DNA from: Candidatus Eiseniibacteriota bacterium | GTDB taxonomy: Bacteria; Omnitrophota; Gorgyraeia; 2-02-FULL-51-18 | NCBI GenBank assembly: GCA_035496715.1 | Contig: DATJEK010000095.1 | Location: forward strand, 264-64,263 | Direction: 5' to 3' | Length of the DNA: 64,000 nt | In this document: in pieces, positions 1 to 64,000 of the stretch | Numbering within the stretch: position 1 is the first letter of the stretch | How the letters are laid out: the number at the start of each line of letters is the position of its first letter | Notes under the pieces: generated by a model | The model's input: only the letters and a program-made list of their open reading frames with translations | Told to the model about the DNA's origin: nothing | Database searches by the model: none | Position numbers and translations under genes: made by a program

Positions 1-120
1 ATTGAAATGCAGCGACAGCGCCATGAAGAACGAGAGGTTGATGAAGAGCACGTCGATCAGCGCGATCATCTGGACGACCGGCAGCGGACGGACGTAATCG
101 CTCTGCTTGAAGCTGATCAT
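1..120 (-). CDS. ExbD/TolR-family biopolymer transport protein. N-terminal 40 codons only; the gene runs off the window start
   Basis: The reverse complement of 1-120 translates to MISFKQSDYVRPLPVVQMIALIDVLFINLSFFMALSLHFN. This matches the ExbD/TolR N-terminal TM-helix pattern (P..IDV.LVLL.IFM). The ATG (complement of 118-120) overlaps the upstream gene's stop in an ATGA arrangement, consistent with translational coupling. Confidence 0.6.
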   Translation of the reverse strand, partial: MISFKQSDYVRPLPVVQMIALIDVLFINLSFFMALSLHFN

Positions 121-836
121 CGGGCGAGCACCCGCGCGATCTCGGAGGAAAGGGCCTCGGCGGTCGTCGTGATGCGGCTGACGCGCCCGCGGAAATACGA
201 GTACGCGATGAGCGCCGGAACCGCGATCACCAGGCCGAACGCCGTGTTGATCATCGCCTTGGCGAGGCCCTGGGTGAGGACCGCGGGGTTCAGCGTGCCG
301 AGCTTGAAGTAGTTGAACGCGTCGATCATGCCCAGGATCGTGCCCAGGAGGCCGATCATCGGCGCGATCACGGCCATGTCGCCGAGATAGGTGAGGTTCT
401 GCCAGAGGCGTTCGATGCGGGCCTTGCCTTCGTACTGGATCGCCTCTTCGACGATGCCCTTGCCCTTGGCGGCTTTCTGCAGGCCCTTCTCGACGATCGC
501 CGAAATGAGGTTCGGCTGCTGACGGCAGACCGAGAGCGCCTTGTCATATTCTTTGCGCTCGATGAGAGACAGCAGGTTTTCGGTCATGTCCTGGGGGATC
601 AGCTTCTCCACGCGCACGTTCAGGAAGTGATAGATCACCACGGCCACGACGACCACCGAAAGCACGCCGAGGAAGTAGATGCACACGCCTCCGGAGGCGA
701 TGAGCTGGAGGAAGGTCATTTCCTTGTCGCCCGGACGCGCGGCGGCCGCGGCGGCGGCGTGCGCCGGCGCGCCGGACAGCAGCGCGAGGACGGCGGCGGA
801 ATACACCCAGGGACACTTGGCAGCGCGTTTATTCAT
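117..836 (-). CDS. MotA/TolQ/ExbB-family proton-channel protein (239 aa)
   Basis: ORF-track translation has an N-terminal signal/TM segment, three hydrophobic helices, and the family-typical motif IAPMIGLLGTILGMIDAFN in the C-terminal half. It is followed directly by the ExbD-like gene with a 4-nt ATGA overlap. Confidence 0.85.
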   Translation of the reverse strand: MNKRAAKCPWVYSAAVLALLSGAPAHAAAAAAARPGDKEMTFLQLIASGGVCIYFLGVLSVVVVAVVIYHFLNVRVEKLIPQDMTENLLSLIERKEYDKALSVCRQQPNLISAIVEKGLQKAAKGKGIVEEAIQYEGKARIERLWQNLTYLGDMAVIAPMIGLLGTILGMIDAFNYFKLGTLNPAVLTQGLAKAMINTAFGLVIAVPALIAYSYFRGRVSRITTTAEALSSEIARVLAR

Positions 837-841
837 GTCGT

Positions 842-846
842 CTCCT
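842..846 (-). promoter_or_regulatory. Shine-Dalgarno (AGGAG) for the ExbB-like gene, 5 nt upstream of its ATG
   Basis: Plus strand 837-848 reads gtcgtctcctaa. The reverse complement is ttAGGAGacgac immediately before the ATG at 834-836. Confidence 0.6.
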
Positions 847-927
847 AAGAAGTAACGGTCAGGTGGGTTCGAAATTTCCCCTATTGTATCAAATGAGGGG
901 GAGAAAAGGAAACCGAATCGGGACGCG

Positions 928-3900
928 TCAGGCGGCCTGCGCGGTCGCCGAGGCGGTGAGATAGAATTCGCGCAGCTTCCTCATATAGTCGATCGGGAGG
1001 ATCGGGTGGAAGATGAGGACGCCGTCGCGGAACGAGAGCCCGCGGGCGATCACGTCCTCCCATTTGCCCCCGGCGGCGAGGAGCCGGACGACCAGCTTGT
1101 CGAGCGTCAGCGTGAAATTCCCGCCCAGGTAAAGGAGGCCCAGGCCGCCGTCCCTCGCGGAGTCGCGGCGCAGGATGGGGCGCTCTTCGCTGTCCACGAA
1201 GAAGACGTGCTCCGGCGTATAGAGCCCGCCCAGCTTGGCGAAGGCGGTCGAAAGCGTCTCCCCCGCCTCGACGAAAACGACGTTGTCGCGGAATCGCTCC
1301 ATGAAATCCGCGTATCCCTGATCGCTCAGCCGGTCCATCAGCGTGCGGTCGAGCGAATCGAAATCCGCCCGCGTCATCGCGACGTAATCGCGGATCGCCC
1401 GTTTTCCGTCGGGACGCTTCAACTTTAAGTCTCTGTCTTTCAATGACTTAAGGAACAAAGGATCTTTCAGCACCGTCTCGAGCGACCAGACGGCCGCATA
1501 CGGGGCGCGGACGTCCAGCGTCACGTCGCCCAGACTGTCGCCGAAGCTCGGATGGAAGAGCCGGAATTTGAGCACCTCCCAGGCCTCCTGAGGATCGGCG
1601 AACGCGGCAAAATCGTCGACGTCCCGCGGCGCCATGCGCGGCAGGAGCCCGATGATCTGCCGGTAGACCGCTTCCTGGTCGGCCGCCGTGAGATCGGAGA
1701 ATTTCGTGTCGCCGTCGAGCAGCAGACGCAGCGAGCGGCGCGCCTCGAGGTCCGCGGCGTTGAGCGCGCGGAGGAAAGCGATCTTCGCCTGCCGGTTCAG
1801 GTCCTGGGCGTCGACGAAGAGCGTGAAAGCGCCCGTCTTCGCCGCCTCGGCTTCGAGCGCCGCCAGACGCGCCTCGGGCTCGAGACCGTCCGCGACGACG
1901 ACCACGCGGACGTCCGCCCGCGGCCCCATCGCCTCGAGAACATCCCGGCGGGCCTCTTCGGAACCGACGCCGACGACGACGGGAGTTTCAACCGGCGGCG
2001 CGCCGGCGCGCTCGCGACCTTGAAGGTCGCGCAGAGCCAGGCGCGCGCCGGGCGGGAGCTGAAGGCGGACAAAGGCCCCGCTCCCGTCCTTGGCCTGTTC
2101 GGCGAGGAAGAACGCCTTGACGCGGTCGAAGTAGTCGCGCCGCTCGGCGTCGAGTGTTTCGCCGAAATCGTAATAGACGGACGCCGGATCCGCGTACATC
2201 GCGAATCGGTCCGCGAACGCCTCTTCCTCCGGCCGGTCCCCGCGCTCGAGGCCCCCCTTCAACTCGTTCTTGAGCGCGATGATCGACTCGCCCCGGTCCT
2301 GGAAGCGCGTGAGCCACTCCTCGATGAGCGCCTGCGCGGCCGAACGGGAGGCCGGGTCCGCGTCCAGCTGGCCCTTGGCCTCCAGCACGATGAAGAGGGC
2401 CTCGCCGATCTCGTGGAGGACGCCCATCGCCATCGTGCGCCGGAGCGTCTGTTCGTCGGCGGGCGGCAGCGGCCGGGCGGCGAGGCGTCGCGCCAGGGCC
2501 TCGAGCTCGGCGATGCGGTCGTCGGTAAGGTTCGGGAAGCGGCTGCGGTCCCTGCGGACGTGCCGCATCAAATGCTCGGGGTACATGTCGCTCTGCATGG
2601 CTTCCGTCATCTCGGTCCCCGAGAAATCCGGCACGAGGATCTCGCTGCGCATCGCCCGCCGGCGGCCGTCGGACTCGTCGCGCGCGCCCTGGATATTGCG
2701 GACGATGTACTGGAATCCCTGCGCGCCGAGGTTCACCCGGGTGCGGACGAAGGCGACGCGCTCGAGCATGAATCCGAACCCGCCCGTCGTGAGCGTCGCC
2801 GCGACGGCCTCCAGGTCCGCGTCGGAGAGAATACGGCGGTACGACGGCAGCGGCCCGGCGAGCGAGGCCAGCTGTCCGGTCGGCTGCCCGCTCCCGGCGA
2901 GCCCCTGGATCAGCGTGTCGCCGAAAAGCTCGACCGAGGACTTGAACGCCCAGCGGCCCTCGCGGACCTGCGTCATCGGCACGGACGCCGGGGCGGGCGC
3001 CTTGGGCGCGAACGCTTTCTTCACGGCGCGCGCGACGGTCTGCACGACGAATTTATTGGAGGCGTTGCGCTTGATGTCGCCCTTCGTGAGATGCGGCATC
3101 CGCGCCTCCTTCTTGATCTCCGCGAGCTTCACGGTTCCCAGCGCGGCGACGGCTTCGAGGAGCTCCCGGCCCTTCTTGGGCGTGAAATTCTTGAGCACGT
3201 CGTCGGCCACCTCGGTGATCGACGCGAGCCTCGCGCCGTAGGCGGCGAGCCTCACGGTCCACGCGCTCAGGCGCGTGAACTGCGCGTCGACGAGCGAGAG
3301 CTCGGGATCGAGGCCGTTTTTCACGGCGATCCCGCGCGCCCGGTCGAGCGCGTTGATGGCCTGGGCGTAGCGCGAAGCGGCCTCGGCGAGTTTTTCCTCC
3401 GCGATGAGCGCTTCCATGCGGTCGACGATCTCGCGCCCGCGCGCGTAAGCGTCGGCGAATTTCGCCTGCTCGACCGACTTGGGGCCCGTGAGGCGCTCCA
3501 CCTCTTTCCTCACCGCCGGCAGGGCGAGCTCGCGGTCGAGCGAGCGCACGGGGATCCCCGCGCGGCGGGCGAGCTCCTCGTTGCCGGTCAGGGTCTTGCC
3601 GTTCAGGGAGCCGGCGAAGACCGCGTCGCGGCGGAGCGCGTTGAAGATGCGCGCGGCGGCGAGGCTGATCAGATACCGGTCGAGAAGCGCTCGGAAACCC
3701 GGGTCCACGCGGCGGTAACGCTGGATCCCGGTCGAGTCGATGCCGGCGGCGGTCGCGATGCCGTTCACGCCCTTCATCAGCACGGGCTTCGACTCCGGCG
3801 CCTGCCGCGAAGCGATCCACGCGCGCTTGGCGGCATTCAAGATGCGGGCCTGCGGTTCGGAAATTTCAAAAGATTCGATCGGAAACGGCTTGAGCTTCCT

Positions 3901-6900
3901 GAGGCGCGCGAGTTCCTTCTCGTCGAACATGAGCGGCCCGTAAACGGCCGAGAATTCGGCGCGCACGGCCGCGTCGCCGCGCAGTCGGTCGAGCACCGTC
4001 TCGTCCGCGACCCCGGCGGCGGCGGCGACCGTCTGGCGCGTGAAAACGGGGTATTCCGCCTCGGGCGACGAGACGGCGGCGGCCGCGCGCAGGCGCGTCA
4101 CGCGGGTCGAATTCAAAATCGCGGCCGTCCACTCGTCCATCAGGGCGCCCCGCACGGCGAGCCTCACGGAAGCGTTTTCGGCCACCCGGCGCGCGAGCAG
4201 GTGACGATTGACGGAAACCCCGTCGGCCTTCAGCTCGGCGACGATGGTTTCGTAAACCACTTCCCGGACGACGGCGCCGGAGCGGTTGGCGCGGCGCAGG
4301 CCGTCGGCCGCCCGGAGGATGGCCGCGTCGAGCTCGCCGAGCCGCGGGGCGCGGGCGCGCGCCAGGATCCCCGCGCGGTCGGCCTCGGCGATCCGCTCGA
4401 GCCGGGCGACGCGTTCGCGGACCGGCTCGCTGTCGTCGAAATGGACTCGGAACGTCTGCTTCGAGATCTCGAGGCGGCGGTTCAGGCGGTACCCGCGGAC
4501 CGGATAGAACCGCTTCGACGGATCGACTTCGAATTCGCCGATGAGGGCGTCGAGCCTCTGCAGGATCTTCGCGCGGACCGCGGGATTGCCGGCGAGCCGG
4601 GCGCCCTGGCCGAACGCGGGGAGCTCGAAGAGCCGGTTCAGGAGTCCGTCGCTGAGATGCCGGTCTCCGGAGGCGTGGATGTCCGAGGCGGCGACGGCCA
4701 GGAAAACGGTCTTCATCTCCTCGGCGAACGCCGCGCGCTCCGTCTCGGCGAGGATGCCGCGCCGCACGAGCCCGCGCGACCAGTCCCCGATCGGGTCGCG
4801 TCCCGTGAGAAAGCGCGGCTTCTCCTGCTTCCAGCCGTCGGTCAGAAGCCAGGGATCGGTGTGTCCGAGCACGACTTTCGAGACCGCCTCCTGCACGAGC
4901 TGTCCCTCCCCCGCCGCGTGGAGCAGCGCCGGCGCGATCTCCGAGCCGTAAAGCTGGTGGGAGCCTCCTCCCAGATCCGTCGCGTAGCCGATGTCGTGAA
5001 ACGCGTTCGCGTACACGAGGATGCGCCGGCCGCGCTCGCTCAGCGCGCCGATGCGGACGATCAGCGCCTCGAGCCTGCGCTGGTCGCGGACCGCGCCGAA
5101 CTCGTCGAGCGCGAGGAAACCGCTCAAGTCGCCGGCCAGGAGCGCGTCCATCGCGCGCGCGTCGATTTGCAGGTGCTCGGAGCGCGTGCGCCGGCGGCCG
5201 ACCTGCCGCCCCTCGGCGTCGCGCATCGGCCACGATCCCTGGGCGGGGTTCTTCGTGTCGAACGCCTCGAGCGGGAACCCCTGCTCGGCCAGCGACAGAA
5301 GATAGGTCTCGGCGGGAGCCGGGGAGGCGAAAGCCTCGCCGGACGACGGCGTCCCCTGCGGGGCCGGCGGAAAGAAGGGCCGCGCCAGCTCCTCCATCTC
5401 CTCCCGCCCGGGCGTCAGGAAGGTGCGCCGGCTCGGGAGGTAGTCGGAGAGCTTGGAGGTGAAGCCGAGGCGCCGGCCGATCGCGCGGGCGATCGCCAGC
5501 GCGTAGTAACGGATCTTGTCGAGCGCGCGCTCGAAGCGGCTTTCGGTGTGCACCTTGAGATTCGCGGGGAGGAACGAATTGTCGCCGAAGACGAGCAGTT
5601 TCCAGCGCCGTTCGGCGGGCTCCCACGCGAGCACGGTCACGCTCGCGTTCCGGGGGTTGAGCAGCGCCTCGTACATCGGTTTGTATTTCCGGGACGGGAT
5701 CTGGAGCGCCGTCATGACCGCCAGGAGAATCGTCATCCCGTGGGAGCCCACGAGCACGTTCTCGTCGTTCGAACGCGTGACCGCGTCGAGCCATGCCGCG
5801 AGCCCTTCGCGGAAGCGGCGCCCGGAATAGAGTCCGTTCACCTCGTACGCGTCCGGATCGCGCGTGAAGCGGGCCATCCATCCCGGGAAGAGATCGATGC
5901 CGCTCGACACCGGCACGCCGCCGATCGGCTGGATGAGCACCTCGCGGAATTCCTTCAGCATCTCGGGCGCGCGGCCGGAGAGCCCGGCGTAGGCGCCGAC
6001 GGTCTCGTAGGCGCGTTCGAGATCGCTAGAGACGATGCGGTCGAACCGGGGGCCCGCGGCCTTCAGGAACTCCGCCAGCGCGCGCGCCTGCCGGCGGCCG
6101 CGCATCGTCAGCGGCGAGTACGCGTCGTGCGACTGCACGAAGCGGAAAAGGTTCGAGACCGACTCGCCGTGGCGCGCGAGCACGACGACCTTCGCGTCCG
6201 GATGTTCGGCGCGCCAGGCGTCGAACCCTCCGAAAAACCCGGCGGCCGTTTCGAAAACCGGCCGGAGGCGCTGCTTCTCCGACTCGTCGAGCGCGGAGAC
6301 CGCCAGGCGGGCGCCCGCGTTCTCGCCGAGCAGGCGTTCGCGGAGCAGGCCCTCGAGGAACCGCCCGCTCCCGTCCAGGTTGAGGGCCGCGCGCGTCCAG
6401 CGGTATTCGTCGCGGTCCTCGAAATAGAAAGGCTCGAGGCCGTTGCGGATCAGCAGGTAATTCATCATGAACCACGCCAGGCGGTGATGGCCTTCGGCCG
6501 CGTGGGAGCTCTCAAAAATCTTGTCCTGGCGGGACGCGCGCACCCGGGTGAAACCGGGCAGCTCGGCGAGCAGCTGGTGGACGCTGATCACGGCGTACAG
6601 GGCGGCGGCGGCGCGGACCGTCTCGGCAGGCGACGCGAAGCGACGGTTGGCGGCCCTCAGCACGTCCGGCCACACCTCGGCGAGCGACGCCAGACGCCGG
6701 GCGCGTTCGGCGGGCGTGTAGGCGGCGTTGCGCCGGTCCCCGCGGAACAATTCGTAGAGCGTCACGACCTTCTCCCAGGTCAGCGGCGCGACCGGGTCGA
6801 CCTCCCGGTTGAAATAACGGATCGCGTTCCTGAAATCCGCGTCATCGATCAGCCGGCCCGCTTTCGCCGGGTCCAGAGCCAGCCGCGCCCCCAGGGCTTC

Positions 6901-9900
6901 GAGGGGCAGACGCGCGCCGTGGTCGTGCTCGTGGTCATGATCGTGGTCATGGAAGGCGGGCGGCTCCGCGTCCGGTCCGTGCTGCGCGCGGTAGAGCGCG
7001 CGGCGGATCCTCCACTGCACCCACGTGTAGAGCGACGGGAAATAACCCAGGAAGAAATGGAACACGGCGTTCAGGCGGAAAGACTCGCTCGCCATCACGC
7101 CGCCCCGCACCTCGGTGCCGTTCACCTGCAGGGCCCCCGAATAGCCTTCCTTGCGGGCGCCGTAGACGACCCGCGCCAGGCCCAGACGCGCGAGCATCCT
7201 CGTGCACTTGGCGCACGGCTCGAGCGTCACGTAGAGCGTCGTGCCCTTGATCGCGTCGGCGAGGCTCGCGTCGAGCGCGACGAAATCGTTCGCCACGCTG
7301 TCGAAGAGGCGTTCATAGGCCTCGGAGTCGTCGAGATACCGGGCGGACTGGGCGCGCACCGACGCCAGGCGCGCCAGCGCCTCGTCGCGAACCGACGGCG
7401 CGATCGGAGCGGTGCGGGCGATCCGTTCGAACGCGTCGAGAAACGCGAAATGCTCGGCGTGGAGCTGGTTCTTCGCCTTGTTGTACCCGCGGCCGATGAT
7501 CACGCCGTCCCTGACGACGACCGCGCCGACCCGGGCCGAGAAAATGCTCCGCTCCTTCTGCGATTTCCTCGCCTCCTTCATCGCCTCTTTCATGAAGAAA
7601 CGGTCCGGATCCGCGGCGTCGGAGAGCCGCGCGCCCGACGGAGGCAGGAATTCGGGATACGCGGCCATGAGCGAGCGGACGGAGCCGTCGAGCTCGTCCT
7701 GGATCGCGTAAAGCGGCGAACGCGTCCGCTCTTCCTTGAGTTTATGGCCCGCCTTCAGGTCCTTGGCGTCGGCGAACTGGATCCAGAAGCGGCTCTGCTC
7801 GGGGCTCAGGGTCGTCCAGAATTCGAGCGCCGTGCCCGCGTCGAAGGTCGCCAAGGGCACGCCGAGCTTCCTCATGCCCTCCCGCACGGCCGCGCGGAGC
7901 GCTCCCCAGGCGGCGCGTCCGCGATCGCCGCTCTCGCCTTCGGCGAGCGACGCCAGATAGGCGCGGTAGCCCCAGTAGGACAGGTCGATCCAGCGGCGGT
8001 GGTTGTCCGCGACGTCCCCGTGGATGCCGGCGAAATGCCAGTCGGGGTTCGTGACGAGGTTGCCGAAGCGGAGCTCCAGGCGGTCGCGTTTCCGGGCCGG
8101 ATCCGACGGGTCCTGCGCCTCGTCGTTTTTCCGGAACGGGACGAGCATCTTGGCGAGGAAGAGCCTCGCATTGCCCGTGAAGAGGATCGCCGTCAGCACC
8201 GAAAGCGTCTTTCCGACCTCGGCCACGCGGGAGTCGGCGATCCCTTCCGGAAGCAGGAGATTCAGGTGCAAGGAATACGCGCCGCCTTTTTTCCCGTCCG
8301 CGACCCACGGGCCGGTCTGCGCTTCCCTGCCGGGATACGCGGCGAGCGTGGCGTGATCGGGCAGATAGCCGAATTTTCTCAGGAAGCGGTAAATCGCCTC
8401 CTGGTCGCGGGGATCCTCGGAATACGGCAGCGCGTATTCCACGATGCCGCCGTAGCCCAGCGGGATCCCGGCGACGGCCGCGAACGCCTTCGCGTCGGAC
8501 GCATTGAAAACGTCGACGTGGTGCCGCCAGACCTCGACCTCGGTGCCGGCCGTCAGATCCGTCTTCCGCTGGGAGTCGTCTCTCGCGCGGGCCGCGTAAT
8601 CGGCCTTGAGTTTCTCCGTGACGGCGGCCGCGTCGAGGCCGGACCGGAAGCCCTCGCCGCCGTCCATGAGGAACCGCACGCGCGCGGCGGGATACAGGCT
8701 CCGGTAGAGCGACGCGAGCGTCTCGTCGCGGGCCAGGAGCGCGCGGGTCAGGAGGATCATGAGACGCGCCTTTGAATTCGCCCGGAGCCTCTCCTCGAGC
8801 GGCACGGCGTCGGGACGGCCGGCCTCTTTCTCGAGCGCGGCCGCCAGGATCGGGAACACCCGCTCGTCCCGGGCGGCGGCGTGGAGGATCAGTTTGGCGA
8901 CGTTTTCCGTCCGCTCCGACTGGCGCAGGGTCGCGAACGCCTCCACGAGCCCGGCCAGCTCCTCCGCGGAGGGCCGCGGGCCCTGGGCGTACGCCGCGAT
9001 CACGAGTTTTTCGAGCTCTTCGAGGCGCGCCGGGACGTCCTTCACGGGACCGTCCCAGTACACTTCGTCGGCCGCGAGGGCGAAGCGCTCGAGGCCGTCG
9101 GCCAGCGTCGAGGAGGCGAGCCTGGCGCCCCGGCTTTCGGCCGAGGGCCGGCGGAAGCCGGCGATGAGCATTTTTTTGATCTCGGCCGTCTCCGAAGGTT
9201 CTTTGTAAAGGCCGGCCAGCGCGTGAAAGAGCGTCCTCACGTACTCCGGGTCCGCCTCGTAGTCCACCGCCAGGTCCTGGACGCTCGCGAACCGGGCATT
9301 CAGCTCGGCGGCCGTCTCCTGCGCGAGGCCGCGGCCGAAATCGGCTTCGAACTTCTTGAGCAGGTCGTCCATCGCCCCCGCCAGCGACACGGCGCGGTCG
9401 TAGGTCAGCCCGAGCGTTTCGAAATAGACGTAAAGGGAGTTTTTCCGCGCGGCCGTGCGGGCGAAACCGCCGGTGACGTTGGCCGACTCGCCGGGCATCA
9501 GGATCGACAGGAGCGTCCGGCGGGCCTCTTCTTCGAAGTGCGGCGCTTCCCCGTTGGCGCCCTCGGCCATCCGGTGATAAACCAGGGCCGTGTTGCGGAG
9601 CATCGTGATCGGGAGGAGCCCACCCTCCTCGGCGGACAGGCCGAAATAATTGACGGCCTTGGTGAAGTGAAGCCTCGCCGCGGCGAGATCCTTGCCGTCG
9701 AAGAAATACATGGAGGCGAGCGTGTATTCGCGGCGCCCGAGGTCGATGAGGTCCGCCTGGACGTTGTAGAGATGTCCGGTGCGCTCGCGGTTGCGCTCCG
9801 CCTCGACCACCAGGCGCTCGACCCGGACCGATTCCCGTTCGATGACGGCCTCGAGCGCGCGGATCTCGTCCGCGAAGTCGGTATGCGTCTCGCGCAGCGC

Positions 9901-12900
9901 CCACTCCACCCACTCGCGCACGAGCGGCTCGGCCTCGCTCGGGTCGAAATAGGCTTCCTTGAGGCGCGACACCGCCTCGGGCCCGCCGAGGCGGCCCAGC
10001 GTCCGCGCGGCGTTGGCGCGCACGCGGTAGTACTCGGAGGAGCCGGACAGGAGCAGCCGGCCCATCAGCGCGACGAGCTCGCGCGCCTCCGCCGGTTCGA
10101 GCATCTGCACGGGGATGCTTCCGAGGCGGTAGGCCGCCGCGCGCCGGGTGGTCTGGTCCCGCGAAGACAGCTCCTGTTTCAGCTGTTTCAAATCCCTGAG
10201 ATAGAGCTCGCCGTTGGCGTAGTCGAAGACCGCGATCTTCCGGGCGAGGGCGTCGTTCGTGTTCTTGGTCAGAAGGTATTCGTAGCGCGCCTTGAGAGGG
10301 CCGGAGAACTCGGAGGAGATGAGACGGTTGAGATGCCGGAGCTCCTCGAGGTTCATCCTCGAGACCACTTCGGCGAACTCCGACGGGTGGCGACCCTCCC
10401 TTTCGAGCGTCTCGAACACTTCCAGCAGATTCGAGAGCGTCCTCTCGTTGATGCGGCTTCTCAGCTGGGACTTGCCGAGATGGGCCGGCGGGATGCCGTA
10501 CACGTCGATCAGGGTTTCCTGCCGGGCGATCGTCGCGCGGGCGATGTTGATCGTCGAATACGGGATGAAGAGGATCTTCTCGCGTTTCATGAGCTCCACC
10601 GCCCGCGTGGTGACCGCGTTCGCGGACGCTTCTATGACGATCTCGCCGCGGAAACGACGCACGCTGTCTTCGTCGAACGTGTGAGGGGCCGTGTCGACGA
10701 CCAGCGCGTTGGCGTCCTCGAACTCCTGCGGCAGGAGCGGCTCCGATCTCTCCACGCGCCGGACCTCCGCGCGCTCGGGCAGGTGGTTCATCTCCACGAT
10801 CTGGTCGAACGGCATGCCGTTGACGAGCTTCGCGTTCACCCGTCTCAGGACGGGCCACGACAGCGGCTGCTGGCTCTCGAGGACGGTTCCCGCTTCCTGA
10901 ATGCCGTGGATCTCGACGCCCGTGTCGAACGCGTAACCGTCCATCAGGCTCGTCGTCGCGGTCACGCTCTTGATGCTGTACCCGAGGAAGGCCACGCGAA
11001 GCCGGCGGCCTTCCATGAAGAGCTTCCCGTCCCCGCGGAGGTAGGGGCTCTTCGCCAGGAACGCCAGCGCCGCGGCCATCCCGTCGCCCAGGCTCGTCAT
11101 GTAACGCGGGAGGCCCCCGCTGCTTTCGGAAACGCCGACCACCGGATGCGAAACGCCGCCTCGCGCGCGGCCGCGCTTCACGACGCGGAGAATGGCGTCC
11201 ATGTCCTGGATTTCCAGCCCCTGGCCGGGGCCCACGATCAGGTGCCGGCCCAGGACGCCCTGTTTTCTCATGGTTTCCGTCCAGCGAGCCAGCACGCGCG
11301 TCTTGTCCGCTCCGGGCGAGGCGACGATCTGCATCTGGGCGCCGTCCAGGAAGCTCGAACCCCTCCTCAGGTCGTCGGCGGTGTGAGCCAAAAGCGGCAC
11401 GAAAGTCAGGTCCGCGGCGCGCGCCCGCCGTTCGGCGTCGTCGGCGGGGGCGAAATAATCGAGCGGGCCGTCCGCGATGATGAGGTTCGCCGGCTGGCCG
11501 GCGCCGTAGATCGCCACCAGCGACTCGAACCCGTCCTTGTCGTCCGCGGCGGCGGGCGAACGCGAAAGATAATAGATCCTCCAGGGCATTTCGGCCGGGC
11601 GGCGTTCGGGCGCGATGCCCTGCATGAATTCCGCCGGGTCGAGCGAGACGAAGGAAACGGCGCCCGCCGTTCGGGGCAGGAAGGACTCGCTCCGGACGAT
11701 CAGTTTCCGCAGGTCGGCTCCCGGCAGGAGGGCGCGAAGATTTTCCTCGGCGGAGAGACGCGCGCCCGCCGGAGCCTCTTCACCGGCCGGAGGAACTTCC
11801 TCGTCCGCCGCCGTCGCTTCGGACGGGCCGGCCCCGCGGGTGCGCGCGCGCATGCCCACCGTCTGGAAGGTTTCGGGACTGCCCGAGAGCTTGAGCCGCT
11901 TGAACAGGTTCCGCACGTCGACCGCCGTGAAGCGGCCCTCCGAGATCGCGGCGATTTCGTCCGGCGCGGGACGCTGGTCTTCGTGCGCGGCGCGGTAGCG
12001 GGCCACGAGCGCTTTCAGGTCGGCCAGCAGCTCGGCGTCGGGACGCGCCCCCGCGGGGACCGGCCTGGCCGTGCGGCCTTCGACCCGGATGCCCACCGTT
12101 TCGTAGGTCTCGGGGCTGGCGGCCCTCTTCAGTTTCCCGAACAGCGAGCGGATGTCCGCCGCGCTGAACCGGTCTTCCGAATGCTCGGCCAGCTCGTTGG
12201 GCGTCGGCAGCGGTCCGTGCGCGGCTCTCCAGGAGAACACGAGGTCCGCCGTCTGGTTGGCCGAAGGCTCGTAACCGTTGGCGGTCCGGAACTGCTCGAC
12301 CATCCCGATCACGGTCTCGACGTCGGGGTGCTCGGCGTGTTCGGCGCGGTAATCGGCGACGAGGGTCTTGATCTCGGCCAGCGTCTCCGCGGGCGTCTGG
12401 GTCGCGGGCTTGATGCCGAGCTCCTGGTACGTGACCGGCTTGCTCGCCTTCTTGAGCTTGTAAAGCAGGTTGTAGATGAGGCTCTTGGTGAACTGGCCGT
12501 CCGAAGCGGCGGCGACCTGGTCGATCGAGGGCTGGGAGCCGGCGGCGAACTTCGTGGCGATGATCGCCTTCAGGTCGACCAGGAGCTCGTCGATGGATTT
12601 GTATTCCGAGACGACGCCGGGCGCGTCCGCGTCGTACGGGATGCCGTGGAAGTCCATGTTGAGCCGGATCGTGTGCGCGTCGACCGCGCCGTCGGACTGC
12701 GCGGCGACGTTGTTGGCCGTGGGCCGGGTGCCGGGGGGCACTTTCTTCACCAGTTTCGACAGGTACTCGATCCATTCCTCCTTCGTGCGGCGCGTTTTCA
12801 GGACGTACGTGGGTCCGTCGCCGTCGGCCGTGAACGGGATCGACTCGTAGTCGAACGCGGCGTAAATCTGGCGCACGGAGAGGGGGCTCGCGAACGCCCG

Positions 12901-15900
12901 GGCCGCCTCGGCGAGGTTTTCGACGGTCTTGCGCTGCGAATCGGGAACGCGCATGGCCAGCGCCCGCAGGAGGACGATCCATTCGTCGCGGTCCCTGCGG
13001 GACTTCGCCAGGAGCCGTTCGATCTCCGGCTTCTCCAGCTCCTGCACGGCCGCGTTGAAGTCGCCGGAACGATGACGGTAGACCTGGTCGGCGGTGATCG
13101 GATTCGGGAACGCTTTCGACTCCTCGGCCACGTTCTCGGGCGTGCGCCGGGCGGGGTCGGGAATACGCATCGCCAGCGACCAGAAGAGCGTGTTCCAGTC
13201 GTCGGGAGTCTTGGCGTCCTTCGCGAGAAGCCGCTCGATGACCGGGGTCTCCAGCTCCTGGAGGAAAAGGCGGTACTCGTCGGCAAGCATCCGGAACGTC
13301 CCCGTGTCCCTGCGCTCCAGGGCGCCGTAGAGCGCGTTGACGTAGAGCGTGTGCGGAGACGGCAGGTCGGGACGGGCGGCGGGCAGCGGCAGGCCCAGCT
13401 CGATCGACTTGCGGGCGATCCGCGTGTACCGGAACTGCCCTTCGACGATCTCGTCGTAGAGTCGGGTCATCGCGCGCTGTTCCCGCGCGCCCGCATGGAA
13501 ACGGCGCAGGCGCGCCAACTTGAAGAGGAGCGGAATTTCCGCGTCGGTCGGAGCGGTCGAAGCCGACGCCAGGTACTCGGCGAGTTCCGCCGGCGCGAAT
13601 TGGCGCAGGTAGCGGTTGCCGCGGACGTGGTCGACGATCTGCACGACGCCGGGCCGGCCGCGGCGGCCGGCGCGCGTGACGACCTGGCGCTCGGCGCGCT
13701 CGGTGCGGCTGTGGTGCGTGCTGAGCACGATGAGCCCGGCGACGACGCCCAGCGGGCCGTGCGTGTCGTAGGGTTCGTACATCTCCTTGTCGAGCTTGAT
13801 CTCCTGCCCGCGGCTGGCGACCTGCGCGGCGATCGTGACCGAGAACGCGTCGCCGATCTTGTTCCAAAGGCCCGCGTCGCGGTTCTCGTCGCGGCCGTCG
13901 ATGACGCGCACCGCGTTCGGCTGCAGGAAAGGCCGCCGCGCGTTCGCCTGCTGGATGAGCTCGCGCAGGCGCTCGGCCTCCTTCGGCGATTCGGCGTTGA
14001 TCAGGATCGGCCGGCCGCTCGCGTAGGCGCTCTCGACGAGCTCCACGAGGTAGGCGTGCTTCTCCTCGATCGTCATGAAATAACGGACCGGCTTCTCGTC
14101 GCGGCGGCTCCGGTAGACCTGCGGGAGCTCCTTGATGCGCGCGCGGTAGAGCTGCCGCATCTCCTCGCGCGTGTGATCGCCGATCACGCCGACGACGGCG
14201 CTGAACGGGAGCCGGTTGTAGAATTCGGGCGTCGTCATCACCGACTCGATGACCGTCTCGCTCTGGACCGGGATGCCCTCCTTGATCTCGAGGAACGTGT
14301 GGATGCTGCGGCCCCAGCGCTTCTGCAGCTTGGTCTCGCCGGTGTTCTCGTCGCGGATCATGACCTTGCCCTCTTTCACGAAATAGCTGACGTCCTTCTC
14401 GAAGACCTTCATCGCCTCCAGGGCGGCCAAAAGCATGTCGAAGAGATCGCGCGAGCCCAGGAGCGCGTCGAGATTCTTCACGTCTTTCAGTCTGTCCCGC
14501 AGGCGGCGGGTCGTTTCCTGCCGGTCCCCGAGGAAGCGCACCGACAGCGGCTCGACGGCGTAGTCGACGTTCTCGCGCAGCGAGCCGGCCGCCGCCCAGA
14601 TCGTCTGGTACACCTTCGCCATCTTGGCGTCGAGCCGGTAGACCTTGCTGAAAAACGCCAGCGGATCGTTGACGACATCCAAGAGCGGCGTGTCGGCCTC
14701 CTCGACCAGGAGCCACGGCGGAGTCCCCTCGGGATGAAGCTTTTCCCCCTCGGTGCCGAACCAGTCGCTCATCCAGAGGAAGATGAGCTCGTCGTACGGC
14801 CCGTAAACGACGTCGGACTCCGCGAAGATCTTGCGGATGCCGGCGCGGCGCGTCATCACGCTCCCCTGGCCCTTGGCGGCCAGCGGACGCAGGTGCTTGT
14901 TGGTCTTGCGCAGGTTGTTCGGCTCCTCGTCGAACTCGTAGGCGTTGTTGTTCAGCACGGTCGCGACCTTGAGAGCGAGGCGGTGCAGGATGGCGCCCGC
15001 CACCTGCGAGTCGCGCGCGGTCAGGAGCGCGCTCCAGTCGTGCACCTCGACCTTGCGGCCCGAGAGCACCTGCAGATAGGAAGCGAGCACCGTGGTCAGC
15101 GTCTTGCCTTCGGAGGGCTGCATCCCGACGATGTTCTTGTTCTCGAGGAGGAGGAGCGCCGCCTGGATCTGGTTCCTGGCCGGTGCGCCGCCGACGTACT
15201 GCACGGTGTCCGGATGGACGCGTTTCACGCTCGACAGGCCGATGCGCTCGTCGTTGCGCTCGATCTCGGCGCGGATTTCGCCCTTGCCTCCCCGGCCCGT
15301 CTCGCGGTGGCGGAAACCGGTCACCTGGCCGGACTCGATGACGGGCGTGTACCCGGCCGGGAGCGTGGAGCTCTGGATCTTGCCGCTTCGCATCACCACC
15401 TCGGCCTGGCCGCCGGGCAGTTCCGCGTGACGGATCACGTACGTGACTTCGTTCTGCGCGGCAATGCGCCCGGCGGCGACCGAAAAGAGCGCCACCGCGT
15501 ATCCGGCGTCCTCGGCGGTCATCTCATGGCCGCGGAGCCGCCGCTTCAGCTCTTCCGACTTTTGGAAGATCGCCTCGTCCGAATCCGGCTGGATCTCCGG
15601 CAGGCGCCGGTCGCGCTCGCGCAGCACTTCCTCGAGAGGGAATCGGCCGACCATGTCGCCGGCGGCGACGGGCGCCGGAGGGATCGAAAGCTCGGCCACC
15701 TCGTCCCTCAGCCGGTCCACGAGGGCCAGCCTCGCGCCGGCGACCTTCGTGATCGTGGCTTCCGCTTCGTTCACGGCGTAGGAGCCGGCCGGCAATTGGA
15801 TCTGCTCGAGATAGGAGCCCTGGCCGGTGAAACGCGTGAAAAGCGTCCTCTCCGATTCGCCCTGGCCCCACTTCAGGCGGAGCACCCACTGCGCGGGCGG

Positions 15901-18900
15901 GCCGTCGGAAGAGGCTTCGAGAAAATACGCCGAGACGCGCACGACGGCCCCCGGTTTGATCGCCGACAGGCCGATCGCGACCGCGTGCGTTTTCTCGTCG
16001 GGGCCCCGGCCGCTTCCGAAATAGAGCGTGGCGGCGTCCGCGCGGCCGCTGCCGGAGGTCTTGAGCGAAATCTCCTTCTCGGCGAACGGACGGCTTTCGG
16101 GATTCGAGTAGGCGCCGGCCAGCGCGAAACGGGCGACGCGCTTCTTGGGGTCCTCGATGTCGGAGCCCTTGGCCGTGCGCACCTCGCCGGAGCGTTTCAC
16201 GACGCGCAGGAGCGCCTGCAGGTGGCTCTTGTTGTCCGCGAGGAGATAATAGGCGTCGTAGTCCCTCTTGGACGCGGCGCGGAGCACGATCCGGTTTCCG
16301 GAAGGAAGATAAGCGGCCGCGGCCGGGACTTTCGCTCGCAGGCCTTCGAGAGTCAGCACCGTGTATCGCGCGGTTTCGCCGGGGACCCACGGCCCGTTTT
16401 CGATCTTTTCCTTGGTCTCCCCCTCGCGCCAGCCGCCGTGATGGTGGAACGGGAACTTGGCGGTCAGCGAATAGGAAGGCTTGTCCGCTTCGGCCGTCGC
16501 GTCGAGCGCTTTCAAGACCTCCGGGTCGGCGAATTTGGCGCCGCGCGCGGCCCAGACGATGAAGTCCCGCGGCGAGAGCGCAAGCTCCGTCAGATGCGTG
16601 CCCGTGTCTTCCGAAAAGCGGTAATAACGGGGCGAGCGGCCCTCCCCTTCCTCCTCGGCGACGAAGAGGATCTCGTCCTTCTCGGGGAGCATCGGCCCCA
16701 GGTAAGGAAGTTTGGTTCTGAGCTCCTGGACCGTCGTGAAACGGAAGCGCACCTTCGTGCCCGGATCGTGACGCGTGAGGACCGCGATCCGCCCGGCCGC
16801 CCCCTCGGGCTGCCAGGAGACGTGCTGGATCGTCCTCGACGAGCCCGCCGTTTCTTCATACGACCCCGAGGGGACGCCCAGCGGGAACCGGCCGTCCTCC
16901 CCGGGCCGGTAGGCGTTTTTCTCGAGCAGCGTGCGCAGGACCTGCGGCTCGGCCGCGGAAACCGGGAAATACCGGATCGCGAAGCCGTCGCCCTTGCGGA
17001 CGATCTCGAACGGCGTGAAGCGCCGGTAGTCGATGTCGCGGGTCTTGCCCGAGCGCTTGCGCTCGCGCGTCTCGATCGTGATCTCGTCGCCGTCCTTGAC
17101 CGGCTGGAAGGCGCTCCACTCGTTCGCGGCCCCTTCTTCGCCGTCCTTCATCTTGACCTGCGTCGCCTTCGAGAGGACGTAGACGTCTTCGCCGCGCGAA
17201 ATGAAGACGTCTTCGCGTTCCAGGTCGAGCCCGTTGGCGTAGCCGGGCAGGGCGTCCCAGCGGGCCAAAAGATGAAGGAGCTGCCGGAAGTTGATCGGCT
17301 GGTCCTGCGCGTACGGTAAAAAGCCGCGTTCGGGAACTTCGAACGGGACGTCGTTGACGGTGAGGCGAAGCCGCGCGGACGCCAGACGCGCGCCGGCGAC
17401 GACGGGCGGAGCCGGCGGACGGGACGTGACGGCTTCCATCGGGCGCGCGGCCGAAGGAGGCTCTCCCGCGCGCACCGGCGAGGGCCTTTCGGGCTTGCGA
17501 AGGACGTATACCTGCCGCGGCACGCCGGTGTGGAGCGCGTGAGCGGGCACCGCCTTGTTGAGCACCTCGAAGCCGAGCGCCCGGAAGTCGTCCGAATCGA
17601 CCATCAGCGTCGTGTAGCCGGTCGCGATGAAGTAACCTCCCGGCTCGAGCGCTTCATAGGCCCGCCGGGCCATCACGAGCGCCTGTTCGCGGGTGACGAC
17701 CATGTAGTTGATGCCGCCGAGCGTCGTCAGAAGATGCGCCTTCGAGCCGATCTTCGCCTCGAGCGGCGCGTCCTCGGTCAGGTCGGCCTGGACCACGCGC
17801 GCGACGCCCGAGTCGCCGATGCGCCCCTGGGCCGCGCGGACGAGACCGGCGTTCCGCTCGAGCAGCACCAGCTGCGCGAACGGCAGGTCGTAGTCGCCGT
17901 CGGCGTAGCCGTCGTACAACGCCTCGTGAAGTTTGCGCAGAAACCGGCCGTCCCCTCCGCCGAGGTCCGCGACCACCGCCCGCGAGACGCCCGCGCCGTT
18001 CAGCGCCCGCAGGACCCGCAGGGACGCGTCCACCATCGCGGCGTCGATGCCCTGATCGTAAAAACGGTAGCCGTCCTGCCGCTGCCACGAGTTCCAGTGG
18101 CCGTCCTCGAACGGCTGTCCGAACGAGACGCCGGTGTGGAGCTCAAATTCATCCCCCTTCAGGAGGTCCAGAAAACGCGGCGGGAAATAATAGGGGTTGC
18201 GCATGTCGTCGGGCTCGAAAAGGAGAACAAGCCGCTTCTGCGAGGGCACGTAAACCGCCTGGGCGCCCTCCATGAGCAGGCGGTCGAAGACGAACTGGAC
18301 TTTCTCGACCTCGAGCGGCGCTCCGGGCGGCAGATCGAGCGACAGGCCCCGGCCCGAGAAGTCCATCGACCAGTAAACCGGCTCCGGCGTAAAGGCGTCG
18401 CGGATCTCGATCTCGCGGTCGGAGGCGAGGCCCTGCAGCGTCGTCTTGATCTGTTCGAGACGTTCGGTCTCCGTCCCCGTAAACACGGGCCTCACCTCCA
18501 GCCCTTCGAACTTCACGGCGGCCAGCCGAGCCCCCAGGCTCGCAGTCCCGAGAGGGTTCCCCTCGAGGGACAGTCGAGCGCCCGCCCTCACCATCGTCTC
18601 GGACGGCGCCGGCGGCTCTTCGCGCCGGATCGGCGCGGGCGGCCGCTGTTTCGGATAAAAGTCCGCCAAACGGTCGGCCGCGACCAGCGAGATGCCGATG
18701 AGGATCGCGAAGTCGGCGGGATTGGCGATCGAGCGGTACATCACGATCATGTCCGTCGCGCCCTGGAAGAGAAACACTTCGGTGACGTTGGAAATCCATC
18801 CGGCCACCATGACCACCCAGCCGACGTGCGCCCCGGCGCGGCGCGCGAACACCACGGCGGCCGTCCAGAAGGCCTGCGCGATCACCAGCGCCGTCAGGAA

Positions 18901-21900
18901 CTGCCAGGGCTGGAAGATTCCGCCGTAATAAATCCGGTCGCCCGCGAGAGACTTCACCCACCAGTCGAGGAGCGGGATCCCTCCCAGGAGCGCCCAGACG
19001 ACGGGTTTCGAGAAGGTCTCCTGCGAAGGGCGCCCGGAGCTGCGCGCGAGCGCGACGGCGCCGTAGACGATCATGAAAAGGGCGGTCGACACGAGGCTCT
19101 GCATCGGCCAGAACGACGCGGAGAGGTAGGCCAGATTGACCGTCGCGTCGAACGTCCAGGCGTACGCGGACGCCCTGCCGTACGCGAGCGCCTGAGCGGC
19201 GCGCAGCGCCAGGAGTCCCGCGTAACCGGCCGCCAGCGCCGGGAAAAAGGCGACGGGCCCCAGAAGATGGAGCGCGGCGGTGGCCGTGAGGACGGGCACG
19301 AGCGAGACGAAAAAGTTTCCGATCGGCGCGAGCCTGGCTCCCCGCACCGCCGGCGGGGCGGACGGCGCCGGAGGCGCCTCGTACAGGGTCTCGTAGCGCA
19401 TCGGCAAAAGACGCCGGCGGCCGCTCACGTCTTCGTCGTGGCGCGGCGCCAGGAGGACGTTGCTCACCAGGAGGGCCGAGGGAACGACGCCGGGCCGCTC
19501 GTTCGTGACGATGAGGGAACCCCTGGCGTCGTTGTAATCGAAGAAAGCGCCGCGGCGCGGCGCCGCGTTCAGCGCGCGGAAGTAGTCCTCCTGCAGCAGG
19601 TTTTCGATGTGCATTTCCCGCAGGCCGCTGACGAAGCCCTTGCCTCCGCGGCGCAGGAGCTCTTTCACGTCGCGCACGGCGGCCATCTTGTCGATCACGT
19701 ACGGCAGCGTCTCGAACGTCACGAGGACCAGATCGAAGCTCTCCTTCCCGTAGACGGGCGCCAGGCCCTCCTCGAGATCGTGGTATTGGACGCGGGCGTC
19801 GAAGTCGGCCAGGAAATTTTCGAGCTCCTCGCGGGACGGCACGCGCGCCACCAACCCGCCGCGAGCCAGATCCTTCAGGTATTCCTCGTACACGCGGGAG
19901 GGAACCCGGATCGGGTCCTTGTTGACGAACGTCAGGTCGAGCGCTCGGCCGTATCGGCCCCGGAGATTGCGGATCACCTCTCCCCCGCCCGCGCCGACCA
20001 CGAGCATGCGGGCCGATCCGCGCGAGGCGATCGCGTCGCGGATCGCGTCGTCGAGTTTTCCCGCGTAAAGGTTGTCTTCGGTCGAGAGCGGCCGCAGCAC
20101 GTTCCCCGGCGCGAGATAGGGATTGATGCCGCCGGTGTGGATCAGCTCGGAAAGCGCGTAGCCGGCGTCGCTGAAATGCGAGGCGGCGCGCGCCAGGTAG
20201 AGAGCGGAGATCTCTCGGCCGTTTTCGTTCACCTCGACCTCGGCGCCCGCGGGGCCGAACCGCGAGAGCGACCGGAAGGACGGCAGCGCGTTGAGCTCCT
20301 CGGCGAGGTCCTCAAACCGGCCCGCGGCCCATTCAAACGTCGTCCGGAGCGTCTCCCCGATCGGAGCGTCGGCCAGACGCCCGAGCGCGGCGCGAAGTTC
20401 CGCGGCGTGACGGACGAATTCGCGGGCGCGCCGGTCGTCCAGATCGCCCTGGGAGAAAACCTGCTCGACGGCGGCCAGCGATTTCACCGCGCGCTCCAGC
20501 GGCCGCGAGAGTTCGACGGCGAGCCGGGCGCCCGCGGGCTCCCGGTCGAGGACGCTTTCCATCTCGCGGAAAAGCCACCACGCCTTCTCGAGCGACACCA
20601 CCAGGCGCTCGCGGGCGGAATCCGAAAGATCCGGATGCTGGCGCGCGGCCGACAGAAGATCGGCGGTCCTCGACGTCCAGGTGCGGAGTCCGCGGACCGC
20701 CGCCGCGTCGTCGTCCGGGCGGCGCAGAGCGGCGCCGCTGGCGGAACGCAGGCCCGCCAGGAGTTCCTGCGCGTCCTCGCGCATCCCGGCGGCGCCGGCG
20801 CCGGCTTCGTCCAGGTGCGCGATCAGACGGTTGGCCTCATGGACGTGGGAAGCGGCCAAAACCAGCAGGACGTTCACCCGCTGGGGAGTCGGCAGGGCCT
20901 TGGACGCCCAATCCGCGAAGAAAATCTGAAATTCGTTCTGGAACGATTCCATGGCGCGGCTGAAATCCGCGCTGCCGGCCGCGAACGGCAAATCGAGCCG
21001 CACGACCAGCCCCCAGGCGAGCATGAGGGCGGAGCGGAGCGGCTCGAGCTGCCGCTGACGGGACATCTCCGCCGCATGGTCCGAGAACTGCCGCAGGCGC
21101 GCGAGCGTCTCCGCGATGGGTCCGGCTTCGGGCGTTTCTTCGGGCGCGCGGCCGATCTCGGCGATCAGGTCGTCGACGGCCTTCGCAAAGTAGCCGAGGC
21201 CGCGGCGCGCGAACTCGAAACCGTCCTCCGGCGCGGAAGGCCCCGCCAGGCGGGCTCCCGCGTAAAGGATATCCGAGACGGGATCACCCGCTCGCTCGGG
21301 ATAGAGGTTCGCCGCCTGTTCGGCGACCCAGTAGAACTTGTCGGATGCCCCCCGCAGGGACTGCGCTCTCAGCTGGACAAGCCGCAATGTCTCCAGAAGC
21401 GTGAAATGCGTTTCTCCGCCCAGAGCGAACTCCTCGCCCTTTTCCGAAAGGATCGCGCGCAGGCGCGCCTCTTTACCCGGCGTCCAGCGCCGGGCTTCGC
21501 GCTCGAGGCGGTTATGGATGACGCGTCGGACGGCCAGCGCGTAGGCGGCCGCCTCGGCGTCGCGCGGCGGCTGCGGCGAAAGAAGCCGGCCCAGGCTCCA
21601 GAGGATCGCGTAACGCTTGTTGCGCCGCCCGCGGACGGGATCGAATCCGCGCGGTGTGCGCGGGTCGGCGAGGAACGTCACGACCGACGCCAGGGGGTCG
21701 GCCAGGTGCTGGATCAGTTTGCCGGGCGACAGCCGGGGGGCGCGCGCCTTTTCCGTCTTGTGCGCGACGGCGTTCGCCGCGTACGCGCGCACGGTGTAAT
21801 CCTGGTCGAGAAGCGCGTAAAGCACGGCTTCCCTGCGCACCGAAGCGAAGCGCGGGTCGTTCAGGATGCGCTCGAGCGCGCCGAGGCGGTCGCTGACGTA

Positions 21901-24900
21901 CTCGGCGCGAAGCATCGCGCCGGTCCGGCGCAGGAGCTCCGCCTGGTCGAGCTCGGCGGGCAGGCCTTCGGGCTCCGCGGGTTCGCGGCGCTTGAGAGCG
22001 ATGAATTTGAAATCATCGGCTTGCGCTTCCACCGGCACGGCGAGGACGGCGGGCGAGGCGGCGTTGGCCGGTTCCCACCGGCTGAAGTCGAACGCCCGCC
22101 CTTCGGCGTCGGACGCCGTGAACAGGGCCGGATCGAAACCCGCTTCCCCGCGGTCGGGCAGCTCGATGCGGACCTGCTGTTTCGTTTCCCAGGGTCGCAG
22201 GTCCAGGAGGAGCGTCGTCCAGTCCCCGGCGTCCCCCTTCCAGGCGAGAGTGAAATAGCGGTCGCGGTTCGAATTGTTGAGCACGCGGAGGAAGCGCTCT
22301 TCGCCGGCCGGCACGCGCCGCAGGAATTCCTGGAGCAGTCCTCCCCACGGCGCCTCCTCGACCAGGTCTTTGAGCGCCGCGAAATCGGGCCGCGAGCGCG
22401 CCTCTTCGAGCGTCAGGAAGGGATGCGTGTGCAGGTCGTCGGGGTCGCGGTTCCCGCCGACCGTCTTGATGAACTGGCCGCGATGGCCGATGAAATCGCG
22501 CAGGTCGATCATCGCGGGCACGCCCAGATGCGCGAGCGCCAGGAGGAGCATCGCCGCGGGGCGCGAGGGGCCTCCCATCGCCTTGAGCGAGAGCTGGTCA
22601 AAATTGGACAGATACGCCAGGACGTGCGGGCGGCGGGCGATCGCGTCGAGCACGGCCGGCTCCAGGGACGAGGCGGGCCGTCCCTCGCGCGCCATGCGGT
22701 AGTAGGCCTCGAAGAGCTTGCCCGAATAGGCGGCATCCGCGCCCAGCGCGAAGAGCTCGTTCTGGTCGGAGGGGCTGGGGACGTCGTACGTTTCCATGTT
22801 GAAATGCACGTCGCGGCCGTAGCGCTCCTGCGCGTAATAGCGGACCTCGGCGAAGACGCCGCGCCACAGCTGCTCCTGCCGGGCCCACCAGGCCTCGAAG
22901 GTCTCACCCTCGCGGATGTCGAGGCCGTTCGCCGCCAGCCACGGCTCGAGCGCGACGCCGCGGGACTTCAGCTCGTCGAAATAGCCGCGCACGTTGTTCT
23001 TGAGGAGCAGGTGCCCGAGATCGATCCGGAACTCGCCGACGCCCTGGTCGACGAGCTTCTTCATCGCTTCGACGTAGTAGCGCCTGTTTTCGGGATGGAA
23101 CGGGTTGGGAATCGCCTGGTCCGCGCTGTGCGAGCCGAAGAACGCGAAATGTTTCACGAGGATCACGCGCTCGGTCCCGCCCTCGTTCAGGCGGACGGCG
23201 AACCAGGAGGGGTTGTCGGCGAGGAGCCGCTCGATCCGCGAGCGCTTCCCGGCCTCGTCCTGCTTCCTCCAGTCCCCGTTCCAGTCCGCGCCGATCTCGC
23301 GGTAGAACATGCGGCGATAATTGGTCTCGTTGACCGCGCCCGGCGAGAGCCAGGAAATGAAATCCGTGACGAGCGTGACGCCCATCGCGGCGGCGTCGGC
23401 GCCGAGCGCCTTGAAATCGGCCTCGACGTCGCCGTCGGACAGAAGCGGGTTTTTGCGGCGCATGTCGTCGACGGAAAACGGGTTGCCGAACGAATCCCGC
23501 AGCTCGAGGCCCGCCAGATCGGCGCGGTGCGTCTCGTAACCGGAAACCTGCACCGTCGCCTCGCCGTCCCGAAGATAGTGCGTGCCGGCGTCCGGCACGC
23601 GGTGGACCTCGCGGGAGAGCTCGCTCATCCCGAAGAGTCCGCCGTACACGTAGAGCTTCTTCACGCCCTTCTGCCGCAGCGACGGCAGAAGCTCCCTCAA
23701 TTTCTTGAGGCTGTTCCGGTAGACGAGCCGGCCGTCCCTGAGCTCGGCGCCCAGGTCCATGAGGCTCACCGAGAGGACGAGCCGGTCGATCCCCGGCGCG
23801 GCGCGCAGCTCCGAGGCGTCCGGACGCGCGGAAAGCCGGGCGCCGCGGCCGGCCGTTTCGACGTAGCGGTCGATCGAGACCGCCTGCTCCATCCGCCCCC
23901 AGGCCAGGTAGAGCTCCGTGAACGCGACCCCGATCTCGTTCGGTCCGCCGCTCAGCGCCTCGACGTCGCGCTCCACGGCGTCGCGGATCTCGTTCAAGAT
24001 GTTCCGGACGCGGTGCTGCGCGCGCTCTTCGGCCGTCGTCGTCGGGCGCCGCTCGAGAAGCGAGAGGAAAAGCGTCAGAGACTGGGCGAAATTCATCGTG
24101 AGCACGTCCTGAAGGCTGAGCCCCGGGCGGCTCGAAACCGCGTAACCGGCGGCCACCGCCCAGGAGTCGGGCGCCGCGACGCGCCAGGTGTAACGGCCGA
24201 AAATCCTCGCGACTTCCGGCATCGCGAACATCGACCGCAGGCTCTCGCGGCCCGCGTCGAAGGATCGGAAAAGCTCCGCCGAAGCGCCGTCGCGCGTGGC
24301 GCGAAGGTATTCGGCGAAACCGGCCGCGGTTTCGTTCGAGGTCACGGGGAGCTCCGAGGCGTAATCGGAAACGGCCCTTCCCAGGAGCTCCTGGAACCGC
24401 GCGTCCGCGTTCGCGAGCGTCTTGAAGCCGGGATCCGCCAGCAGCTGTTCGCTGAAATAGGACGGCCCCAGCTCGAAATCGGTCTCGTCGGCGGCCAACC
24501 GCGCCCCCGCCAGGTCGTACAACCGGCTCCAGAGGGCGCCGAACGCAGGCTCTTTCGCGGACAAGGGATGCGATTCGATGAGCGTCTGAGAAAAACGGGC
24601 CGGGCCGGCGATACTTCCGGCCAGCCGCGCGATCGCCACCACGAACGGCTCGCTTTTCGCGGTCGCCAGCGCGTTCCGGAACGCCGCCGAGGCCGGATCG
24701 AGATCATAAAAATAGCCGGACAGGAGCGCTGTGAGGGGACCCGTGAAGTCGACGTTGAAATCTTCCGGCTCGTTGTCGTAATACGACGTGACCCGCCGTT
24801 CGTGAACGACGTCGTAGATCAGGCGCGCGAGATCCAGGAACCGGTAACCCGCCAGCCTGCGGCGCGCCGTCTCCTGATTCGCGCCGCCGGCGACGATTTC

Positions 24901-27900
24901 CTCCCGCCGCAGGGTCGTGTCCAAATCCCGAAGCGTGACGACGGGCCGCCCGGACTCGTCGAAATCTACGCCGAGATTTCCCAGATGCGGAAAGCGGTGG
25001 AAATAGCCGCCGTCGTGATACGCGCGGAAGGCCCGCCCGATCGCCGCGTACACCGCGGCCGTCTTTTCGTCGTCGAGAGGCTCGCGCGTTCCGCTCTTGA
25101 TGTCGACCCTGGACAAACGCGGCCGGAACCCTTCGGATTCGCCCCCGGCCGTATAAACCGTCAGGCGGCTGTCGGGCCCCTTCATGCCGGCGATGACGAA
25201 ACCCACGCGACCGCCCTCGAACGTCTTGCCTTCGAACGCGCCGACCGCCAGCGGGCGGTCCGAGGCGAATGACGTTCCGCCCGGGACGCGCATCTGATTG
25301 AATTCGATCGTTGCCCGTTCGAGCCGCATGGCGCCGTGCGGCACGGCCAGTCTCGCGCGAACCGTCAAATCGCCGTTCGGATCGATGTCCAGCGGACGTG
25401 CCACGGCGCTGACCCCCGCGTAAGGGGGCACTTCCCCGCCGGGGCCGGCTTTCGGTCGTCCGCCCTTGACGCGAAGAACCCGGATGTCTCCCAGAGGTTT
25501 TTCGAGGTCGATATAAAACGCGCGGCCTTCCGAGGCGGGCGCGTCGGCCTCTTCGGCCTTGACGTAAAGTTTTCCGGGATGAGACGCCAGCAGCGGAAGA
25601 AACCCTTCCTCGCCGGCGGTCAGAGCCTCGCGCAGGAGACCCGCGTCGGCGGCGGAAATCCGGCCGTCGGAGAGGGCCTCGAGGAAATCACGGTCAATCG
25701 TCTCGAGCGAGACGGCGGTCCAGCCGAGCTTTTCCGCCGCGCGGACGTCCTCGACGAATTCGGCCTGGGCCAGCCTGGCGCCGTCCGTGCGCACCGCCCC
25801 GGCCGGCCCCGCGGCCGAAACCGCCTTGACGGTCGGAAGGAGCCCCAGTTGCAGCAGCGATTCCTCGGCCCCCTCGGCCGCGCGGGTCAGATGCAGGTCG
25901 GTCTCCGAGATCAGCGGCGGGTCGTGCTTGAGCATCGTGTCTTCGAGCGTCTTGAGGAACGGGTTCCACAACCGCCGGCCGCCGATCAGGACGATCGGGC
26001 GCACGCGGATCGTGTTCGTCTGCATGGCGACGACCAGGTCGTAGAGGCGGTTCATCGTGCCGACGCCGCCCGAGAGGACCACCAGGCCCTTCACGTGGAA
26101 CGGGCCCACGATGCGCTGATTGGTGGGGTCTTCGGTGAGAAACACCTGGCTGGGGAAGCGCCGGCGCATGCTTTTCTCCTCCTCCGTCCAGTTGATGTCG
26201 TAGTCCGAACGGAAAAGCGCCAGCTGGACGAGATCCTCGCGGTCGACTTCGCGGGCGGCCTGGAGGACCGTGCGCAGCACGACGCCGCGCGAGAGGACGC
26301 GCACCGGCACGCCCTGCCGGAAGAGCTCCTTCACCAATTTCGTGAGCTCTCCGAGCTCGGGGCTCGAGAGCGCGGGTTTGCCCAGGATCGCCACCGGCGG
26401 GCGCAGGCGATGGAATCTCCGCATCGCGTCCGCCAACTCCGCGTTCTTGGCGTCGATCTTGTCGTCGGACTCGTCTTCCAGGAGCTCCACCTGGCCGTAG
26501 TCGAGCACCTCGGAGAAGATCTCGCTGGGCGCCTCTCCCATCTTGAACTCCTTGATCGAGGGCCACGTGCGGATCCGGTCGACGATGCCCGCGCGCGTCC
26601 AGAACTCCCGCAGGGCGTCCAGGACCGGCTGCCAGAAACCGATGCCCACGAGCGTCAGCGGCAGGTCCAGCCGCCACGACTCGAAGATCTCGTCGAGGGA
26701 ACCGAATCCGCCGGGGAACGCCGCGACCGCGCGCGTCTTCGTGTACAGCGCGAGCTTGCGGAAGGCGAAATGGTAGAAATTGTAGATCCGCTCGACGAAC
26801 GGGATCGAGGGCTCGAAGAAGTTGAGGAGGATCTTGATCCCCTGGGCCTTCAGCGTCTCGTGCACCCATTGCGCGGGCGGAACGCCGTCGCGCTCCTCGG
26901 CGACCCGCATCGCGACGTAGACCCTCACGAGGCGCTGCATCTGGTCCATCGTGGGGAACCAGCCGACCTCTTCACCGGCGCGCTCGGCTTCCCGCGCGGC
27001 GATGTATCCGGCGAGCACGGCGGCCATGACCGACGGTCCGGCGCCGGTGCGCGGGATGATGTTCAGCTTCCACATCTGCCATCCCAGGAAGAACGAGGCG
27101 GTGTAGACCGCGTGGCCCTCGGGGATGCGGGCGCTGCCGAAGACGGCCATGGCCGCGACGAAGTCGCGCTGCGCCTGCACCACCAGACGGCGCTCGGTCG
27201 TGAGGCGCTCGATGACGTCGTCGATCGGCTCGTAGAACATCCGCAGCTGGGCCGACTCGAGCGTCGACGTCAGCTGGCGGTACGTGACCGCGGGGTTTTC
27301 GAGCCAGTTGCGGACGATCTCGGCCGAGGGATCCGTCCGGAGGATGGAGCTGGCGCCGGCATGCGCCGTGAAGGGCACCTCTTCCCGGAACCGGCGGACC
27401 GCCGCGCCGCCCGAGGCGCTGTCGGCGTCCGCGACGTTCACCTGCCCGACGGGGGTCAGGAGGATCGTGAAGATCTCTTTTTGAAGGCGTTTCGCCTCCT
27501 CGCGGTCGACGGGCCCCAGGAGCGGATCTTCGAGCGTGTCGAAGTCGAGGCCCAGCACCGTCAGGCGACCGAAGCGCTTCACGCCGACGCGAATTTCGCG
27601 GCGCACGCGCTTGAGCGCCGTGACGTAATCGCCGGGCGTCCATTCTTCGCCGACGTGGGAGGCGGTCTTGAGGCCCAGCTGTTTGGCGCGGCGAAGGACC
27701 GGAGCCATCACCCAATTGATGTAGCGCGTCTCGTCGCCGACCGACGCGATGCCCACGACGCGCGTGCGCAGTTCCGGGTCCACGCTCTCGAGGCGCTGGA
27801 GCTCGCCCTCGAAGCGGCGGATCTCGTCGAACGCCGCCCGCCTGGCCTCGTACATCAGGATCAGGCGCTCTCGCAGATTCATGTCCGGCGCGCGCCTTTC

Positions 27901-30900
27901 GTCCCTCGCGCGCCGTTCTTCGGCCTCCTGCTGGCGGGCGATCTCCTCATACGCCTCGTCGAACTCCTTGCGGACGCTCGCCGGGCCGAGGCCGAACGCC
28001 TCTTTCTCGTCCGCGATGAGCAGTTTCAGGAGGTGCTCGCGCACGGCCGTCGCCGTCGGCAGGGCCGCGTAGCCGGCAAGCGCGCGGGCGCGAGCCTCCG
28101 GATCCGACGCGATCACCTGGAAGTGGTCCTTGCGGAACGATTTCAAGACGCCGACGTCGAATCGGCGGCCGTCGCGGCGCGCCCCCGAGACCGCCGCCAG
28201 CTCGCGCTCGGTCGCGACCGCCGCGCGAACCAGAGGCTCGATGGCTCCGGTGTCGGCTTCGGTGATCTCGAGATGATTCACGCCGTGCCGTTCGTACTGC
28301 TCGACGATCCCGCGGCGGATGAGCTCGTAGCGCAGGTTCGGGCCGCCGTCGGTGACCGCGCGGAGATAGACGTGCGCCGTGTCCTGCGGCGCGGGCCCTT
28401 CGGGCGCGGCGAAAGCGCGCAGTCTCTCGGTGAGCTTCTCCCGGGTGTCCTGGGGTCCGCCGTTCGGGAACCCGACTTTGTCGCCGAACACCCGGTCCGC
28501 GTCCGAAAGCCGGATGGACGAGGGATCGAGCGCCGCCTTCGCCAGAAGCCTCGGGTCGGCCGGCAACGCGGGCCGCGCGATGTCCGGATATTCGTCCGGA
28601 TGAAGCGCCAGATAAACGAGCGCGAAGCGGCGGCGGGCGTCCGTGAACCCCCGGTTGACCGTGCTGTCGAGAAAATACGGCAGGAGGTCCTCGGCTTCGA
28701 TCAGGCCCTCCGAGCGCTCGTGCAGGTTGACCTTGGGAAGACGGTCGACGTAGGCGGTCAGCTCCTCGCGGAAGGCGGGGCTGTTCAGCTCGAGACCGAG
28801 AGCCGCCGCGGCGTCGGTGAGATTCGCGCCGGGATGAGCCGTAAAATAGTCCCGCGCCGCGTCGCCCGCCAAACGGGCCCCCGAAACCGGAGCGCCGGGA
28901 AGATTCCTTCCCAAGAGCGGACGCTCACCCAGGCGCGCGCCGGTCCCCTGCGGCGCCGGAGGAGCGGACGGCTCGCCCAGGAGCCTCGCGAAATGCTCGA
29001 CCGACAGGTCGACGTGCTCGGTCTTGTTCGCGAAAAGATAGTGGTCCTCGTTCGGATAGAACCGCACGGTGGCCGCGGTGCCGGTGAAGAAGTCGCGCAG
29101 CCATTTGTTGTCTTCGGGCGCGATCACCTGGTCGCGGCCGCTGCCGACGACCATCAGGCGGGCCGAGCGCTCCTTCAGGATCCGCGGCTGGCGGTTCTCC
29201 GACTTGAGGAGACGCCGCATCGCCAGGTAGATCGTCAGCGAACGCAGCGCGCCGATCTCCTCGGTGTTGAAGAGATACTGCAGGTAGTCGCGGTTCTGAT
29301 GCAGCACCTTCCGGAAATTCTGGAACGTGAACGCGACCGGCGCGTTCATCACGACCACGGCCTTCCAGCGCTCGCCGATGCGCCCGTGAGCCAGGCCGCG
29401 CAGGCCGAGATATCCGCCGAAGCTGAACCCGTAGACGCCGATGCGCTCCCCGTCGATCTCCGGATGGCGCTCGAGGAACCGCGTCGCGGTCTCCATGAAG
29501 CCGTTCATCCGTGCGCGGGTGATCAGCGGCTCGGCGCTTTCGCCGTGACGGAGCAGATCGACGCGCAGGACGCCGATGCCCCTGGCGAGAAGTTTCTCCT
29601 CGAGCTCGTCGAAGTAGGGGTTTTCCTTGCGGTTGGTGAACCCGTGATAGATCTGCACGACGGGCACTTTCCGTCCGGGCGCGCGGCCGGCCGGAAGGAA
29701 GAGATAGCCGGCGATCGAGTGGTCGCGATACGGGATGTCGACGCGGGTGATCTCCGGCACCGGCAGATGACGGTTCCGGTAGTCCATCCGGCGCGCGTCG
29801 ATGTACTCCGCGCGCAGCCTCTGCTCGACGGCCGCGTACGCGGGATTGCCCGGCACCATGAACTGGACGGCCGTGTAGAATTCCTTGATCCGCGGCGTCA
29901 CGGCCGGGTCCTTGCCGGCCGCTTCGGCCGCCCACGCGTCGAACCAGGTGGACGCCCAGCCGGTGATCTCGAACTTCCACGAGTCCCGGCGGATCTTGAG
30001 GACCAGCGGGGAATTGAGGGCGATGCGCTCGACCACCCGGCGCGCGGTGGCCGGATCGACGCCGAGGGACTCGGCGTAACGCTGCGCGCCGCCGTAATTG
30101 AAGAAGAGCCACCGGCGCAGCCAACCCCAGCGCGGGATCGGGATCGACGGGTGGCGGAAATACCAGTTGTCGTTGGCCGGCGGCGTCGGCGACAGCGCGC
30201 CGAAGAGCGGCGCGGCGTCCCCTTCCCGCTCGGGCGGCTCGGGAACCGAAGCCAGACGGGCGCCCTTGCGTCCGGCCAGATGCTCCTGCACGGCCTGTAT
30301 CTGGGGATCGGTCGCGCGGATTCCGGAAAAACCCAGCTGCATCTGGATCGAACCGAAGTCGGGATAGAGAAGGGACTGTTCGAGCAATTTCAGCGCCTGC
30401 TCGAATCTCGCGGCGTCCACCGGAAGACCGAGGCGGTTGACGCGCTCGAGGAGAGTCTCCTCCGCCGGGGGTTGAGGGACGGCGGGCGCGGGAACCGTCT
30501 GCGTCGCGGAGGCCCCGGGCAGTCTCTGCAGAATATCGTCCAGATGGGCCTGGCCGGTGACCAGAAGCACTTTCTTGCCGGGGTTTTCTCCCATGAGCCG
30601 GACGACCTTTTCGTACGTCTTGTCGCCCGAGATACGCACGAGATTCGACAGGATCAACCGTTCTTTTTGACGGATGACCTGCGGCGCCTGCGCCTCGAAC
30701 GTTCCGGCGGCGCGCGAGAGCTCATCCGCGTCCCGGCGGTTCCAGACGCGCGCCCAAATCTGCGCGGACTGGCCGCGCGTCGTCCCGCTCTTCTGCGCGT
30801 GCGCGGCGATCAGGTATCCGGCCACCTCCAGGGGAGTCGAATCGGACTCGCGGGCGATCTGCTCGACGATTTCCCAGTCCCCTTCCGAAGCGAGTGGATC

Positions 30901-33900
30901 CATTATTTTCACGCCCAAAAGCCGCGCGACCCCGACGACCAGCCCCGCCGTCCTGCCGTCCAGGACCTGCAGAGCGGGATCCTCGGAACCCTCGATCAGA
31001 AACAGCCACGCGCCGGCCGCCGCGTCGGGAACGAACGGGTTGTTCTTGCGCATGATCTGGTCGAGATGGTCCAGCGCCTTGGCGTCCCAATGAAATTCTC
31101 CGACCGCCCGGACGTCCCGGCCCATCATCTTGAAATCCTTGAGCACGGACCGGCCCTGGATCTGCTGAAGCCTGGGGCTCCCGCTGATGTTCGCCGCGTT
31201 GGCCTTCCGGCTGAGTTCAAAGTAACGGTCGATGGTTTCGCGTTTTTGCCGGATCGTGGCGAGACGGGCGCCCAGGCTCCGGACCCACCCCTCGAACCGA
31301 CGGATCCGCCCCTGGTCTTTGGCGACGGGGACGCCTTCATACCGCAGCGAAACGCCGCCCGCCAGCCGCGCGCCCGCCCATTGCCGGGCGAAACCGTATT
31401 GCCGGATCATCTCCTGGCGCACGCGCCGCTGGCGCAGGATCTCCACGCGGACTTCGTGCCTGGAAATTTTTTCGTAATCGAAAACGTCGTGGCGGTCGTC
31501 GCGGAATCCGAGCGTGAGCACGTGATGGATCTTCGCGCCGTAAAGCGTGCCGGCGCCCCATTCCCTCTCCAGCCGCTGGATCGCGAAAACCCTCAGCTCC
31601 GCGCCCACTCCCTGCAACGCGGGCCCGGCGGTGCGGGGCCGGTTCCAGGGCGCGATCTCGATGCCCGAGCGGTCGCGGCCGTCCACCGCGAGGGCCGCGT
31701 ATCCTTCGATCGCCCGGTCCGACCACACGAAATACAGTCCGGACAGGATGGTGTCGTCATTTTCGTCGAGCGCCTGCATGAAGACGTCGATGTCGGCCGC
31801 GTGGACGACGGCGCGTTCGCCCTCGAACCAGTCCGCGAGGCGGTCGCGGGCTTCGGAACGCAGGCGCTCGGGCAGGTCGGAGGCCCGGATCACCGGCAGC
31901 GCCTCCATGACCGGCTCATCCCCTTCGCGGTTCAGGACGTAAATCTGTCCGGATTTTTTGACCTCCGCGGAGAGCCTCGCGCCGGAGAGAAAATTCTCGA
32001 CGCGGTCCATCACTTCGAGCCGCTCGGATTCCGTGCCGCCGCGGACGACGACCCGGACCGGGCTTCCCTCGTCGGCGCCGAGCGCCAGGAGGTCGAGATG
32101 ATCGAAGCCGTCGGCGAGGATGCCTTCCTTTTCCAATTCGAAACTCACGCCCGGGAATTCGTCCGTCCTCAGCAGCTGCGCCAGCGACACCGACGGGCGC
32201 ATGTGCAGGCCGCCCTTGATCCCGACCGTCACGGTCTTCGAAAACGCCTCCCCGACGGGCCGGCCTTCCTGCGCGAGACGCGCTCCCGGCCCGGCCGAGG
32301 CCCGGGCCTCGGCGAGAATCCGTTCGCGCTCCGTCCGGGTCCAGAAATACCGCGCGTACGCCCGCGCGGCCATCGCGCGCAGCTGCGGATTGAACGCCGC
32401 GGGGTTTTGCGCGATGCGGGCGCGGAACGCCTGATCGAGGCCTGTCAGCGAAGGCGGCGCGCCGAACTCCGGCGCGAGCGCCTCGGCGAGATAGATCGCC
32501 GCGATCTCGTAGATCCCGCCCCGGGCGGCGGCGTAGGTCGTGAGCGTGTAGGCCGGGAAGGGGTTGCGCGTCGGGTCTTCGTCGGCGACCGCCCGCAGGC
32601 GCGCCTCCAGCTCGACCATGGCCATCACCAGCACGCGCCGGCGTCCGGCGTCCGGTTCGGCGGAGAGGCGCGCCAGGAACGGGTTCGCGAAGGGCGCTCC
32701 CGCCTCGTCCCGGTCGCGCAGCGCGGCGCGAACGAGCGGCTCGGCGTCGGGGCCGATCGCGTCGCGGCCCGTGCCGCGCAGTTCGTTCAGCCGGAACCCG
32801 AAACGGAAAAGGTCGAAATGATTCAGCTCCTCGCCGCCGGCCGCCGCCCAGTAAAGCCGGCTCAGCGCTTCCGCGCTCTGCAGCGGGCCGAAGAAAAAGA
32901 GCGAGTTCCACGCGAACGGATCCGCGCGGACCCCCGCCGGAACGGGCGCGCCGCGCTGCGTGAGTCCCCAGAGCTCGCGGTAGAGGTCGACCGTCTTGGC
33001 CTCGTGCGCGGCGATCGTGGGCACGTACTGCCCGCCGGCGATTTCCGTGACGGGTTCGATGATGAAACGGTCCTGCGCGGCCTGCGCGCCGCCGAATAGA
33101 CCGGGCGCGCCGTTCCGGACCGGCGGATCGAGGATACGGTACACGCGCGCGGTGTTCCCGTCGGCCGTCGTCTTTTCGTAGGTGCCGACGACCGGCGCCG
33201 TGATGAGCGGGGGCCTCCCCTGTTGGATGAGCTCGCCCGCCATGCGCAGGATCGGGCGGCCGACGTACAGGCGCTTGGAAAGAAAGAGCGGCGCCAGCGA
33301 TTCGACGAAAGCGCCGTAGAGCCGGTCCGTGTCGACGGGGGTTTCGGCGGCGAGCGCGGCCGGCGGCTGAAAAGAGGGATCGAGAACGCGCGCCAGCGGA
33401 AGCAGGCGTTCCCCGGCGGCGGCGCCCGAAAGCCCGGCCGGCGAGGCGGCGCGCGTCCAAAGCTCGCGGAACACGGGCTCGAATTCCCTGCGATACCAGT
33501 CCGCCGTGTCGAAAAAGGGCGAGGCGGGGTCCTGGCGGAAACCCCGCTGGACGTCATCGAACGCGCGAAGCACCTGCTGGCGCTGGCCGGCGTTCAGGTT
33601 GAAGCGCTTGAAGAGGGCGGCGATCTCGCGGTCCGCGAGATTCCGGGTCGCCAGGAGTCCCGTCAGGGCGGCGTCGCTGACACCCTGACGCCGGGCCTTG
33701 GCGTCGAAATCGCGGACCTGCGCGCGAAGCTTGACCTTCAGCGCGTCGAGCGCCTGCGGCGGGACCCGCCATTCGGCGAGCCGGGCGCCCGCCGGGCGCA
33801 CGCCGACCGGCGGTCCGTCCGTGGGCCTCGGATAGGTGCGGCTGACGATGGAGAGCTCTTCCGCGAACGAATTGTGCACCTCCCGCAGGATGGCGCGGTT

Positions 33901-36900
33901 GGCGTGCAGGCGGAGGAACCCGGCGATCTCGCTTTCCGCGCGGCTCCGGGGCGCCTCGTCCTGCCGGTACCACTTGAACGCGTGGAGGAAGGAAAAGTCC
34001 TCGGTCCTCTTGACGCCTTCCGTCATGAACGTGACTTCGGAGCCGGCGTTGAGCTCTTTCCAGTGGTTCGAAAGGTATTCGCGCACGAGAGCCAGCGCGT
34101 CGACCAGGGACCGCTTGGCCAGCCGCGTCTGGGCGTCGGTCGCCTTCGCGTCGAACGCGGAGGCGGCCACCGTCTCCTGGAGCCGCCCGAAGAGCGCCAT
34201 CGTCTCGTCGCGGGAGAGGTCCGAGGCCGTCTTCAATTTCCAAAGCACGCGCACGTACGCGGCGATGATCTGTCCCTTCACCTTGGCGGAAACGGCCGCC
34301 GCGTACGCGTCGCGGAGGATTTCGAGATCCTCGCGCGAGGAGGCGATGTCGCCGAAGAAAAGCGGATAGATGTAGTTCTCGTCGACGAACTCCGTGATCT
34401 CGCGACGGTAGAGGTCCTGGGCCGCGGCGTTTCCGTCGAGATGGGAGTGCGTGAGCTCGAGGCTGCGGACGAATTCCTGCAGGTCCCTGCGGACCTCGGG
34501 CTGCCGCGGCGAATAATTTTCCGGAGCCAGCCTCAGGCGCGCGAAAGCGCCCTTCAGCGCGCGGAACCGTCCATCGAACTCGGATGCGATGTAGAGCTCT
34601 TTGGCGAATTCGGGATACAGGAGCGCTTCCGCCTGTTCGGCGACGGCCTTGCGGAAGCGGACGGGCGCCTCCCGGAGCTCGTCGGGAAGCGCACTCTGCC
34701 GCAGGACGTCCTCGGCGTAGCGGCGCAGCGCGGCGCGGGCGGCGTCTTCGGAAAGGTCGGCCTGCGTTTCGACGCGCTGGCGCAGCGCCGGCAGGCGGCG
34801 CCGCAGCGATTCGATGAAAGACGATTCGGGATTGGAAGCGTCGGCATGGACGTAGAGCCGGAAGGCCGTCAGGCCCCCGCGGATCCCCTCGTCCTGGCGG
34901 GAAACCGTTTCCTGATAGCGCGCCAGCCGCTCGCGGGCCGCCAGAAGGGACCGGTATTCGGGAATGATGCCGAAATTATAGCGCTTGAGGCTCTTGCCGG
35001 GCAGCATCCCCTGCACCTTGGAGCGGACCTTCTTTTCGAAAAGAGCGTCGTGCTCGGAGAAGCGCTTGCCGCCGTCCTCCCGCCACTGACGGCGCCATTC
35101 CTGGAGAGATTCGAGGAGCGAGACGATGTCGGCCTCGGCCGCGCCGGATGCTTGAAAAAGCCTGAGCCGCTCGGCGATCCCGCGGATCGTCTCTTCCGGC
35201 ACGGCCGGCTTGTAGCCGACGCCTTTGAACGCCGTTCGCATCTGGGATTCGGCGACGACCAGCTTCTCCGCCCTCTCGACGGCGGTCGCCAGCGTCTGGC
35301 GCGCCCATTCGGGATACTCCTCGCTCGAAAGGACGCGCCCGGCGAGCCTCGCTCCCAAGGCGGCCGGCAATCCGGCGGCGCGGCGGAAAATTTCCAGGCG
35401 GCCGTTCCCCCAGTCCCCTTTCATGAAAAACTGGGCGAACCGCAGGCGGAACGACACCGGCCAGGTCAGCTCCTCCGGACGGAACTCGAGCGGCGCCTGC
35501 TTGCCGAGCCACTCGTTGGACGACGGGAACAGCGGGTTGCCGAAACGCGGCAGGAGGAACCGGAAGCGGCTGTCCTGCTCGTTGTCGCCCACGAGATAGG
35601 CGCCGTTTTTCAGGAGGTCGCGCTTGAGCGCGTTGACGGCGAGTATCTCCCTCTCGCCGCGGGCGCCGTCGGCGCGAAGGTCCTGACCGAGATACAAATC
35701 CCGGTCATCCGCGAGGAGCTCGTGATAGTAGTTCGGCGCCTTCTCGAAGAAAAGGTCGAGCCCGCCGCGGGACCGCAGGTCTTCGAGGACGGCGTCGGGC
35801 AGAGAGGACGCTTCCAGCGATTCCGTGTGGGTCGAGCCCAGGAAATAAACCGTGCGGGGCCGCGCTTGGCTCTCCGACGGATGGCGCCAGCTGAAGCGGA
35901 TCTTCCAGGCGTCGTCACCGAGGGGCAGGATCTCGAGGTCGGTGATCGGCCCGCCCTGGAGGGCGGCCATGCGCTCGAGCGAGACCAGGAAAAGCTCGCG
36001 AAGGTTGACCTTGAGCGTCCCGAAGAGCGCCTCGAGCGAGCTCTCGCCCAGGACGGGAGAGGCGACGATGGCGCGCATGAGGGCGGCTTCGCGCTCGTCG
36101 CGCTTGGGCACGCCGCGCGCGAACTCGAACTGGTCGGTCATGACGAGGAGGTCGGGGTTTCCGGCGACGAACGGATCCAGGGCGTTCGCGGCGGAGTTGA
36201 CGTAGAGGCCCGCTTTCGGAGAATTTCCGGCGTTGACCACGGAGCGGATTTCGCCGAGGTAGGCGAGGCGGCGTCTCCACTCTTTCGTTTCGAGCGATTC
36301 GCGGCCGGTCGGCTCGATCCGCTGAAGAGCCAGGCGCGCGCCCGCGCCGGCGGCGGCCGCGTCGCGGGCCGCGAGATACGCCGCGAACGGCCCTTCACGG
36401 AGCGCGGCGAGCCGTTCGCGCGTCCAGCCGCCCGCCTCGACGTCGATCCACGCCACGTCGCGGAAAGGTTCCTCGCGGTACGTCAGGATGCGCTCGATCT
36501 CGCTTTGGCGGTTGAGATCCTTGGGCGTTCCCGCGAGCTCCGGCCGGTGCGTGCGCGGATAACCGAGCGCGAAACCAACGTTGCGCGTGAATTCCTCGTC
36601 GTCGGTGTAATCGGTCAGGCGCGGCTCGTACAGCGGCTCGATGAAAATCCCCCAGCCCGTGCCCTCGAGCTGGCGGAGCGCCGTCTGGTAGGAACGCAGG
36701 CCGTGCGGCGGCGTGCTGACCAGCTGAAGGCGGGCCGTGGCGAGCCCGCGGTCGCGGAGGACCTCGGGGATCGTCTTGTCGCGGCTTTCGACGAGGTTGG
36801 CCTTCGTGTGCTGCGAGGCCTTCTCGAGATAGATGATTGTTTGGCCGTCGATCCGTGACGGCACGCCCAGATGGTTGAGAAGCTTCTCGATCAGCTCGGC

Positions 36901-39900
36901 CTCGGTCGTGCGCGATTCGCCGGCGGCCGGCGCGCGGTAGCGCCGCACGAGCGCGCGGAACGCCTCACGCTCGGCCGCCTCCATCGGGCGCGAAACGTTT
37001 TCGACGTACGAGTGCTCGATCAGGGCGAAGAGGTCGTCGGTCGCGCGGCCGATGCCGCCGGTCACGATGACCGGGACTCGCGATTTCGCGGCGCGCGCTT
37101 TCCAGAGCGACGCGAAGGCCTCGAACGCGCGCAGGTCCTGCTGGCCGAGCAGCACGTAAATGTCGGGAAGCTCGCCGGCCGGAAGCGGGTGTGAAACGGA
37201 CACGGCGTCGACGTACGGCTGGATTTCGCGCGCGGCGTCGGCTCGCGCCCGGTCCAGCGAGAGCCGGGCTCCCTGCCGCAGCACGAACACGCGGCCGTTG
37301 GGATCCGGGTGGCCCGCCGGGACCGCCAGCGGCGCGTCCATGCCGGTGAAGCCGAGCTCTTCGAGGATTTTTCTGGCGATGGAATTCATCCGGGCGCCGC
37401 CGCCCGGAAGCTCGGAAGCCGCGATGCGCAGGATCACCGTCGCGCCGGGCTTCATGACGTCGCGCACGTCGGACAGCGCCCTGCGGAAATCTTCGGGGTT
37501 CATCTGGTAATTCAGGGAGCGCGATTCGTAGTACCCCAGGATCTTGTTTTCCCGGAGCGTCGGGTCCCCGGGCGCGAGGTTGGGCACGTTCCAGACGAAC
37601 ACGTCCGCGTCCGCCGCGCCGGGGAGGCTCTTCGGCGACCGCGCCTTGACGACCGTGGCCCGGCCGCGCGCGGCCGCGTCCTCGAGAAGCGCCAGGCGCG
37701 CCCGCGCGTTCATGACCTTGAGAAGGGTCAGGTCGTACGCCTCGACGTGTCCGGCCCGGGCGGCCAGAAGCGCCGTCACCTCGCCGCCGCCCGCGCCGAT
37801 TTCGACGGCCGACGCGCCGGCGGGAACGAGGTCGGCGTTGGCCGGATCGTTCAGGACGTCCAGGAGAAGCCGCGTCGACGGATCGTCGGGTCCGAACGAA
37901 CCCGGAAACGTGAAGCCGCGCTCGGGCGAACCCGCATACTGGCGGACCGTCGTCTGGCCGAAGAAGCTGTCCCCCGCGTAGGGGTCGTCCGCGATGTTGA
38001 GCGCCCCGAACGGCGGCAGCGCGCGGTGATGCTCGGCGATGAAATCCTGCAAGAGCCTCTTCACTTGGTCGTCGCGCTGGCCGTACCAGCCCATCACCGC
38101 GCGGCCCCAGTCGTCCGCGGACCGCTTGAAGAGAGCCGCCTGGTCGTTGCGAAGGAGCGGATAATACAGAGTCTTCTCTCCGGGCCGCGACCAGACCAGC
38201 GCCAGCGGCCGCTTTTCGTGGGTCAGAAGATACAGGTCCTTCTCGAGCGATCCGAAGTCGCCGCTCTGCAGCATCCGCTCGGCGGCGTCCAGATAGGGCG
38301 CGGCCAGCCTGCGGGTGTTTTCCGCGAAGAAAACGTCCGCGGCGCTCTCGAGGGTGTCGAGCGTGGGTGAAACTTTGACTTTCCCGAATCCCGCCGCGCC
38401 GCCCGCCTGCCCGGTGGGGACGGGCTCGATGACGGCCGTCGAATCGTCGATCCCGAACGCCGCGAGAAACTGCCGGACCGGCATCTCGGGCTCGATGTCC
38501 GCGAAGACCGAACGCGCCGGCGCGGCGGTCGACAGCCTCGCCCCCAGGAGCTGGTGCTGGTGAAGCAGGCGCTCGACGTCCGATTCCTTGGCCATCCAGA
38601 CGCCGCGGGTGTACCGCTTCGTCGGGCGCGGGGCGCCTTCGGACGCGCGCACGGTCAGGACGTCGCGCAGCGGAAGCTTCAGATCGCGCAGCGAGACGTC
38701 GCCGCGGCTTTCGATCATTTTCCACTGCGGCGCCTCCGTGACCGGAACGGGCTTCACCGCGATCACTCCGACGGTGCGCTCCAGAAGCGCGTGCTTCAGC
38801 CATTCGGCGCTTTCGATCGACGCGGCGATCGATTCGTCGGTGTCGGTCTCGTCGCGGAGCTTCAGGAGATACAGGCCCTTCGGCAGTCCCTGGCCGTTGT
38901 CGTCGCCGATCTTCAGCAGCATGTCGAAACGGTTGCGCGTCCCCTGGTCCGTCGGCACCTCGAAGTCGAACCCGATGACCTGCACGCCGCCCAATCCCTC
39001 TCCCATGATTTCGTAAAGCCGGGAGGCCGTCCCCATGCGCCGCGCGTACAGCGCCAGGCGCGGTTCGGTGGGGTTGGCTCCGAGGTCGCGCATCAGCCGG
39101 CCCATGCCGGAGACGTTGAAAAATTTGGCGGCCATGGCCTGCAGCGCGTGGTGCGAGGGGTCGCCGTTCCAGACCACGTTGACCCCCTTGCCGATGTCCT
39201 TGCGCACGCGCTCCGTGATGATGTCCCTCTGCTCCTGCACCGTCTCGGGCACGGGGATCGCCTGGAAAAAACCGTTCACGGGAGAGGCGGCCAGCCGCAG
39301 GTACGAATGCGACTTCTTCACTTCGGTCAGGTCGGCCAGCCGCGGAGGACGGTCGATCCAGCTCTGCACGCGTTCGGGCCGCGGCCGCGGCAGTCCGGCC
39401 GGCAGCGCGTGCTCGGTGTCGTAATTCAGCGTCGCGATGCGCACCTGCGTCCAGCCGTGGTGCGGCGTCAGGCCTTTGCGCGGGATCAGGCGCGGGCCGC
39501 CGGCGGCGAGCACGATCCCCTGGATGTTGATGAGAAGCTCTTTCCTCAGCCAGTCGGCGCTTTCGATCTGCCGGGACAGCTGCTCTTCGGCGCGGGAGAC
39601 CATCGCCGACGGGGACACCTCGAGCGCGTCCTCCTTGGCTTCCACGAAATAGAAACCGGGCGCCAGGCTGAGGCGGTTGCGGGGACCGACGCGCAGGACG
39701 ATGTCGATCTCGTTGGTCTGGCCTTTCTTCGCGGGGACTTCCAGCCCGAGCGTCACGACTTCCGCGGCCTCGGGCCCTTCGCCGAGAATGTCGAGAAGCC
39801 GCGCGGCCGAAAAAAGCTCGCCCGCGATTTCCCGGATCTCCCCCGGATTGGGGCTCGAACCGATGCGCCTCAGGATGCGCACGACGCCCGGCACGTCCTG

Positions 39901-41892: not shown

Positions 41893-42045
41893 TTAGACTA
41901 TGAATATATAAATATATTTACTAAGAGACGCGAATAAAAAATACGCGCCAAAATAAACTCTCGAGGAGTCCATTTTTTACCTTATTTTGCCGTTTTCAGG
42001 GTTTGAAAATAGAGACCGATTTTACCCATGTCTATGCATGGCATA

Positions 42046-42074
42046 AGTTTACATGACCCCCTAGCGGGATGCAA
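42046..42074 (-). promoter_or_regulatory. Candidate sigma70-like promoter for giant gene 1: -35 TTGCAT (42069-42074), 17-nt spacer, -10 TAAACT (42046-42051)
   Basis: Read on the reverse complement. Each hexamer matches consensus at 4 of 6 positions. Several other AT-rich hexamers in the island are equally possible. Confidence 0.2.
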
Positions 42075-42115
42075 AAAAATGTGAACTCGTAACACTAATA
42101 TATGCATAGACTTAC

Positions 42116-42206
42116 AAAAAAAGGAGGCTACGCCCCGGACGATGTGGGATCGGTGTTCTGGAACCCGGCGCCGTCAGGCGGCGGGACAGATTCGCGAGGC
42201 GTAGCC
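42116..42206 (-). terminator. Candidate intrinsic terminator for giant gene 2: 9-bp stem (GGCUACGCC / GGCGUAGCC) enclosing a structured ~63-nt loop, followed by UCCUUUUUUU
   Basis: Stem arms are at 42198-42206 and 42126-42134, with the U-tract (plus-strand A7) at 42116-42122. This lies 12 nt after the TAA stop at 42218-42220. The large loop contains an internal 5-bp hairpin (CGCCG-ccuga-CGGCG). Confidence 0.35.
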
Positions 42207-42217
42207 CAGACTTTTCG

Positions 42218-45200
42218 TTATGCGGCAGACCCGACCGCTTTGATCGCGAACGCGGCCTGCTTGATCAAATCCACCAGTTTCTGGAGCGGCGGCAGCCAGC
42301 GGAAGATGCCGTTGCCGAGGTTTTCGAGTCCCGGCACGCCGGTCGTCTTGCCGTCCGACAGGCGCAGGCGCACGGCCACGTACGGCATGCCGTTGGCCGA
42401 CTTGGCGCCGGCGTTGAGCTGCAAAAGAAGGGGTTTGCGTTCCTGCTCGCCGGTCTCCCCCAGCTTCAGGTCCGTGCCTTCGCGCGCGACCATGATCCAG
42501 GGGTTGCGGTAAATTCCGTCGGCCTTCGCCAGCTGCGAGAGGTCGCTCAGGTTCGGGCGGAACACGAGCCGGCCCGGGAACGCCGCGGCTTCGGGATGCG
42601 CGGGAAGGCCCGCGGCCTCGTCGCCTTCGATGTATTTGCGCTTCAGCGTCTCTTCCGAAGCCAGCGCGGGGTCGAAAGCCGGATTCGTCACGACGAGCTG
42701 GTTCACGACGGCGAGCTGCTGGCCGGTGCGCCGGTTCATTTCCTCGATACGCGAATTCACCTCGTTCAACTGGCGCACGTAGTCCCATGAAAGCATGCTT
42801 TCGTGGGTCGCCACGACCGTCGTGCCCGCCAGGTTTTCGAGCGGAAGGTCCGCCGGATCGAGTCGCAGCGCCCTCTCGGTCCTCTCGAGGATCCGCTGTT
42901 TCGCCGCCGCGAACGCGGCCGAGAGATTCTCGAGCTTCTGCGCGAGCTCGAGGCCGTTGTCGGCGACGAGGTAATCGTTGGCCGCGGCGCCCGCGCGGAT
43001 GAGCTGAACGCGGGTCTCGGCGTCGGTCGGCGCCTCGAGCGCCGCGTCGAACCGTTTTTCGAAGTCGCCGAGGTCCGCCTGCCCCGCGATGAGGACCGGC
43101 CGCGCCGCGGAGATGACGGCCGCGCCCGAGAGCGCCCTCAGCTCGCCGTCCGCGGTGATCTCCAGCCGGACCGCCTGCGCGGCGGGCAGCGCGATCCCGG
43201 CGAGCTGCCGGCGAAGCTCCGCGACGGAGGCCAGTTTCAATTCGTCCAGAGTCCCTTTTTCGTTTTCGAACACGAACGCGATCGTCTCGAGGAGCCTGCC
43301 GGTGATTTCGCCGGCGACCGCGCGGGCTTCGGCGGCTTTTTCCTCGCGAAGGCGCAGCGCGTCCGCGAGCCTCGCCTCGAGGACGTCGGGCGCATTCACG
43401 GCGCTCTCGTCGACGAGCAGGTTGACGGGGGCGGACGCGGAGGCGGCGAATGCTTCCGCTCCGGTGACGGCGACGAACTTGAAATCCGTCTCGAGGCGCG
43501 CGGCGATCCGCGTGTCTTTCAGGGCTTCCGCGATCCGGCGGCTCTTCTCGCCAAGCTCGGCGGGGTTCGAGACGAGCGCCAGGACAATGGGCTCTTGTAA
43601 AAGAGTTGAAGAAGTGACGTCAAAAGAGGGGCCTCCGCCTCGGACTTCGGTGGCGAGGCGCGCCCCGTCCGCTCTCTCGCGGATGACCCGGCGGGCCCGC
43701 CGCGTCGTCGCGACCGGCAACGTTACGCTCTGCCGGGGCAGCGCGGCGAGGACCGTCGAAAGAAGCTCGGCGACGGCGTCGCGGGTGTCCGCATGCACTC
43801 TCTGGCCCTCGAACGCGATGACGCCGATGAAGCCGCGGACCACGTCCGTCCAGAGATCCGACTCGGCGGGCACGGCGTCGGCGGCCAGCGACGTGAGGCG
43901 CTCGGCGGCGCGGCGCATCACCAGCGGCCGCTGGTTGTTTTCCAGCCCGTTCGAGAGTCTCGCGAAATAAAGGACGCGGTCCGACTGGATGCCGGCGATC
44001 GCGTCGATCGCCGCCAGGCGGATGTCGTCGGCCGTCTGGTTGGAAGGCACGCCCAGATCGGTCGCGCCGTTCAGGATCGTCACCAGCGGCTGGGTGGCGG
44101 AAGGATCCAGCTGGACCGCCGCCCCGATGTCGCGCACGGCTTCGATCGCGAAGATTCTCAGGGCCGGCCTTTCCTGCGGGGTCTGGGCCAGGCCCAGGAG
44201 CGCGGCCACCGCCTGCGGGGCCTCTCCGGGGTGGGTCGTGGTGACGCGCGTGACGACGCGGCGCAGCATGTCACGGCGGGTGGCGACCTGCGCGCCCCGG
44301 TCGCGGATGCTGAGGCCGTCGATCAGGTAATCGGGCCCCACGCCGGGCTGGGCCGGCACGAGGTTCTGCACGGCCGCGTAGGCCTCCGCGAGATGATTGG
44401 CGAACGTCCGCACGTGTCCGCGGCGGAGGCTCGGGAATCCGGCGGCGGCGGCCTGCACGGCGGCCGCGAACGCCGCCTGCGTCTCCGGGCGGACGGCGGC
44501 CGTCTGCGGGTTGACGGCGGTCGTGCGGAACGCCACGAAACCGTCCGGCGTGAAGCGGTCGCGGACGAGCCCGGTCGCCGCGAATTCGACGAGATAGTTG
44601 GCTTCGACGGGCAGATTGTCGCGGGTGCGGTTGCCCTGGTTCCAGGCGGTCTGCCGCGCCTCGAGCGTATTCAGGATCCCTTCCACGCGCGTGACGATGA
44701 CCGGCACTTCCTGCCAGAGCTCGGCGTCGTATCGCAGCGCCTCGCGGAGCTCGGCGAATTCGTCGAACGTCGAGAAGCGCAGCGCGCCCCGCGGCTGGGC
44801 GATCGCCGCTTCGGCCCTCGAGCGGACCGCGGCCGTGGCGTCCGACACCGGGGTCGCGATGTCCGGCTGGACCGGCAGATGCCTCAGGCTGCGGTACGCG
44901 ATGCCCAGCGACGTGCGAATGGCGCCGAGGTCCTCCCGCAGCCAGTCGGGCGCGATGCCGATGTTGCTCGTGACACGGTTCATTTCGGTCGCGCGGCGAA
45001 GCTCGCGGATCGTCGCGCCCAGATTCCGGCGGTAGGTCGCCGGCAGGGCGAACGGGACGCCCTCCTGCAGGCTGTCGGAGTAGACCGCCAGGAGCGTGGC
45101 GAAAGACCCGATCTCGTCATTGGCCCTCTGCTGGAACCGCTCGAGATAGCGGCGGAGGTATTCGCGGTGGCGCGGGCCCTGGTCCCCGAGCTCCAGACGC

Positions 45201-45600
45201 GCGTGTTCCAAACGGTAGTCGACGAGGCGCAGATTGAGGATGAGCTGGGCGAACGACGCGTACTGGAGCGCCCGGCGGTATTCGCGTTGGAGCTCCTCCG
45301 GCACGTGGGGCCCGGCCAGCTCGAGCTGCTGGATGACGCCCGCGATCTCCCTCGTTTCGGAGGTGCGCATGATGAGCTGCTGGGTCAGGTCGCGGCGGAA
45401 ATTCACGGTCCGGTTGATCGTGTCGATGTCCGCGATGACCCGGCGCGCGCTTCCCGAGGCGGCCTCGACCTCGCTCAGCTGGCGCGCGAAATCGCGCGTG
45501 AAATTGAGGAGGACCGGCAGGATCTGCGTCACGGTCGCCCCGCCCTCGTTGAGGATCGCCAGTCTCGCGCCCGCCACCGCGTCCCTGGCCCGGACGAGAT
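42218..45600 (-). other. C-terminal ~1,100 aa alpha-helical region with HEAT/ARM-like repeats (AIEAVRDIGAAVQ..., IRLAAIDAIAGIQS...)
   Basis: Repetitive A/L/I-rich helical hairpin pattern in the translation. No catalytic motif recognised. Confidence 0.3.
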
Positions 45601-48600
45601 ACGGCGCGAGTTTCGCGTCGTCCTCCTGGGCGTCCGTGTCTTCCAGATAGGCCTTCACGACGTCCGCGGCGTTCCCCAGCTTGGCGGCATCTAGGTCGCC
45701 CGTGACGACCGCCGCTACGGGAGTCTTGTCCTCCATCGCCAGCATGAGGACCGTGAACGTGTTGTCCGCGCCCACCCGCTCTCCGGTGCCGACGTTCTCG
45801 ATCGAAAGCTCCGCTCCGCCCTTGCGCAGCTCCGCGGCGATCTTCACGAGCCGGCCGGCGGGGCCCATGTGGAGGCCGTTGGGATTGTTGAGCGCGGTCT
45901 CGCGCCGCTCCTCGGCGAGCCGGGCGCCCTGCGCGAGGGCCTGACGGATGCGAGTGGCCTTGTCGTTCAACGCGCGGGCTTTTCTCAGATCCTCCGCGAC
46001 CTCTCCCTGCGTCTCCTGGTCGAGCGAGGCGATGCCGGTGATCACCGCGGCCGTCTGCAAAAGCGTCCGGGTCAGAAGCGGGCGGATCTGGTCGCGCTTG
46101 GCGGAGTCCAGGCCTTTCAGCGCTTCGACGGAAAGATCGACGACGCTGCGGTCTTTTTCTTTTTTCTGCGGAAGGAGCGCGACGGCTTCCTTGAAAGCCT
46201 CCTGCGCCGACGTGAGCGGGGTCTTCACCTTGCGGTTCAATTCCTCGCTCCGGCGGGCCGTCTCGGCCGCCTCGAGCTTCGCGTCGCGGTGCCTCTTCAG
46301 GAGCACGTAGACGGCGGTCCCGCCGCCCAGGATGCCGACGGCGGCGATCACGTAGACGACGGCCGAGGTCTTCGCGGCCCCGACCGGCAAGGCCTTCTCG
46401 ACTTCGGCCTTCGTCTCCTCGACGACGACGGGCGGTTTTTCCTCCGCCTTTTTCGCCTCGGGTTCCTTTTTCTCCGCGGGTTCTTTCTTTTCTTCGGGCT
46501 TGGCCTTGGGCGCGGGCTTGTTGATGTCCAGACGCGCGTCGCCGCCGCGCCAGTACGCCAGAGGATCCCGCTCGAAGAACACGTACATCGACGCCATCGC
46601 CGTCACCCGCTCGTCGAGCGGAGGGATCCAGCCGAAGCCCGTGCCCTCCGCCTTTCTCCATCCGCCGAGGCCGGGGCCGGCGGCGTACGGGTTCGGACGG
46701 GTGTAGAGCCTCGTGCGCACCGACGCGAGGTCCTTGCGCAGCCCCTCGATGTCGTCGGCCGTCACGGATTCGGTCGGGTGGTTCAGATAACGGTCGATCA
46801 TGAGCGTCAGGACCGTGTCGGTCTCGCGCTCGGCGTCCTTGCCCCTGCGGGCGATGGCGGCGTTCCATTCGGGCGGGATCAGGGCGCTCGTCTCGTCGAT
46901 CACGCGGCCCTTGATCTGGTTCGTGTAGTCGAGGCCCGCCAGCGGGAGCTTGAGGCCGGCCGGACGATAGTCGGCGGTGCGTCCCGCCTTCTCGCGGATC
47001 GATTTCCACATCCGGAACGACGCGCCCTTTCCGAAGAGTTCGTCGATTTTCTCGACGCCCAGCGACAGGAGCGTCCACGTCCCGCCCGAATCCGTGGCGA
47101 ACTGGTTTTCGATCTCGAGGCGTTTGCGCGCCTGGTTCCAGAAGACGCCCATGTAGAGCGTGCCGTCCGCGGGGTTCAGCATGCCCTTCTGCGACTTCCA
47201 TTCCCCGCCCTCGGTCTGGACCCAGACCTCCTGCTCGCTCAGGAAGCGCAGGATCTTGTCCGCCGCGTCGGAATAGGCCTTGTCTTTCGTCAGGTTGAAC
47301 AGCGTGCGAAAGGCCGCGTAGGCCGACACGTTGTTCTCGGAATTGAGGTAGTAGTAAGCCGTGTCGTCGTTCTTGCCGGCGGCGGGATTGTACTGGCTGC
47401 GGGGGCCGTAGCGGACGCCGCCTTCGGTGGTCTGCAGGCGGAGCATCGCCTTGCCGAGCTTGTTCACGAGCGCGACGTACGCGCGGTTTTCAGGGGCGTC
47501 GACGCCGCCGTATTTCTCGATGTAACGCGAGGCCGCCATCGCCAGCCAGGCGTTGGGGCCCGTGTGCACGTTCCAGAACGACCATTCCTTCGTCCATCTC
47601 CCGGTGGCGTCGGTGAAATTGAAAATGTAATGCACGTCGGCGTCGAACGGCTCGAACGCGCCCTTGTTGTCGCGCGACGGATACGCGCCGAGCTGGAAGT
47701 CTCCGTAGCGGCCGCTGGCGTAAATGTCGAGGATGCGCTGGGCCGATTTCTGCTCGCCCTGCTCGGTCAGGATGAGGACGGCCAGCGCCGTGTCATACAG
47801 ACCCGACCCGCGGCGGATGATGAGCTCGTGGTCCTTGTTCTCGAACTTGATGCCGGAGACCGCGGGGACGTGGAACGTCGCGGGCAGGCCGTATTCGAAG
47901 CGGCCTTTCCGGTTGAAGCTCTGGGTCTCGATGAACGTGACGGCGTCCTTGGGGGTCTTGAGCGTGCGGATGACGCCTTCCTTGTCCTCCAGCACGTTCT
48001 GCGCGACGGCCTGGTTCAGGAAGGGGTTGATCGACGGCGGCAGGACGCTGAAGGAAAGAAGGGTGATCGCCAGGACCGCCGGACGCAGGAACCCGCCGAA
48101 GGTCCGCCCGAAAAACCGCACGGCCCTTTCCAGGAGCGACGGGCGCGAGGGGACCACGACCGGCGCGGCGGCGGAGGGGGTCTCGGCCGCCAGGCGCGCG
48201 CCCTTGACCTGCTGGTAATAGGAGCTTTCGTGGAGGCCGACCTTCACCCCCTTCTGCTCGAACGGCGTGAAGTCCAGGATCTGATAATCGTTGGCGCCCG
48301 GGGTCTTGCCGGGTCGGGCCATGAGCTCCGACCGGAACTGCGCGATCTCCGCTTCCACCGCCTGGCGGCTTTCGGCGCTGGGGTTCTTGAGGTAGAGCAT
48401 GAGCACGCCGCCGTGGCCGGCGCCGGCCGGCTTCGAGGCGACGATGAGGTCTTTCGCCTTCAGGCGCTCCGTGATGGTCTTCATCTCGGGCGTGATGAAG
48501 CCCTCCACGACGTCGTTGAACTGCGCGGCCTGGCGCTCGGCGAGCCGGAAGAGCTCGCGGATGTCGCCGCCGTGGCCGTCCTTCAGCCCCTGCAGCCAGC

Positions 48601-51600
48601 TCTCCGCGGCCTGCACGTCGGACTCTCCCTCGCGGAGGTTCTTCATGTAGTTTTCGTCGCGGCGCAGGTATCCGCGGATCAGCTGTCCGAGGACGTCCTT
48701 GGCCTCATGCCGCTCGGTGACGACGAGGACCGTGTGTTTCTGGATGTTCGAGAGGATTTCGGCTTCCCGCTCCTTGAGCGTGGCGTCCTTCTCGATCTGG
48801 TCGGCGAGCGTGCCGATGTCGCCGTCGATGGTGCTGAGCAGATGCAGGCCCGGCCAGGTGATCGCGTCCTGCCAGCCGCCGAGCGACTTCAGGCGGACTT
48901 CGAGGAACGAGCCCAGGAGAGCCAGCTCTTCCTTCGTCAGGCCTTCCGAGCGGCCGCTGACCCGGAGAAGCCCGTTGATGAAGAAGCTCGCCAGCATGAC
49001 GCTCCCGCCCAGGCCGGTCCGCGGCGGGATGTTGGTCACCAGTTCCACCGTCATGTCGAGCTGCTTGTCTTTCAGGTAGTTCTGCGGATTACGGGCGCCG
49101 TCCGGAATGAAACCCGTGGCCCGCAGCGCGTCGAGGAAATATTTGGCCTGCGGGTCCTCGTCCGGGCCGAGCTCGGCGACCGACTCGGCGTCGTACACGT
49201 GCGTGTATTCGGCGGTCGTCTCTTCTCGGACCGAGCCGTCCGGCTGCTCCGTGAATTTCTTGTACGTGCCCTTGTAGCTGACCCGTCCGCCGCCCGATTC
49301 GCTTTCGCGGACCGAGATCTTGAGCTCGTAGGCGGGCCGCGCCTTGCTCGGCTGGGGCTTCTGCCCCGCGGGGGCGCGCTTTCCGCCCGTCAGAAGGTTG
49401 GCCTGGAAATTCAGCACCTTTTGCGGATGCGTCGCCGAGCCGGCCCGGGAAACCAGGTCGCTGGCGAGGATGTGGAGGAGGTCGAGACGGAACGACGTGC
49501 TGAACTCGTACACCTTGCTCGTCCCCTGCCCTTCCATCTCGATCGGGCGGTAGAGACGCTCCGCGTAGGGCGCGAGCTTGGCCTCCATGTACTGGAGGAG
49601 GCTCGCCATCACCTTCTGCCAGTAGAACTCCGACAGCTTCTGCTGGTTGGCGCCGGTGAGAGACTTCTCCTGCGGGTAATACGGAATCGGCAGCTCCCAT
49701 CCTCTCGGGATCCCCAGGACGCCCTCGCGCCCGTCCTGATCGTAGATGTCGGACAAAAGCTGGTAGGCGCGCGCCTTCTGCATGAAGATCGGGGCGTTGG
49801 CCGGGACGACCGGCGTCGGACGGTCGACGAAATCGCGCAGAGCCTGCGCGATCTCCTTGACGTCGGCCTGGGTCACACCGCGCAGGAGCTCGTGGTTGGA
49901 AACGTCGAGATCGCGCTCGATGGCGTCGAACACCGCGGGCACCTGGGCGCCCGTCGTCCGCGTGGCCGCGAGGGCCCCGTTTTCCTTCTCCCCGGCCTGC
50001 CAGCGGATCTGATGGCCGCCGAACCACTGCGGCCCCTGGTGGGACGGGTCGATGTGGCGGGTCGTCACGAACGTGCCCTGGTAAGTCTGGGTGCCCGCCT
50101 CGTAGGGAACGAAGCCGGCGCTGACGCTGAACACGTACTCGGTCCCGTTGTCGGTGATGTCGTCGACTTTCGCCTGCCGGAACGCCCAATCCCTGCCCTC
50201 GATCCCGTAGTGCAGGTAGAAGGGCGAGACCGTCCGGAAGATCTCGACGTCTTTCACGGCCGATTTGAGAATGCGGATCTGCGTCTTGAAAACGATCTGC
50301 CTCGTGTGGAGGTCGAGGGTGACTTCCGGGATGCGCTTGGCGCGGTCGGCCTCGCGGGGGACGACGGCCCACAGGTCGTCCGCGTCGTCGGCCCAGGCGG
50401 CGGTCTGCACCGTCTGGGAAAGACGCGCCCCCGCCGGCACGCTGACCGGGACGCCGATGTGCCAGCCGGGCGGCAGCTGCTGGTACGGGTCCCCTTTGAT
50501 CAGGTGGCTGCCCGGGTGCTCGCGGTCGTAGGTGCGGCGGCTCTCGGAGAGCGGCGCATAGTGCGCGGGCCGGATCTCGAGCACCTGGAAATGCGTGCTG
50601 TCGGGATAGAAATCGTCGACCTTGTAGCGGCTGTTGAAATCGTCCCGCACCCCGAGGGACTCCAGGTCCGTCACGGCGAGCCAGGCCTTGCCGTCGATGT
50701 GGACGGGGTGGTTCGCGAAATGGAACGGGATCGTCACGTGCCGTCCGCCGGCGAGCGTCTTGGAAAGGACGATGGCCGTCTGCGGCTGGCTCTGGTGGAC
50801 GTGGAAGTCCGCGCCGCCGATCACCGGTTTGAGCGCGTTCAGCCGCGCGAAGACTTCCGGATTCCAGTCCTCGATGACCGAGAGGTAATCCGGGTACAGC
50901 GCGGTGATGAGCGCCATCACGGCCGGCACCGCTTCGCCGAAGCGCTCGGCGGCCTCTTCCGGCTTCAGGCGGACCAGCTGGCGGAGAAAATTCCGGAACC
51001 CCTGCGCGGGATTGGCGCTGTTGCGGATCTCGCGGATGCGGCGGCCCAGGAGCGCCGTCGGCAGCTCGCGCCCGTCGATGAATTCTTCGTTGATCGCCGC
51101 CTCGACGAAACGCGTCGCGTCGTCCCGGTCGATCTCCGAAACGCGCTGGAATTCGCCGTCGGCGGCCTGCGGGACCATCCGCAGGACCTGGAAATGCGTG
51201 ACGCCCAGCGGCAGACCCTTGCGCGCGAGCTTCTGCAGCGTGTGGGGCGGGTACGTGCGGCCCGAAATCACGTTGTACGCCGCGTAAATCTGGGGCTTGC
51301 CGGTCCCCTCGAAGGCCTCGGGCCCGAGCACCGCCCGCACGCCCTCGGGATAAAGCGTCGCCCGCGCCTTCGTCGCCGAAACGCTCTTGTAGATGAATTC
51401 CCTCCAGTTGACCGAGACGATCATCCGCTCGCCGTCGATGACGGCCGCGTACGCCTTCAGGTTGCTCGAGGTGGTCTGCAGGGGGGTCGTGTTCTTGTCG
51501 AGGTAGCGGATGAGGTTTTCCCGCATGCGGATGTCGTGCATGTACTCCTCGAGCGACTCGCGCGTGTCCCCGTCCCCTTCCTTGTAGCGCAGCAGGAGCT

Positions 51601-54600
51601 GCCAGGCGAGCTGGGCCGCGAGCTTGTCGACGAGCTCGAGCGCCATGAAATTGAGCTGAACCTTGCGTTCGGCGTCCGCGCCCCTGGCTTCGGCGGCCAG
51701 GCGCTCGATCTCCTCGGCGAAGGGTTTCAGCGACTCGCCGCCGTCCTTGAGGAGATTTTGGCGGATGAAATGGAAGATGTCTCCGTCGGGGCTGGCGGTC
51801 GTGTTGTTCGCGTGGTACTCGACGCTCGCGTAGGCGTTGTAGCCCTTCGTGCGCAGCCAGCGGATCGAATCGACGAATCCGAGGAAACCGGGCCGCTCCT
51901 GGCCGGACTCGAGGAGCGCGCGGCCCTGCGGGTCGGCGGGATTGGCCCAGTGGAAGCCGTTTTCGTTGAAGAACACCTTCTGGAGATCCTCGGTCTGCTT
52001 CTGCCTGGCCGGGACGGTCGTCGGATTGAGCGACGCGAAGAGCGCCTTCTCGCCGTTGCGCTGCGCGATGGCCTCCTCGAGGAGCCTCGCGTGCGCCCGG
52101 GCCTGGCTGCGCTCCATGTCCACCTTGTAGGAAGAAGCCCAGACCGCGTACTGCGTGGCGCGGCGAGTCTCGGGCGCCGAGTAATCGCGCTTCAGGCCTT
52201 TCAGCGCCTGGAGCAGCCCCCGGCCGGCGACCGACGAAGGACGGCGCCCGCCCCCGCGCTCGCGGCTCTTCTCGGAGTCGTTGTATTCCACGAGCTCGCC
52301 GTTGGGCATGACCCATTCGCCGCTGTTGAGTTTCTGGCGCAGCTGGTCGTGGGTGACGGGTTTTCCGTCGTTGTGGGTGAACACGTTGATCACGGGCCCC
52401 AGCCCGTCCGGAGCCGCCGGGTCCGCCTCGTGGATCGTGAAGATCTCCGGCATCGCGCCGCCCCACACGCCGATGTATTTGGCGAAATTGAGCGCCGCCT
52501 TCATCATGCTCGTCGCGGACGCCTCGAGGAATTCGTCCGAAAGCATCACGGTGCCGGCCATCGCCTGGAAGATCACCGGCGCCTCGTCGACGTTGTAGTT
52601 TTCGATCGTCGTGATCTGGTCCTGGAGGCCGAGCTCCTCGACGAGGCCCTTGATGCGGCCGAACATCGCGAGCGCCTCCGAGCCGAAAATGCGCCCGCCG
52701 ATGACCACGCGGCCGGCCTCGCGGCGGAACGCCTCCAGCTCCGACGGGTGGGCCTTGAGGTGCTCGAGCAGCTCGATCCATTTGTCGGGGCCCTTGTACG
52801 AAACCTGCCGGCGCACGTTCGAGACGATCGGCTGGGCGAGCAGGCGGTCCCGGACCTGGCCGAAGCGAGCCTCGATGTCCGCCCACCGGGCGTCGTCGCC
52901 CGAAGCCGAGGCTTCGGCGACCGCCTTGCGGAATTCGGCGAGCACGGCCTCCGCGTCGGCGACGCCGGCCATCGTGCTGTCGAGCCAGCGCCCGTTTTTC
53001 TGCTCATCCCTCATCCACACGAGGAACTGCGCGACGTACGAGGCGCTCACGAACTCGCTGCGGCGCGTGAATTCGTCCTTCAGCGCGGCGTTGACCGGGT
53101 CCTTGAACGCCGCGGCCAGCGCGGCGTCCGTCGCCTCGTCCTCCCAGGCCTCGACGGGCAGGCCCAGTTTCTTCTTGTAGTAGCTGAGGATCTGCCGCCG
53201 CTCGGCCGCGCGCCAGTGCTCGACCAGCGCGCCGTTGGTGCTGCGCATGCCGTCCTGGTTCCACCCCTTCAGTTTGTTCACGTGCGCGGCCAGGATGTCG
53301 CGCGCGAGCACCGGCAGGTGCTCGTAGATGCCGACGCCGGTCAGGACGTTGGCGTCCATGGCGACCGCGTCGACGACGTTGATCTTGCCTCCCTGCACGA
53401 CGTAGGGGCGCTGGTATTCGGGGTAACCCAGCATCTCGAACGACGCCGCGTCCGGCTGGTACAGGCCGGGGCGGAACACCGTGTGGTTGATGTGCAGGCG
53501 CACGGAATCCGGGAAAAGCGGGGTCGGCATGCTGACGAACACCTCGTTGTCGACGAACACGACCTCGTCCTTGATCGCCTTCTTTTCCTGGAGGCGCTTG
53601 ACCAGCGTCTGGCTGGCCAGCGCGTACACGCCCATGTGCACGTCGCGCCAGAGGTACGAATAGTCGTTGCCGCCGTCGGCGTCGGGATAGACCTCGTCGA
53701 AGACGGGCCGGAGCACCTGCCCCTGGGGACCTTCCGCCACGAAATGCGCGTCGATGTAGTAGATCGGAGTCCCGAACGGCGTCTCGGTCCGGTAGACCTG
53801 CACGCGGATCTCGCGGTCGACGATCTCGCGCGACTTGCCCTTGGCCTTGGCGCGGAAGTCGTCCCCGATGTTGAGCCGGATCGTGAAGCTGAGCTCGGGG
53901 TCGGGCTTGCCGAGCGCCTCGCGCGTGTAGTCGCCGAGCGACTTTCTGCCGCTGCGGACTTCTTCGGGAAGGTCTTCGGGGCGGATGAACGGCTGCCCCT
54001 TGATCGTGTCGTAAATGGGGTTGATGGAGATCGCGTCGATGCCGTTTTTCTTCCAGGCGTTCACGAGGTCGAACATCAGGGCGCCGAGGCCGCCGGTCAG
54101 CGTCGTCTGCGTGACGAACCGGGTGATCGCGCGGTAGAGGCGGACGAACGGCGCGAACACGCCGCGGGGTTCGGGCCGCGGCAGGGATTTCTCGCGGATC
54201 CGCTTGATCAGCTCGAGGTCCATCCCCTGCTCGAACTGGCGGGTGACGAGCGTCGAGCGCTTGAGGAGCGGCGTGAAGTAATCGACCCACGGCGCCAGAC
54301 GCGCGCCCTCGACGAGACCGCGGCTCGGCGCGCGGGTCTCCCGCGCGACCACCTCTTCGATCGCCCGCGAGACGATCGAGGAGCGGGGCGCCTCGGGCGC
54401 GGAGGCCAGGCGCGCGGCGGCCACGCGGACGCCCGTGTCGATCTGGTGGCGGATCTCGCTCGAGGCGGACCACTCGTTGATCTGGCGCGTCGTCTGGGGG
54501 CGGAAGTCGGGCCTCGCGAACGGCCCCAGGCCGAGCGCGTTTCCGGCGTGATCGGCCCGCGTGAGAGCCTGCGAGCGGGCGGCGACGAGAGTCTCCACGT

Positions 54601-57600
54601 TCGCCGGCGTGACGGCGCCGAGCTCGGGGGTCTGCAGCCCGCCGGCGGTGGCGCGCGCCCGTGCGGCTCGCTGCTGGCGGTCCCGTCCGCTCTGCGTGCT
54701 GAAGACGTAGCCGAACGTGCGGCGGATCACGAAGAACGATTTGCCGAGCACGAAGAGAGGCGAATACCGGAAGCCGCTCATGAGGCCGTCACGGTCCCGG
54801 AACGCGCTGAACGAGTACATGCCCGAAAGGAACGCGAACGAGGTCAGGAGATACGGCAGGAGGATCGCCGGCCCGAACGGCGTCATCATGACGAACGCGA
54901 TCATCCACGAAAGCACGCCGGCGAAACCGACGAGGCTGTTGAGCGGGATGCCGCGGGCGCCGAAGAACGGGATCCCGCGGAAGATCATGAGCTCGTCGAA
55001 GCGCTGCTCGTCATCCCAGGACCGCAGGAACGCCTCCTTCACGGTGCGGAGGAACGAGAACATTTCCTTCGAAGCCAGCATGACGCCGCGGAAGAAGAAC
55101 GGGATCAGGAACACGTAGAACGGCAGCGCCGTGATCAGGTCCTTGCCCGCGAGGTAGAACGCCTGCCAGAAGCTGCCCGACTCGCGCCAGTGCCGGGTGA
55201 AATTGTTGGTGTTGATGGCCTCCATCAGGATGAAGCTCGACCCGACGAAGAAAAAGAACGGCTTCAGGAACGCGAACGCCGAGAACGGCGAGAGCACCGG
55301 AAGCAGGATGAGGAGCGTCAGGGCGAACGGCGCGATGAAATAGTGGAACCAGAGGAAAATGTGCGTGAGCTTCACGCTCGCCGGGACGTTCGGGTTGTAG
55401 AAGACCGCGAACGAGCCGCGGTCCATCATGAACCGCGTGACGTTGAACGAGTAGCGCATCTCGGTCGTGACGAGCGACTCGGCCAGGAGCGACGGACGTC
55501 CCCAGCGGTACGTGAACCAGTCGATCTGCGTGCCGGTGTAGAAGACGCCGTACCGGTTCGCCGAGCGCTGCAGCATGAGCAGGCCCTCGGAGTCTTCGCC
55601 GGGCGGCGAGAACGGCCCGATCGTCTGCGGGATGCCCATGTACTTGCCGTAATCCAGGAGCTTGCCGCGCAGCGCCCGCTGGACGTCGGTGGTCCAGACC
55701 ATCTGCGCGATCGCGTAGATCTTGGTCGCCGGGAACGAGTCGGAGGTGCTCGCCCAGATCTTCATCATCGGGTTGATGGCGGCCAGGTTCGGCTGGCGCT
55801 GGCGGCTGTTCATCGAGGCCCAGGTCGAGCGGAACACGTGCTGGCCGTGCTCGTTCATGACGTGCGCGTCGTAATCGACGGTCGTGCCGTAGAACTCGGC
55901 GAGGTTCAGCGCGATGCCCTGGTGCTTGCCGGGGTAGTTGTTGAGGAAGTTGTCCGCCGCGAAATTGTGGAACGCCACGCGGACGTTGTTCTGGCCGGCC
56001 TTGCGGTAGGTGAGCGCGCTCTGGGTCAGCGTGTTGAGGCGCTCGCGCACGTCCGCGGCGTTGACGAGCGTCGCGTCGGGTCCGCGGCCCAGGAGCTCGA
56101 CCATCCGCACGAGACGCTCGTTGTTGGCCTCTTTCCAGGCGAGAAACGCCTCGGACCAGGCCGCCATGCTGGCGAACTTCGCGCGCCGCGCGGCGTCGGT
56201 GACCGGCACGAACTGCGGGTTGAATTCGTTGAGCTCGTTGATGAGGCCGGTCACGGCCGGGCCCATCAGGCCGGCGGGGCCACCGAGGAGGGATCGCCGC
56301 ATCGGGTCGTCGGCCGGAAGCCGGTTGGCGTAGTCGGTCAGGATCTTGATGAGTCCCGTGTCGGCGGCGGGAGGCCCGGCGACCTGCAGGGGGCGCACGT
56401 CGGTGAGGTTCACGCCTCCGGCGGAGCCGCGGAAATTCCCCCAGAGCAGCGCGTCCTGGAAGATCGGCCGCAGCTTGAGGTCGATTTTCGCCTGGTAGCG
56501 CGCGTAGTTGTCGACGAACACCAGCTGGCCCGGGGACAGCGAGGCGCGCGGAAGCGCCGAAAGCGTGCGGTGGGCCTCCGCGAGAGACGTGTTCGAGGCC
56601 GCGATTTCGCGGACCGCGGCCTGATAAGCGAGATTGCCGGTCTCGAACGCGGCCAGGAGGTGATACTCGACGTAATCCTGCGCCATCGAATCCATCACGG
56701 CGTCGTTGTTGGGACGCATTTCGTTCATCCAGCCGAGGATGGCGCGGTAGACGACCTCGCGTTCCGACACGGTCAGGCCCGCGGTCGTGAGGAGCTCGAC
56801 GATGTTGGTCCGCTCGTTGACGTTCCGGAGGAGAACCGTGGCGCGGCGGACGTTGGCGGAAGGGTTGTGCGCGAGCGCGCTGTCGATGCCGACCAGGTTT
56901 TCCCATTCGGCGGGGTTCGTGCGCGCGACGTAGCCGGCCAGCGACGTCCGCCGGTCCGCGCCCGGCGGATCGGACGGCACGGCCGGGATCTCGTTGAACG
57001 TGCCCAGGACGATGCAGTTTTCGAGCGTGTGGCCGAACATTTCTCCGGCCGCCTGCACGTGCGTGGAGCTCGCCTGCAGGAGCGCCCAGACGTCCGGGAC
57101 GACTTTCTTCTGGCTCAGCGTGAAAAAGGTCATCTGCAGGAGGTCCAGCGCCTTCGCCGAGCGCGGACGCACGAGCCGCCCGTCGGGGGAGCCGCGAAGC
57201 GCGTCGCGCCACTGCTGCGCCTCGTCCTGCGAGAGCAGGTAGCGGCGCTCGAGAATGCCGACCAGGCGCTCGAGATACTCGGCGACCGACTCGCCGTTGG
57301 GGATCGGCGAACGGTGATTTTCTTCCACGTCCCGGAGCTCGCTCAGCCATTCCCCGAACTTGCCCTCCCAGAATTCGGGCAGGTCGCCGCGCGGCAGCGA
57401 ACGGAAGACGAGGTACACCGCGAGGCCGCCGATCACGAAGAGGACGGTGAACAGCGTGAATCCGACGGGGATCACCGCGAAGATGACGCCCAGCGCGCCG
57501 AGCAGATACAGCGGGACCGCCAGCTTCATGAAATGGGAGAAGAGCTCCGACGTCGGCACGCGGCTCGAGAACATCGCGCCGAGCAGGCCGCGGAACGGGT

Positions 57601-60600
57601 TCAGCGACCGCCAGCCGATGAGCGACCGGGCCGTGTCGCTCCAGAGCTCGCCGTTCAGCGCGAAATAGCTGCGCAGGCTCACCGCCAGGTGATAGAACGA
57701 AATGACCGTCACCGGATAGGTCAGGGCGAGGAGGATGACGGTGAACAGGAATCCCAGCGTGAACGCGCCCACGACCGTCACGCCGCTGAAGAGGAAGAAG
57801 ACGAGGAGGCCGCCGACGTAGACGGTGCTGGCGCCCATGATCACGCCGCCCCAGAAGAACTTCTCGTTCCAGGGCATGCTGGACCAGAGGATGGGCAGAA
57901 GCAGCGGCGCCACCAGGATCACGAGGATGCCGACCGCCAGGAGCTTCGGCGCCATCAGGATGATCGCGGCGCCCGCGGCGACCGTGAGACCCGCGGTCAC
58001 CAGGAATCCGATCTTCTGTCCCGTGCCCATGCCCCAGAATTTCCCGAGGGAAAAGAGCGGCTTGAGGAGCCTTCCGCCGTACAGCGCCCGAAGGCCGATC
58101 CCGGCGGGCCGGAACGCGAAGATCAGGAGCCCGAGGCCCGCGGCGACCACGAGCGTCGGCACGACGAGACCGCCGACGAACACCCCGATCGCGACGCCCG
58201 CGGCGGCGGTGACCAGGCCGAGAAGGAGCGGGATGCGGCGCACGCTCGCCGGCCGTTTCGTGGAGAGATCCGCCGCCGTGGCCTCCGGGTGATCGATGCC
58301 GGCCAGGCGGAGCGTCGTGCGCTTGTAAGCGGCGGCGATGTTGTTCTTTTCGTTGTCGTCGGCGCCGGTGGCGATCGCGCGCAGCTGCGCGGGCGTGCGG
58401 ACGCCGCCGCCGACGGTGGCGGCGATCTGCTGCTCGACGGTGAGCGCGGGGCGGCCGTCCCGGCGGGCCTTTTCGGCCTCGATCTGGACGGATTCGAAAA
58501 GGTCCCAGATGTCCAGGTCGATGAAAAGGTCCAGGAGCTGGATGCGGTCCAGGTCGCGGCGGATCACGTCGAGGATGTCTTCGACGGAGCGGCCGGCCGT
58601 GAGCGCGGCGTCGACCTGCGCGACGAGCACGTCGCGGCGGTTGCGGCCCAGGAGCGCGCCGCGCACGCCGTCGAGGACCTGCGCGCGCGTGAGCGCGCCG
58701 TTGCGGAGGATGCGGTCGATGTTGGTGAGGACCATCTCTTCCGCGGTGCTCCACTGGTCGCGGCCCGTCACCAGCTTGTAGCGGTCGAATTCCCGTTTCA
58801 CGATCGGCCCGAACGCGCCGTTCAGGTCGTCGACGGTCTGCAGCACTTCGGCGGGCGTGCGGCCGGCGGCGATCGCGGCGTTGGCCTGGCGGACGACGTA
58901 CATCGAAAACGGCCACATCGCGGCGAACTGGCCGATCGAATGGTTGCCGGTCTGCGACGGCGGGCGCTGGACGAGCTTCAGGAGGATGAATTCATTCAGG
59001 CTGACCGGCTCCACGGCGCGGTTGATCGGGTTCGGGTTGTAGACGATGTCCCCCGTGGCGGCCTGGCTCAGGAGCGTCGGGTTCTTCATGAGGTACGGCA
59101 GGAGCTCCGCCTGGGCCGACTGGAGGATATCCGCCTGCACCGCGGGGCTCACCTGCCCGGCGTAGCTTGCCGTCATCACGGCCGTCATCCTCGGCTCGAT
59201 GAAGCGGCGCGACACGAGAGCCTCCACGAACGTCGTCAGGCTCGTGTAACCGGCGGCCAGCGCCGTGATCTGGGCCATCGTCAGGATGCCGCTGTCGAGG
59301 AGGTAGCGGAGCGTGTTCGCCTCGGGCGTCACCGGCAGCGCGTCGACCCAGCGCTTCTTCGCGGCGTCGGACATGCCGGGGCGCAGGATGGCGGCGGTCA
59401 GGACCTTGTCCTGGGCCTTCTCGATGAGGATCTTCGTGACCCATCTCCACAGGAGATCCCCTTGGCGGCGGCCGCCGTCCGAAGCGGCCGTGACCGCGCT
59501 CTGCAGCTCGGCGTCCGAGATGAGCCGCGGCCCGCCGGTGGCGTCGATCAGGTCATAGAGGATGAGCGCCTGCGGATATTTGTTTTTCGCCCGCGCCATC
59601 CGCACGTCCACGGCCGCGTTGGCCGCCGTGAGGCGGGGCGCCGTCGGGTAGAGATGGGGATCCCTCTCCAGGTCGTCGAACGGATAGGTCGGAATCCTCA
59701 CTCCCACCGCCTGGAGCGGCCGTTTGAGATGCAGCGTGCTGCTCAGGAATCCGACGAGCTTCCCTCTCCAGGAGCGGCTGTACTGGTCGGCGTAGACGAG
59801 GCGGTCGACTTCGTCGTTCGAGAAGCCCAGCACGTTGCCGTAATGGTTCCGGATCAGGGCTTCGCGCTCCGCTTCGGGGATGTGGGGCCCCAGGACGAGA
59901 CCGGTGCCGAGCTCCTTGGCCATCACGAGCCTCTGGCCGGGATCGGCCGTCGCCAGGCGGGCGCCGAAAATGTTGCGGTTGGCGTCGGCCGCGTCGTTCG
60001 CCTCCGGGCTCTCGGCCTCCGGAGAGCGGCGCAGACGCCTGTATAAAGGAAACAGCGTCATGAGAAGCAGCGCCGCCCCGCCCATCCACCAGGCGTTGTT
60101 CATGGTCCAGATGAGGTAGTCCCGGCTGACGCGCTGGGGGCGGTCGTTCTCGCGCTCGACCGGGAGGGCGGTCCCCTCTTTTTCGATCTGGTTGAAAAGA
60201 TTTTCCACCTTGTCGCGGTCGATCGCGCCGACGCGTCCGGCGACCCATCCGGGAACGCCGTTGTAAAACTTGTCGTAAAGCATCTGCGTGAGCGTCAGGT
60301 CGTCCGGGTTCTGGGGGTTCATCACATGGATCGCGCTGATGCCGGCCTGGCCCTTCGACGTGATGCTCGCGACCAGCTCGCCGTTGCGGATGAGGTACGC
60401 CGAGGCGCCCTGGCCGCGAACCTCGGGGCTGAGGATGTGCTCGGAGATCAGGATGTAGATGTCGCCTTTCTTGCCGTACTCGCCCTTGTGGTCGACCCAG
60501 GTGCGCGTCGAGAATTCGCTGTAGATCGTCGCCGTCGGCGACCGGCGGTCGTAGTCGGTGCCCGTGAAATTGTAGACGTTGAGGAAGATGCCGTCGCGCG

Positions 60601-63600
60601 AGGTCTGCACGTACGGATACGGGGTGTTCGTCGCGTACTGCTTGCCCTCGGCGTTGTAGCGCACGCCGTACACTTCGTACACCGTGTGCGTCTGGTAGTT
60701 GTACACGACGATGCCGGGGTTGCGCTGCTCCGCCGCGCGGTCCGAGGGGATGACTTCGTACACGTACTCGCCCTTCGCCTGCTGGTGCTCCCGGAAGCGC
60801 GTGTTGCGGATGACCCGGTTGGGATCGCGGCTGACGTCGACGACGATTTCGCCCGGCGAGACCCCGAACGGCGCGTGGATGTCCTTGGCCTGCCACTTGA
60901 TGAAGCGCACGAAGCCCGAGCCCTCGACCGCCAGCGTCCGAACGAGCGGATCGTCGATGTCGACGTAGCGCGCGTCCATCGCGAACTCCGTCCCGTTGGC
61001 CTTCAAATACCGCGTGATGCGCGAAAGCCGCACGTCGTCGCGCACGGGCACGCCGTTGTCGCGGAGCTCCTGGACCACCGAGGCCGGCAGCCGCATCTGC
61101 GTCATTTTGTTCCCCTTAAACTGCTTCTCGAGCGCGGGAGATAGCGCGCGCTCCCCGACGAGCTGCGTCATCGCGACGGGGATCGGGTCGGCCTGGATGC
61201 GGAACACGAGTCCCTTCGAGAGCTCATAGCCGTTGGTGGCGTTCTCCTGGTTCCACCGCGTGTTGATCATGACGTTCGACTCGCGGTCCGAGGAGAAGAA
61301 GAGCACGATGCGCGCGAACGGGTCTTCCTTCACGCGGACGGTGTAGCTGGTGCCGCCGTTTTCCATGCGCACGGCGGTGACGACGAGCGTCAGCGGCCCG
61401 TTGACGGCCATGCTGCGGCGAAGCTCGGTGAGGCTCTCGTGCAGATAGGTCTTGGCCTCGGCCTTCTGGTTCGCGGGGATCTGGTTCGCCAGGTCGCGCA
61501 CGATCGGAGGAAGCGCCCCGTTTCCGTCGACGATCCAGTCGGCGTCGGCCGGGACCTGGTAGGGTGCCTCGTATTTGTAGGTCGTGCTGATCGCCCGCTC
61601 GCCGAGGGAGTAGACGCCGTTGGACTTCTCGGCGACGTAGGTGACGCGGATCGGCAGCCCTTTGAGCGTCATCGCCGTCGGGTTGTCCGAGATGAACTCC
61701 GCCATGTAGCGTCCGTCGGGCAGCTGGGAGATCGTCGCGCGTTCCTTGCCCTGGGAGTCGACGGCGCGGGCGCGGACGAACGCTCCGTTGGGGGCGATCT
61801 CCTCGAGGATCCGCCAGCCGGTGGGGCTGATGGGGAAAAATTCCTTGGGGAAGCTGCTGAACGTATTTTTCGTCTGGACCGCGTAGCCGACGGCCGGAGC
61901 GGCTTTGCCGGCCTCGAGGGGCGCGCCGTTGCGGTCGAGAGGCCGGTACTGGTTGTCGAAGAAGAAGGTCTGGTTCACCGGCAGGTCGTCCTCGTAGCCG
62001 CGCGCGTCGCGCACGCGCTTCTCGAGGATGGCCGCGGTCTGGTTGCCCTGGATGACGACGATGCCGTGGACGGGGACGGCGTTCACCGTCTGGGGGCGGA
62101 GATAAAAGGAAGCGCTCTCGCCGCCGTTGGGATCCGTGGCGTACGCGCGGTCGAAACGGCCGAAGCGGTCGACGCGCACGTAAACGCGGCCGCCGTTCAG
62201 GGTCTTTCCGGTATCGTGGACGCCGCCGACGACGTTGCCGAGGACGATCTCTCCCTTGGCCTTGTCGTCCAGGTAGGTCCGCACTTCGAACATGCCGGGG
62301 CCGATCCGGACGATCGCCTCGCCCGTGAGCCCGCCGTCGGTCGGATAGAACGTGATCTGCTCTTCGCCGGTGACCGTGTCGTTGGCCACCATGCGTTTCT
62401 GGTTGTTGAGCTCTCCCGCGGCGGGGCCGAAACGGACGTCGTACACCGTGCTGCCGTTGACGGTCTGCGGCGCGCCCTTGGCCATGCGGATCGTGCGCTC
62501 GGAGACCATCCCGCCCTCGCGGATGGCGTCGCCTTCCTTCGTGTAGGCCGTCGTGACGCTGCGCGAAGGGATCGCGGTGTTCGGCAGGTAGGCCTGGTGC
62601 ACGGTCCGCGTCCAGTTCTCCACGACGCGGTCCGCGGCGCCCGGCACGGGGATCACGCTCGTGCTGATCAGCGTGTTCCGCTCGAGCGGGCGGGTCTCGC
62701 GGTAGGCGCTGCCCCCGACGGTGACCGAGATGATGTCGAACGTGTCGATGTAGACCCGCCCGCTGCGCAGATCGGTCACTTTCACGCGGCTGCGGCCGAG
62801 ATTGTCCACGGGCAGCGGCTCGTAGATGCGGTCGCGCTTCCATTCGCCGCCGTCCCAGAACCAGACCACGGCGACGCCCGTCTGCACGCCGAGCGGATCG
62901 CGCTGGAAATAAACCTCTTCGTTGGCGCTCACCGTGCGCCGGATGAACTGGTTGAGCTCCCTCTCCGCTCCGCGGAAGCCGCCGAACACCAGGACCGTGT
63001 CGCCGCCCTCCGTGTAGCGGTTGCCCGATTTGATCTGGTCGGCGAGCTCCAGGATCCGGGCGTCGCGCACGCGGCGGGCGTGGTTGAACGGATCGGCGGG
63101 CTGAGTGGGATTGGTCTTCTGGTCGGCGCGAAGCTTCTCGTATTCCGTGCGGGCCTCTTTCAGCCTCTCCGCGAGCTTCGTCTGGGCCGGGCCGACGACC
63201 GCGGGGTCGACGCTCAAATCGGCCACGCCGGCCCGGATGCGGATCACGGCCCCGGTCAGCTGGCTGGGCCCGGCGAGCGCGGCGGTTTTGACGAGCGCCT
63301 GGTTGCGGGCGACCTCGGTGCGGGCCTCGCCGGCGCCGCCCAGGAATTCGACGACGTAGAGCGTCCCCTTCGGCCCGAACGTCCCGGCCGCGTCGACGTA
63401 CCGGAAGGTGTTGTCCGCGAACTCCTTTTCGCGGGACACGATCTCGGCCTCGACGGCGCCGCGGGGTTCTCCGGCGCGCATCTTCTGCACCCAGGTGTCG
63501 CGCAGGCGGTCGAGCTCGACCGCTTTCTGGCCGATCACGGCCTCCCACTGCGCGATCTGCGGCGGGTTCTTGGCCACGACGGGGTCGCGAACGAAAATCC

Positions 63601-64000
63601 GGGACATCACCGGATTCGCGGGAACCGAGACGACGAGCCCTCCGCGGTCCAGCGCGAGCGCGTGCTCCTTGGCGTTTTTCACGTTCTGGTCGTAAAGGGC
63701 GCGCGCCTTGGCCAGCTCCACCTCGGCGCTCGCCGGCGTGGGCACGATCACGACCTGCACGGTCTTGTTGGGATTGGGCCCGATGAGCTTCAGCTCGTCC
63801 GCGCCCGCTCCGTCGCGGACGTACACGTTGCGGCGTTTCAGCGTCACGTCATCGGGGCTCTCGGTGTCCGCGATCCGGCGCTGGAGGATCTCGATCTGGA
63901 TGCCGAGCTGGTACACCTCCACCAGGGCCTCGTTCCTCGCCTTTCCGGCCGCGGCCGGCACGGCGGCGACGGCCGCTTTGTAATCGGCGCGCTTGGCGAC
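42218..64000 (-). CDS. Giant multidomain membrane protein 2, 5'-truncated at the window edge. At least 7,247 aa are in the window and the frame is still open at 64000
   Basis: The ORF track gives 42218..63961 (its apparent GTG start is a window-edge artefact). Stop is TAA at 42218-42220. Recognisable domains run throughout (below). Confidence 0.85.
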   Translation of the reverse strand, partial: VAKRADYKAAVAAVPAAAGKARNEALVEVYQLGIQIEILQRRIADTESPDDVTLKRRNVYVRDGAGADELKLIGPNPNKTVQVVIVPTPASAEVELAKARALYDQNVKNAKEHALALDRGGLVVSVPANPVMSRIFVRDPVVAKNPPQIAQWEAVIGQKAVELDRLRDTWVQKMRAGEPRGAVEAEIVSREKEFADNTFRYVDAAGTFGPKGTLYVVEFLGGAGEARTEVARNQALVKTAALAGPSQLTGAVIRIRAGVADLSVDPAVVGPAQTKLAERLKEARTEYEKLRADQKTNPTQPADPFNHARRVRDARILELADQIKSGNRYTEGGDTVLVFGGFRGAERELNQFIRRTVSANEEVYFQRDPLGVQTGVAVVWFWDGGEWKRDRIYEPLPVDNLGRSRVKVTDLRSGRVYIDTFDIISVTVGGSAYRETRPLERNTLISTSVIPVPGAADRVVENWTRTVHQAYLPNTAIPSRSVTTAYTKEGDAIREGGMVSERTIRMAKGAPQTVNGSTVYDVRFGPAAGELNNQKRMVANDTVTGEEQITFYPTDGGLTGEAIVRIGPGMFEVRTYLDDKAKGEIVLGNVVGGVHDTGKTLNGGRVYVRVDRFGRFDRAYATDPNGGESASFYLRPQTVNAVPVHGIVVIQGNQTAAILEKRVRDARGYEDDLPVNQTFFFDNQYRPLDRNGAPLEAGKAAPAVGYAVQTKNTFSSFPKEFFPISPTGWRILEEIAPNGAFVRARAVDSQGKERATISQLPDGRYMAEFISDNPTAMTLKGLPIRVTYVAEKSNGVYSLGERAISTTYKYEAPYQVPADADWIVDGNGALPPIVRDLANQIPANQKAEAKTYLHESLTELRRSMAVNGPLTLVVTAVRMENGGTSYTVRVKEDPFARIVLFFSSDRESNVMINTRWNQENATNGYELSKGLVFRIQADPIPVAMTQLVGERALSPALEKQFKGNKMTQMRLPASVVQELRDNGVPVRDDVRLSRITRYLKANGTEFAMDARYVDIDDPLVRTLAVEGSGFVRFIKWQAKDIHAPFGVSPGEIVVDVSRDPNRVIRNTRFREHQQAKGEYVYEVIPSDRAAEQRNPGIVVYNYQTHTVYEVYGVRYNAEGKQYATNTPYPYVQTSRDGIFLNVYNFTGTDYDRRSPTATIYSEFSTRTWVDHKGEYGKKGDIYILISEHILSPEVRGQGASAYLIRNGELVASITSKGQAGISAIHVMNPQNPDDLTLTQMLYDKFYNGVPGWVAGRVGAIDRDKVENLFNQIEKEGTALPVERENDRPQRVSRDYLIWTMNNAWWMGGAALLLMTLFPLYRRLRRSPEAESPEANDAADANRNIFGARLATADPGQRLVMAKELGTGLVLGPHIPEAEREALIRNHYGNVLGFSNDEVDRLVYADQYSRSWRGKLVGFLSSTLHLKRPLQAVGVRIPTYPFDDLERDPHLYPTAPRLTAANAAVDVRMARAKNKYPQALILYDLIDATGGPRLISDAELQSAVTAASDGGRRQGDLLWRWVTKILIEKAQDKVLTAAILRPGMSDAAKKRWVDALPVTPEANTLRYLLDSGILTMAQITALAAGYTSLTTFVEALVSRRFIEPRMTAVMTASYAGQVSPAVQADILQSAQAELLPYLMKNPTLLSQAATGDIVYNPNPINRAVEPVSLNEFILLKLVQRPPSQTGNHSIGQFAAMWPFSMYVVRQANAAIAAGRTPAEVLQTVDDLNGAFGPIVKREFDRYKLVTGRDQWSTAEEMVLTNIDRILRNGALTRAQVLDGVRGALLGRNRRDVLVAQVDAALTAGRSVEDILDVIRRDLDRIQLLDLFIDLDIWDLFESVQIEAEKARRDGRPALTVEQQIAATVGGGVRTPAQLRAIATGADDNEKNNIAAAYKRTTLRLAGIDHPEATAADLSTKRPASVRRIPLLLGLVTAAAGVAIGVFVGGLVVPTLVVAAGLGLLIFAFRPAGIGLRALYGGRLLKPLFSLGKFWGMGTGQKIGFLVTAGLTVAAGAAIILMAPKLLAVGILVILVAPLLLPILWSSMPWNEKFFWGGVIMGASTVYVGGLLVFFLFSGVTVVGAFTLGFLFTVILLALTYPVTVISFYHLAVSLRSYFALNGELWSDTARSLIGWRSLNPFRGLLGAMFSSRVPTSELFSHFMKLAVPLYLLGALGVIFAVIPVGFTLFTVLFVIGGLAVYLVFRSLPRGDLPEFWEGKFGEWLSELRDVEENHRSPIPNGESVAEYLERLVGILERRYLLSQDEAQQWRDALRGSPDGRLVRPRSAKALDLLQMTFFTLSQKKVVPDVWALLQASSTHVQAAGEMFGHTLENCIVLGTFNEIPAVPSDPPGADRRTSLAGYVARTNPAEWENLVGIDSALAHNPSANVRRATVLLRNVNERTNIVELLTTAGLTVSEREVVYRAILGWMNEMRPNNDAVMDSMAQDYVEYHLLAAFETGNLAYQAAVREIAASNTSLAEAHRTLSALPRASLSPGQLVFVDNYARYQAKIDLKLRPIFQDALLWGNFRGSAGGVNLTDVRPLQVAGPPAADTGLIKILTDYANRLPADDPMRRSLLGGPAGLMGPAVTGLINELNEFNPQFVPVTDAARRAKFASMAAWSEAFLAWKEANNERLVRMVELLGRGPDATLVNAADVRERLNTLTQSALTYRKAGQNNVRVAFHNFAADNFLNNYPGKHQGIALNLAEFYGTTVDYDAHVMNEHGQHVFRSTWASMNSRQRQPNLAAINPMMKIWASTSDSFPATKIYAIAQMVWTTDVQRALRGKLLDYGKYMGIPQTIGPFSPPGEDSEGLLMLQRSANRYGVFYTGTQIDWFTYRWGRPSLLAESLVTTEMRYSFNVTRFMMDRGSFAVFYNPNVPASVKLTHIFLWFHYFIAPFALTLLILLPVLSPFSAFAFLKPFFFFVGSSFILMEAINTNNFTRHWRESGSFWQAFYLAGKDLITALPFYVFLIPFFFRGVMLASKEMFSFLRTVKEAFLRSWDDEQRFDELMIFRGIPFFGARGIPLNSLVGFAGVLSWMIAFVMMTPFGPAILLPYLLTSFAFLSGMYSFSAFRDRDGLMSGFRYSPLFVLGKSFFVIRRTFGYVFSTQSGRDRQQRAARARATAGGLQTPELGAVTPANVETLVAARSQALTRADHAGNALGLGPFARPDFRPQTTRQINEWSASSEIRHQIDTGVRVAAARLASAPEAPRSSIVSRAIEEVVARETRAPSRGLVEGARLAPWVDYFTPLLKRSTLVTRQFEQGMDLELIKRIREKSLPRPEPRGVFAPFVRLYRAITRFVTQTTLTGGLGALMFDLVNAWKKNGIDAISINPIYDTIKGQPFIRPEDLPEEVRSGRKSLGDYTREALGKPDPELSFTIRLNIGDDFRAKAKGKSREIVDREIRVQVYRTETPFGTPIYYIDAHFVAEGPQGQVLRPVFDEVYPDADGGNDYSYLWRDVHMGVYALASQTLVKRLQEKKAIKDEVVFVDNEVFVSMPTPLFPDSVRLHINHTVFRPGLYQPDAASFEMLGYPEYQRPYVVQGGKINVVDAVAMDANVLTGVGIYEHLPVLARDILAAHVNKLKGWNQDGMRSTNGALVEHWRAAERRQILSYYKKKLGLPVEAWEDEATDAALAAAFKDPVNAALKDEFTRRSEFVSASYVAQFLVWMRDEQKNGRWLDSTMAGVADAEAVLAEFRKAVAEASASGDDARWADIEARFGQVRDRLLAQPIVSNVRRQVSYKGPDKWIELLEHLKAHPSELEAFRREAGRVVIGGRIFGSEALAMFGRIKGLVEELGLQDQITTIENYNVDEAPVIFQAMAGTVMLSDEFLEASATSMMKAALNFAKYIGVWGGAMPEIFTIHEADPAAPDGLGPVINVFTHNDGKPVTHDQLRQKLNSGEWVMPNGELVEYNDSEKSRERGGGRRPSSVAGRGLLQALKGLKRDYSAPETRRATQYAVWASSYKVDMERSQARAHARLLEEAIAQRNGEKALFASLNPTTVPARQKQTEDLQKVFFNENGFHWANPADPQGRALLESGQERPGFLGFVDSIRWLRTKGYNAYASVEYHANNTTASPDGDIFHFIRQNLLKDGGESLKPFAEEIERLAAEARGADAERKVQLNFMALELVDKLAAQLAWQLLLRYKEGDGDTRESLEEYMHDIRMRENLIRYLDKNTTPLQTTSSNLKAYAAVIDGERMIVSVNWREFIYKSVSATKARATLYPEGVRAVLGPEAFEGTGKPQIYAAYNVISGRTYPPHTLQKLARKGLPLGVTHFQVLRMVPQAADGEFQRVSEIDRDDATRFVEAAINEEFIDGRELPTALLGRRIREIRNSANPAQGFRNFLRQLVRLKPEEAAERFGEAVPAVMALITALYPDYLSVIEDWNPEVFARLNALKPVIGGADFHVHQSQPQTAIVLSKTLAGGRHVTIPFHFANHPVHIDGKAWLAVTDLESLGVRDDFNSRYKVDDFYPDSTHFQVLEIRPAHYAPLSESRRTYDREHPGSHLIKGDPYQQLPPGWHIGVPVSVPAGARLSQTVQTAAWADDADDLWAVVPREADRAKRIPEVTLDLHTRQIVFKTQIRILKSAVKDVEIFRTVSPFYLHYGIEGRDWAFRQAKVDDITDNGTEYVFSVSAGFVPYEAGTQTYQGTFVTTRHIDPSHQGPQWFGGHQIRWQAGEKENGALAATRTTGAQVPAVFDAIERDLDVSNHELLRGVTQADVKEIAQALRDFVDRPTPVVPANAPIFMQKARAYQLLSDIYDQDGREGVLGIPRGWELPIPYYPQEKSLTGANQQKLSEFYWQKVMASLLQYMEAKLAPYAERLYRPIEMEGQGTSKVYEFSTSFRLDLLHILASDLVSRAGSATHPQKVLNFQANLLTGGKRAPAGQKPQPSKARPAYELKISVRESESGGGRVSYKGTYKKFTEQPDGSVREETTAEYTHVYDAESVAELGPDEDPQAKYFLDALRATGFIPDGARNPQNYLKDKQLDMTVELVTNIPPRTGLGGSVMLASFFINGLLRVSGRSEGLTKEELALLGSFLEVRLKSLGGWQDAITWPGLHLLSTIDGDIGTLADQIEKDATLKEREAEILSNIQKHTVLVVTERHEAKDVLGQLIRGYLRRDENYMKNLREGESDVQAAESWLQGLKDGHGGDIRELFRLAERQAAQFNDVVEGFITPEMKTITERLKAKDLIVASKPAGAGHGGVLMLYLKNPSAESRQAVEAEIAQFRSELMARPGKTPGANDYQILDFTPFEQKGVKVGLHESSYYQQVKGARLAAETPSAAAPVVVPSRPSLLERAVRFFGRTFGGFLRPAVLAITLLSFSVLPPSINPFLNQAVAQNVLEDKEGVIRTLKTPKDAVTFIETQSFNRKGRFEYGLPATFHVPAVSGIKFENKDHELIIRRGSGLYDTALAVLILTEQGEQKSAQRILDIYASGRYGDFQLGAYPSRDNKGAFEPFDADVHYIFNFTDATGRWTKEWSFWNVHTGPNAWLAMAASRYIEKYGGVDAPENRAYVALVNKLGKAMLRLQTTEGGVRYGPRSQYNPAAGKNDDTAYYYLNSENNVSAYAAFRTLFNLTKDKAYSDAADKILRFLSEQEVWVQTEGGEWKSQKGMLNPADGTLYMGVFWNQARKRLEIENQFATDSGGTWTLLSLGVEKIDELFGKGASFRMWKSIREKAGRTADYRPAGLKLPLAGLDYTNQIKGRVIDETSALIPPEWNAAIARRGKDAERETDTVLTLMIDRYLNHPTESVTADDIEGLRKDLASVRTRLYTRPNPYAAGPGLGGWRKAEGTGFGWIPPLDERVTAMASMYVFFERDPLAYWRGGDARLDINKPAPKAKPEEKKEPAEKKEPEAKKAEEKPPVVVEETKAEVEKALPVGAAKTSAVVYVIAAVGILGGGTAVYVLLKRHRDAKLEAAETARRSEELNRKVKTPLTSAQEAFKEAVALLPQKKEKDRSVVDLSVEALKGLDSAKRDQIRPLLTRTLLQTAAVITGIASLDQETQGEVAEDLRKARALNDKATRIRQALAQGARLAEERRETALNNPNGLHMGPAGRLVKIAAELRKGGAELSIENVGTGERVGADNTFTVLMLAMEDKTPVAAVVTGDLDAAKLGNAADVVKAYLEDTDAQEDDAKLAPYLVRARDAVAGARLAILNEGGATVTQILPVLLNFTRDFARQLSEVEAASGSARRVIADIDTINRTVNFRRDLTQQLIMRTSETREIAGVIQQLELAGPHVPEELQREYRRALQYASFAQLILNLRLVDYRLEHARLELGDQGPRHREYLRRYLERFQQRANDEIGSFATLLAVYSDSLQEGVPFALPATYRRNLGATIRELRRATEMNRVTSNIGIAPDWLREDLGAIRTSLGIAYRSLRHLPVQPDIATPVSDATAAVRSRAEAAIAQPRGALRFSTFDEFAELREALRYDAELWQEVPVIVTRVEGILNTLEARQTAWNQGNRTRDNLPVEANYLVEFAATGLVRDRFTPDGFVAFRTTAVNPQTAAVRPETQAAFAAAVQAAAAGFPSLRRGHVRTFANHLAEAYAAVQNLVPAQPGVGPDYLIDGLSIRDRGAQVATRRDMLRRVVTRVTTTHPGEAPQAVAALLGLAQTPQERPALRIFAIEAVRDIGAAVQLDPSATQPLVTILNGATDLGVPSNQTADDIRLAAIDAIAGIQSDRVLYFARLSNGLENNQRPLVMRRAAERLTSLAADAVPAESDLWTDVVRGFIGVIAFEGQRVHADTRDAVAELLSTVLAALPRQSVTLPVATTRRARRVIRERADGARLATEVRGGGPSFDVTSSTLLQEPIVLALVSNPAELGEKSRRIAEALKDTRIAARLETDFKFVAVTGAEAFAASASAPVNLLVDESAVNAPDVLEARLADALRLREEKAAEARAVAGEITGRLLETIAFVFENEKGTLDELKLASVAELRRQLAGIALPAAQAVRLEITADGELRALSGAAVISAARPVLIAGQADLGDFEKRFDAALEAPTDAETRVQLIRAGAAANDYLVADNGLELAQKLENLSAAFAAAKQRILERTERALRLDPADLPLENLAGTTVVATHESMLSWDYVRQLNEVNSRIEEMNRRTGQQLAVVNQLVVTNPAFDPALASEETLKRKYIEGDEAAGLPAHPEAAAFPGRLVFRPNLSDLSQLAKADGIYRNPWIMVAREGTDLKLGETGEQERKPLLLQLNAGAKSANGMPYVAVRLRLSDGKTTGVPGLENLGNGIFRWLPPLQKLVDLIKQAAFAIKAVGSAA
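45635..45930 (-). other. HPr-like phosphocarrier domain 2 (NNPNGLHMGPAGRLVKIAAEL...), His6031
   Basis: His codon complement is at 45869-45871. Aligns with HPr (SGIHARPATVLVQTA...GxxITIxAxGxDEx.A). The Arg17-equivalent is replaced by Gly, and the domain is preceded by QGARLAEE. Confidence 0.55.
46290..46525 (-). other. Lys/Pro/Glu-rich low-complexity linker (KPAPKAKPEEKKEPAEKKEPEAKKAEEKPP) plus a single TM helix (SAVVYVIAAVGILGGGTAVYVLL)
   Basis: Plus-strand 46441-46500 is a run of ttc/ttt/ctt/cgg-type codons complementary to the K/E/P codons. A hydrophobic 23-mer follows. Confidence 0.55.
46595..47975 (-). other. Single TM helix (LRPAVLAITLLSFSVL) followed by an (alpha/alpha)6-barrel glycoside hydrolase/epimerase-like domain (WSFWNVHTGPNAWLAMAA)
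   Basis: The GPNAWLAMA-type motif at ~47540-47600 is typical of six-hairpin glycosidases. Fold assignment is tentative. Confidence 0.35.
48170..49325 (-). other. GHMP-family sugar kinase domain (PPRTGLGGSVMLASFF ... KPAGAGHGGVLMLYL)
   Basis: GHMP motif II PxGSGLGSSAA-like, with Met4989 at 48995-48997. The C-terminal glycine-rich motif III lies about 230 aa downstream. Confidence 0.6.
52200..54160 (-). other. GT35 alpha-glucan (glycogen/maltodextrin) phosphorylase catalytic core
   Basis: The N-terminal TGGLGALMFDLVNAWKKNGIDAISINPIY matches GGLGxLAGDxLKSAxDLGxPxVGVGL. The PLP-lysine block EASATSMMKAALNF matches EASGTSGMKAAxNG. The Lys is at 52499-52501 (aa 3821) and the GGLG Met3296 at 54074-54076. 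Their separation of about 530 aa equals the GGLG-to-PLP-Lys distance in E. coli MalP. Confidence 0.7.
54680..55430 (-). other. Transmembrane cluster 2 of giant protein 2 (about 6-7 helices, ORF aa ~2850-3090)
   Basis: IFLWFHYFIAPFALTLLILLPVL ... LITALPFYVFLIPFFF ... LVGFAGVLSWMIAFVMMTPFGPAILLPYLL. Trp2925 is at 55187-55189. Confidence 0.6.
57380..58370 (-). other. Transmembrane cluster 1 of giant protein 2 (about 8-10 helices, ORF aa ~1870-2190)
   Basis: Long run of hydrophobic helices (LLLGLVTAAAGVAIGVFVGGLVV ... ILWSSMPWNEKFFWGGVIMG ... VLFVIGGLAVYLVF). Met2029 is at 57875-57877. Confidence 0.6.

Follow-up and report, generated by a model that had tools for sequence, protein, structure and literature searches.

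G1, a gene on the minus strand of the 64,000-nucleotide stretch of DNA analysed here (the window), encodes a giant protein in which all module junctions carry the sequence G-A-R-L-[A/S] within a proline-rich, order-poor linker. A conserved short motif at each product junction is what characterizes a polyprotein, and such a motif is found in G1. We infer that G1 is an exported polyprotein cut at its GARL delimiters, and we give this reading a probability of roughly 50%.

The G1 gene and its neighbourhood

117..836, minus strand: MotA/TolQ/ExbB-family proton-channel protein, 239 aa, downstream of G1, with a normal cysteine content
928..41892, minus strand: G1, 13,654 aa, GTG start
41893..42217, minus strand: AT-rich intergenic region between G2 and G1 (GC 0.44 vs 0.68)
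42218..64000, minus strand: G2, a second member of the family, at least 7,247 aa, its 5' end cut by the window edge

The G1 frame is free of stops throughout. An in-frame ATG at 41844-41842 (residue 17) would yield a protein of 13,638 aa, and it is the likelier start because a signal-peptide-like sequence, MKLRALSAVLIAAFFCQDLASAQG, follows directly. GC content by codon position is steady in all 500-residue blocks (GC1 0.66-0.75, GC2 0.41-0.50, GC3 0.83-0.93), and this uniformity indicates that the whole frame is coding. Plus-strand ORFs of 2,400-4,700 aa overlap the G1 frame in this DNA of 68% GC; we interpret them as non-coding shadow ORFs. The original prediction had described, with no strand given, one unbroken ORF of 13,654 aa that could not be a random frame, and both the stop-free frame and the coding signature bear this out. 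G1 is thus confirmed as a genuine gene. The intergenic region that separates it from G2 harbors a terminator-like hairpin (42136-42124) with a T-run, as well as a site that is promoter-like (42034-42006).

A very remote alternative is that G1 is an artefact, either an assembly chimera or a series of ordinary adjacent genes joined by sequencing errors. The source is presumably a metagenomic assembly, and the ExbB neighbour has no exact copy on record, two circumstances that favor such a view. However, an artefact is hard to reconcile with 41 kb devoid of stops, with a codon-position signature that is unbroken, and with delimiters that lie in frame at all G1 junctions. Furthermore, the combination of head, internal SecA and ...AA tail is also found in independent assemblies, including complete proteins of 1.8-6.2 kAA, and ORFs that start with the head extend past 3,900 aa at hundreds of loci. 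Proteins of 10 kAA or more are also on record from complete long-read genomes (10.64898/2026.06.07.730766).

GARL delimiters in G1 and G2

2035..40011, minus strand: the 32 G-A-R-L-x sites of G1 (motif count), at residues 628, 1117, 1541, 1851, 2180, 2702, 3203, 3304, 3507, 3541, 3877, 4318, 4338, 5371, 5796, 6017, 6879, 7121, 7518, 7771, 7787, 8167, 8719, 10043, 10922, 11420, 11659, 11668, 11860, 12430, 12886 and 13282 (residue x of G1 corresponds to nucleotides 41892-3x+1 .. 41892-3(x-1))

The 32 GARL sites of G1 compare with 1.40 expected, and none of 300 shuffles gave more than 6, so that the GARL-delimited modules originally proposed are real. In G2, GARL[A/S] is found 7 times vs 0.50 expected. 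The residue that follows GARL in G1 is alanine at 23 sites, serine at 7, glycine at one and proline at one; when both proteins are considered, it is alanine or serine at 37 of 39 sites. The two atypical sites, GARLG and GARLP, have a canonical GARLA 9-20 aa further on. No GARL site of G1 (0/32) lies within a Pfam envelope (P = 0.006), the flanks are poor in order-promoting residues (12 of 5,000 permutations), and proline is enriched 1.8-fold upstream of the motif. GARL sites exactly enclose two independent HPr domains, one in a module of 101 aa (G1) and the other in a module of 119 aa (G2). Delimitation is incomplete in places: modules M14 (1,033 aa), M24 (1,324 aa) and M30 (His_Phos plus HD) are still large or two-domain, which implies that some domain boundaries have no GARL site.

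The 39 sites of G1 and G2 are encoded by 28 distinct 12-mers, and their glycine, alanine and leucine codons mirror gene-wide usage. Such synonymous variety indicates that conservation acts on the peptide rather than on the DNA. These codon data largely refute another, highly improbable reading, according to which the pentapeptide is a DNA-level recombination junction that permits in-frame cassette shuffling and does nothing at the protein level. Modules do move between proteins and positions, and the commonest coding version of the motif, GGCGCGCGCCTG, with 5 occurrences, holds a GC-rich palindrome. Nevertheless, the peptide is kept across genomes of 46-68% GC, and no DNA repeats flank the sites.

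Modules of G1

Thirty-three segments are defined by the 32 sites, and 29 of them are longer than 100 aa. The modules discussed below are:

40093..41844, minus strand: signal peptide and conserved head, residue 17 to about residue 600
37261..38532, minus strand: M3, SAM-methyltransferase-like (weak; Methyltransf_25, 19.5 bits, below gathering score)
36331..37260, minus strand: M4, DUF218 (YdcF-like; Pfam, 32 bits)
31972..32274, minus strand: M8, HPr, 101 aa (Pfam, 36.9 bits, profile positions 2-75 of 81)
28930..30252, minus strand: M12, alpha/beta-hydrolase (Pfam: FrsA-like, S9/S33 peptidase-like)
25771..28869, minus strand: M14, two LOG/Lysine_decarbox domains, 1,033 aa (Pfam)
21247..23832, minus strand: M17, GH13-like, low confidence (structure model and Foldseek)
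19330..20520, minus strand: M19, SAM-methyltransferase-like (weak; 17.7 bits)
18571..19329, minus strand: M20, LspA-like transmembrane (TM) module (PF01252, E 8.6e-5, 23.2 bits vs a cut-off of 25)
17383..18522, minus strand: M22, Methyltransf_12-like (23.7-31.6 bits)
11755..15726, minus strand: M24, SecA-like motor (NBD1/DEAD, PPXD, NBD2), Walker A 'SEGKT', 'EEAD'
9118..11754, minus strand: M25, HEAT-repeat module (Pfam HEAT_2)
6907..7623, minus strand: M27, cytidine/deoxycytidylate-type (MafB19-like) deaminase (Pfam)
4594..6303, minus strand: M30, His_Phos_1 (PGAM-type) phosphatase (101.3 bits) and weak HD (17.4 bits)
931..2037, minus strand: M33, C-terminal module, ending ...TASATAQAA

The motif-based domain calls of the original prediction were nearly all reproduced by HMM or fold searches, and its view of a heterogeneous chain holds in that no pair of modules is similar by BLAST. 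M8 consists of exactly one full-length HPr domain (PF00381) with the active-site context GLHMRP, as had been called. The alpha/beta-hydrolase (FrsA-like and S9/S33 matches), the two LOG-like domains (Lysine_decarbox, 68 bits) and the PGAM-type phosphatase were likewise recovered. M14 is homologous nearly end to end with residues 5045-6022 of the relative P0021 (E 2e-162). The predicted deaminase proved to be of CDA/MafB19 type, and it scores best (63 bits) against a housekeeping family, dCMP_cyt_deam_1. Two of the three cysteines of G1 sit in this module (11560 and 11563), and we read them as a zinc PCxxC; the module ends in the His-Asp tract that had been noticed, HDHDHDHEHDH (residues 11648-11658, nucleotides 6919-6951). 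The DUF218 match of M4 is an addition to the domains previously listed.

Other calls stand in part. Three SAM methyltransferases had been proposed, and matches do exist, but none of the three reaches its Pfam gathering threshold (19.5, 17.7 and 23.7 bits). The proposed GH13-like barrel has no HMM match; however, a low-confidence model of M17 (pLDDT 45.7) retrieves GH13 enzymes exclusively among its best 50 Foldseek matches. The HD domain is only a weak match. As for the repeats, HEAT repeats are present, but no others were found by BLAST or TRF. Neither glycosyltransferase, NUDIX, C39 nor S8 peptidase domains were detected in G1 by Pfam.

The counterpart of M8 in G2 is module M6 (nucleotides 45560-45916, 33.9 bits, GLHMGP), with delimiters at both edges. 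G2 further contains a GHMP-kinase-like module, TM clusters and a weak glycosyltransferase/phosphorylase match, and it ends in ...AVGSAA. A C-terminus of the ...AA/...SA type is a hallmark of the family to which G1 belongs.

Head, membrane module and SecA-like motor

The alpha/beta core of the G1 head is interrupted by about 300 residues of helical insertion. The head has the fold of the TIKI/TraB/ChaN/erythromycin-esterase superfamily, from whose other members (PrgY included) it differs by this interruption. No Pfam or NCBIfam model detects the domain. With numbering from the ATG, the residues that do not vary among 19 sequences are H76, E104, R444 and G469-G470-x-H472; H76, E104, R444 and H472 are candidates for the catalytic His/Glu/Arg/His set of the superfamily. 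The head is a hydrolase-like domain of TIKI/TraB fold, and RRSP (a MARTX effector) and HopBA1 (a type III effector) are among the proteins that share this fold. The superfamily also holds non-proteases such as esterases and haem binders.

A hydropathy scan detected a sole TM cluster, with 4-5 helices, at residues 7521-7740. The cluster had been predicted, and it matches signal peptidase II. G1 had also been called a membrane protein, which is correct insofar as it has a signal peptide and a TM cluster, but there is just one of each in 13,654 residues. In an alignment of M20 with E. coli LspA (PF01252, MEROPS A8), ATDMI lies opposite VVDMI and ANPAD opposite FNLAD; hence, M20 keeps both aspartates, which we take to be the catalytic residues of LspA, as well as the preceding asparagine. 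M20 resembles LspA in being a membrane domain of 4-5 helices with both aspartates, of the membrane aspartyl-protease type, and differs in its score, which is below the gathering threshold, and in its location within a giant chain. Neither phmmer against PDB nor a database homolog search gave a match for M20, and the LspA-like module was found in one further family member only, P0018, with the same pattern. As the family is essentially cysteine-free, a lipobox cannot be the natural substrate of M20.

The predicted SecA motor was recovered by three Pfam matches in M24: SecA_DEAD (PF07517, 75 bits), SecA_PP_bind (PF01043, 45 bits) and P-loop_SecA (PF21090, 51 bits). M24 shares with canonical SecA the NBD1 with its Walker A, the PPXD and the NBD2. 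In contrast, it is devoid of helical scaffold, wing and C-terminal domains (no SecA scaffold or wing family was found at E <= 0.05), and it lies inside a longer chain as one module of many. Among its 4,785 relatives at E <= 1e-3 are SecA proteins of canonical size, to which M24 shows about 28% identity, vs 39-46% to SecA-like cores of other long proteins. M24 is therefore not a canonical SecA but a SecA-like motor at most.

Cysteine depletion and predicted export

Cysteine is scarce in both giants (3 in 13,654 aa of G1 and 1 in 7,247 aa of G2), vs 3 in 239 aa of the neighbouring ExbB protein. The median cysteine content is 0.11% in the family vs 0.71% in SecA hits of canonical size. The N-terminus of G1 is signal-peptide-like. 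The best explanation is that the G1 family is made of giant, cysteine-free 'head-cargo-SecA-tail' proteins that are predicted to be exported.

Relatives of G1

Homologs of the head were found in 20 database proteins and at 399 genomic loci. All database homologs that bear a name are Omnitrophota proteins, and the best 80 of the 399 loci belong to Omnitrophota MAGs or to MAGs auto-labelled 'uncultured Planctomycetia' (PVC). Tantalella was confirmed as a member of Omnitrophota. Judging from these sources, G1 probably comes from the genome of an uncultivated, high-GC member of the phylum Omnitrophota, and the original guess of an 'Omnitrophota-like' lineage is borne out. Among 20 long relatives retrieved via the SecA core, 14 begin with the head and 16 show an [ASQK]A end.

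The motif class occurs 60 times in 100 relatives, vs 9.0 expected, in genomes with a GC content of 0.46-0.66. Within the same loci, the family ORFs (23,047 aa) hold 28 motif sites, and the ORFs next to them (15,824 aa) hold none. An unbiased k-mer search in relatives detected further dispersed motifs that are specific to lineages: RSELR (5-10 copies in each protein), [KR][KR][KR]SPSG (9 copies) and GARL (12 copies in P0029), with GARAA and GARM variants elsewhere. Homologous modules are bracketed in each relative by its own motifs (GARM, GARAA, RSELR or KRKSPSG). The SecA module, for instance, has its delimiters at nearly the same distances from one relative to another: it is flanked by RSELR 241 aa upstream and 139-140 aa downstream, by SPSG at 242 and 121 aa, and also by GARL. 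The residue after RSE[LTV]R is mostly small (63% vs 27% background). Modules M4 and M17 recur in other proteins and again start next to a delimiter: the DUF218 module is found in P0029 just past a GARL, and the M17 cassette lies directly after the head in the relative L002. According to the k-mer search, no exact dispersed motif is present in many members of the family, among them P0021-P0028, the closest relatives by SecA; this suggests that the delimiters are degenerate in such members or not universal.

Comparison with known systems

Proteins above 10,000 aa had been considered extremely rare in bacteria; this does not apply to Omnitrophota, where Nielsen & Lui counted 5,761 and defined a class of 'multi-enzyme metabolic clusters' (10.64898/2026.06.07.730766). 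West-Roberts et al. described the 'Archaeovorins', which combine TM segments, a divergent scaffold-less SecA and methyltransferase, HEAT and hydrolase modules, and they stated that the cleavage points were unknown (10.1101/2023.11.21.568195). The G1 family overlaps these published giant proteins. Because the class appeared in the 2023 and 2026 preprints, G1 is a new member whose mechanism is unsolved; the earlier statement that G1 matches no characterised system remains true for an experimentally characterised mechanism, but not for the class. The size thresholds are at least 10,000 aa in the 2026 catalogue and at least 30,000 aa in the 2023 set, and G1 (13.6 kAA) passes the first only. Shared traits are the phylum, the single ORF above 10 kAA, the signal peptide and TM helices, a TM cluster followed by SecA_DEAD and PPXD without scaffold or wing, methyltransferase, HEAT, hydrolase and signal-peptidase-II content, varied Pfam families with none dominant, large Pfam-dark stretches, and neighbours of TonB/ExbB and solute-binding type. 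Besides size, G1 differs in its unusually high GC content (68%) and in the four domain types that Pfam did not detect. Of the glycosyltransferase, glycoside hydrolase, NUDIX and peptidase domains that mark the published giants, G1 has candidates in the low-confidence GH13-like module and in the LspA-like and S9/S33-like matches.

The head, the delimiter pentapeptides, the ...AA/...SA end and the cysteine depletion are mentioned in neither preprint. More generally, we found no earlier report in the literature consulted of GARL[A/S] delimiters between modules of these giant proteins, of lineage-specific pentapeptides that bracket homologous modules, of the TIKI/TraB-fold head, ...AA/...SA end and cysteine depletion of the family, or of an LspA-like module with both catalytic aspartates in a giant chain.

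Viral polyproteins (picornavirus, flavivirus, coronavirus replicase) resemble G1 in their short junction motifs with a small residue behind them (P1' in the viruses), in the spacer-like peptides between some sites and in their in-chain protease (a candidate one in G1). One viral ORF yields many mature proteins, as G1 would, and motif and protease specificity vary by lineage, as do the motifs of the G1 family. The differences are that G1 is a bacterial cellular gene with metabolic or regulatory rather than replication modules, and that its length is roughly two to six times that of a typical viral polyprotein.

A polyprotein model and its alternatives

In the model that we favor, the GARL[A/S] pentapeptides would be recognition sites of a site-specific endopeptidase, and G1 a polyprotein or pro-protein cut after or during Sec-type export. 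The likeliest scissile bond would be that between leucine and the small alanine or serine of GARL-[A/S]. Likely cis-acting helpers would be two parts of the chain itself, the SecA-like motor and the TM module, and candidate in-chain proteases are the head, the LspA-like M20 and the S9/S33-like M12. Roughly 30 separate enzymes and binding proteins might thus be produced, which may act in the envelope or at a predator-prey interface. The presence of modules that depend on SAM, PEP or ATP, hardly sensible outside the cytoplasm, counts against an exported polyprotein. A published re-analysis of a related giant protein yielded 381 short peptides, too sparse a set to show fragments.

G1 might instead be an intact giant scaffold in which GARL[A/S] is an uncut linker, hinge or docking motif, a view that we consider unlikely but not negligible. 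The motif could then be recognized by chaperones, HEAT/TPR scaffolds or, as export proceeds stepwise, the in-chain SecA-like motor, or it could be a structural hinge that prevents joint misfolding of modules. This view agrees with the published picture of membrane-anchored, surface-exposed giants involved in 'cell coat / attachment and cell-wall degradation' (10.1101/2023.11.21.568195). It also accommodates the location of GARL in flexible linkers, which suits a hinge or a docking site as much as a cut site, the SecA preprotein-binding domain in cis, the multi-domain nature of several modules and the fact that we found no dedicated protease of known specificity. A hinge, however, needs neither invariance of the motif inside one protein nor its wholesale replacement between lineages (GARLA, RSELR, KRKSPSG), a pattern expected of co-evolution with a sequence-reading enzyme. 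The small residue right behind the motif is a typical P1' signature of protease sites, classic sites of proprotein processing look much like the polybasic KRK-SPSG variant, and tandem double GARL sites 9-34 aa apart are spacer-peptide-like; these traits, too, speak against an uncut chain.

An improbable reading by analogy is that G1 is a MARTX-like multi-effector toxin that would be translocated, whole or in large parts, into prey cells and cut there at Leu-Ala/Ser, its enzymes (HPr, LOG, deaminase, PGAM phosphatase, HD, methyltransferases) subverting prey metabolism. G1 would still be a polyprotein in this reading, but its place of action would differ. MARTX toxins of Vibrio are huge secreted chains (secretion is predicted for G1) with variable, unrelated enzyme modules between conserved ends; their modules are shuffled between strains, much as modules of the G1 family move between proteins, and their effectors are released by cleavage after leucine in inter-domain linkers. 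Enzymes of cytoplasmic type that need SAM, PEP or nucleotides would make sense in prey, the head shares one fold with RRSP and HopBA1, the deaminase matches the toxin-type families MafB19 and Bd3614, and cysteine depletion is typical of proteins that cross membranes unfolded; in addition, Omnitrophota, which are tiny bacteria, are described in the literature as predators or parasites. On the other hand, no glycine-rich RTX-type repeats or C80 cysteine protease domain (Pfam, repeat search) and no type I secretion genes are found in G1 or the window, nor does the 64-kb window contain a translocation apparatus. MARTX toxins carry about 3-5 effectors vs about 30 modules in G1, which differs also by its Sec-type signal peptide, internal TM cluster and SecA-like motor. 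Furthermore, the top match of the deaminase is a housekeeping family rather than a toxin family.

Extending the polyprotein reading of G1 to the phylum, we tentatively propose, at odds just short of even, that the giant proteins of Omnitrophota are cellular polyproteins with cleavage codes of their own in each lineage and a co-evolving in-chain protease, either the universal head or an LspA-like module. The codes would be GARL|A/S in G1, and RSELR|x and KRK|SPSG in other lineages. If this is true, these genes would be operons in protein form, in which a cysteine-free precursor of up to 10^4-10^5 residues gives rise to dozens of enzymes. The delimiters would then supply the missing 'cleavage points', and the giant proteins of the phylum might be parsed computationally into their mature products.

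The giant genes and their neighbours

The giant gene G1 is a single ORF of 13,654 aa with a GTG start. When codon-position GC content was calculated in blocks of 500 aa, GC1 was 0.66-0.75, GC2 0.41-0.50 and GC3 0.83-0.93 in every block. Because such values are those of a genuine gene at a genomic GC of 68%, the frame is coding along its entire length, and the original prediction of one uninterrupted giant gene is borne out. An explanation of G1 as an assembly artefact can hardly be credited, as an identical architecture is found in many independent assemblies. Our initial expectation for a giant ORF in 68% GC DNA, a PKS or an NRPS, was also ruled out: Pfam scans detected zero PKS/NRPS domains. 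The features of the region are as follows:

117-836, minus strand: MotA/TolQ/ExbB-family gene, directly downstream of G1 (91-bp spacer, GC 0.49)
928..41892, minus strand: G1
41893-42217: spacer between G2 and G1, 325 bp, AT-rich (GC 0.44 in 68% GC sequence)
42218..>64000, minus strand: G2, a second giant ORF of the same family; since its frame stays open as far as the window edge, it is 5'-truncated, with at least 7,247 aa

An in-frame ATG is found at aa 17 of G1 (nt 41844-41842) and is followed by MKLRALSAVLIAAFFCQDLASAQG, a stretch that looks like a Sec signal peptide. Since this region aligns with the N-termini of relatives, the true product probably starts at the ATG and has 13,638 aa.

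G2 contains GARL sites, an HPr module, a GHMP-kinase-like module, TM clusters (among them one of ~7 helices at aa ~1907-2180) and an ...AVGSAA end. In the spacer, a hairpin and T-run resemble a terminator (42136-42124), and one site resembles a sigma-70 promoter (42034-42006); G1 and G2 are therefore probably separate tandem transcription units. The ExbB/TolQ-type gene downstream of G1 fits the TonB-type neighbours reported for giant genes (Nielsen & Lui 2026, 10.64898/2026.06.07.730766). On the contig of P0002, a relative from the protein database, an ABC solute-binding protein and a permease lie behind the P0002 gene (locus L082, nt 9422-11619), in agreement with the conserved surroundings that have been described downstream of giant genes.

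Long ORFs of 2,400-4,725 aa are also present on the plus strand, opposite the giant genes (1552-8775, 8881-17319, 17530-25272, 25336-33099 and 45869-60046). We take them to be shadow ORFs, non-coding by-products of GC-rich coding sequence and unfit for gene annotation.

Module content of G1

G1 has a modular anatomy. The segments between its 32 GARL sites are referred to as M1-M33. When the complete chain and its individual modules were scanned against Pfam, most of the domains that had been called earlier were reproduced: HPr, the alpha/beta-hydrolase, the two LOG domains, SecA, the deaminase and the PGAM-type phosphatase were each matched.

Pfam matches in G1 (module or position, bit score)
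DUF218: M4, 32 bits
HPr: aa 3218-3295, 36.9 bits
FrsA-like/S9/S33 alpha/beta-hydrolase: M12, up to 43.6 bits
LOG (Lysine_decarbox), two stretches: M14, 68 bits
SecA_DEAD, SecA_PP_bind and P-loop_SecA: M24, 75, 45 and 51 bits, respectively
HEAT repeats: M25, 40 bits
Cytidine-deaminase-type domain: M27, 63 bits (MafB19-deam also, 52 bits)
His_Phos_1: M30, 101 bits

Other calls fared less well. Three SAM methyltransferases do have matches, yet all lie under the gathering thresholds (17.7-23.7 bits), and the HD domain is matched weakly (17.4 bits). The TM cluster was confirmed, and G1 has no other (aa 7521-7740); the module that contains it, M20, gave a hit to signal peptidase II (PF01252) at E 8.6e-5, its 23.2 bits being below the cut-off of 25. 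The GH13-like barrel proposed for M17 found no match in Pfam, NCBIfam or PDB sequences (phmmer). A single database homolog exists, and the AF2 model made from the two-sequence alignment is poor (pLDDT 45.7). The top 50 Foldseek matches of this model are nevertheless all GH13 enzymes (E down to 7e-9, TM only ~0.17), and their consistency suggests, with low confidence, that M17 may be GH13-like.

The predicted His-Asp tract, HDHDHDHEHDH, is present at aa 11648-11658 (window 6919-6951). As the C-terminal tail of M27, the deaminase module, it directly precedes a double delimiter, GARLPLEALGARLA, and may bind metal. The repeats that had been announced were not recovered, as G1 gave zero off-diagonal BLAST self-matches and no relevant DNA tandem repeats. 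By eye, about six degenerate repeats of 70-80 aa can be seen in the C-terminal part of the SecA module (aa ~9560-10040; window ~11770-13210), with the pattern ...DEW..L..L....P.....P....VA..S...F.......L..., too diverged for BLAST self-comparison. Sixteen modules of G1 had no match in Pfam and NCBIfam, and an NCBIfam scan of 20 Pfam-dark modules and both tails (G1 and G2) returned nothing useful.

Relatives of G1 and the known class of giant proteins

The head of G1, its N-terminal ~560 residues with a TIKI/TraB-type fold, is the only part with many relatives. Head homologs comprise 20 database proteins, all source-named ones being from Candidatus Omnitrophota/Omnitrophica, and 399 loci in a one-genome-per-species collection. 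The best 80 of the 399 loci belong to Omnitrophota MAGs or to MAGs auto-labelled 'uncultured Planctomycetia', and several copies in one genome are frequent; Tantalella, among these genomes, was confirmed as an Omnitrophota lineage. At nearly all head loci examined, the head-bearing ORF exceeds the fetched DNA and is hence longer than 3,900 aa.

Giant ORFs occur in most classes of Omnitrophota (Seymour et al. 2023). The giants named 'Archaeovorins' have many TM helices, methyltransferases, HEAT repeats, hydrolases and peptidases, and a divergent SecA_DEAD/PPXD that is devoid of the scaffold/wing domain; their cleavage points were stated to be unknown, which blocked module-wise structure prediction (West-Roberts et al. 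2023, 10.1101/2023.11.21.568195). A later catalogue lists 5,761 proteins that reach 10 kAA or more, 94% of them with a signal peptide or TM helices, defines a 'multi-enzyme metabolic cluster' class, and reports a SecA_DEAD architecture cluster and signal-peptidase-II content (Nielsen & Lui 2026, 10.64898/2026.06.07.730766). Because Omnitrophota giant proteins of such architecture are described in these preprints, G1 belongs to a described, mechanistically unsolved class and is not an unprecedented system. The statements that proteins above 10,000 aa are extremely rare, and that G1 corresponds to no characterised system, were therefore overstated.

A strict peptide motif separates the modules

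GARL occurs 32 times in G1 against 1.40 expected (the maximum in 300 shuffles was 6), and 7 times in G2 against 0.50 expected. The residue that follows is A at 29 of the 39 sites and S at 8, with G and P found once each. The core is strict, one-mismatch variants being rare. None of the sites falls within a Pfam envelope (P = 0.006), and the segments between them are protein-sized (median ~400 aa), with the exception of four short spacers of 9-34 aa. HPr domains are exactly bracketed by delimiters in two independent cases, M8 of G1 (101 aa) and M6 of G2 (119 aa), and the context of the active-site His is kept in both. Around the delimiters, Pro is enriched 1.8-fold on the upstream side, and aromatic and order-promoting residues are fewer (the observed value was reached in 12 of 5,000 permutations). 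Both atypical sites, GARLG and GARLP, are followed by a canonical GARLA 9-20 aa later, which suggests that each junction requires one good site.

The 39 sites are encoded by 28 distinct 12-mers, and the usage of G, A and L codons matches the rest of the gene; hence, the delimiter is conserved at the peptide and not at the DNA level. Both the codon data and the conservation on the peptide make it very improbable that the delimiters are DNA-level recombination junctions. The Arg codons do depart from the gene, as CGC accounts for 23% of them against 58% gene-wide (P = 9e-6), while AGG and CGT are enriched. A programmed translational pause at rare Arg codons was considered and rejected because other A-R-L tripeptides behave alike (Fisher P = 0.24); the bias is probably a context effect. 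Searches of the literature on Omnitrophota brought up no prior description of the GARLA motif, of a polyprotein or of a cleavage site.

Homologous modules are bracketed by the motif of each lineage

Other lineages have functional counterparts of the delimiter. The class G[AS]R[LMIVA][AS] was found 60 times in 100 relatives, against 9.0 expected, and is individually significant (p < 1e-3) in 11 of 102 family proteins, G1 and G2 included. These 11 proteins come from genomes of 46-68% GC, P0002 being on a 48% GC contig. At the same loci, family ORFs contain 28 sites per 23,047 aa, against 0 per 15,824 aa in neighbouring ORFs. An unbiased search for dispersed k-mers in the relatives found other motifs.

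Dispersed motifs in relatives (P, protein database; L, genomic loci)
P0029 (5,725 aa): GARL, 12 copies
L002: GARM, 4 copies
P0010: GARAA, 4 copies
L004: AAKLA, 3 copies
P0034, P0038 and P0043: RSELR, 8, 10 and 5 copies
P0013, P0017 and P0019: RSELR, RSETR and RSEVR, 3 copies each
P0050 (NCBI Omnitrophota protein): [KR][KR][KR]SPSG, 9 copies
P0024: [AS]SLGQ, 6 copies

The key comparative result is that the motifs on either side of homologous modules are those of the respective lineage. GARL brackets the SecA module in G1 and P0029. In three RSELR proteins, the motif precedes the aligned core of this module by 241 aa and follows it at 139-140 aa, and in P0050, the corresponding distances of SPSG are 242 and 121 aa. 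The DUF218 module of G1 recurs in P0029, where it starts 17 aa past GARL, compared with 11 aa in G1. M17 recurs directly behind the head of L002, with AARMA before and GARMA after it; the alignment of L002 with G1 comprises only the head and one shuffled module. This bracketing by lineage-specific motifs indicates that modules are shuffled as cassettes, which either bring the local delimiter along or gain it. The residue after GARL in relatives is A/S in 79% of cases, and that after RSE[LTV]R is A/S/T/G in 63%, against a background of 27%.

The closest SecA relatives, P0021-P0028, have no exact dispersed motif. Either their delimiter is degenerate or a delimiter is not universal in the family.

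P0050 is MFC1589980.1 from Candidatus Omnitrophota, annotated as 'methyltransferase domain-containing protein'. Its nine polybasic motifs are found at aa 961-5379, and they resemble dibasic proprotein-convertase sites.

Other hallmarks of the family

Four further hallmarks, namely the head, cysteine depletion, the C-terminus and the core architecture, were not found in the two giant-protein preprints.

G1 has 3 cysteines in 13,654 aa, one in the signal peptide (aa 32) and two in the deaminase module M27 (aa 11560 and 11563), the latter read as a zinc-binding PCxxC. One cysteine is present in the 7,247 aa of G2 (aa 2316) and 3 in the 239 aa of the ExbB neighbour. The family median is 0.11%, against 0.71% in SecA matches of canonical size.

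Of 20 long relatives that bear SecA, 16 have a C-terminal [ASQK]-A, compared with 7 of 108 SecA matches of canonical size. The final dipeptide seems to change in step with the delimiter, being AA in proteins of the GARL type and SA in those of the RSExR type. The ...SAA end has no match among the curated sorting-signal models of NCBIfam. Tail homology is detectable only between G2 and P0002 (8e-8), while the G1 tail has just the short terminal pattern in common. Ends in ...AA, ...SA, ...QA or ...KA are seen in G1 (nt 928-960), G2 (nt 42218-42250), P0002, P0010, P0029, P0034, P0038 and others.

The head is N-terminal in 14 of the 20 long SecA-bearing relatives, and the SecA-like module is commonly preceded by a TM cluster at a distance of 100-500 aa. 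Complete members span from 1,563 aa (P0002, with the head, six GARL sites and an ...AIGSAA end) to the 13,654 aa of G1; the smallest that also has a SecA-like module is P0025 (1,795 aa). Near-identical tandem-repeat arrays of ~65 aa and ~96 aa are found behind the head in L076 (aa ~2670-3600) and L078 (aa ~1545-2290). As these are giants of the 'tandem-repeat scaffold' type, one head is found on both architectural classes.

Candidate proteases in G1

Three parts of G1 are candidate proteases: the head, whose hydrolase fold includes proteases; M12, which matches S9/S33 peptidase families; and the LspA-like M20, the latter two by sequence similarity. In an alignment of M20 with E. coli LspA, both catalytic aspartates are kept (VVDMI/ATDMI and FNLAD/ANPAD). 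P0018 has a similar module, and M20 had no match by phmmer against PDB nor in a search of 5.8 billion proteins. When M20, P0018 and E. coli LspA were combined into an HMM, it detected no further copies in ~100 family sequences (80 locus ORFs, P0001-P0020, G1 and G2), so that universal LspA-like modules in the family are unsupported.

Because the family is without cysteine, M20 would be unable to act on lipoboxes. The LspA lipobox register (L-A/S-G/A|C) was rejected for the delimiter on the same ground, and also because the second residue past Leu is not limited to small residues.

Discussion

The reading that we put at about even odds (roughly 0.5) is that G1 is an exported polyprotein. The chain would be exported, with the TM module and the SecA-like ATPase assisting in cis, and an endopeptidase would cut at the delimiters. 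The most natural register would be GARL|A/S, and likewise RSELR|small and KRK|SPSG, leaving small residues at the new N-termini. The released products may function in the envelope or at the prey interface. G1 does have export-type chain features, and its SecA-like module retains Walker A (SEGKT) and EEAD motifs.

The main rival, which we regard as possible though doubtful, is that the chain stays intact and that the delimiter is a docking or hinge element. An intact chain agrees with the published 'coat' idea; it explains less well, however, why the spelling should be lineage-specific and strictly invariant. In a special form of the polyprotein reading, enzymes of cytoplasmic type would be delivered into prey in the manner of MARTX toxins, which would explain the presence of HPr, LOG, deaminase, phosphatase and SAM-dependent modules on an exported chain. 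Such delivery is unlikely, as none of the parts that define MARTX toxins is present.

Giant genes take up a sizeable share of very small Omnitrophota genomes, and two recent studies left the function of their products unexplained. The G1 window supplies a handle in the form of a strictly conserved, family-specific junction motif with lineage equivalents around homologous modules. This unusually clear junction code may answer an explicit open question on giant proteins. If the motif is cut, bacteria would prove to express polyproteins in the manner of viruses and at an unmatched scale, thousands of catalogued giants could be divided into real functional units, and the responsible protease would become a testable target. 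Even if it is not cut, the TIKI/TraB-fold head, the TM cluster with a SecA-like motor, the ...AA/...SA end and the near-zero cysteine content define a coherent family, and the same four features constrain its cell biology to that of an exported protein in unfolded transit.

Follow-up and report, generated by a model that had tools for sequence, protein, structure and literature searches.

A G-A-R-L-[A/S] pentapeptide splits two giant bacterial proteins into protein-sized modules and may delimit processed polyproteins

Viral polyproteins are single translation products in which a short recurrent site stands at each mature boundary, with a cis-encoded protease that co-varies with its sites and with spacer peptides between tandem sites. 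The specificities include Q↓G for picornavirus 3C, LQ↓S/A/G for coronavirus Mpro and L↓S/A/N for pestivirus NS3. MARTX toxins are giant secreted proteins with several unrelated effectors, which are cut after Leu with a small residue next, and their CPD cuts small-Leu-small sites in unstructured inter-effector linkers (PMC2900308). SecA-domain giant proteins have been described in Omnitrophota and other phyla, and C39/S8 peptidase domains were suggested by the same authors (West-Roberts et al., 2023, bioRxiv 10.1101/2023.11.21.568195). Two surveys of giant proteins leave unanswered whether these function as an uncut chain or as separate pieces, and both name the cut sites and the cutter as the missing knowledge (10.1101/2023.11.21.568195; PMC11573180).

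We analysed a 64,000-nucleotide stretch of DNA (hereafter the window; 68% GC) from a Candidatus Eiseniibacteriota bacterium, in which all features given below lie on the minus strand. Two giant ORFs are present, p1 (13,654 aa; 928..41892), which likely starts at Met17 (window 41844), and the upstream p2 (7,247 aa; 42218..63961), whose C-terminus reads ...AVGSAA. An ordinary neighbour, a MotA/ExbB gene, lies downstream of them in the window; exact look-up of its protein gave no match, and no RNA family was found in the window by Rfam. Like the SecA-domain giant proteins, p1 and p2 exceed 5-10 thousand aa, have clusters of TM helices and carry many unrelated enzyme modules. Their resemblance extends to a divergent SecA-like motor in p1 (NBD1-PPXD-NBD2, aa 8891-9540; 13273..15222), with Pfam E-values of 1.7e-19 for SecA_DEAD, 5.8e-10 for the preprotein-binding domain (PP_bind) and 5.2e-12 for the P-loop. 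This module aligns with PDB SecA residues ~72-580 only, and the C-terminal (scaffold/wing) part of SecA found no match in it. A hydropathy scan placed TM helices at p1 7527-7683, upstream of the motor, and 10 TM-like helices in p2, in which no SecA module was found. The p1 motor resembles the motors of other giant proteins (37-45% identity in the best nine matches, to proteins of 1.8-6.6 thousand aa) more closely than it does canonical housekeeping SecA (~26-32%).

There are also clear differences from each of these systems. Unlike the giants of West-Roberts et al., p1 and p2 lack C39/S8 domains and are nearly devoid of Cys (three in p1, one in the signal peptide and two in a deaminase zinc site; one in p2), and in place of C39/S8 we identified a delimiter code and an N-terminal module with a predicted TIKI fold. 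Compared with MARTX, they lack RTX repeats, a C80 domain and a catalytic Cys (Pfam scans of the 20,901 residues found no RTX/HemolysinCabind or other repeat family); they have 39 sites instead of 3-5, each a strict pentapeptide with Arg at what would be P2, and p1 also has a putative Sec signal at its N-terminus and the SecA-like motor. Their sites, with Leu then A/S in disorder-prone linkers, may by analogy be likened to the MARTX cleavage pattern. With viral polyproteins they share a recurrent site at boundaries that co-varies with lineage, whereas p1 and p2 are encoded by chromosomal genes of a cellular organism beside ordinary genes, their modules are of metabolic or housekeeping type and the protease class would differ.

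The pentapeptide and its position between modules

We counted 32 exact copies of GARL in p1 and 7 in p2, as anticipated by a sequence-only reading that had estimated about 30 and 7. Its expectations of 1-2 and fewer than 1 were equally sound, since exact composition gives 1.40 and 0.50, or 39 observed against 1.9 expected, and the shuffling it proposed leaves the counts far above the maxima reached in 2000 residue shuffles (6 in p1 and 4 in p2). GARL is the commonest 4-mer in p1 and in both proteins combined; in p2 the overlapping ARLA (8) exceeds GARL (7). GARLA alone was counted 29 times against 0.24 expected; a reporter peptide such as AAPAGARLALQRK would bear it. The next residue is Ala at 29 of the 39 sites and Ser at 8, as had been claimed for nearly all of them, with Gly and Pro at the remaining two. 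A small residue or Pro directly before the motif had been claimed as well, and this needs a small correction: Ala is at -1 in just 14 of 39 sites and the position is otherwise varied, while the 20 residues upstream are Pro-rich (9.2% vs 5.4%). Near-variants are almost absent (G[^A]RL[AS] 0, GAR[^L][AS] 0, GA[^R]L[AS] 1), and the nine xARL[AS] without Gly are mostly within folded regions, such as LARLA in the deaminase.

GC-rich genes encode G, A, R and L more often than any other residue (7.3, 12.9, 9.9 and 11.0% of p1), and several GARL also occur in an off-frame of the same DNA, which might suggest an artefact of composition or chance. We rejected this explanation and hold it to be exceedingly improbable, given the shuffles, the restriction of the next residue to A/S, the positions at boundaries and the same tag in a relative from a 47% GC MAG (P0009, 12 GARL vs 0.22 expected). 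On codon diversity we rejected a repeat or cassette at the DNA level: across the sites, Arg is encoded by all six of its codons, Leu by four, and Gly and Ala by three each. The varied Arg and Leu codons place selection at the level of the protein, as had been proposed; there are 28 distinct 12-mers, the DNA flanks are not conserved, and the three codon examples cited at the time are right to within an offset of ~1-2 nt (35341..35355, GGA GCG AGG CTC GCC; 3223..3237, GGC GCG AGG CTC GCG; 2035..2049, GGC GCG CGC CTG GCT).

In p1, the 32 sites delimit 33 segments. The first, GARLA at aa 628-632 (39997..40011), ends the N-terminal module, and the pLDDT of its AlphaFold model collapses there to below 50. 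It is followed by GARLS at 1117 (38530..38544) and 1541 (37258..37272; equivalent to GARL 2145 of P0009) and by GARLA at 1851 (36328..36342), 2180 (the first codon example) and 2702 (33775..33789). An HPr domain (aa 3218-3295; 32008..32241), in a 101-aa segment (3207-3307), stands between GARLA 3203 (32272..32286) and GARLS 3304 (31969..31983). GARLA 3507 (31360..31374) and 3541 (31258..31272) form a tandem pair with a 34-aa spacer. GARLA 3877 (30250..30264) opens segment 3881-4321, which holds an alpha/beta-hydrolase (FrsA/S33/S9-like) domain (aa 3944-4291; 29020..30063) and ends at GARLG 4318 (28927..28941), paired over a 20-aa spacer with GARLA 4338 (28867..28881). Segment 4342-5374, with a LOG (cytokinin riboside 5'-monophosphate phosphoribohydrolase-like) domain (aa 4855-5106; 26575..27330), then reaches to GARLA 5371 (25768..25782); further sites are GARLA 5796 (24493..24507), GARLS 6017 (23830..23844) and GARLA 6879 (21244..21258) and 7121 (20518..20532).

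A transmembrane module with 3-4 TM helices (aa 7522-7774; 18571..19329) starts at GARLA 7518 (19327..19341) and ends at GARLS 7771 (18568..18582), which is paired over a 16-aa spacer with GARLA 7787 (18520..18534). The TM cluster thus has GARL sites before and after it, and many of the modules appear to be cytoplasmic. After GARLA 8167 (17380..17394), the SecA-bearing segment begins at GARLA 8719 (15724..15738) and ends at GARLS 10043 (11752..11766); GARLA 10922 (9115..9129) is next. A TadA/CDA-type deaminase (aa 11428-11595; 7108..7611), whose PCxxC holds two of the three Cys of p1, begins 6 residues past GARLS 11420 (7621..7635). GARLP 11659 (6904..6918), with HDHDHDHEHDH before it, is separated by a 9-aa spacer from its tandem partner GARLA 11668 (6877..6891), and a histidine phosphatase (PGAM) domain (aa 11903-12100; 5593..6186) begins 39 residues past GARLA 11860 (6301..6315). 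The last sites are GARLA 12430 (4591..4605), 12886 and 13282 (the two other codon examples), the last of which precedes the C-terminal module (aa 13286-13654; 931..2037), ending in ...TAQAA.

The seven sites of p2 delimit 8 segments: GARLA 1333 (59951..59965), GARLA 3219 (54293..54307; AARLA 37 aa upstream), GARLS 4511 (50417..50431), GARLA 5254 (48188..48202), GARLA 6012 (45914..45928) and 6131 (45557..45571), and GARLA 6766 (43652..43666). A GHMP-kinase domain (aa 4969-5197; 48371..49057) is under the Pfam cut-off, and a second HPr domain (aa 6020-6096; 45674..45904; segment 6016-6134) stands between sites 6012 and 6131. The sequence-only reading had set the first HPr domain and the TM cluster between pentapeptides and the deaminase, the PGAM domain and the second HPr directly after one, and each of these placements is borne out.

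Its general claim, that the motif marks module boundaries, is also confirmed statistically against domain edges. No Pfam/PDB footprint is cut by a site (P = 0.0075), and 7 of 20 domain edges are within 40 aa of one where 1.6 would be expected (P = 0.00025). The sequence on either side of the sites tends to disorder (TOP-IDP z = +5.5, Pro z = +5.0); single-sequence AlphaFold of p1 11400-12450, covering five sites, gave a mean pLDDT of 37.7 and was uninformative. G-A-R-L-[A/S] splits p1 and p2 into about 40 modules, each the size of a protein. When the 41 segments were compared with one another by BLASTP, no match was found at 1e-3, so that the tag has been kept independently in 39 mutually unrelated contexts, and GARL as part of a repeated domain was rejected on the same result. 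Since segments of 1,033, 1,324 and 1,886 aa hold several domains each, the tag marks products rather than every domain boundary.

Lineage-specific tags in related giant proteins

The family to which p1 and p2 belong consists of SecA-domain giant proteins, mainly from Omnitrophota. A genome scan for relatives used the SecA-module alignment as query, and the closest ones found are from Omnitrophota MAGs and Ca. Omnitrophus fodinae. For p1 aa 7467-8500, no relative was found in a 5.8-billion-protein index, GTDB genomes, IMG/VR or JGI metagenomes, and p1 aa 3150-4349 as query found none either. Segment 4342-5374 corresponds to one homology block of P0004 at 35% identity. The N-module, the SecA-like module and the C-terminal module are common to most of the family. 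In one relative, pst, queC and panE adjoin the giant gene.

Comparison with homologues had been proposed earlier as a check, and it shows that P0009 shares GARL, while other lineages carry tags of their own at equivalent boundaries. The recurrent tags are GARL, xxRLA, [AGS]SLG, RSELR, SR[LM][ST] and [RK][RK]SPSG, and these likewise sit at boundaries when scored against the relatives' Pfam domains. The end of the N-module reads AGARLALQ in p1, VGGRLALE in P0151, AASLGA in P0001 and RSELRI in P0014; the end of the SecA module reads AASLGQ in P0001/2/3/5 and AGARLAAW in P0009, each ~10 aa past the homology block; and the start of the C-terminal module is preceded in relatives by the lineage's own tag. 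Tandem sites occur in relatives too. A published account of delimiters of this kind was not found.

Three readings of the pentapeptide had been offered beforehand, a processing site, a recognition tag for a maturase and a conserved linker. The lineage-specific tags speak for the first two and against the third, because equivalent boundaries carry GARL, xxRLA, ASLG or RSELR according to lineage. A passive structural linker or hinge, or a relic of module joining, would have no reader. The sites do lie in linker-like sequence and linkers can show compositional preferences, yet a passive linker needs no invariant pentapeptide, the DNA holds no repeat or cassette and the flanks are unrelated; differing tags at equivalent boundaries, one per lineage, would require a concerted change, and we consider a passive linker very improbable. 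A tag that is changed together at all sites of a lineage points instead to a co-evolving reader. In lineages with a TIKI-like N-module, the tags have Leu or Met (occasionally Val or Ile) followed by a small residue or Arg (e.g., GARL↓A, SR[LM]↓[ST], ASL↓G, RSEL↓R), a sequence pattern that fits a common P1 pocket.

A candidate reader and the proposed polyprotein

The N-terminus of p1 has a putative Sec-type signal peptide, MKLRALSAVLIAAFFCQDLASA↓QG (aa 17-38; 41779..41844), read from the sequence; similar signal peptides are found in its relatives, with the consensus FxxQxxAxA (alignment A1). It is followed by the N-terminal module (aa 39-631; 40000..41778), whose AlphaFold model suggests a protease-type fold of the TIKI/TraB/ChaN/EreA/RRSP kind, with a core of central parallel beta-sheet and helices on either side. 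Residues H92, Q98 and E120 are invariant, and G485, G486, F487 and H488 are present in at least 90% of sequences; two residues before H92 there is Asp/Asn and not the first Glu of the 2His/2Glu motif. Compared with the TIKI/TraB/PrgY/EreA/ChaN superfamily, the module has a helical insertion of ~300 residues. The superfamily includes the Tiki Wnt protease and the Ras/Rap1 endopeptidase RRSP, the latter a MARTX effector that would share its fold with the p1 N-module, and also esterases and haem binders; to our knowledge, no member processes a polyprotein. Pfam Cofac_haem_bdg matches just 3 of 15 N-module members (best E 1.1e-3), and the N-module profile (A1) against PDB sequences returned noise only. 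The search for a co-encoded protease that had been suggested thus yields this predicted TIKI-fold module as the best candidate for the enzyme that reads the tag.

The reading we favour, at somewhat better than an even chance, is that p1 and p2 are polyproteins delimited by G-A-R-L-[A/S], with a dedicated reader that is most probably an endopeptidase. From the motif, its positions and the relatives we infer cleavage at the sites, the bond that would be cut and the enzyme. The delimiter would sit in flexible inter-module linkers and be read by one sequence-specific factor, with the cut most likely after Leu (GARL↓A/S). Cleavage of p1 would yield about 29 products of protein size along with 4 short peptides from the spacers, that of p2 8 products. 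The reader would be the TIKI-fold N-module that follows the signal peptide, with its conserved His/Glu/His, and its specificity would co-evolve with the sites, so that each lineage would have its own tag at the same boundaries. It can be speculated further that, in a bacterial lineage of Omnitrophota and their neighbours, dozens of unrelated proteins are made as one translation product and freed by a TIKI-fold N-terminal endopeptidase co-evolving with the delimiter code, a fuller proposal that we regard as possible rather than probable. It would amount to a counterpart, in cells, of the way viruses express polyproteins, and the cargo would comprise HPr, kinases, methyltransferases, the SecA-like motor and a sigma factor, the last in relatives.

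The comparisons call for a co-evolving reader, of which a protease is only one kind. A dedicated partner could instead read the tag and leave it uncut. The tag would then be a site of post-translational modification, or it would serve to dock or register the chain on its own SecA-like motor, or on some other component of translocation or chaperoning, that handles the modules one by one. Nearly every sampled family member has a SecA-like NBD1-PPXD-NBD2 module, and segments of preproteins are bound by the canonical homologue of this module. The scarcity of Cys would suit a chain that is transported unfolded, and export of the giant protein by its own SecA-like module has been proposed (West-Roberts et al., 2023; 10.1101/2023.11.21.568195). 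However, SecA recognises hydrophobic signal peptides and not charged pentapeptides, p2 is tagged and has no SecA module, and 4-5 residues that hardly ever vary are what protease sites typically show. Release of separate products is also suggested by the tandem sites with 9-34-aa spacers, by modules such as HPr, the deaminase and the complete sigma-70 module of P0014, which normally work free, and by L001 and L002, in which a gene end (separate ORF, in-frame stop) lies no more than ~100 residues from where the N-module ends. We therefore judge an uncut tag to be unlikely.

Several observations count against the N-module as the enzyme of the favoured polyprotein reading. Its TIKI assignment comes from the predicted fold and a weak Pfam match, and tag and module do not always coincide: no tag was detectable in P0006-8, though the TIKI-like residues are kept, or in L001, and no TIKI-like module was detectable in P0051, though a tag is present. 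The signal peptide would moreover put the N-module outside the cytoplasm, which is hard to square with sites on both sides of the TM cluster and with modules that look cytoplasmic, and this difficulty speaks for another enzyme. The sites might be cut by a protease elsewhere in the genome, of which 64 kb were available for the search, by the alpha/beta-hydrolase or LspA-like modules of p1, or by a prey or host enzyme. A Peptidase_M50 module, of the site-2 type, is found in P0009, the second lineage that uses GARL, P0002 and P0039 have HExxH transmembrane modules, and p1 itself has the S9/S33-like hydrolase and a weak Peptidase_A8 match. Set against this, neither the hydrolase nor the A8-like module occurs throughout the family, no protease gene adjoins P0014 or P0009, a host enzyme would leave the lineage tags unexplained unless hosts differ in step with lineages, and the N-module is the only one of the three widely shared modules with a protease-type fold. 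Cleavage by a different enzyme accordingly seems to us rather unlikely. An M50 protease in p1 or p2 was rejected, as neither protein has HExxH in a membrane setting, and a MARTX-type CPD was rejected because no catalytic Cys is available.

We contend that the pentapeptide and its counterparts are of practical use for this family. The lineage-specific delimiter predicts exact termini to be sought in existing metaproteomes, it provides a rule by which proteins of 10,000-80,000 residues can be divided into pieces small enough for structure prediction, and the analysis names a candidate enzyme with three residues (H92, E120, H488). If the polyprotein reading is true, the delimiter code would let every giant protein of the family be parsed into its true products, the TIKI protease fold would have a new role, and polyprotein expression, until now characteristic of viruses and a few toxins, would be seen to operate on a large scale in cellular organisms.

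Two giant genes and a recurrent pentapeptide

The window (68% GC) is almost wholly taken up by two minus-strand ORFs, at 63961..42218 for p2 (7,247 aa) and at 41892..928 for p1 (13,654 aa), both of which are real genes. The 325-bp AT-rich spacer between them (window 41893-42217; the rest of the window has 65-70% GC) probably provides p1 with a promoter region of its own. Plus-strand ORFs of 2,407 to 4,725 aa (window 1552-60046) run antisense to these genes and were rejected as genes themselves, being artefacts of the high GC content. Directly downstream of p1, a minus-strand gene for a MotA/TolQ/ExbB proton channel (836..117; Pfam 4.5e-28) indicates that the source is a diderm bacterium and that the surroundings are ordinary chromosome.

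The sequence-only reading counted about 30 copies of GARL in p1 and about 7 in p2, in excess of composition and nearly always followed by A or S. Exact counting bears this out, with 32 and 7 copies against 1.40 and 0.50 expected (maxima of 6 and 4 in 2000 shuffles) and A or S as the next residue in 37 of 39. GARL is the top 4-mer of p1 and of both proteins pooled, and in p2 only ARLA, which overlaps it, is commoner; for GARLA, 29 copies compare with an expectation of 0.24. Single-residue variants are nearly absent (G[^A]RL[AS], 0; GAR[^L][AS], 0; GA[^R]L[AS], 1), the nine xARL[AS] copies that have no Gly lie mostly within folded regions such as the deaminase, and the sole trend visible outside the pentapeptide is that Ala is slightly favoured at -1. 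Because the 39 sites between them draw on all six Arg codons, on four for Leu and on three each for Gly and Ala, with 28 distinct 12-mers and no conservation of the DNA on either side, selection on GARL acts at the peptide level, and the earlier distinction from a DNA repeat holds.

Behind its Sec-type signal peptide (MKLRALSAVLIAAFFCQDLASA, followed by QG), p1 contains an HPr domain (aa 3218-3295; Pfam), an alpha/beta-hydrolase (3944-4291; Pfam, PDB), LOG (4855-5106; Pfam, PDB), a methyltransferase (7976-8088; Pfam), a SecA-like NBD1-PPXD-NBD2 module (~8891-9540; Pfam 1.7e-19, only SecA residues ~72-580 being matched), HEAT repeats (10569-10667; Pfam), a TadA-type deaminase (11428-11595; Pfam, PDB) and a histidine phosphatase (11903-12100; Pfam 6e-28), while p2 carries a GHMP-kinase-like region and a second HPr. 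A GARL-bounded TM module of p1 (aa 7522-7774; window 18571-19329) gives a sub-threshold match to Peptidase_A8, the lipoprotein signal peptidase (18.4 bits vs a cut-off of 25), and has the LspA-like motifs GATDMI and ANPADFAILIG. The deaminase segment ends C-terminally in the run HDHDHDHEHDH (aa 11648-11658; window 6919-6951), which may bind metal and is followed at once by the tandem sites GARLPLEALGARLA.

A notional cut after each GARL Leu divides p1 into 33 segments, most of them of 200-600 aa, and p2 into 8, with tandem sites leaving four short p1 spacers of 34, 20, 16 and 9 aa. The proposed coincidence with domain edges is upheld and is non-random: no Pfam/PDB footprint is interrupted by a site (P = 0.0075 under random placement), 40 residues or less separate 7 of the 20 domain edges from one, where 1.6 would be expected (P = 0.00025), and the segments that enclose the two HPr domains measure 101 and 119 aa. 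In the 15-residue flanks on each side, with the motif left out, disorder propensity is higher than at random positions (TOP-IDP z = +5.5), hydrophobic residues are fewer (z = -3.7) and Pro is more abundant (z = +5.0). Similarity among the GARL-delimited segments of p1 and p2 was not found, and GARL as part of a repeated domain was rejected for this mutual dissimilarity; the tag has been maintained independently in 39 unrelated contexts. Since some segments (1,033, 1,324 and 1,886 aa) each comprise several domains, it marks product boundaries and not each domain boundary.

A delimiter code across the family

One piece of p1, used as query in word-index and contig searches, returned no relatives; they emerged when the SecA-bearing segment was searched exhaustively with HMMER. 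The closest, of 1.8-6.6 thousand residues, share 37-45% identity over about 650 residues, more distant giants share 26-30% with the p1 SecA segment, and all giant relatives rank above housekeeping SecA. Those named are Candidatus Omnitrophota MAGs, Ca. Omnitrophus fodinae, and MAGs that carry the labels Planctomycetia and Elusimicrobia. That these giants have SecA domains and TM regions has been noted before (West-Roberts et al., 10.1101/2023.11.21.568195). Shared by the family are a signal peptide with a conserved N-terminal module, a SecA-like module frequently preceded by a Fis-type HTH, and a C-terminal module; the smallest relative, P0005 (1,795 aa), has these three core modules and no more. 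Every complete member ends in Ala, usually as -[AQSK]-A (...TAQAA in p1, window 928-945; ...VGSAA in p2, window 42218-42238; ...AKAA, ...AASA and ...AQAA in others among P0001-P0051), a signature reminiscent of tags for C-terminal-specific proteases or unfoldases. Cys makes up 0.02-0.1% of residues (P0001-P0040) against 0.3-2% in ordinary SecA; of the three in the 13,654 residues of p1, two belong to the PCxxC zinc site of the deaminase and the third to the signal peptide, p2 has a single Cys in 7,247, and the MotA/ExbB neighbour has a normal content.

The key result is that each lineage has its own tag; the GARL observation is confirmed and widens into a delimiter code that spans the family and is specific to each lineage. 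GARL itself recurs 12 times in P0009 (47% GC; expected 0.22), which has two AARL in addition, and L002/P0151, with an N-module 47% identical, has [AGSV][AGSV]RLA six times in 5.6 kb. Elsewhere the tag is [AGS]S[LM]G in P0001, P0002, P0003 and P0005 (10, 14, 11 and 3 copies; expected 1.5, 3.0, 2.4 and 0.9), RSELR in P0014, P0018 and P0022 (8, 10 and 5; expected 0.01-0.02), RSE[LV]R in P0020 (4), SR[LM][STV] in P0040 (6), [SA]R[LM][ST] in P0031 (5), x-E-[LIMV]-R in P0039 and L010 (4 in P0039), [RK][RK]SP[SAG]G in P0051 (13; expected 0.03) and AW[VI]G in P0004 (4; expected 0.05). P0006-8, P0010, L001, L006 and L011 showed no detectable tag.

These tags stand at equivalent boundaries. Conservation of the motif in homologous giants had been raised earlier as a check; GARL recurs in P0009, and other peptides take its place elsewhere. 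The N-module ends in AGARLALQ in p1, VGGRLALE in P0151, AASLGA in P0001 and RSELRI in P0014; about 10 residues past the SecA homology block stand ...AQAASLGQ (P0001/2/3/5) and ...SQQAGARLAAW (P0009); and every tagged member has a tag immediately ahead of its C-terminal module. Tags cut no Pfam domain in P0014, P0001, P0005 or P0009, and closely bracket the histidine phosphatase of P0009. A P0009 block starting at its own GARL matches p1 1545-1854, and one 1,066-residue P0004 block matches p1 4342-5374.

Several relatives have further peculiarities. The SLG lineage has double-site cassettes, e.g. ASLGxPGQAAGGGSVKPALADGLG (P0001 1807-1830 and 2634-2657; P0003 1016-1039, 1999-2022 and 3691-3714), whose spacer of ~20 residues is conserved too and could be set free as a peptide. 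P0014 (L003:10001-22102) holds a complete sigma-70 (regions 2, 3 and 4) between two RSELR tags, besides HTH_8 and a SecA-like module. In the closest relative, one in-frame stop (L002:3788-3790) splits a p1-like N-terminal ORF from its same-frame continuation, and at L001:10001-11569 the N-module is an ORF of its own (522 aa) with a 4-nt overlap with a 7,909-aa ORF and a 9,732-aa gene before it; both splits may reflect gene fission, read-through or assembly error.

Proposed polyprotein processing and a candidate enzyme

A processing site, a maturase tag and an inter-module linker had been offered as readings of GARL. We infer that polyprotein processing is the best supported, at somewhat better than an even chance, with a further, minor share for processing by a different enzyme; a passive linker is disfavoured by the lineage-specific tags. 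Since such a linker needs neither an invariant pentapeptide nor simultaneous replacement at all sites, the pattern requires a single reader, acting in trans and evolving together with its sites, as is seen in viral polyproteins. This reader is likeliest a protease, because the motif is strict, the N-module lineages share a Leu or Met with a small residue or Arg after it (GARL/A, SRM/T, ASL/G, RSEL/R), tandem sites have short spacers, the modules are normally free proteins (HPr, deaminase, the complete sigma-70 of P0014), and a gene end (separate ORF or in-frame stop) falls within ~100 residues of the N-module end in L001 and L002. Among bacteria, the MARTX toxin comes closest as a precedent; its cysteine protease cuts small-Leu-small in unstructured inter-effector segments (PMC2900308); p1 and p2, however, have no such domain and no catalytic Cys.

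The check for a co-encoded protease gave a candidate. Within p1, the N-module (aa 39-631) is a reasonable but unproven candidate for the processing enzyme: in an alignment of 15 N-modules (20-50% identity) H92, Q98 and E120 are invariant and GGFH485-488 nearly so, and AlphaFold with this alignment gave a model (mean pLDDT 81.7) that places the three residues at C-terminal ends of beta-strands and whose confidence collapses exactly at the first GARL. Against this role, the same residues are kept in tag-less relatives, P0051 has a tag and no such module, and the signal peptide would put the N-module outside the cytoplasm, whereas GARL sites flank the TM cluster on both sides and many modules look cytoplasmic. 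Some relatives carry an M50-type (site-2-protease) membrane module with HExxH and NxxPxxxLDG as one delimited segment (P0009 aa 4672-5171, L007:20333-21832; also P0002 and P0039). An intramembrane protease module of this type was not found in p1 or p2, nor a protease gene adjoining P0014 or P0009.

Whether giants of this kind are cleaved was asked by West-Roberts et al., who proposed C39/S8 peptidases and noted that missing cleavage-point information prevented segmentation (10.1101/2023.11.21.568195). A 2024 survey of huge proteins made the same point, the protease motifs being unknown (PMC11573180), while cleavage and motifs go unmentioned in a 2026 Omnitrophota preprint. In full-text literature of incomplete coverage, neither recurrent delimiters nor a TIKI-like N-terminal module turned up as described features of these giants, though an earlier description may exist elsewhere. 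Polyprotein processing, a known process, would here occur in an unexpected place, and a question explicitly left open for these proteins becomes testable.

Follow-up and report, generated by a model that had tools for sequence, protein, structure and literature searches.

The 64,000-nucleotide stretch of DNA analyzed here (the window) carries a giant open reading frame, p1 (positions 928..41892), a second giant ORF, p2, upstream of it (42218..64000), and a MotA/TolQ/ExbB proton-channel gene (117..836; PF01618, E 4.5e-28) located 92 bp downstream of p1; all three, and every feature described below, lie on the minus strand. p1 comprises 13,654 codons from a GTG, with the true start probably at the ATG of codon 17, and was delimited by its stop-free frame and codon-position GC content (GC3 0.88 vs GC2 0.46). 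All domain matches to p1, more than 15 independent ones, share this frame. p2 encodes at least 7,247 residues, with its 5' end beyond the window, and contains seven copies of the motif GARL[A/S] described below, an HPr cassette, a GHMP-kinase N domain and membrane clusters. The two chains terminate in ...TAQAA and ...AVGSAA, respectively, and the C-termini of the giants are conserved as [A/S]-A. The giants are depleted in Cys approximately 50-fold, the content being 0.02% in p1, 0.014% in p2 (one Cys) and 1.25% in the adjoining ExbB gene (three in 239 residues), and the sole two Cys of the mature p1 chain are the zinc ligands of a deaminase. We found no internal repeats in p1, and about half of the chain lacks any recognisable domain. 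The GC content here, 68%, is above that of every relative seen (36–67%). A preliminary description of positions 4575-38000, which correspond to aa 1298-12440 of p1, had placed all its modules in a single chain, and this ORF does hold every one of them.

The p1 chain begins with a signal-peptide-like segment, MKLRALSAVLIAAFFCQDLASA/QG, with the break before QG (41773..41844, aa 17-40; read by inspection of the sequence), and relatives have similarly hydrophobic N-termini. This is followed by a family-specific N-terminal domain of ~570 residues (40012..41715, aa ~60-627), which contains IHIEDAHDSIEAQ and, further along, ITGGFHTEG and has no Pfam or NCBIfam match. Among its relatives P0188 shows 43% identity over 99% coverage (E 6.5e-138), those matches that bear an organism name are from Ca. 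Omnitrophota, and metagenomes yielded 294 relatives of the domain. Its AF2 model (pLDDT 76.9) shows a weak fold likeness to EreC/ChaN (Foldseek E 0.058). Candidate membrane segments were assigned by hydropathy and inspection; ~6–7 hydrophobic helices at aa 7519-7746 (18655..19338) make up exactly one cassette, flanked by delimiters at aa 7518 and 7771, and together with the N-terminus they bear out the description of p1 as a membrane protein. The last part of this block is weakly LspA-like (SNVTE, NPADFAI; PF01252 E 4e-4, below cut-off). Further along, a SecA-like motor (13591..15201, aa 8898-9434) combines DEAD, preprotein-binding and NBD2 domains (PF07517, PF01043, PF21090) and aligns with PDB SecA over SecA residues ~72-580 (E 7e-35), while the wing/scaffold domain PF07516 gave no match in the Pfam search. 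A search with this module returned ordinary or short SecA-like proteins at 24–31% identity and no giant relatives.

The reported concentration of nucleotide-directed enzymes in one ORF was confirmed, and most of them keep their catalytic motifs. The first of two tandem LOG-like units (26575..27330, aa 4855-5106; PF03641 E 2e-18) is type-II LOG-like, harbors an insertion of ~50 residues and contains TGAGPSVM and PGGFGSLDE (Thr replaced by Ser), both of which fall within alignments to PDB type-II LOG proteins. The second (25858..26097, aa 5266-5345) aligns to residues 166-242 of 5zi9 but reads SGGVGTMNR and, because Arg takes the place of the motif Glu, is probably non-catalytic. The deaminase cassette of TadA/CDA type (6919..7623, aa 11424-11658; PF00383 E 9e-16 at aa 11428-11588) has the expected HAE at 11478 and PCAKC at 11559, separated by the insertion of ~50 residues that had been described, and a His/Asp-rich tail, HDHDHDHEHDH. 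Toxin deaminases of the MafB19 type are matched as well (E 4e-12), and the homologous cassette in P0050 carries the insertion too. Equally clear is the histidine phosphatase of PGAM branch 1 (5593..6186, aa 11903-12100; PF00300 E 8e-29), with its RHG motif and the second His in SHG. The HD phosphohydrolase is tentative: the region (4840..5028, aa 12289-12351) has an FHDIGY motif and homologous cassettes in P0041, P0056 and P0059, but its PF01966 score of 17.5 bits (E 0.005) lies below the cut-off of 22 and it had no match among PDB sequences. The three class-I methyltransferases likewise differ in support. Module #3 (17593..17985, aa 7970-8100) exceeds the Pfam cut-off (PF08242 at aa 7976-8088, 31.4 bits vs 30; PADLOC mad2 E 4e-11) and shows motifs I, post-I and II as DLGGGDG, LLERN and QADLTE, then LEPGGYFI. 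Module #1 (37393..37806, aa 1363-1500), with VEIGAGGGE as motif I followed by VMKPGATVIL, is below the Pfam cut-off (E 0.012) but is backed by PADLOC mad2 (E 2e-8). Module #2 (19618..20025, aa ~7290-7425) is a tentative, sub-threshold assignment (Pfam E 0.0035, C-terminal half only), in which LVVGAGGGE, FDLVLV and LLRRGGKGFV were picked out by eye.

Besides the SecA-like and N-terminal domains, p1 contains further modules that had been overlooked. These are a DUF218 domain (36661..37071, aa 1608-1744; PF02698 E 2e-6, 28.0 bits vs a cut-off of 27.6), an HPr-like domain that retains the His of GLHMRP (32008..32241, aa 3218-3295; PF00381 E 2e-7) within a 101-residue cassette that lies between the GARL sites of aa 3203 and 3304, an α/β-hydrolase of FrsA/S9/S33 type (29020..30003, aa 3964-4291; E 1e-9 to 4e-9), HEAT repeats (9892..10188, aa 10569-10667; PF13646 E 5e-10) and a Fic-like cassette (6316..6879, aa 11672-11859). 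In the AF2 model of the latter (pLDDT 90.4, pTM 0.88), the 188 residues between two delimiters would form one complete predicted domain. Foldseek against the PDB placed Fic proteins in all of the top 24 positions (probability 0.91–1.00, TMq 0.45–0.51), and a profile search matched FICD on the motif helix (E 0.06), where the cassette has the variant motif H-A-A-E-G-H-H-R...N...G.

The cassettes are separated by a strict motif, GARL[A/S], which occurs 30 times in p1 compared to 0.29 ± 0.54 expected and seven times in p2 compared to 0.10 expected; a relaxed-pattern scan of p1 added no degenerate copies. The 32 GARL sites of p1 start at aa 628, 1117, 1541, 1851, 2180, 2702, 3203, 3304, 3507, 3541, 3877, 4318, 4338, 5371, 5796, 6017, 6879, 7121, 7518, 7771, 7787, 8167, 8719, 10043, 10922, 11420, 11659, 11668, 11860, 12430, 12886 and 13282. 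None of the 32 falls inside a supported domain (P 0.0036), and the cassettes between them fit their own domains tightly (P 0.005). The first GARLA (39997..40011, aa 628-632) matches GARLA or AARLA column for column in L004, L006 and L008, a GARLS found by motif scan directly precedes the deaminase cassette (7621..7635, aa 11420-11424), one GARLA stands between the Fic-like and phosphatase cassettes (6301..6315, aa 11860-11864) and another closes the cassette of phosphatase and HD region (4591..4605, aa 12430-12434), where the range described previously ends. The delimiter codons vary freely, Arg being encoded by five different codons, and therefore selection acts on the peptide. The surroundings of the sites are linker-like and rich in Pro, Ala and Gly. 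Relatives carry motifs of their own at equivalent positions (RSExR, SSPV, GTRL, AARLA), which in 9 of 13 cases lie 1–10 residues ahead of the corresponding phosphatase module, and clade members have GARLA, AARLA or GTRLS in exactly matching columns, with the preferred variant differing by lineage. This inter-cassette motif has apparently not been reported so far. Its pattern suggests that the p1 chain may be cut into ~30 separate proteins, so that the enzymes described as fused into one protein are fused in the ORF but possibly separate as mature products. The motif could instead link cassettes or signal translocation in a chain that stays uncut.

The nearest relatives of the p1 cassettes, at 31–49% identity, reside in proteins of 2–8 kaa, and those with organism names are all from Candidatus Omnitrophota and combine the modules differently. 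In an exhaustive search these relatives matched p1 nearly always over a single stretch. As such matches lie in different long Omnitrophota proteins, the modules shuffle independently, which argues against the functional coupling proposed in the preliminary description. The toolkit recurs in part in P0050 (deaminase, two methyltransferases, HD and HAD) and in P0032 (phosphatase, two LOG units and kinases). The N-terminal domain, the delimiters and the two-gene synteny recur on independent contigs, an upstream giant homologous to p2 being present in L002 and L004-L009, and in L002 the p1 homologue is divided into consecutive ORFs. For the phosphatase and Fic cassettes there are also small homologues that apparently stand alone; several have signal-like N-termini and two end in -AA. 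Giant SecA-bearing multi-enzyme proteins are a described class (10.1101/2023.11.21.568195; 10.64898/2026.06.07.730766), and in those of Omnitrophota SecA_DEAD and PP_bind come after a membrane block, with PF07516 lacking (10.1101/2023.11.21.568195). p1 has this same arrangement and, with many distinct Pfams and no internal repeats, fits class 1 of Nielsen & Lui. Because its cassette relatives lie, variously combined, in other 2–8-kaa Omnitrophota proteins, p1 is a member of this class.

How such a chain functions can be read in several ways. A spurious ORF in high-GC DNA or a chimeric assembly would accord with the many long ORFs in other frames at 68% GC, but the in-frame GC3 signal, the domain matches confined to this frame and the recurrence on independent contigs make an artefact a negligible prospect. 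Defence against phages or nucleotide signaling, with sensor and effector enzymes fused in a membrane protein, was the preliminary interpretation. LOG-like, deaminase and HD domains occur in defence systems, and PADLOC gave weak matches to dCTP deaminase and the mad2 methyltransferase. However, PADLOC did not match the LOG pair, its deaminase match was a generic one of 32 residues around PCxxC and its methyltransferase matches were generic; domain searches found no cyclase, TIR, SAVED, nuclease or other signaling partner; the neighbors, a second giant gene and ExbB, are not defence genes; and the relatives, giants from Omnitrophota, differ in a shuffled content. These findings largely refute this interpretation, which we regard as very improbable.

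A multi-effector toxin resembling MARTX or polymorphic toxins is, by analogy, unlikely but deserves more weight. Its putative toxic effectors would be the deaminase, Fic-fold, LOG, phosphatase and HD cassettes, which, once delivered to a competitor or prey cell, would be freed there by processing after the Leu of GARL/A-or-S. The MafB19-type match, the Fic fold and the Cys depletion, which is typical of proteins exported in an unfolded state, would fit, as would the episymbiotic or predatory lifestyle proposed for Omnitrophota and the delimiter itself, since MARTX CPD sites also have a Leu followed by a small residue. Domain searches found no RTX repeats, CPD, Rhs, PT-/LXG-type trafficking domain or T1SS component, the window contains no immunity gene and many cassettes (HPr, DUF218, GHMP kinase, HEAT) look metabolic or regulatory, all of which count against a toxin. 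A quite possible alternative, which we hold tentatively, is that the giant remains uncut and acts as a multi-enzyme scaffold tethered to the membrane, with GARL[A/S] as structural or co-translational punctuation, for example a linker that is recognized by a chaperone, or by the SecA-like motor of the chain itself as translocation proceeds in steps. The presence of that motor with its preprotein-binding domain and the linker-like surroundings are consistent with a scaffold, published work treats giants of this class as membrane-anchored, and domain searches of p1 found no protease domain (C39, S8 and CPD among those sought), the in-chain candidates, an α/β-hydrolase, the LspA-like helices and the Ere/ChaN-like N-terminal domain, all being weak. 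Ordinary linkers drift, however, whereas GARL[A/S] is invariant at 30 sites and shifts in concert between lineages, and the apparently stand-alone homologues, some with signal-like N-termini of their own, and the consecutive ORFs of L002 also argue for separable units.

The explanation that we favor, and to which we give an even chance, is that p1 is a cassette-built giant of the Omnitrophota class and works like a polyprotein, as the precursor of enzymes that would be autonomous and probably exported; its cleavage, the topology of export and the target are what we infer. The Cys depletion, the small homologues that apparently stand alone and the divided p1 homologue of L002 speak for autonomy and export. 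Counting against this explanation are the weakness of the in-chain protease candidates, the search with the SecA-like module that returned no giants, a GC content above that of every relative seen and the half of the chain that lacks recognisable domains. The chain consists of a signal-peptide-like N-terminus and the ~570-residue family-specific domain, then ~30 cassettes divided by strict G-A-R-L-[A/S], among them the 6–7-helix membrane cassette and the SecA-like ATPase without detectable wing/scaffold, and an [A/S]-A end. The LOG pair, TadA-like deaminase, Fic fold, histidine phosphatase together with HD, and the three modules resembling methyltransferases are separate cassettes drawn from a pool common to other giants rather than a co-evolved pathway. 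A lineage-specific factor, probably a protease, would recognize the delimiter and cut at or beside it. A polyprotein of this kind, with export, would explain why enzymes dependent on SAM, nucleotides and phospho-transfer lie beyond the membrane block, on the side that is exported, and once released, these autonomous enzymes would work outside the producer's cytoplasm, either on its own surface or within an attached cell that serves as host or prey.

Two open reading frames (ORFs) on the minus strand fill nearly all of the window, which has a G+C content of 68%. The larger, p1, runs from a GTG at 41892 to 928(-) through 13,654 codons without a stop, the probable true start being the ATG at codon 17. 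The G+C content at its codon positions 1, 2 and 3 is 0.70, 0.46 and 0.88, respectively, which is the signature of a real coding sequence in a high-GC genome, and a spurious ORF was ruled out by the GC3 of 0.88 and the consistent domain matches. The stretch from 4575 to 38000, which the preliminary description treated as one protein rich in nucleotide- and nucleic-acid-modifying modules, corresponds to p1 residues 1298–12440. The second giant ORF, p2, lies upstream between 42218 and the window edge (64000) on the same strand and has at least 7,247 codons (GC3 0.91). It contains an HPr cassette, a GHMP-kinase N domain, weak ParB_N and glycosyltransferase/phosphorylase matches, and membrane clusters at residues ~1909–2191 and ~2867–3040. 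A repetitive adhesin-type giant was ruled out by BLASTP, which revealed neither internal repeats in p1 nor similarity between p1 and p2. Very long plus-strand ORFs lie antisense to the giants, for example at 45869..60046 (4,725 aa) and 8881..17319 (2,812 aa), and are most likely not genes but shadows cast by a gene whose GC3 is ~0.9.

The region between p2 and p1 (41845..42217) is a strongly AT-rich island of ~300 bp amid 68% GC, with a terminator-like GC hairpin and T-run just past the end of p2. As judged from this arrangement, the region probably comprises a terminator and the p1 promoter, and p1 thus probably has its own promoter. On the other side, 92 bp downstream of p1, a MotA/TolQ/ExbB proton-channel gene (117..836(-), 239 aa, PF01618, E 4.5e-28) raises the idea that the giants may be energetically coupled to an envelope-spanning system. 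This MotA/ExbB context is that of the window, as the metagenome loci that carry relatives of the p1 N-terminal domain (L002–L009) end inside the giant gene. Genes for T2SS, T4P and glycoside hydrolases are absent within the window, where p1 is flanked by p2 upstream and MotA/ExbB downstream.

As judged by profile matches and motifs, the modules previously named in p1 hold; three of them are tentative, and one unit is probably inactive. The two tandem LOG-like units are indeed present. LOG #1 (residues 4855–5106; PF03641, E 2e-18) keeps the motifs TGAGPSVM and PGGFGSLDE and aligns to type-II LOG structures in the PDB in two halves around an insertion of ~50 residues, while LOG #2 (residues 5266–5345) aligns to the C-terminal half of LOG and reads SGGVGTMNR, in which an arginine replaces the motif glutamate; this second unit is probably inactive. 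The deaminase (residues 11428–11588; PF00383, E 9e-16) is TadA-like and was correctly described as having a long insertion between HAE (at 11478) and PCxxC (PCAKC at 11559), which alignment to TadA structures puts at ~50 extra residues. The PGAM-type histidine phosphatase is equally clear (residues 11903–12100; PF00300, E 8e-29), with LARHGES supplying the RHG motif and GSHGMT the second catalytic histidine. Thus, LOG #1, the deaminase and the phosphatase share fold and catalytic motifs with the known type-II LOG (PDB 5wq3, 5zi9, 1wek), TadA (PDB 2nx8, 2b3j) and PF00300 families, but the ~50-residue insertions set LOG #1 and the deaminase apart, and the p1 modules are embedded cassettes whose nearest relatives are cassettes of other giant proteins.

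The three class-I SAM methyltransferases that had been proposed are less even. MT3 (residues 7976–8088) is clear, scoring 31.4 bits against a Pfam cut-off of 30 and showing all class-I motifs. MT1 (residues 1363–1500) stays below the cut-off (E 0.012), with motif I, a later VMKPGATVIL and a match to PADLOC mad2 (E 2e-8), and MT2 (residues ~7290–7425) is a sub-threshold half-domain Pfam match with motifs read by eye; PDB sequence searches with the methyltransferase modules gave nothing useful. The HD phosphohydrolase (residues 12289–12351) is likewise tentative: it scores 17.5 bits (Pfam cut-off 22), FHDIGY and LGHTD are visible, and a PDB sequence search gave no match. Catalytic motifs are kept in LOG #1, the deaminase and the phosphatase, and LOG #2 is without its glutamate. 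The label nucleic-acid-modifying is not established for the methyltransferases, because nothing identifies their substrates.

Further modules lie between and beyond these. A SecA-like motor at residues 8898–9434 contains the DEAD, preprotein-binding and NBD2 domains (PF07517, PF01043, PF21090) and matches SecA in the PDB with an E-value of 7e-35. For the wing/scaffold, PF07516 gave no match and the PDB alignment stops near SecA residue 580; the 608 residues that follow are without a match and may include a very divergent scaffold. The motor is preceded by a hydrophobic block of ~6–7 helices predicted by hydropathy (residues 7519–7746), the last of which weakly resemble signal peptidase II (PF01252, E 4e-4) and carry SNVTE and NPADFAI at the positions of the LspA Asp motifs. 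A signal-like N-terminus was seen by inspection, and p1 also contains an HPr module (His retained), an alpha/beta-hydrolase, a DUF218 and HEAT repeats. In all, p1 holds ~15 distinct families, none dominating, and about half of it (6,990 residues in ten cassettes) is without any Pfam or NCBIfam match, NCBIfam giving 0 for the ten cassettes.

Between the deaminase and the phosphatase lies a 188-residue cassette (residues 11672–11859; 6316..6879(-)) for which AF2 produced a model with a pLDDT of 90.4. Its best 24 Foldseek matches in the PDB are all Fic proteins (probability 0.91–1.00, TMq 0.45–0.51), at non-significant E-values of ~0.07, and a profile of its relatives matches FICD (FICD/HYPE, PDB 4u04) right on the active-site helix (E 0.06). 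The core of the family is highly conserved (HPAxGHHRLAWFxMNYxLIRNGYxPFYF) and the cassette is tandemly duplicated in P0038 and P0055, two of the related long proteins. At the Fic-type motif p1 reads HAAEGHHRLAW and its relatives HPAxGHHRLAW, and neither matches the Fic consensus HPFx[D/E]GN[G/K]R. Because the HAAEGHHR of p1 departs from that consensus, the model is taken to indicate a Fic fold rather than a Fic enzyme.

While reading the relatives we noticed a short peptide, G-A-R-L-[A/S], that recurs between the modules of p1, and tested it afterwards. GARL occurs 32 times in p1 compared to 1.4 expected, with starts from residue 628 to residue 13282, and GARL[A/S] occurs 30 times compared to 0.29 ± 0.54 expected; p2 has seven GARL[A/S] (0.10 expected), at residues 1333, 3219, 4511, 5254, 6012, 6131 and 6766. 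No site falls inside a Pfam- or PDB-supported interval of p1 (0/32, P 0.0036), and the cassettes between these delimiters fit the domains more tightly than random cuts do (P 0.005). The delimiters bracket HPr (101 aa), the deaminase (239 aa), the Fic-fold cassette (192 aa), the phosphatase with HD (570 aa), the LOG pair (1,033 aa) and the membrane block (253 aa), as well as each methyltransferase, SecA and HEAT. Confidence in the model of the Fic-fold cassette is high from the first block to the last, and its delimiters therefore lie directly against a complete folded domain. A relaxed pattern finds exactly the same 30 sites, and p1 therefore has no decayed copies; degenerate delimiters within the long cassettes, sought with the same pattern, were not seen. 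The delimiter arginine uses five codons and the remaining positions vary synonymously. This free codon variation rules out a DNA repeat or recombination scar, and the delimiter is conserved as a peptide, not as DNA.

The membrane block (18655..19338(-)) makes up exactly one cassette. Paired delimiters 9–34 residues apart, at residues 3507/3541, 4318/4338, 7771/7787 and 11659/11668, leave mini-cassettes too short to fold, and two of the pairs come directly after the membrane block and the deaminase. The deaminase cassette closes with a His/Asp-rich run, HDHDHDHEHDH (residues 11648–11658; 6919..6951(-)), which is possibly metal-binding and is directly followed by the doubled delimiter GARLPLEALGARLA.

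Other lineages carry other peptides at equivalent positions, among them RSExR, SSPV, RTSP, KPFAPDM, GTRL and AARLA. RSEL is found 16 times in P0038 (0.31 expected) and 14 times in P0057 (0.29 expected), and among the relatives SSPV is found 20 times (0.07 expected) and RTSP 15 times (0.04 expected). In nine of 13 relatives their own motif stands 1–10 residues ahead of the start of the phosphatase module, and in others it flanks the Fic-fold module. Within the clade of p1, over the first ~3,900 residues that the comparison covers, the first two delimiters align column for column as GARLA, AARLA or GTRLS, with a preferred variant by lineage: GARL in L004, GTRL for the most part in L005, AARLA in L008 (all five sites) and a mixture in L006. 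L002 has GGRLA and GSRLA. We also sought one cleavage position from the flanking residues, which was not decisive as both motif types lie in small-residue-rich contexts.

The relatives themselves came from an exhaustive HMMER search with residues 11400–12450, which gave 1,620 matches. The strongest matches are to modules that form part of other proteins, 2,000–8,000 residues long, at 31–49% identity and nearly always as one stretch, and the deaminase, Fic-fold, phosphatase and HD-like cassettes are each matched by separate sets of proteins. For example, P0050 (4,308 aa) combines a deaminase bearing the same insertion with HAD, two methyltransferases, HD and GH77, while P0032 (4,989 aa) combines the phosphatase with two LOG units and kinases. 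Small, apparently stand-alone homologues exist for the phosphatase and Fic-fold cassettes, several with signal-like N-termini by inspection and two ending in -AA. Long relatives were missed by word-indexed searches that used the deaminase-phosphatase region or the SecA module as query: a 999-residue query over the former returned two weak TilS-deaminase matches, and the latter returned proteins of at most 1,101 residues at 24–31% identity. This type of search is too insensitive for p1. A scan of genome contigs with the SecA module returned only the ordinary 999-residue SecA of an Omnitrophota MAG.

Ahead of the first delimiter is a family-specific N-terminal domain (residues ~60–627; 40012..41715(-)) that carries the signature IxDAHxxxEAQ ... 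GGFH and has no Pfam or NCBIfam match. Its best relative is 43% identical over 99% of the length (E 6.5e-138). A metagenome scan with the single protein as query found no relative, and a scan with a tight alignment (A3) found 294 on metagenome contigs. The named relatives of this domain and of the cassettes are all from Candidatus Omnitrophota MAGs, and the GC content of the relatives is 36–67% compared to 68% for the window, which contains no marker gene. The best fold matches of the domain model (pLDDT 76.9) are EreC, an Ere-like protein and ChaN, which belong to one hydrolase superfamily; because none of these Foldseek matches is significant, the Ere/ChaN likeness is a lead only, and the domain may be considered a candidate processing enzyme.

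L002 and the six nearest loci whose upstream region is informative (L004–L009; 46–55% identity, 49–65% GC) all have a same-strand ORF upstream that, like p2, ends in ...GSAA, ...GSSA, ...ASSA or ...GAAA. It reaches at least 2,800 residues where the contig permits (L004, L005, L006, L008); the L003 contig is too short to show it. A giant homologous to p2, and with it the order p2-then-p1, is therefore conserved in these loci. In L002 (ENA k141_229662, 1574..5587, 51% GC) the p1 homologue is called as a 738-residue gene followed, after a gap of 70 bp, by another ORF that likewise bears GGRLA, either a naturally split giant or an assembly error.

Composition and termini provide two further signatures. 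There are three cysteines in the 13,654 residues of p1 (0.02%) and one in 7,247 of p2 (0.014%), compared to three in the 239 residues of the adjacent ExbB (1.25%), and many relatives have 0–0.25%. One p1 cysteine is in the signal-like segment; the other two, which are the only ones in the mature protein, are the deaminase zinc ligands. Such extreme depletion is a specific feature of the giants. The C-termini follow the pattern hydrophobic(-5)-x-x-[A/S]-A-COOH in p1 (...TAQAA, 931..945(-)), in p2, which reads ...AVGSAA (...VGSAA at 42221..42235(-)), in two of the small, apparently stand-alone cassette homologues and in 25 of the 41 relatives that reach 2 kaa; the remaining 16 probably lost their ends to contig ends. 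The signature might be a sorting or degradation tag.

These features place p1 in an already described class. West-Roberts et al. (2023, 10.1101/2023.11.21.568195) reported giant proteins of Omnitrophota that contain many membrane helices and whose divergent SecA domains are without wing/scaffold, with methyltransferase, HEAT_2 and Lysine_decarbox among their frequent domains and a 39,678-residue protein of Velamenicoccus archaeovorus as the type example of the "Archaeovorin-type". Like these, p1 has an N-terminal region that matches no known domain, and its membrane block precedes SecA_DEAD and preprotein-binding domains without wing/scaffold; it also shares the methyltransferase, HEAT_2 and Lysine_decarbox (LOG) content, the high divergence of its domains and relatives in Ca. 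Omnitrophota. It differs in that NUDIX, C39 and S8 peptidase were not found and the glycosyltransferase signal is weak and in p2 only, and the TadA-like deaminase, histidine phosphatase, Fic fold and HPr of p1 are not named in that study. At 13,654 residues it is well below the >30,000-residue threshold of West-Roberts et al. and within the definition of at least 10 kaa used by Nielsen & Lui (2026, 10.64898/2026.06.07.730766). In the latter catalogue of 916 long proteins, 80% of long proteins are sequence singletons, and a "multi-enzyme metabolic cluster" class is marked by methyltransferase, HD, HAD, signal-peptidase-II and HEAT content. The length, many distinct Pfams, signal-like N-terminus with predicted membrane helices (their SP+TM class, 39%), Module 1 content (methyltransferase, HD, HAD), signal-peptidase-II-like and HEAT modules, and standing as a singleton with conserved architecture logic are all shared by p1, which is however non-repetitive, compared to at least one repeated Pfam in 65% of that catalogue.

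Giant genes of >10 kaa account for a considerable part of the small genomes of Omnitrophota. Their ORFs have been described as poorly conserved and poorly understood (Seymour et al. 2023); their function is an acknowledged gap, and whether or where the products are cut is a stated gap in the literature on giants. The delimiter motif, the cysteine depletion and the conserved C-terminus are absent from West-Roberts et al. 2023, Nielsen & Lui 2026 and Seymour et al. 2023, the N-terminal family domain is not reported by Nielsen & Lui, and a literature search on delimiter motifs or polyprotein processing in Omnitrophota returned nothing relevant. With these three papers silent on the delimiter and the motif searches empty, the delimiter rule appears to be new as far as the searched literature goes.

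Collectively, the sequence comparisons show p1 as a non-repetitive, cassette-built protein tied to the Omnitrophota giants by its cassettes, N-terminal domain, termini and composition, in which the nucleotide-directed enzymes are independent cassettes and the boundaries are marked by a strict peptide that differs between lineages. We infer that this peptide is read by a co-evolving factor. If that factor were a protease and the delimiter its cleavage site, the 41-kb gene would yield ~30 autonomous, Cys-free, exported enzymes, including the deaminase, the Fic-fold enzyme, the LOG pair and the phosphatase. In viral polyproteins, such as those cut by picornavirus-like 3C/3CL, a strict short cleavage motif co-evolves with the protease, and ordinary linkers do not stay invariant and change in concert as such sites do. 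Like a viral polyprotein, p1 is one long ORF of unrelated units with a strict, lineage-specific motif that changes in concert; unlike one, it is in a cellular chromosome-type context, is 13.6 kaa long and has a signal-like N-terminus and a membrane block, and its cleavage is putative. The main rival is that the chain stays intact and the delimiter serves folding or SecA-like stepwise translocation. Because an invariant motif without decayed copies that changes in concert resembles polyprotein protease sites and not linkers, we favour processing of p1 into autonomous proteins, with a confidence between doubtful and evenly balanced. The signal-like N-terminus, the cysteine depletion and the position of SAM, nucleotide and phospho-transfer modules before the membrane block also suggest that the enzymes act outside the cytoplasm of the producer, possibly in an attached cell; the same localisation paradox was noted by West-Roberts et al. 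The broader proposal, in which the giants of this class would be bacterial polyproteins, cut at their delimiters by a co-evolving protease, we regard as rather doubtful, and the alpha/beta-hydrolase, the LspA-like helices and the Ere/ChaN-like N-terminal domain are weak candidates for that protease.

MARTX effectors are released by a cut after a Leu and before a small residue. With MARTX and the polymorphic toxins (Zhang et al. 2012, PMC3482391), p1 has in common a very large, putatively exported protein, unrelated effector modules including deaminase and Fic types, and the exchange of cassettes, but most of its cassettes are without a known match or metabolic-looking, and domain searches of the window detected no RTX repeats, CPD, Rhs/PT-type trafficking domains, T1SS or immunity genes. 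A resemblance to defence toolkits had also been suggested. PADLOC-DB 2.0 gave no match for the LOG pair, the phosphatase with HD or the Fic-fold cassette, while the deaminase matches a dCTP-deaminase model over 32 residues and the methyltransferase match is generic; since specific homology is lacking, the cassette content is shuffled and there are no defence neighbours, we consider a defence system very improbable.

The p1 gene thus provides a well-resolved example of an Omnitrophota giant, in which most of the nucleotide-directed modules, among them an unusual deaminase with an insertion, retain their catalytic residues, and it reveals a simple sequence rule, in which a lineage-specific delimiter splits the chain into domain-sized cassettes, that appears to hold family-wide. 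Were the delimiters left uncut, the motif would still be a handle on the folding or translocation of megadalton chains. If they are processing sites, giant genes would become tractable, through computational splitting for structure prediction, proteome searches and small reporters; the "cleavage points" missing from the literature would, if the polyprotein reading is true, be supplied, and a polyprotein strategy in cellular organisms would be revealed.

Follow-up and report, generated by a model that had tools for sequence, protein, structure and literature searches.

A truncated SecA-derived module inside a giant bacterial protein of 13,654 residues

What does a SecA-like motor do in the middle of a chain of 13,654 residues? 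This question is raised by the window, which is the whole stretch of 64,000 nucleotides that was analysed. The window carries three genes. The giant ORF that houses the SecA-like module, g1, is located on the minus strand (928..41892) and encodes 13,654 aa. Its assignment as a gene is based on the ORF list, the translation, the Pfam domains along its length, and the codon-position GC (0.70/0.46/0.88), which is the pattern expected for a real gene at 68% genome GC. A signal-peptide-like segment (MKLRALSAVLIAAFFCQDLASA) is present at the N-terminus. The protein contains 3 Cys per 13,654 aa, where two are the zinc ligands of a deaminase and one is in the signal peptide. This low Cys content was counted in favour of a chain that may be designed for transport. 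The plus-strand ORF at 8881..17319 was rejected as a gene and is considered a shadow of g1 (GC1 0.89, GC3 0.68, no Pfam matches).

Identity and extent of the SecA-like module

An earlier note on this DNA had placed a SecA segment mid-chain in a 13.6k-aa protein, at 13575-15345. This location was confirmed on the minus strand within the ORF of 13,654 aa. The segment is present there, but the conserved module reaches further, to about 13273..15570 (minus strand, g1 aa 8775-9540). The module consists of N-terminal NBD1 helices, NBD1, the preprotein cross-linking domain (PPXD), NBD2, and the first scaffold helix, and it is conserved with relatives. Matches from the exhaustive HMMER search cover query positions 141-787, and BLAST covers g1 aa 8880-9551. 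The helices upstream of the SecA-like core also align in relatives in the MAFFT alignment.

Three Pfam families match the module: SecA_DEAD (E 1.6e-21), P-loop_SecA (E 9e-14), and SecA_PP_bind (E 2.3e-11). The PPXD (14287..14619, minus strand, aa 9092-9202) is covered by SecA_PP_bind near full length, at profile positions 3-110 of 110, which bears out the PPXD block that had been claimed before. NBD2 (13573..14103, minus strand, aa 9264-9440) is matched by P-loop_SecA and contains motifs V and VI. It is followed by a long helix (13399..13539, minus strand, aa 9452-9498) that is the counterpart of the first SecA helical scaffold helix. In the AF2 model of the module (pLDDT 72), this helix spans residues 563-609, and its distal half is modelled with low confidence.

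The best phmmer matches in the PDB are B. subtilis SecA (E 1.6e-37). The profile alignment of the module with canonical SecA by hhalign has a probability of 100% and an E of 4.5e-79, and it covers canonical columns 75-643 of 904. The top 36 Foldseek matches of the AF2 model are all SecA or SecA2, and DinG comes next (E 7e-11). The profile and structural alignments proposed by the earlier note were thus favourable to its view of the segment as a motor of the SecA family, as opposed to a generic SF2 helicase. A generic SF2 helicase (DEAD-box, DinG/XPD) is ruled out by the presence of the PPXD and by the ranking of SecA far above helicases in both profile and fold searches. It is an ATPase module derived from SecA, in which the PPXD is inserted into NBD1, and NBD2 is followed by the first helix of the scaffold.

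Truncation and active site

The SecA domain had been described as complete, which does not agree with the alignments. The module ends after the first long scaffold helix and thereby lacks the wing, two-helix finger, and C-terminal tail. Conservation stops ~40 aa beyond that helix. The search for a two-helix finger came out negative, where the hhalign alignment enters canonical columns 586-643 and ends there. No helical wing, two-helix finger, or C-terminal domain was detected in g1 or in g2, the other giant ORF, by the canonical HMM with all HMMER filters off, and SecA_SW has no Pfam match on g1 at E<=5. The 3 Cys of g1 do not form a SecA-type zinc finger. As the canonical HMM finds no further match in these two ORFs, a split SecA with a separately encoded wing or finger was rejected.

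The module scores 118-182 bits against the SecA and SecA2 equivalog models, which is below their cutoffs of 725-1493 bits. Its score against TIGR00963, the NCBIfam equivalog of canonical SecA, is 166.3 bits (cutoff 800 bits), and its scores against the SecA2 equivalogs TIGR03714, TIGR04221, TIGR04397, and NF012136 are 122-155 bits (cutoffs 725-1100). The two-helix finger is reported to enter SecY during canonical translocation. As both the finger and the wing are missing, the g1 module cannot work on SecYEG exactly as canonical SecA does.

The active site is largely kept. Walker A (PSEGKTL; 15097..15117, minus strand) carries K8930, and this Lys is found in 10/10 clade sequences and in 26/27 embedded modules. 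The first Gly of Walker A is Ser in the g1 module. The DExD-type Walker B (VEEAD; 14692..14706, minus strand) has E9064 in place of Asp and retains the catalytic Glu, E9065, which is the second DExD position and is invariant in the clade. Motif V (ASRGQEI; 13798..13818, minus strand) and motif VI (RQVVTRAGRRGRPG; 13648..13689, minus strand) are both located within NBD2. Motif V keeps R9361-G and motif VI keeps R9399, Q9403, R9407, and R9410. The R-G of motif V and the R/Q/R/R of motif VI are kept in 9-10/10 clade sequences, and several other positions of both motifs in the g1 module depart from the canonical residues. Of the catalytic residues, K8930, E9065, and the Arg of motifs V and VI are kept, and the first Walker B Asp is now Glu. 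The motif III equivalent (GVIGDH; 14173..14190, minus strand) has diverged from the canonical GMTGTA, where TGT is replaced by I-G-D. In motors of the DEAD type, it is motif III that ties hydrolysis to work.

The motif spacing had been described as E. coli-like, which calls for a correction. The distance from the Walker A Lys to DExD is 134 residues in the g1 module and 101 residues in B. subtilis SecA, and it is longer because of an insertion of ~33 aa. Another insertion of ~80 aa (15208..15447, minus strand, aa 8816-8895) separates the N-terminal NBD1 helices from the core. This insertion is found only in g1 and is missing in 9/9 close relatives in the MAFFT alignment. The catalytic residues are kept in 9-10/10 clade sequences at an overall identity of only 37-46%, a sign that the active site is under purifying selection. 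The g1 module is predicted from these residues to be an active ATPase.

Relatives, cassettes and punctuation motifs

The ten closest relatives of the module are 24-42% identical to it by BLASTP. The giant relatives came from the exhaustive HMMER search, whereas word-index searches with the module and with the clade profile gave almost only canonical SecA. The best 10 of 5,119 HMMER matches are all embedded, in proteins of 1,795-6,608 aa. Nine of these best 10 are 37-46% identical to the module, whereas canonical SecA is ~27-30% identical in the same search. The closest relatives of the module appear to be the SecA-like domains of other giants, apart from housekeeping SecA. Among the relatives, P0008 is an Omnitrophus fodinae protein and P0015 is labelled Candidatus Omnitrophota. 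The relatives recovered are on contigs of 47-56% GC, compared with the 68% GC genome of g1. The truncation is common to most of these sequences, where 24/27 embedded modules stop short of position 700 in the canonical HMM of 892 positions. Free-standing SecA-like proteins make up 35 of the 162 sequences analysed, and 34 of those 35 also end before HMM position 700. The idea of a mobile element or "polyvalent protein" was dropped, as plasmid and phage collections gave only ordinary secA at ~25% identity.

The earlier note knew of no described precedent. However, the same architecture and truncation are already described in a preprint on giant proteins (West-Roberts et al., 2023; bioRxiv 10.1101/2023.11.21.568195). 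The preprint reports divergent SecA_DEAD and SecA preprotein-binding domains in most giant Omnitrophota proteins and in some actinobacterial giants. It describes these SecA domains as lacking the scaffold and wing and as located downstream of transmembrane regions, and it proposes self-export for the SecA-bearing giants. A 2026 Omnitrophota survey also has a PF07517 architecture cluster of 20 proteins among giants. The g1 module is best assigned to this published, functionally unexplained class of giant-protein SecA-like domains.

The module is part of a SecA cassette of 1,324 aa (11767..15738, minus strand, aa 8719-10042) that is found between consecutive GARL motifs at aa 8719 and 10043. The motif directly upstream is GARLA (15724..15738, minus strand, aa 8719-8723) and the motif directly downstream is GARLS (11752..11766, minus strand, aa 10043-10047). 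The C-terminal part of the cassette (11767..13272, minus strand, aa 9541-10042) consists of several alpha-helical repeat units of ~85-110 aa each. This part has no Pfam match at E<=5 and no conservation with relatives by HMMER or BLAST.

GARL occurs 32 times in g1 against 1.4 expected, where the best 4-mer in 200 shuffles reached 12 copies, and it occurs 7 times in g2. The codons of GARL[A/S] vary synonymously across 39 sites. It is therefore the peptide that is conserved, rather than the DNA, and a DNA-level repeat was rejected as the origin of GARL on this basis. No Pfam domain is interrupted by GARL and several domains are tightly bracketed by it, the clearest being a 101-aa HPr cassette. 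GARL also punctuates P0014, which is from a 47% GC genome. In other lineages, [AS]SLG or RSELR directly flank the SecA module, with [AS]SLG found in the Omnitrophus fodinae relatives. A literature search for GARL and kindred motif strings returned surnames only.

Only 2 of the 33 inter-GARL stretches are widely shared, which are the N-terminal stretch (15 relatives) and the SecA stretch (21 relatives). The N-terminal conserved domain (40213..41787, minus strand, aa 36-560) has a Tiki/TraB/ChaN/EreA-like fold with conserved His/Glu/His columns, and it is the sole other part common to the SecA-bearing relatives. Of these three conserved columns, the first is His92, and the remaining ones are at positions 85 and 453 of the domain alignment. 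The same fold is that of the effectors HopBA1 and RRSP. A word-index search with the N-domain gave five unnamed fragments only. The roughly 30 other cassettes of g1 vary and include HPr-like, LOG-like, methyltransferase, hydrolase, deaminase, and phosphatase domains. One of them, g1 1541-1850, corresponds to P0014 2157-2442. It starts ~12 residues or less from a GARL motif in both proteins and is located on opposite sides of SecA in the two. What is new here is that the shared parts are limited to the SecA cassette and the N-terminal Tiki/TraB-like domain, with GARL[A/S] as separators. This pattern suggests a conserved chassis with variable cargo, which is possibly a processed polyprotein.

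A TM cluster had also been noted ~1,100 aa before the SecA domain. The corresponding hydrophobic cassette was found by hydropathy at 18583..19341 (minus strand, aa 7518-7770), and the motor core follows about 1,100-1,200 aa later in the chain. It has about 6-7 hydrophobic segments, a count that is insecure, and a weak likeness to signal peptidase II (LspA), where Pfam Peptidase_A8 matches with an E of 8e-5 and 23.3 bits against a 25-bit cutoff. Relatives differ in where hydrophobic clusters sit with respect to the module, and simple hydropathy shows none in two of them.

Proposed role and comparison with known systems

We consider it fairly probable that the SecA-like cassette is not cargo but part of the conserved machinery that handles the giant chain, and that it is an active motor on unfolded polypeptide. 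Such an ATPase would hold unfolded chains in its PPXD/NBD2 clamp and drive them along. The likeliest substrate would be g1 itself, either whole or in pieces, and the work would take place at the cell membrane, where the hydrophobic cassette of g1 would provide the anchor. The action in cis and the cellular location of the module are likewise proposed from domain content. If the module were extracytoplasmic, no ATP would be available to it. Self-export may also apply to g1, where indirect support comes from the SecA cassette, which relatives conserve together with just one other part. Against this role stand the missing two-helix finger, the diverged motif III, and the varying placement, or absence in two relatives, of the hydrophobic cluster.

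A tentative alternative is that g1 is a polyprotein, where the chain is cut at GARL[A/S] and the SecA cassette is freed as a 1,324-aa protein that acts in trans. The excess of GARL in g1 and g2, its conservation as a peptide, and its placement around intact Pfam domains all agree with cleavage sites. The same motif in P0014, the [AS]SLG and RSELR motifs that flank the SecA module in other lineages, and the cassette that keeps its nearby GARL on opposite sides of SecA in g1 and P0014 point in the same direction. Candidate proteases are on board in the form of the Tiki/TraB/RRSP-like N-domain and the LspA-like cassette, and the free-standing SecA-like proteins (35/162), nearly all equally truncated, indicate that such a motor can exist as a separate protein. 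However, GARL could also serve as linkers, docking sites, or folding punctuation. The similarity of the N-domain is independent of the motif type, as the N-domain of g1 is 23% identical to that of P0014, which uses GARL, and 27% identical to that of P0008, which uses ASLG. The cleavage points are also called unknown in the preprint (West-Roberts et al., 2023; 10.1101/2023.11.21.568195). The polyprotein reading is compatible with the machinery role, and "embedded" would then describe the precursor state only. It is conceivable, though doubtful, that the giants are processed polyproteins on a two-part chassis, in which a Tiki/TraB/RRSP-like protease domain is combined with a SecA motor that lacks the finger and does the threading of the Cys-free chain. 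Such a chassis would carry exchangeable cassettes and lineage-specific cleavage motifs, and the SecA cassette would be both a machine part and a released 1,324-aa product.

It is improbable that the SecA-like cassette is itself a cargo or effector that is delivered, together with the other enzyme cassettes, into a prey or host and disturbs its Sec pathway, for instance by competing for SecYEG or preproteins without having a finger. Predation or parasitism has been associated with the Omnitrophota giants, many of the cassettes are enzymes of a cytoplasmic type and would have to reach a cytoplasm in order to work, and the N-domain fold is common to effectors. The chain is nearly Cys-free, and a near absence of Cys is typical of translocated toxins. 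However, the SecA cassette is conserved in relatives while the cargo cassettes turn over, which is the pattern of machinery and not of one effector among many, and no match closer than ~25% was found to any particular host-type SecA. It is very unlikely that the module works on nucleic acid, as an SF2 helicase or translocase recruited by adjacent helix-turn-helix-like units, and not on protein. Relatives do have a faint Fis-type HTH (HTH_8) just upstream of the module, NCBI names P0015 a helix-turn-helix protein, and helical repeats come after the module in g1; however, the HTH matches are faint, no Pfam family matches the repeats, every helicase falls far behind SecA in sequence and fold comparisons, and the module keeps the full PPXD, a SecA-specific polypeptide clamp that is missing from helicases. 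A catalytically dead relic with a structural or binding function only is also hard to credit, since the changes in Walker A, Walker B, motif III, and motifs V and VI are set against a Lys, a catalytic Glu, and motif V and VI residues that are kept in 9-10/10 sequences at 37-46% identity.

The protein g1 is a divergent, high-GC addition to the published SecA-in-giant architecture, and its module can be described more sharply as a motor, a clamp, and one scaffold helix, with an intact active site and no two-helix finger. The comparison with relatives identifies the SecA cassette and the Tiki-like N-domain as a conserved core around which the cargo cassettes are shuffled. GARL, ASLG, and RSELR are concrete candidate processing sites for giant chains of 10,000-85,000 residues. 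If the polyprotein-chassis reading is true, it would supply the missing cleavage points of bacterial giant proteins.

The MARTX toxins are comparable with g1 by analogy only. Both are very large proteins, secreted in the case of MARTX, in which the delivery parts are conserved, the enzyme cassettes can be exchanged, and short sites lie between the cassettes. The N-domain fold of g1 matches the MARTX effector RRSP, but there is no homology beyond the Tiki-like fold. In g1, no RTX repeats or cysteine protease domain were detected, and cleavage is hypothetical. To our knowledge, MARTX toxins have no SecA-like motor.

Canonical SecA (B. subtilis 1M6N, E. coli 2FSF) and the g1 module are alike in the NBD1-PPXD-NBD2 order, the Walker A Lys, the catalytic Glu, the motif V/VI arginines, and the first long scaffold helix. 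However, the g1 module is only ~22-28% identical to canonical SecA and sits inside a 13,654-aa chain. It is without the wing, the two-helix finger, and the C-terminal lipid/SecB/zinc tail, and it has the ~33-aa and ~80-aa insertions in NBD1 and the diverged motif III. SecA2 (M. tuberculosis 4UAQ; C. difficile 6SXH) differs from the g1 module in being free-standing and in still having the scaffold, two-helix finger included. The free-standing motor-only SecA-like proteins (613-716 aa; P0001 from a Planctomycetota MAG, and P0160) exhibit the same truncation and the same three Pfam domains as the g1 module, but they are separate genes and are ~27-31% identical to it. The P0001 gene adjoins HlyD/RND-adaptor-like and M50-like genes.

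The nearest known system is that of the 'Archaeovorin-type' and 'Dockerin-type' giants, as described in the preprint (West-Roberts et al., 2023). Both these giants and g1 have SecA_DEAD and SecA_PP_bind in a very large ORF with transmembrane regions upstream. Both lack the scaffold and wing, where g1 adds the refinement that the first scaffold helix is kept. Both also share methyltransferases, HEAT_2, and Lysine_decarbox as domain company. Those giants exceed 30k aa, whereas g1 is smaller (13.6k aa, 68% GC), and no dockerin, C39, or S8 domains were found in g1. The punctuation motif and the Tiki-like N-domain are features of g1 that the passages of the preprint considered here do not describe.

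Identity and extent of the SecA-like module

The SecA-like segment of the earlier note (13575-15345 of the window) corresponds to residues 8850-9440 of g1, the giant ORF of 13,654 aa (928..41892, minus strand). The Pfam search of the module identified SecA_DEAD (E 1.6e-21), the SecA P-loop domain (E 9e-14), and the SecA preprotein cross-linking domain (PPXD), whose whole profile is covered (E 2.3e-11). The PDB sequence search returned SecA and SecA2 exclusively down to E 1e-8, and the best match is SecA of B. subtilis (1.6e-37). The profile built from the module and its relatives aligned to the canonical SecA profile with a probability of 100% (E 4.5e-79). The AlphaFold2 model of the module (pLDDT 72, pTM 0.61) was searched with Foldseek, where the first 36 matches are SecA or SecA2 (E 1e-31 to 1e-15), followed by DinG-type helicases (7e-11). 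The module is a SecA-type motor by every measure used. The earlier note had described a genuine SecA motor rather than a generic helicase in the middle of the g1 chain, and both parts of that description are borne out, with SecA and SecA2 leading the sequence, profile, and fold searches ahead of any other SF2 family.

The catalytic residues were checked by aligning 162 modules to the canonical SecA HMM. The g1 module retains Lys (K8930) and Thr in Walker A, the catalytic Glu of DExD (E9065), the Arg-Gly of motif V (R9361), and R-x3-Q-x3-R-x2-R of motif VI (R9399, Q9403, R9407, and R9410). In the closest clade, 9-10 of 10 sequences keep the active-site positions, at an overall identity of only 37-46%. 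The g1 module differs from canonical SecA in the first Walker A Gly, which is Ser, in motif III, which is I-G-D instead of T-G-T, and in the first DExD residue, which is Glu (V-E-E-A-D). The E. coli-like spacing reported in the earlier note does not quite hold; the distance from the Lys to DExD is 134 residues in comparison to 101 in B. subtilis because of an insertion of about 33 aa. Another insertion of about 80 aa (g1 aa 8816-8895; 15208-15447, minus strand) lies between the core and the helices at the N-terminal end of NBD1, and it is specific to g1 as it is missing in all nine close relatives.

The alignment of the module with the canonical SecA profile spans columns 75 to 643 of 904 and ends after NBD2 and the first long scaffold helix. 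This helix occupies residues 563-609 of the AlphaFold2 model (g1 9452-9498) with falling confidence, and conservation with relatives stops about 40 residues past it, near aa 9540. The Pfam SecA wing-and-scaffold family was not detected at E<=5, and the canonical SecA HMM with all filters off gave no second match in all of g1 or in g2, the second giant ORF. The module therefore lacks the helical wing domain, two-helix finger, and C-terminal tail altogether rather than having them displaced, and the domain cannot be called complete as was claimed before. The module scored 118-182 bits against the NCBIfam SecA and SecA2 ortholog models, whose cutoffs are 725-1493. Its sequence places it as a member of the SecA superfamily that is neither a SecA nor a SecA2 ortholog.

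Relatives of the module

An exhaustive search with HMMER, covering 1.84 billion representatives, yielded 5,119 matches. Each of the ten best (E 1e-147 to 1e-65) lies inside a larger protein of 1,795-6,608 aa, and nine of these ten share 37-46% identity with the query, followed by canonical SecA at about 27-30%. The aligned span in most of the ten begins shortly ahead of Walker A and stops where the scaffold helix ends. One relative, P0008, originates from the type genome of Omnitrophus fodinae (GCA_000405945.1). Another, P0015 (MFH1846136.1; 4,930 aa; labelled Candidatus Omnitrophota by NCBI), has one SecA-like module at aa 1378-1868 and a second at aa 3039-3528. The GTDB species representatives gave one match, an Omnitrophota MAG. 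The contigs of the relatives have G+C contents of 47-56% in comparison to 68% for the window.

Of 27 embedded modules, 24 stop short of position 700 in the canonical HMM, which has 892 positions. The same truncation is exhibited by 34 of 35 further matches, which are free-standing SecA-like proteins of 613-716 aa. This free-standing class (P0001, P0160, and 33 others; loci L007 and L008) is widespread and ends after the first scaffold helix. P0001, from a Planctomycetota MAG, adjoins HlyD/RND-adaptor-like and M50-like genes. Weak or faint M50-like matches are also present within the giants P0007 and P0014.

Giant genes, punctuation motifs, and conserved core

In the ORF list, g2 (42218..63961, minus strand; 7,247 aa) lies directly upstream of g1, and a gene of the MotA/TolQ/ExbB family (117..836; 239 aa) follows g1. 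The spacer of 325 bp between g2 and g1 (41893-42217) is strikingly A+T-rich within its 68% G+C surroundings, which is suggestive of a separate promoter region for g1. The true start of g1 is probably Met17 (ATG at 41844) and not the listed GTG. The signal-peptide-like segment of g1 (aa 17-40; 41770-41844, minus strand) carries a motif common to relatives, roughly F-S/F-x-Q-x-L-x-x-A-A, with conservation above what generic Sec signal peptides usually show. The C-terminal segment of g1 (931-975, minus strand) ends in SATAQAA, and the last two residues of most relatives are likewise A-A, Q-A, K-A, or S-A (for example QAKAA, ADRAA, and FAASA), forming a conserved tail.

The GC1/2/3 values in the g1 frame are 0.70/0.46/0.88, and GC3 reaches 0.92 in the SecA region. 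Opposite the giant genes, the plus strand shows mirroring ORFs that are very long (2,400-4,700 aa; for example 1552-8775, 8881-17319, 17530-25272, 25336-33099, and 45869-60046). Shadow ORFs are common in high-GC DNA. The ORF at 8881..17319, which crosses the SecA-like module, was rejected as a gene because it has the mirror composition (GC1 0.89) and no Pfam match; this single antisense ORF tested is a shadow of high-GC coding DNA.

The Pfam domains in g1 include an FrsA-like alpha/beta hydrolase, HPr-like, LOG/lysine-decarboxylase-like, and cytidine-deaminase-like domains, SAM methyltransferases, HEAT repeats, and a histidine phosphatase. The hydrophobic cassette (g1 aa 7518-7770; 18583-19341, minus strand), which is the TM cluster of the earlier note, contains roughly seven hydrophobic segments. 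Its similarity to signal peptidase II falls slightly short of the cutoff (Peptidase_A8; E 8e-5), and both Asp motifs, G-A-T-D and N-P-A-D, are visible by eye. Cysteine is very scarce in both giants. Of the 3 Cys among the 13,654 aa of g1, two serve as zinc ligands of the deaminase and the third belongs to the signal peptide, and g2 has 1 in 7,247 aa; several relatives are likewise Cys-poor (1-4 Cys in 1,800-6,200 aa). The g2 protein has several strong transmembrane clusters (aa ~1909-2189, 2868-3028, and 5860-5889), a weak GHMP-kinase-like region, and an HPr-like cassette (aa 6012-6131). A SecA-like module is missing from g2, and no part of g1, its N-terminal Tiki/TraB/RRSP-like domain included, gave a BLASTP match to g2 at E<=1e-5. 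RRSP and Tiki are endopeptidases.

The motif G-A-R-L occurs 32 times in g1, where 1.4 copies would be expected, and g2 has 7; no 4-mer exceeded 12 copies in the shuffle control (n=200). The next residue is Ala in 67% and Ser in 22% of cases, and the motif scan of the giant ORFs places examples of GARL[A/S] at 15724-15738, 11752-11766, and 32269-32283 (minus strand). The GARL codons vary synonymously, so it is the peptide that is conserved and not the DNA. No GARL lies inside a Pfam domain; the motif always stands between recognisable domains. It tightly brackets the HPr (3203-3304), deaminase (11420-11659), and SecA (8719-10043) cassettes of g1 and also flanks the hydrophobic cassette of g1 and the HPr-like cassette of g2. 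P0014, from a genome of 47% GC, has 12 copies, one of them 8 residues past its SecA module. In the O. fodinae group (P0006-8) the motif is [AS]SLG instead and in another group (P0019, P0023, and P0027) it is RSELR, each with one site directly after the SecA module. All three motifs are candidates for processing sites or linkers in a polyprotein.

Each inter-GARL stretch of g1 was searched against the large relatives. Only two are widely common: the N-terminal stretch, with matches in 15 relatives, and the SecA cassette, with matches in 21. A further two match one relative each and all remaining stretches match none. By these comparisons, the motif-punctuated chain is variable apart from two conserved parts, of which the SecA cassette is one. 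The cassette at g1 1541-1850 (36340-37269, minus strand) recurs in P0014 at 2157-2442 (locus L002; phmmer E 5e-47). In both proteins the cassette begins no more than about 12 residues from a GARL motif; it lies upstream of SecA in g1 but downstream in P0014. This pair provides evidence that cassettes are shuffled as motif-bounded units.

Proposed role and comparison with known systems

The g1 module reads as a truncated SecA motor with an intact-looking active site and the polypeptide clamp domain present. We propose that it hydrolyses ATP and acts on polypeptide in export, membrane insertion, or processing, with the giant chain itself as the most economical choice of substrate. It would be cytoplasmic and anchored by the hydrophobic cassette of the giant protein. 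The module cannot copy the canonical SecA-SecY mechanism because the two-helix finger is absent. In a closely related but rather doubtful alternative, the chain is a polyprotein that is cleaved at its punctuation motifs, after which the SecA cassette acts as a free protein of 1,324 aa. A prey-directed effector is disfavoured by the conservation pattern, where the SecA cassette is kept and other stretches vary. The retained PPXD likewise disfavours a nucleic-acid helicase, and the conserved active site a dead relic.

The earlier reading of this protein survives as to the SecA motor, and not as to completeness or the lack of a described precedent. Giant proteins with transmembrane anchors followed by SecA-related domains are described by West-Roberts et al. 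(bioRxiv 10.1101/2023.11.21.568195), who also report such domains in some actinobacterial giants and normal, separately clustering SecA proteins in genomes with giants. Among giant proteins, a PF07517 architecture cluster with 20 members is listed in a 2026 preprint on complete genomes of Omnitrophota. The idea of a giant protein that powers its own export is thus an already published hypothesis. The punctuation motifs and the conserved core of N-terminal domain and SecA, apparently undescribed in the available text of West-Roberts et al., are worth more follow-up than the SecA module alone. The module itself belongs to the published class of giant-protein SecA-like domains, of which it is a divergent new member.
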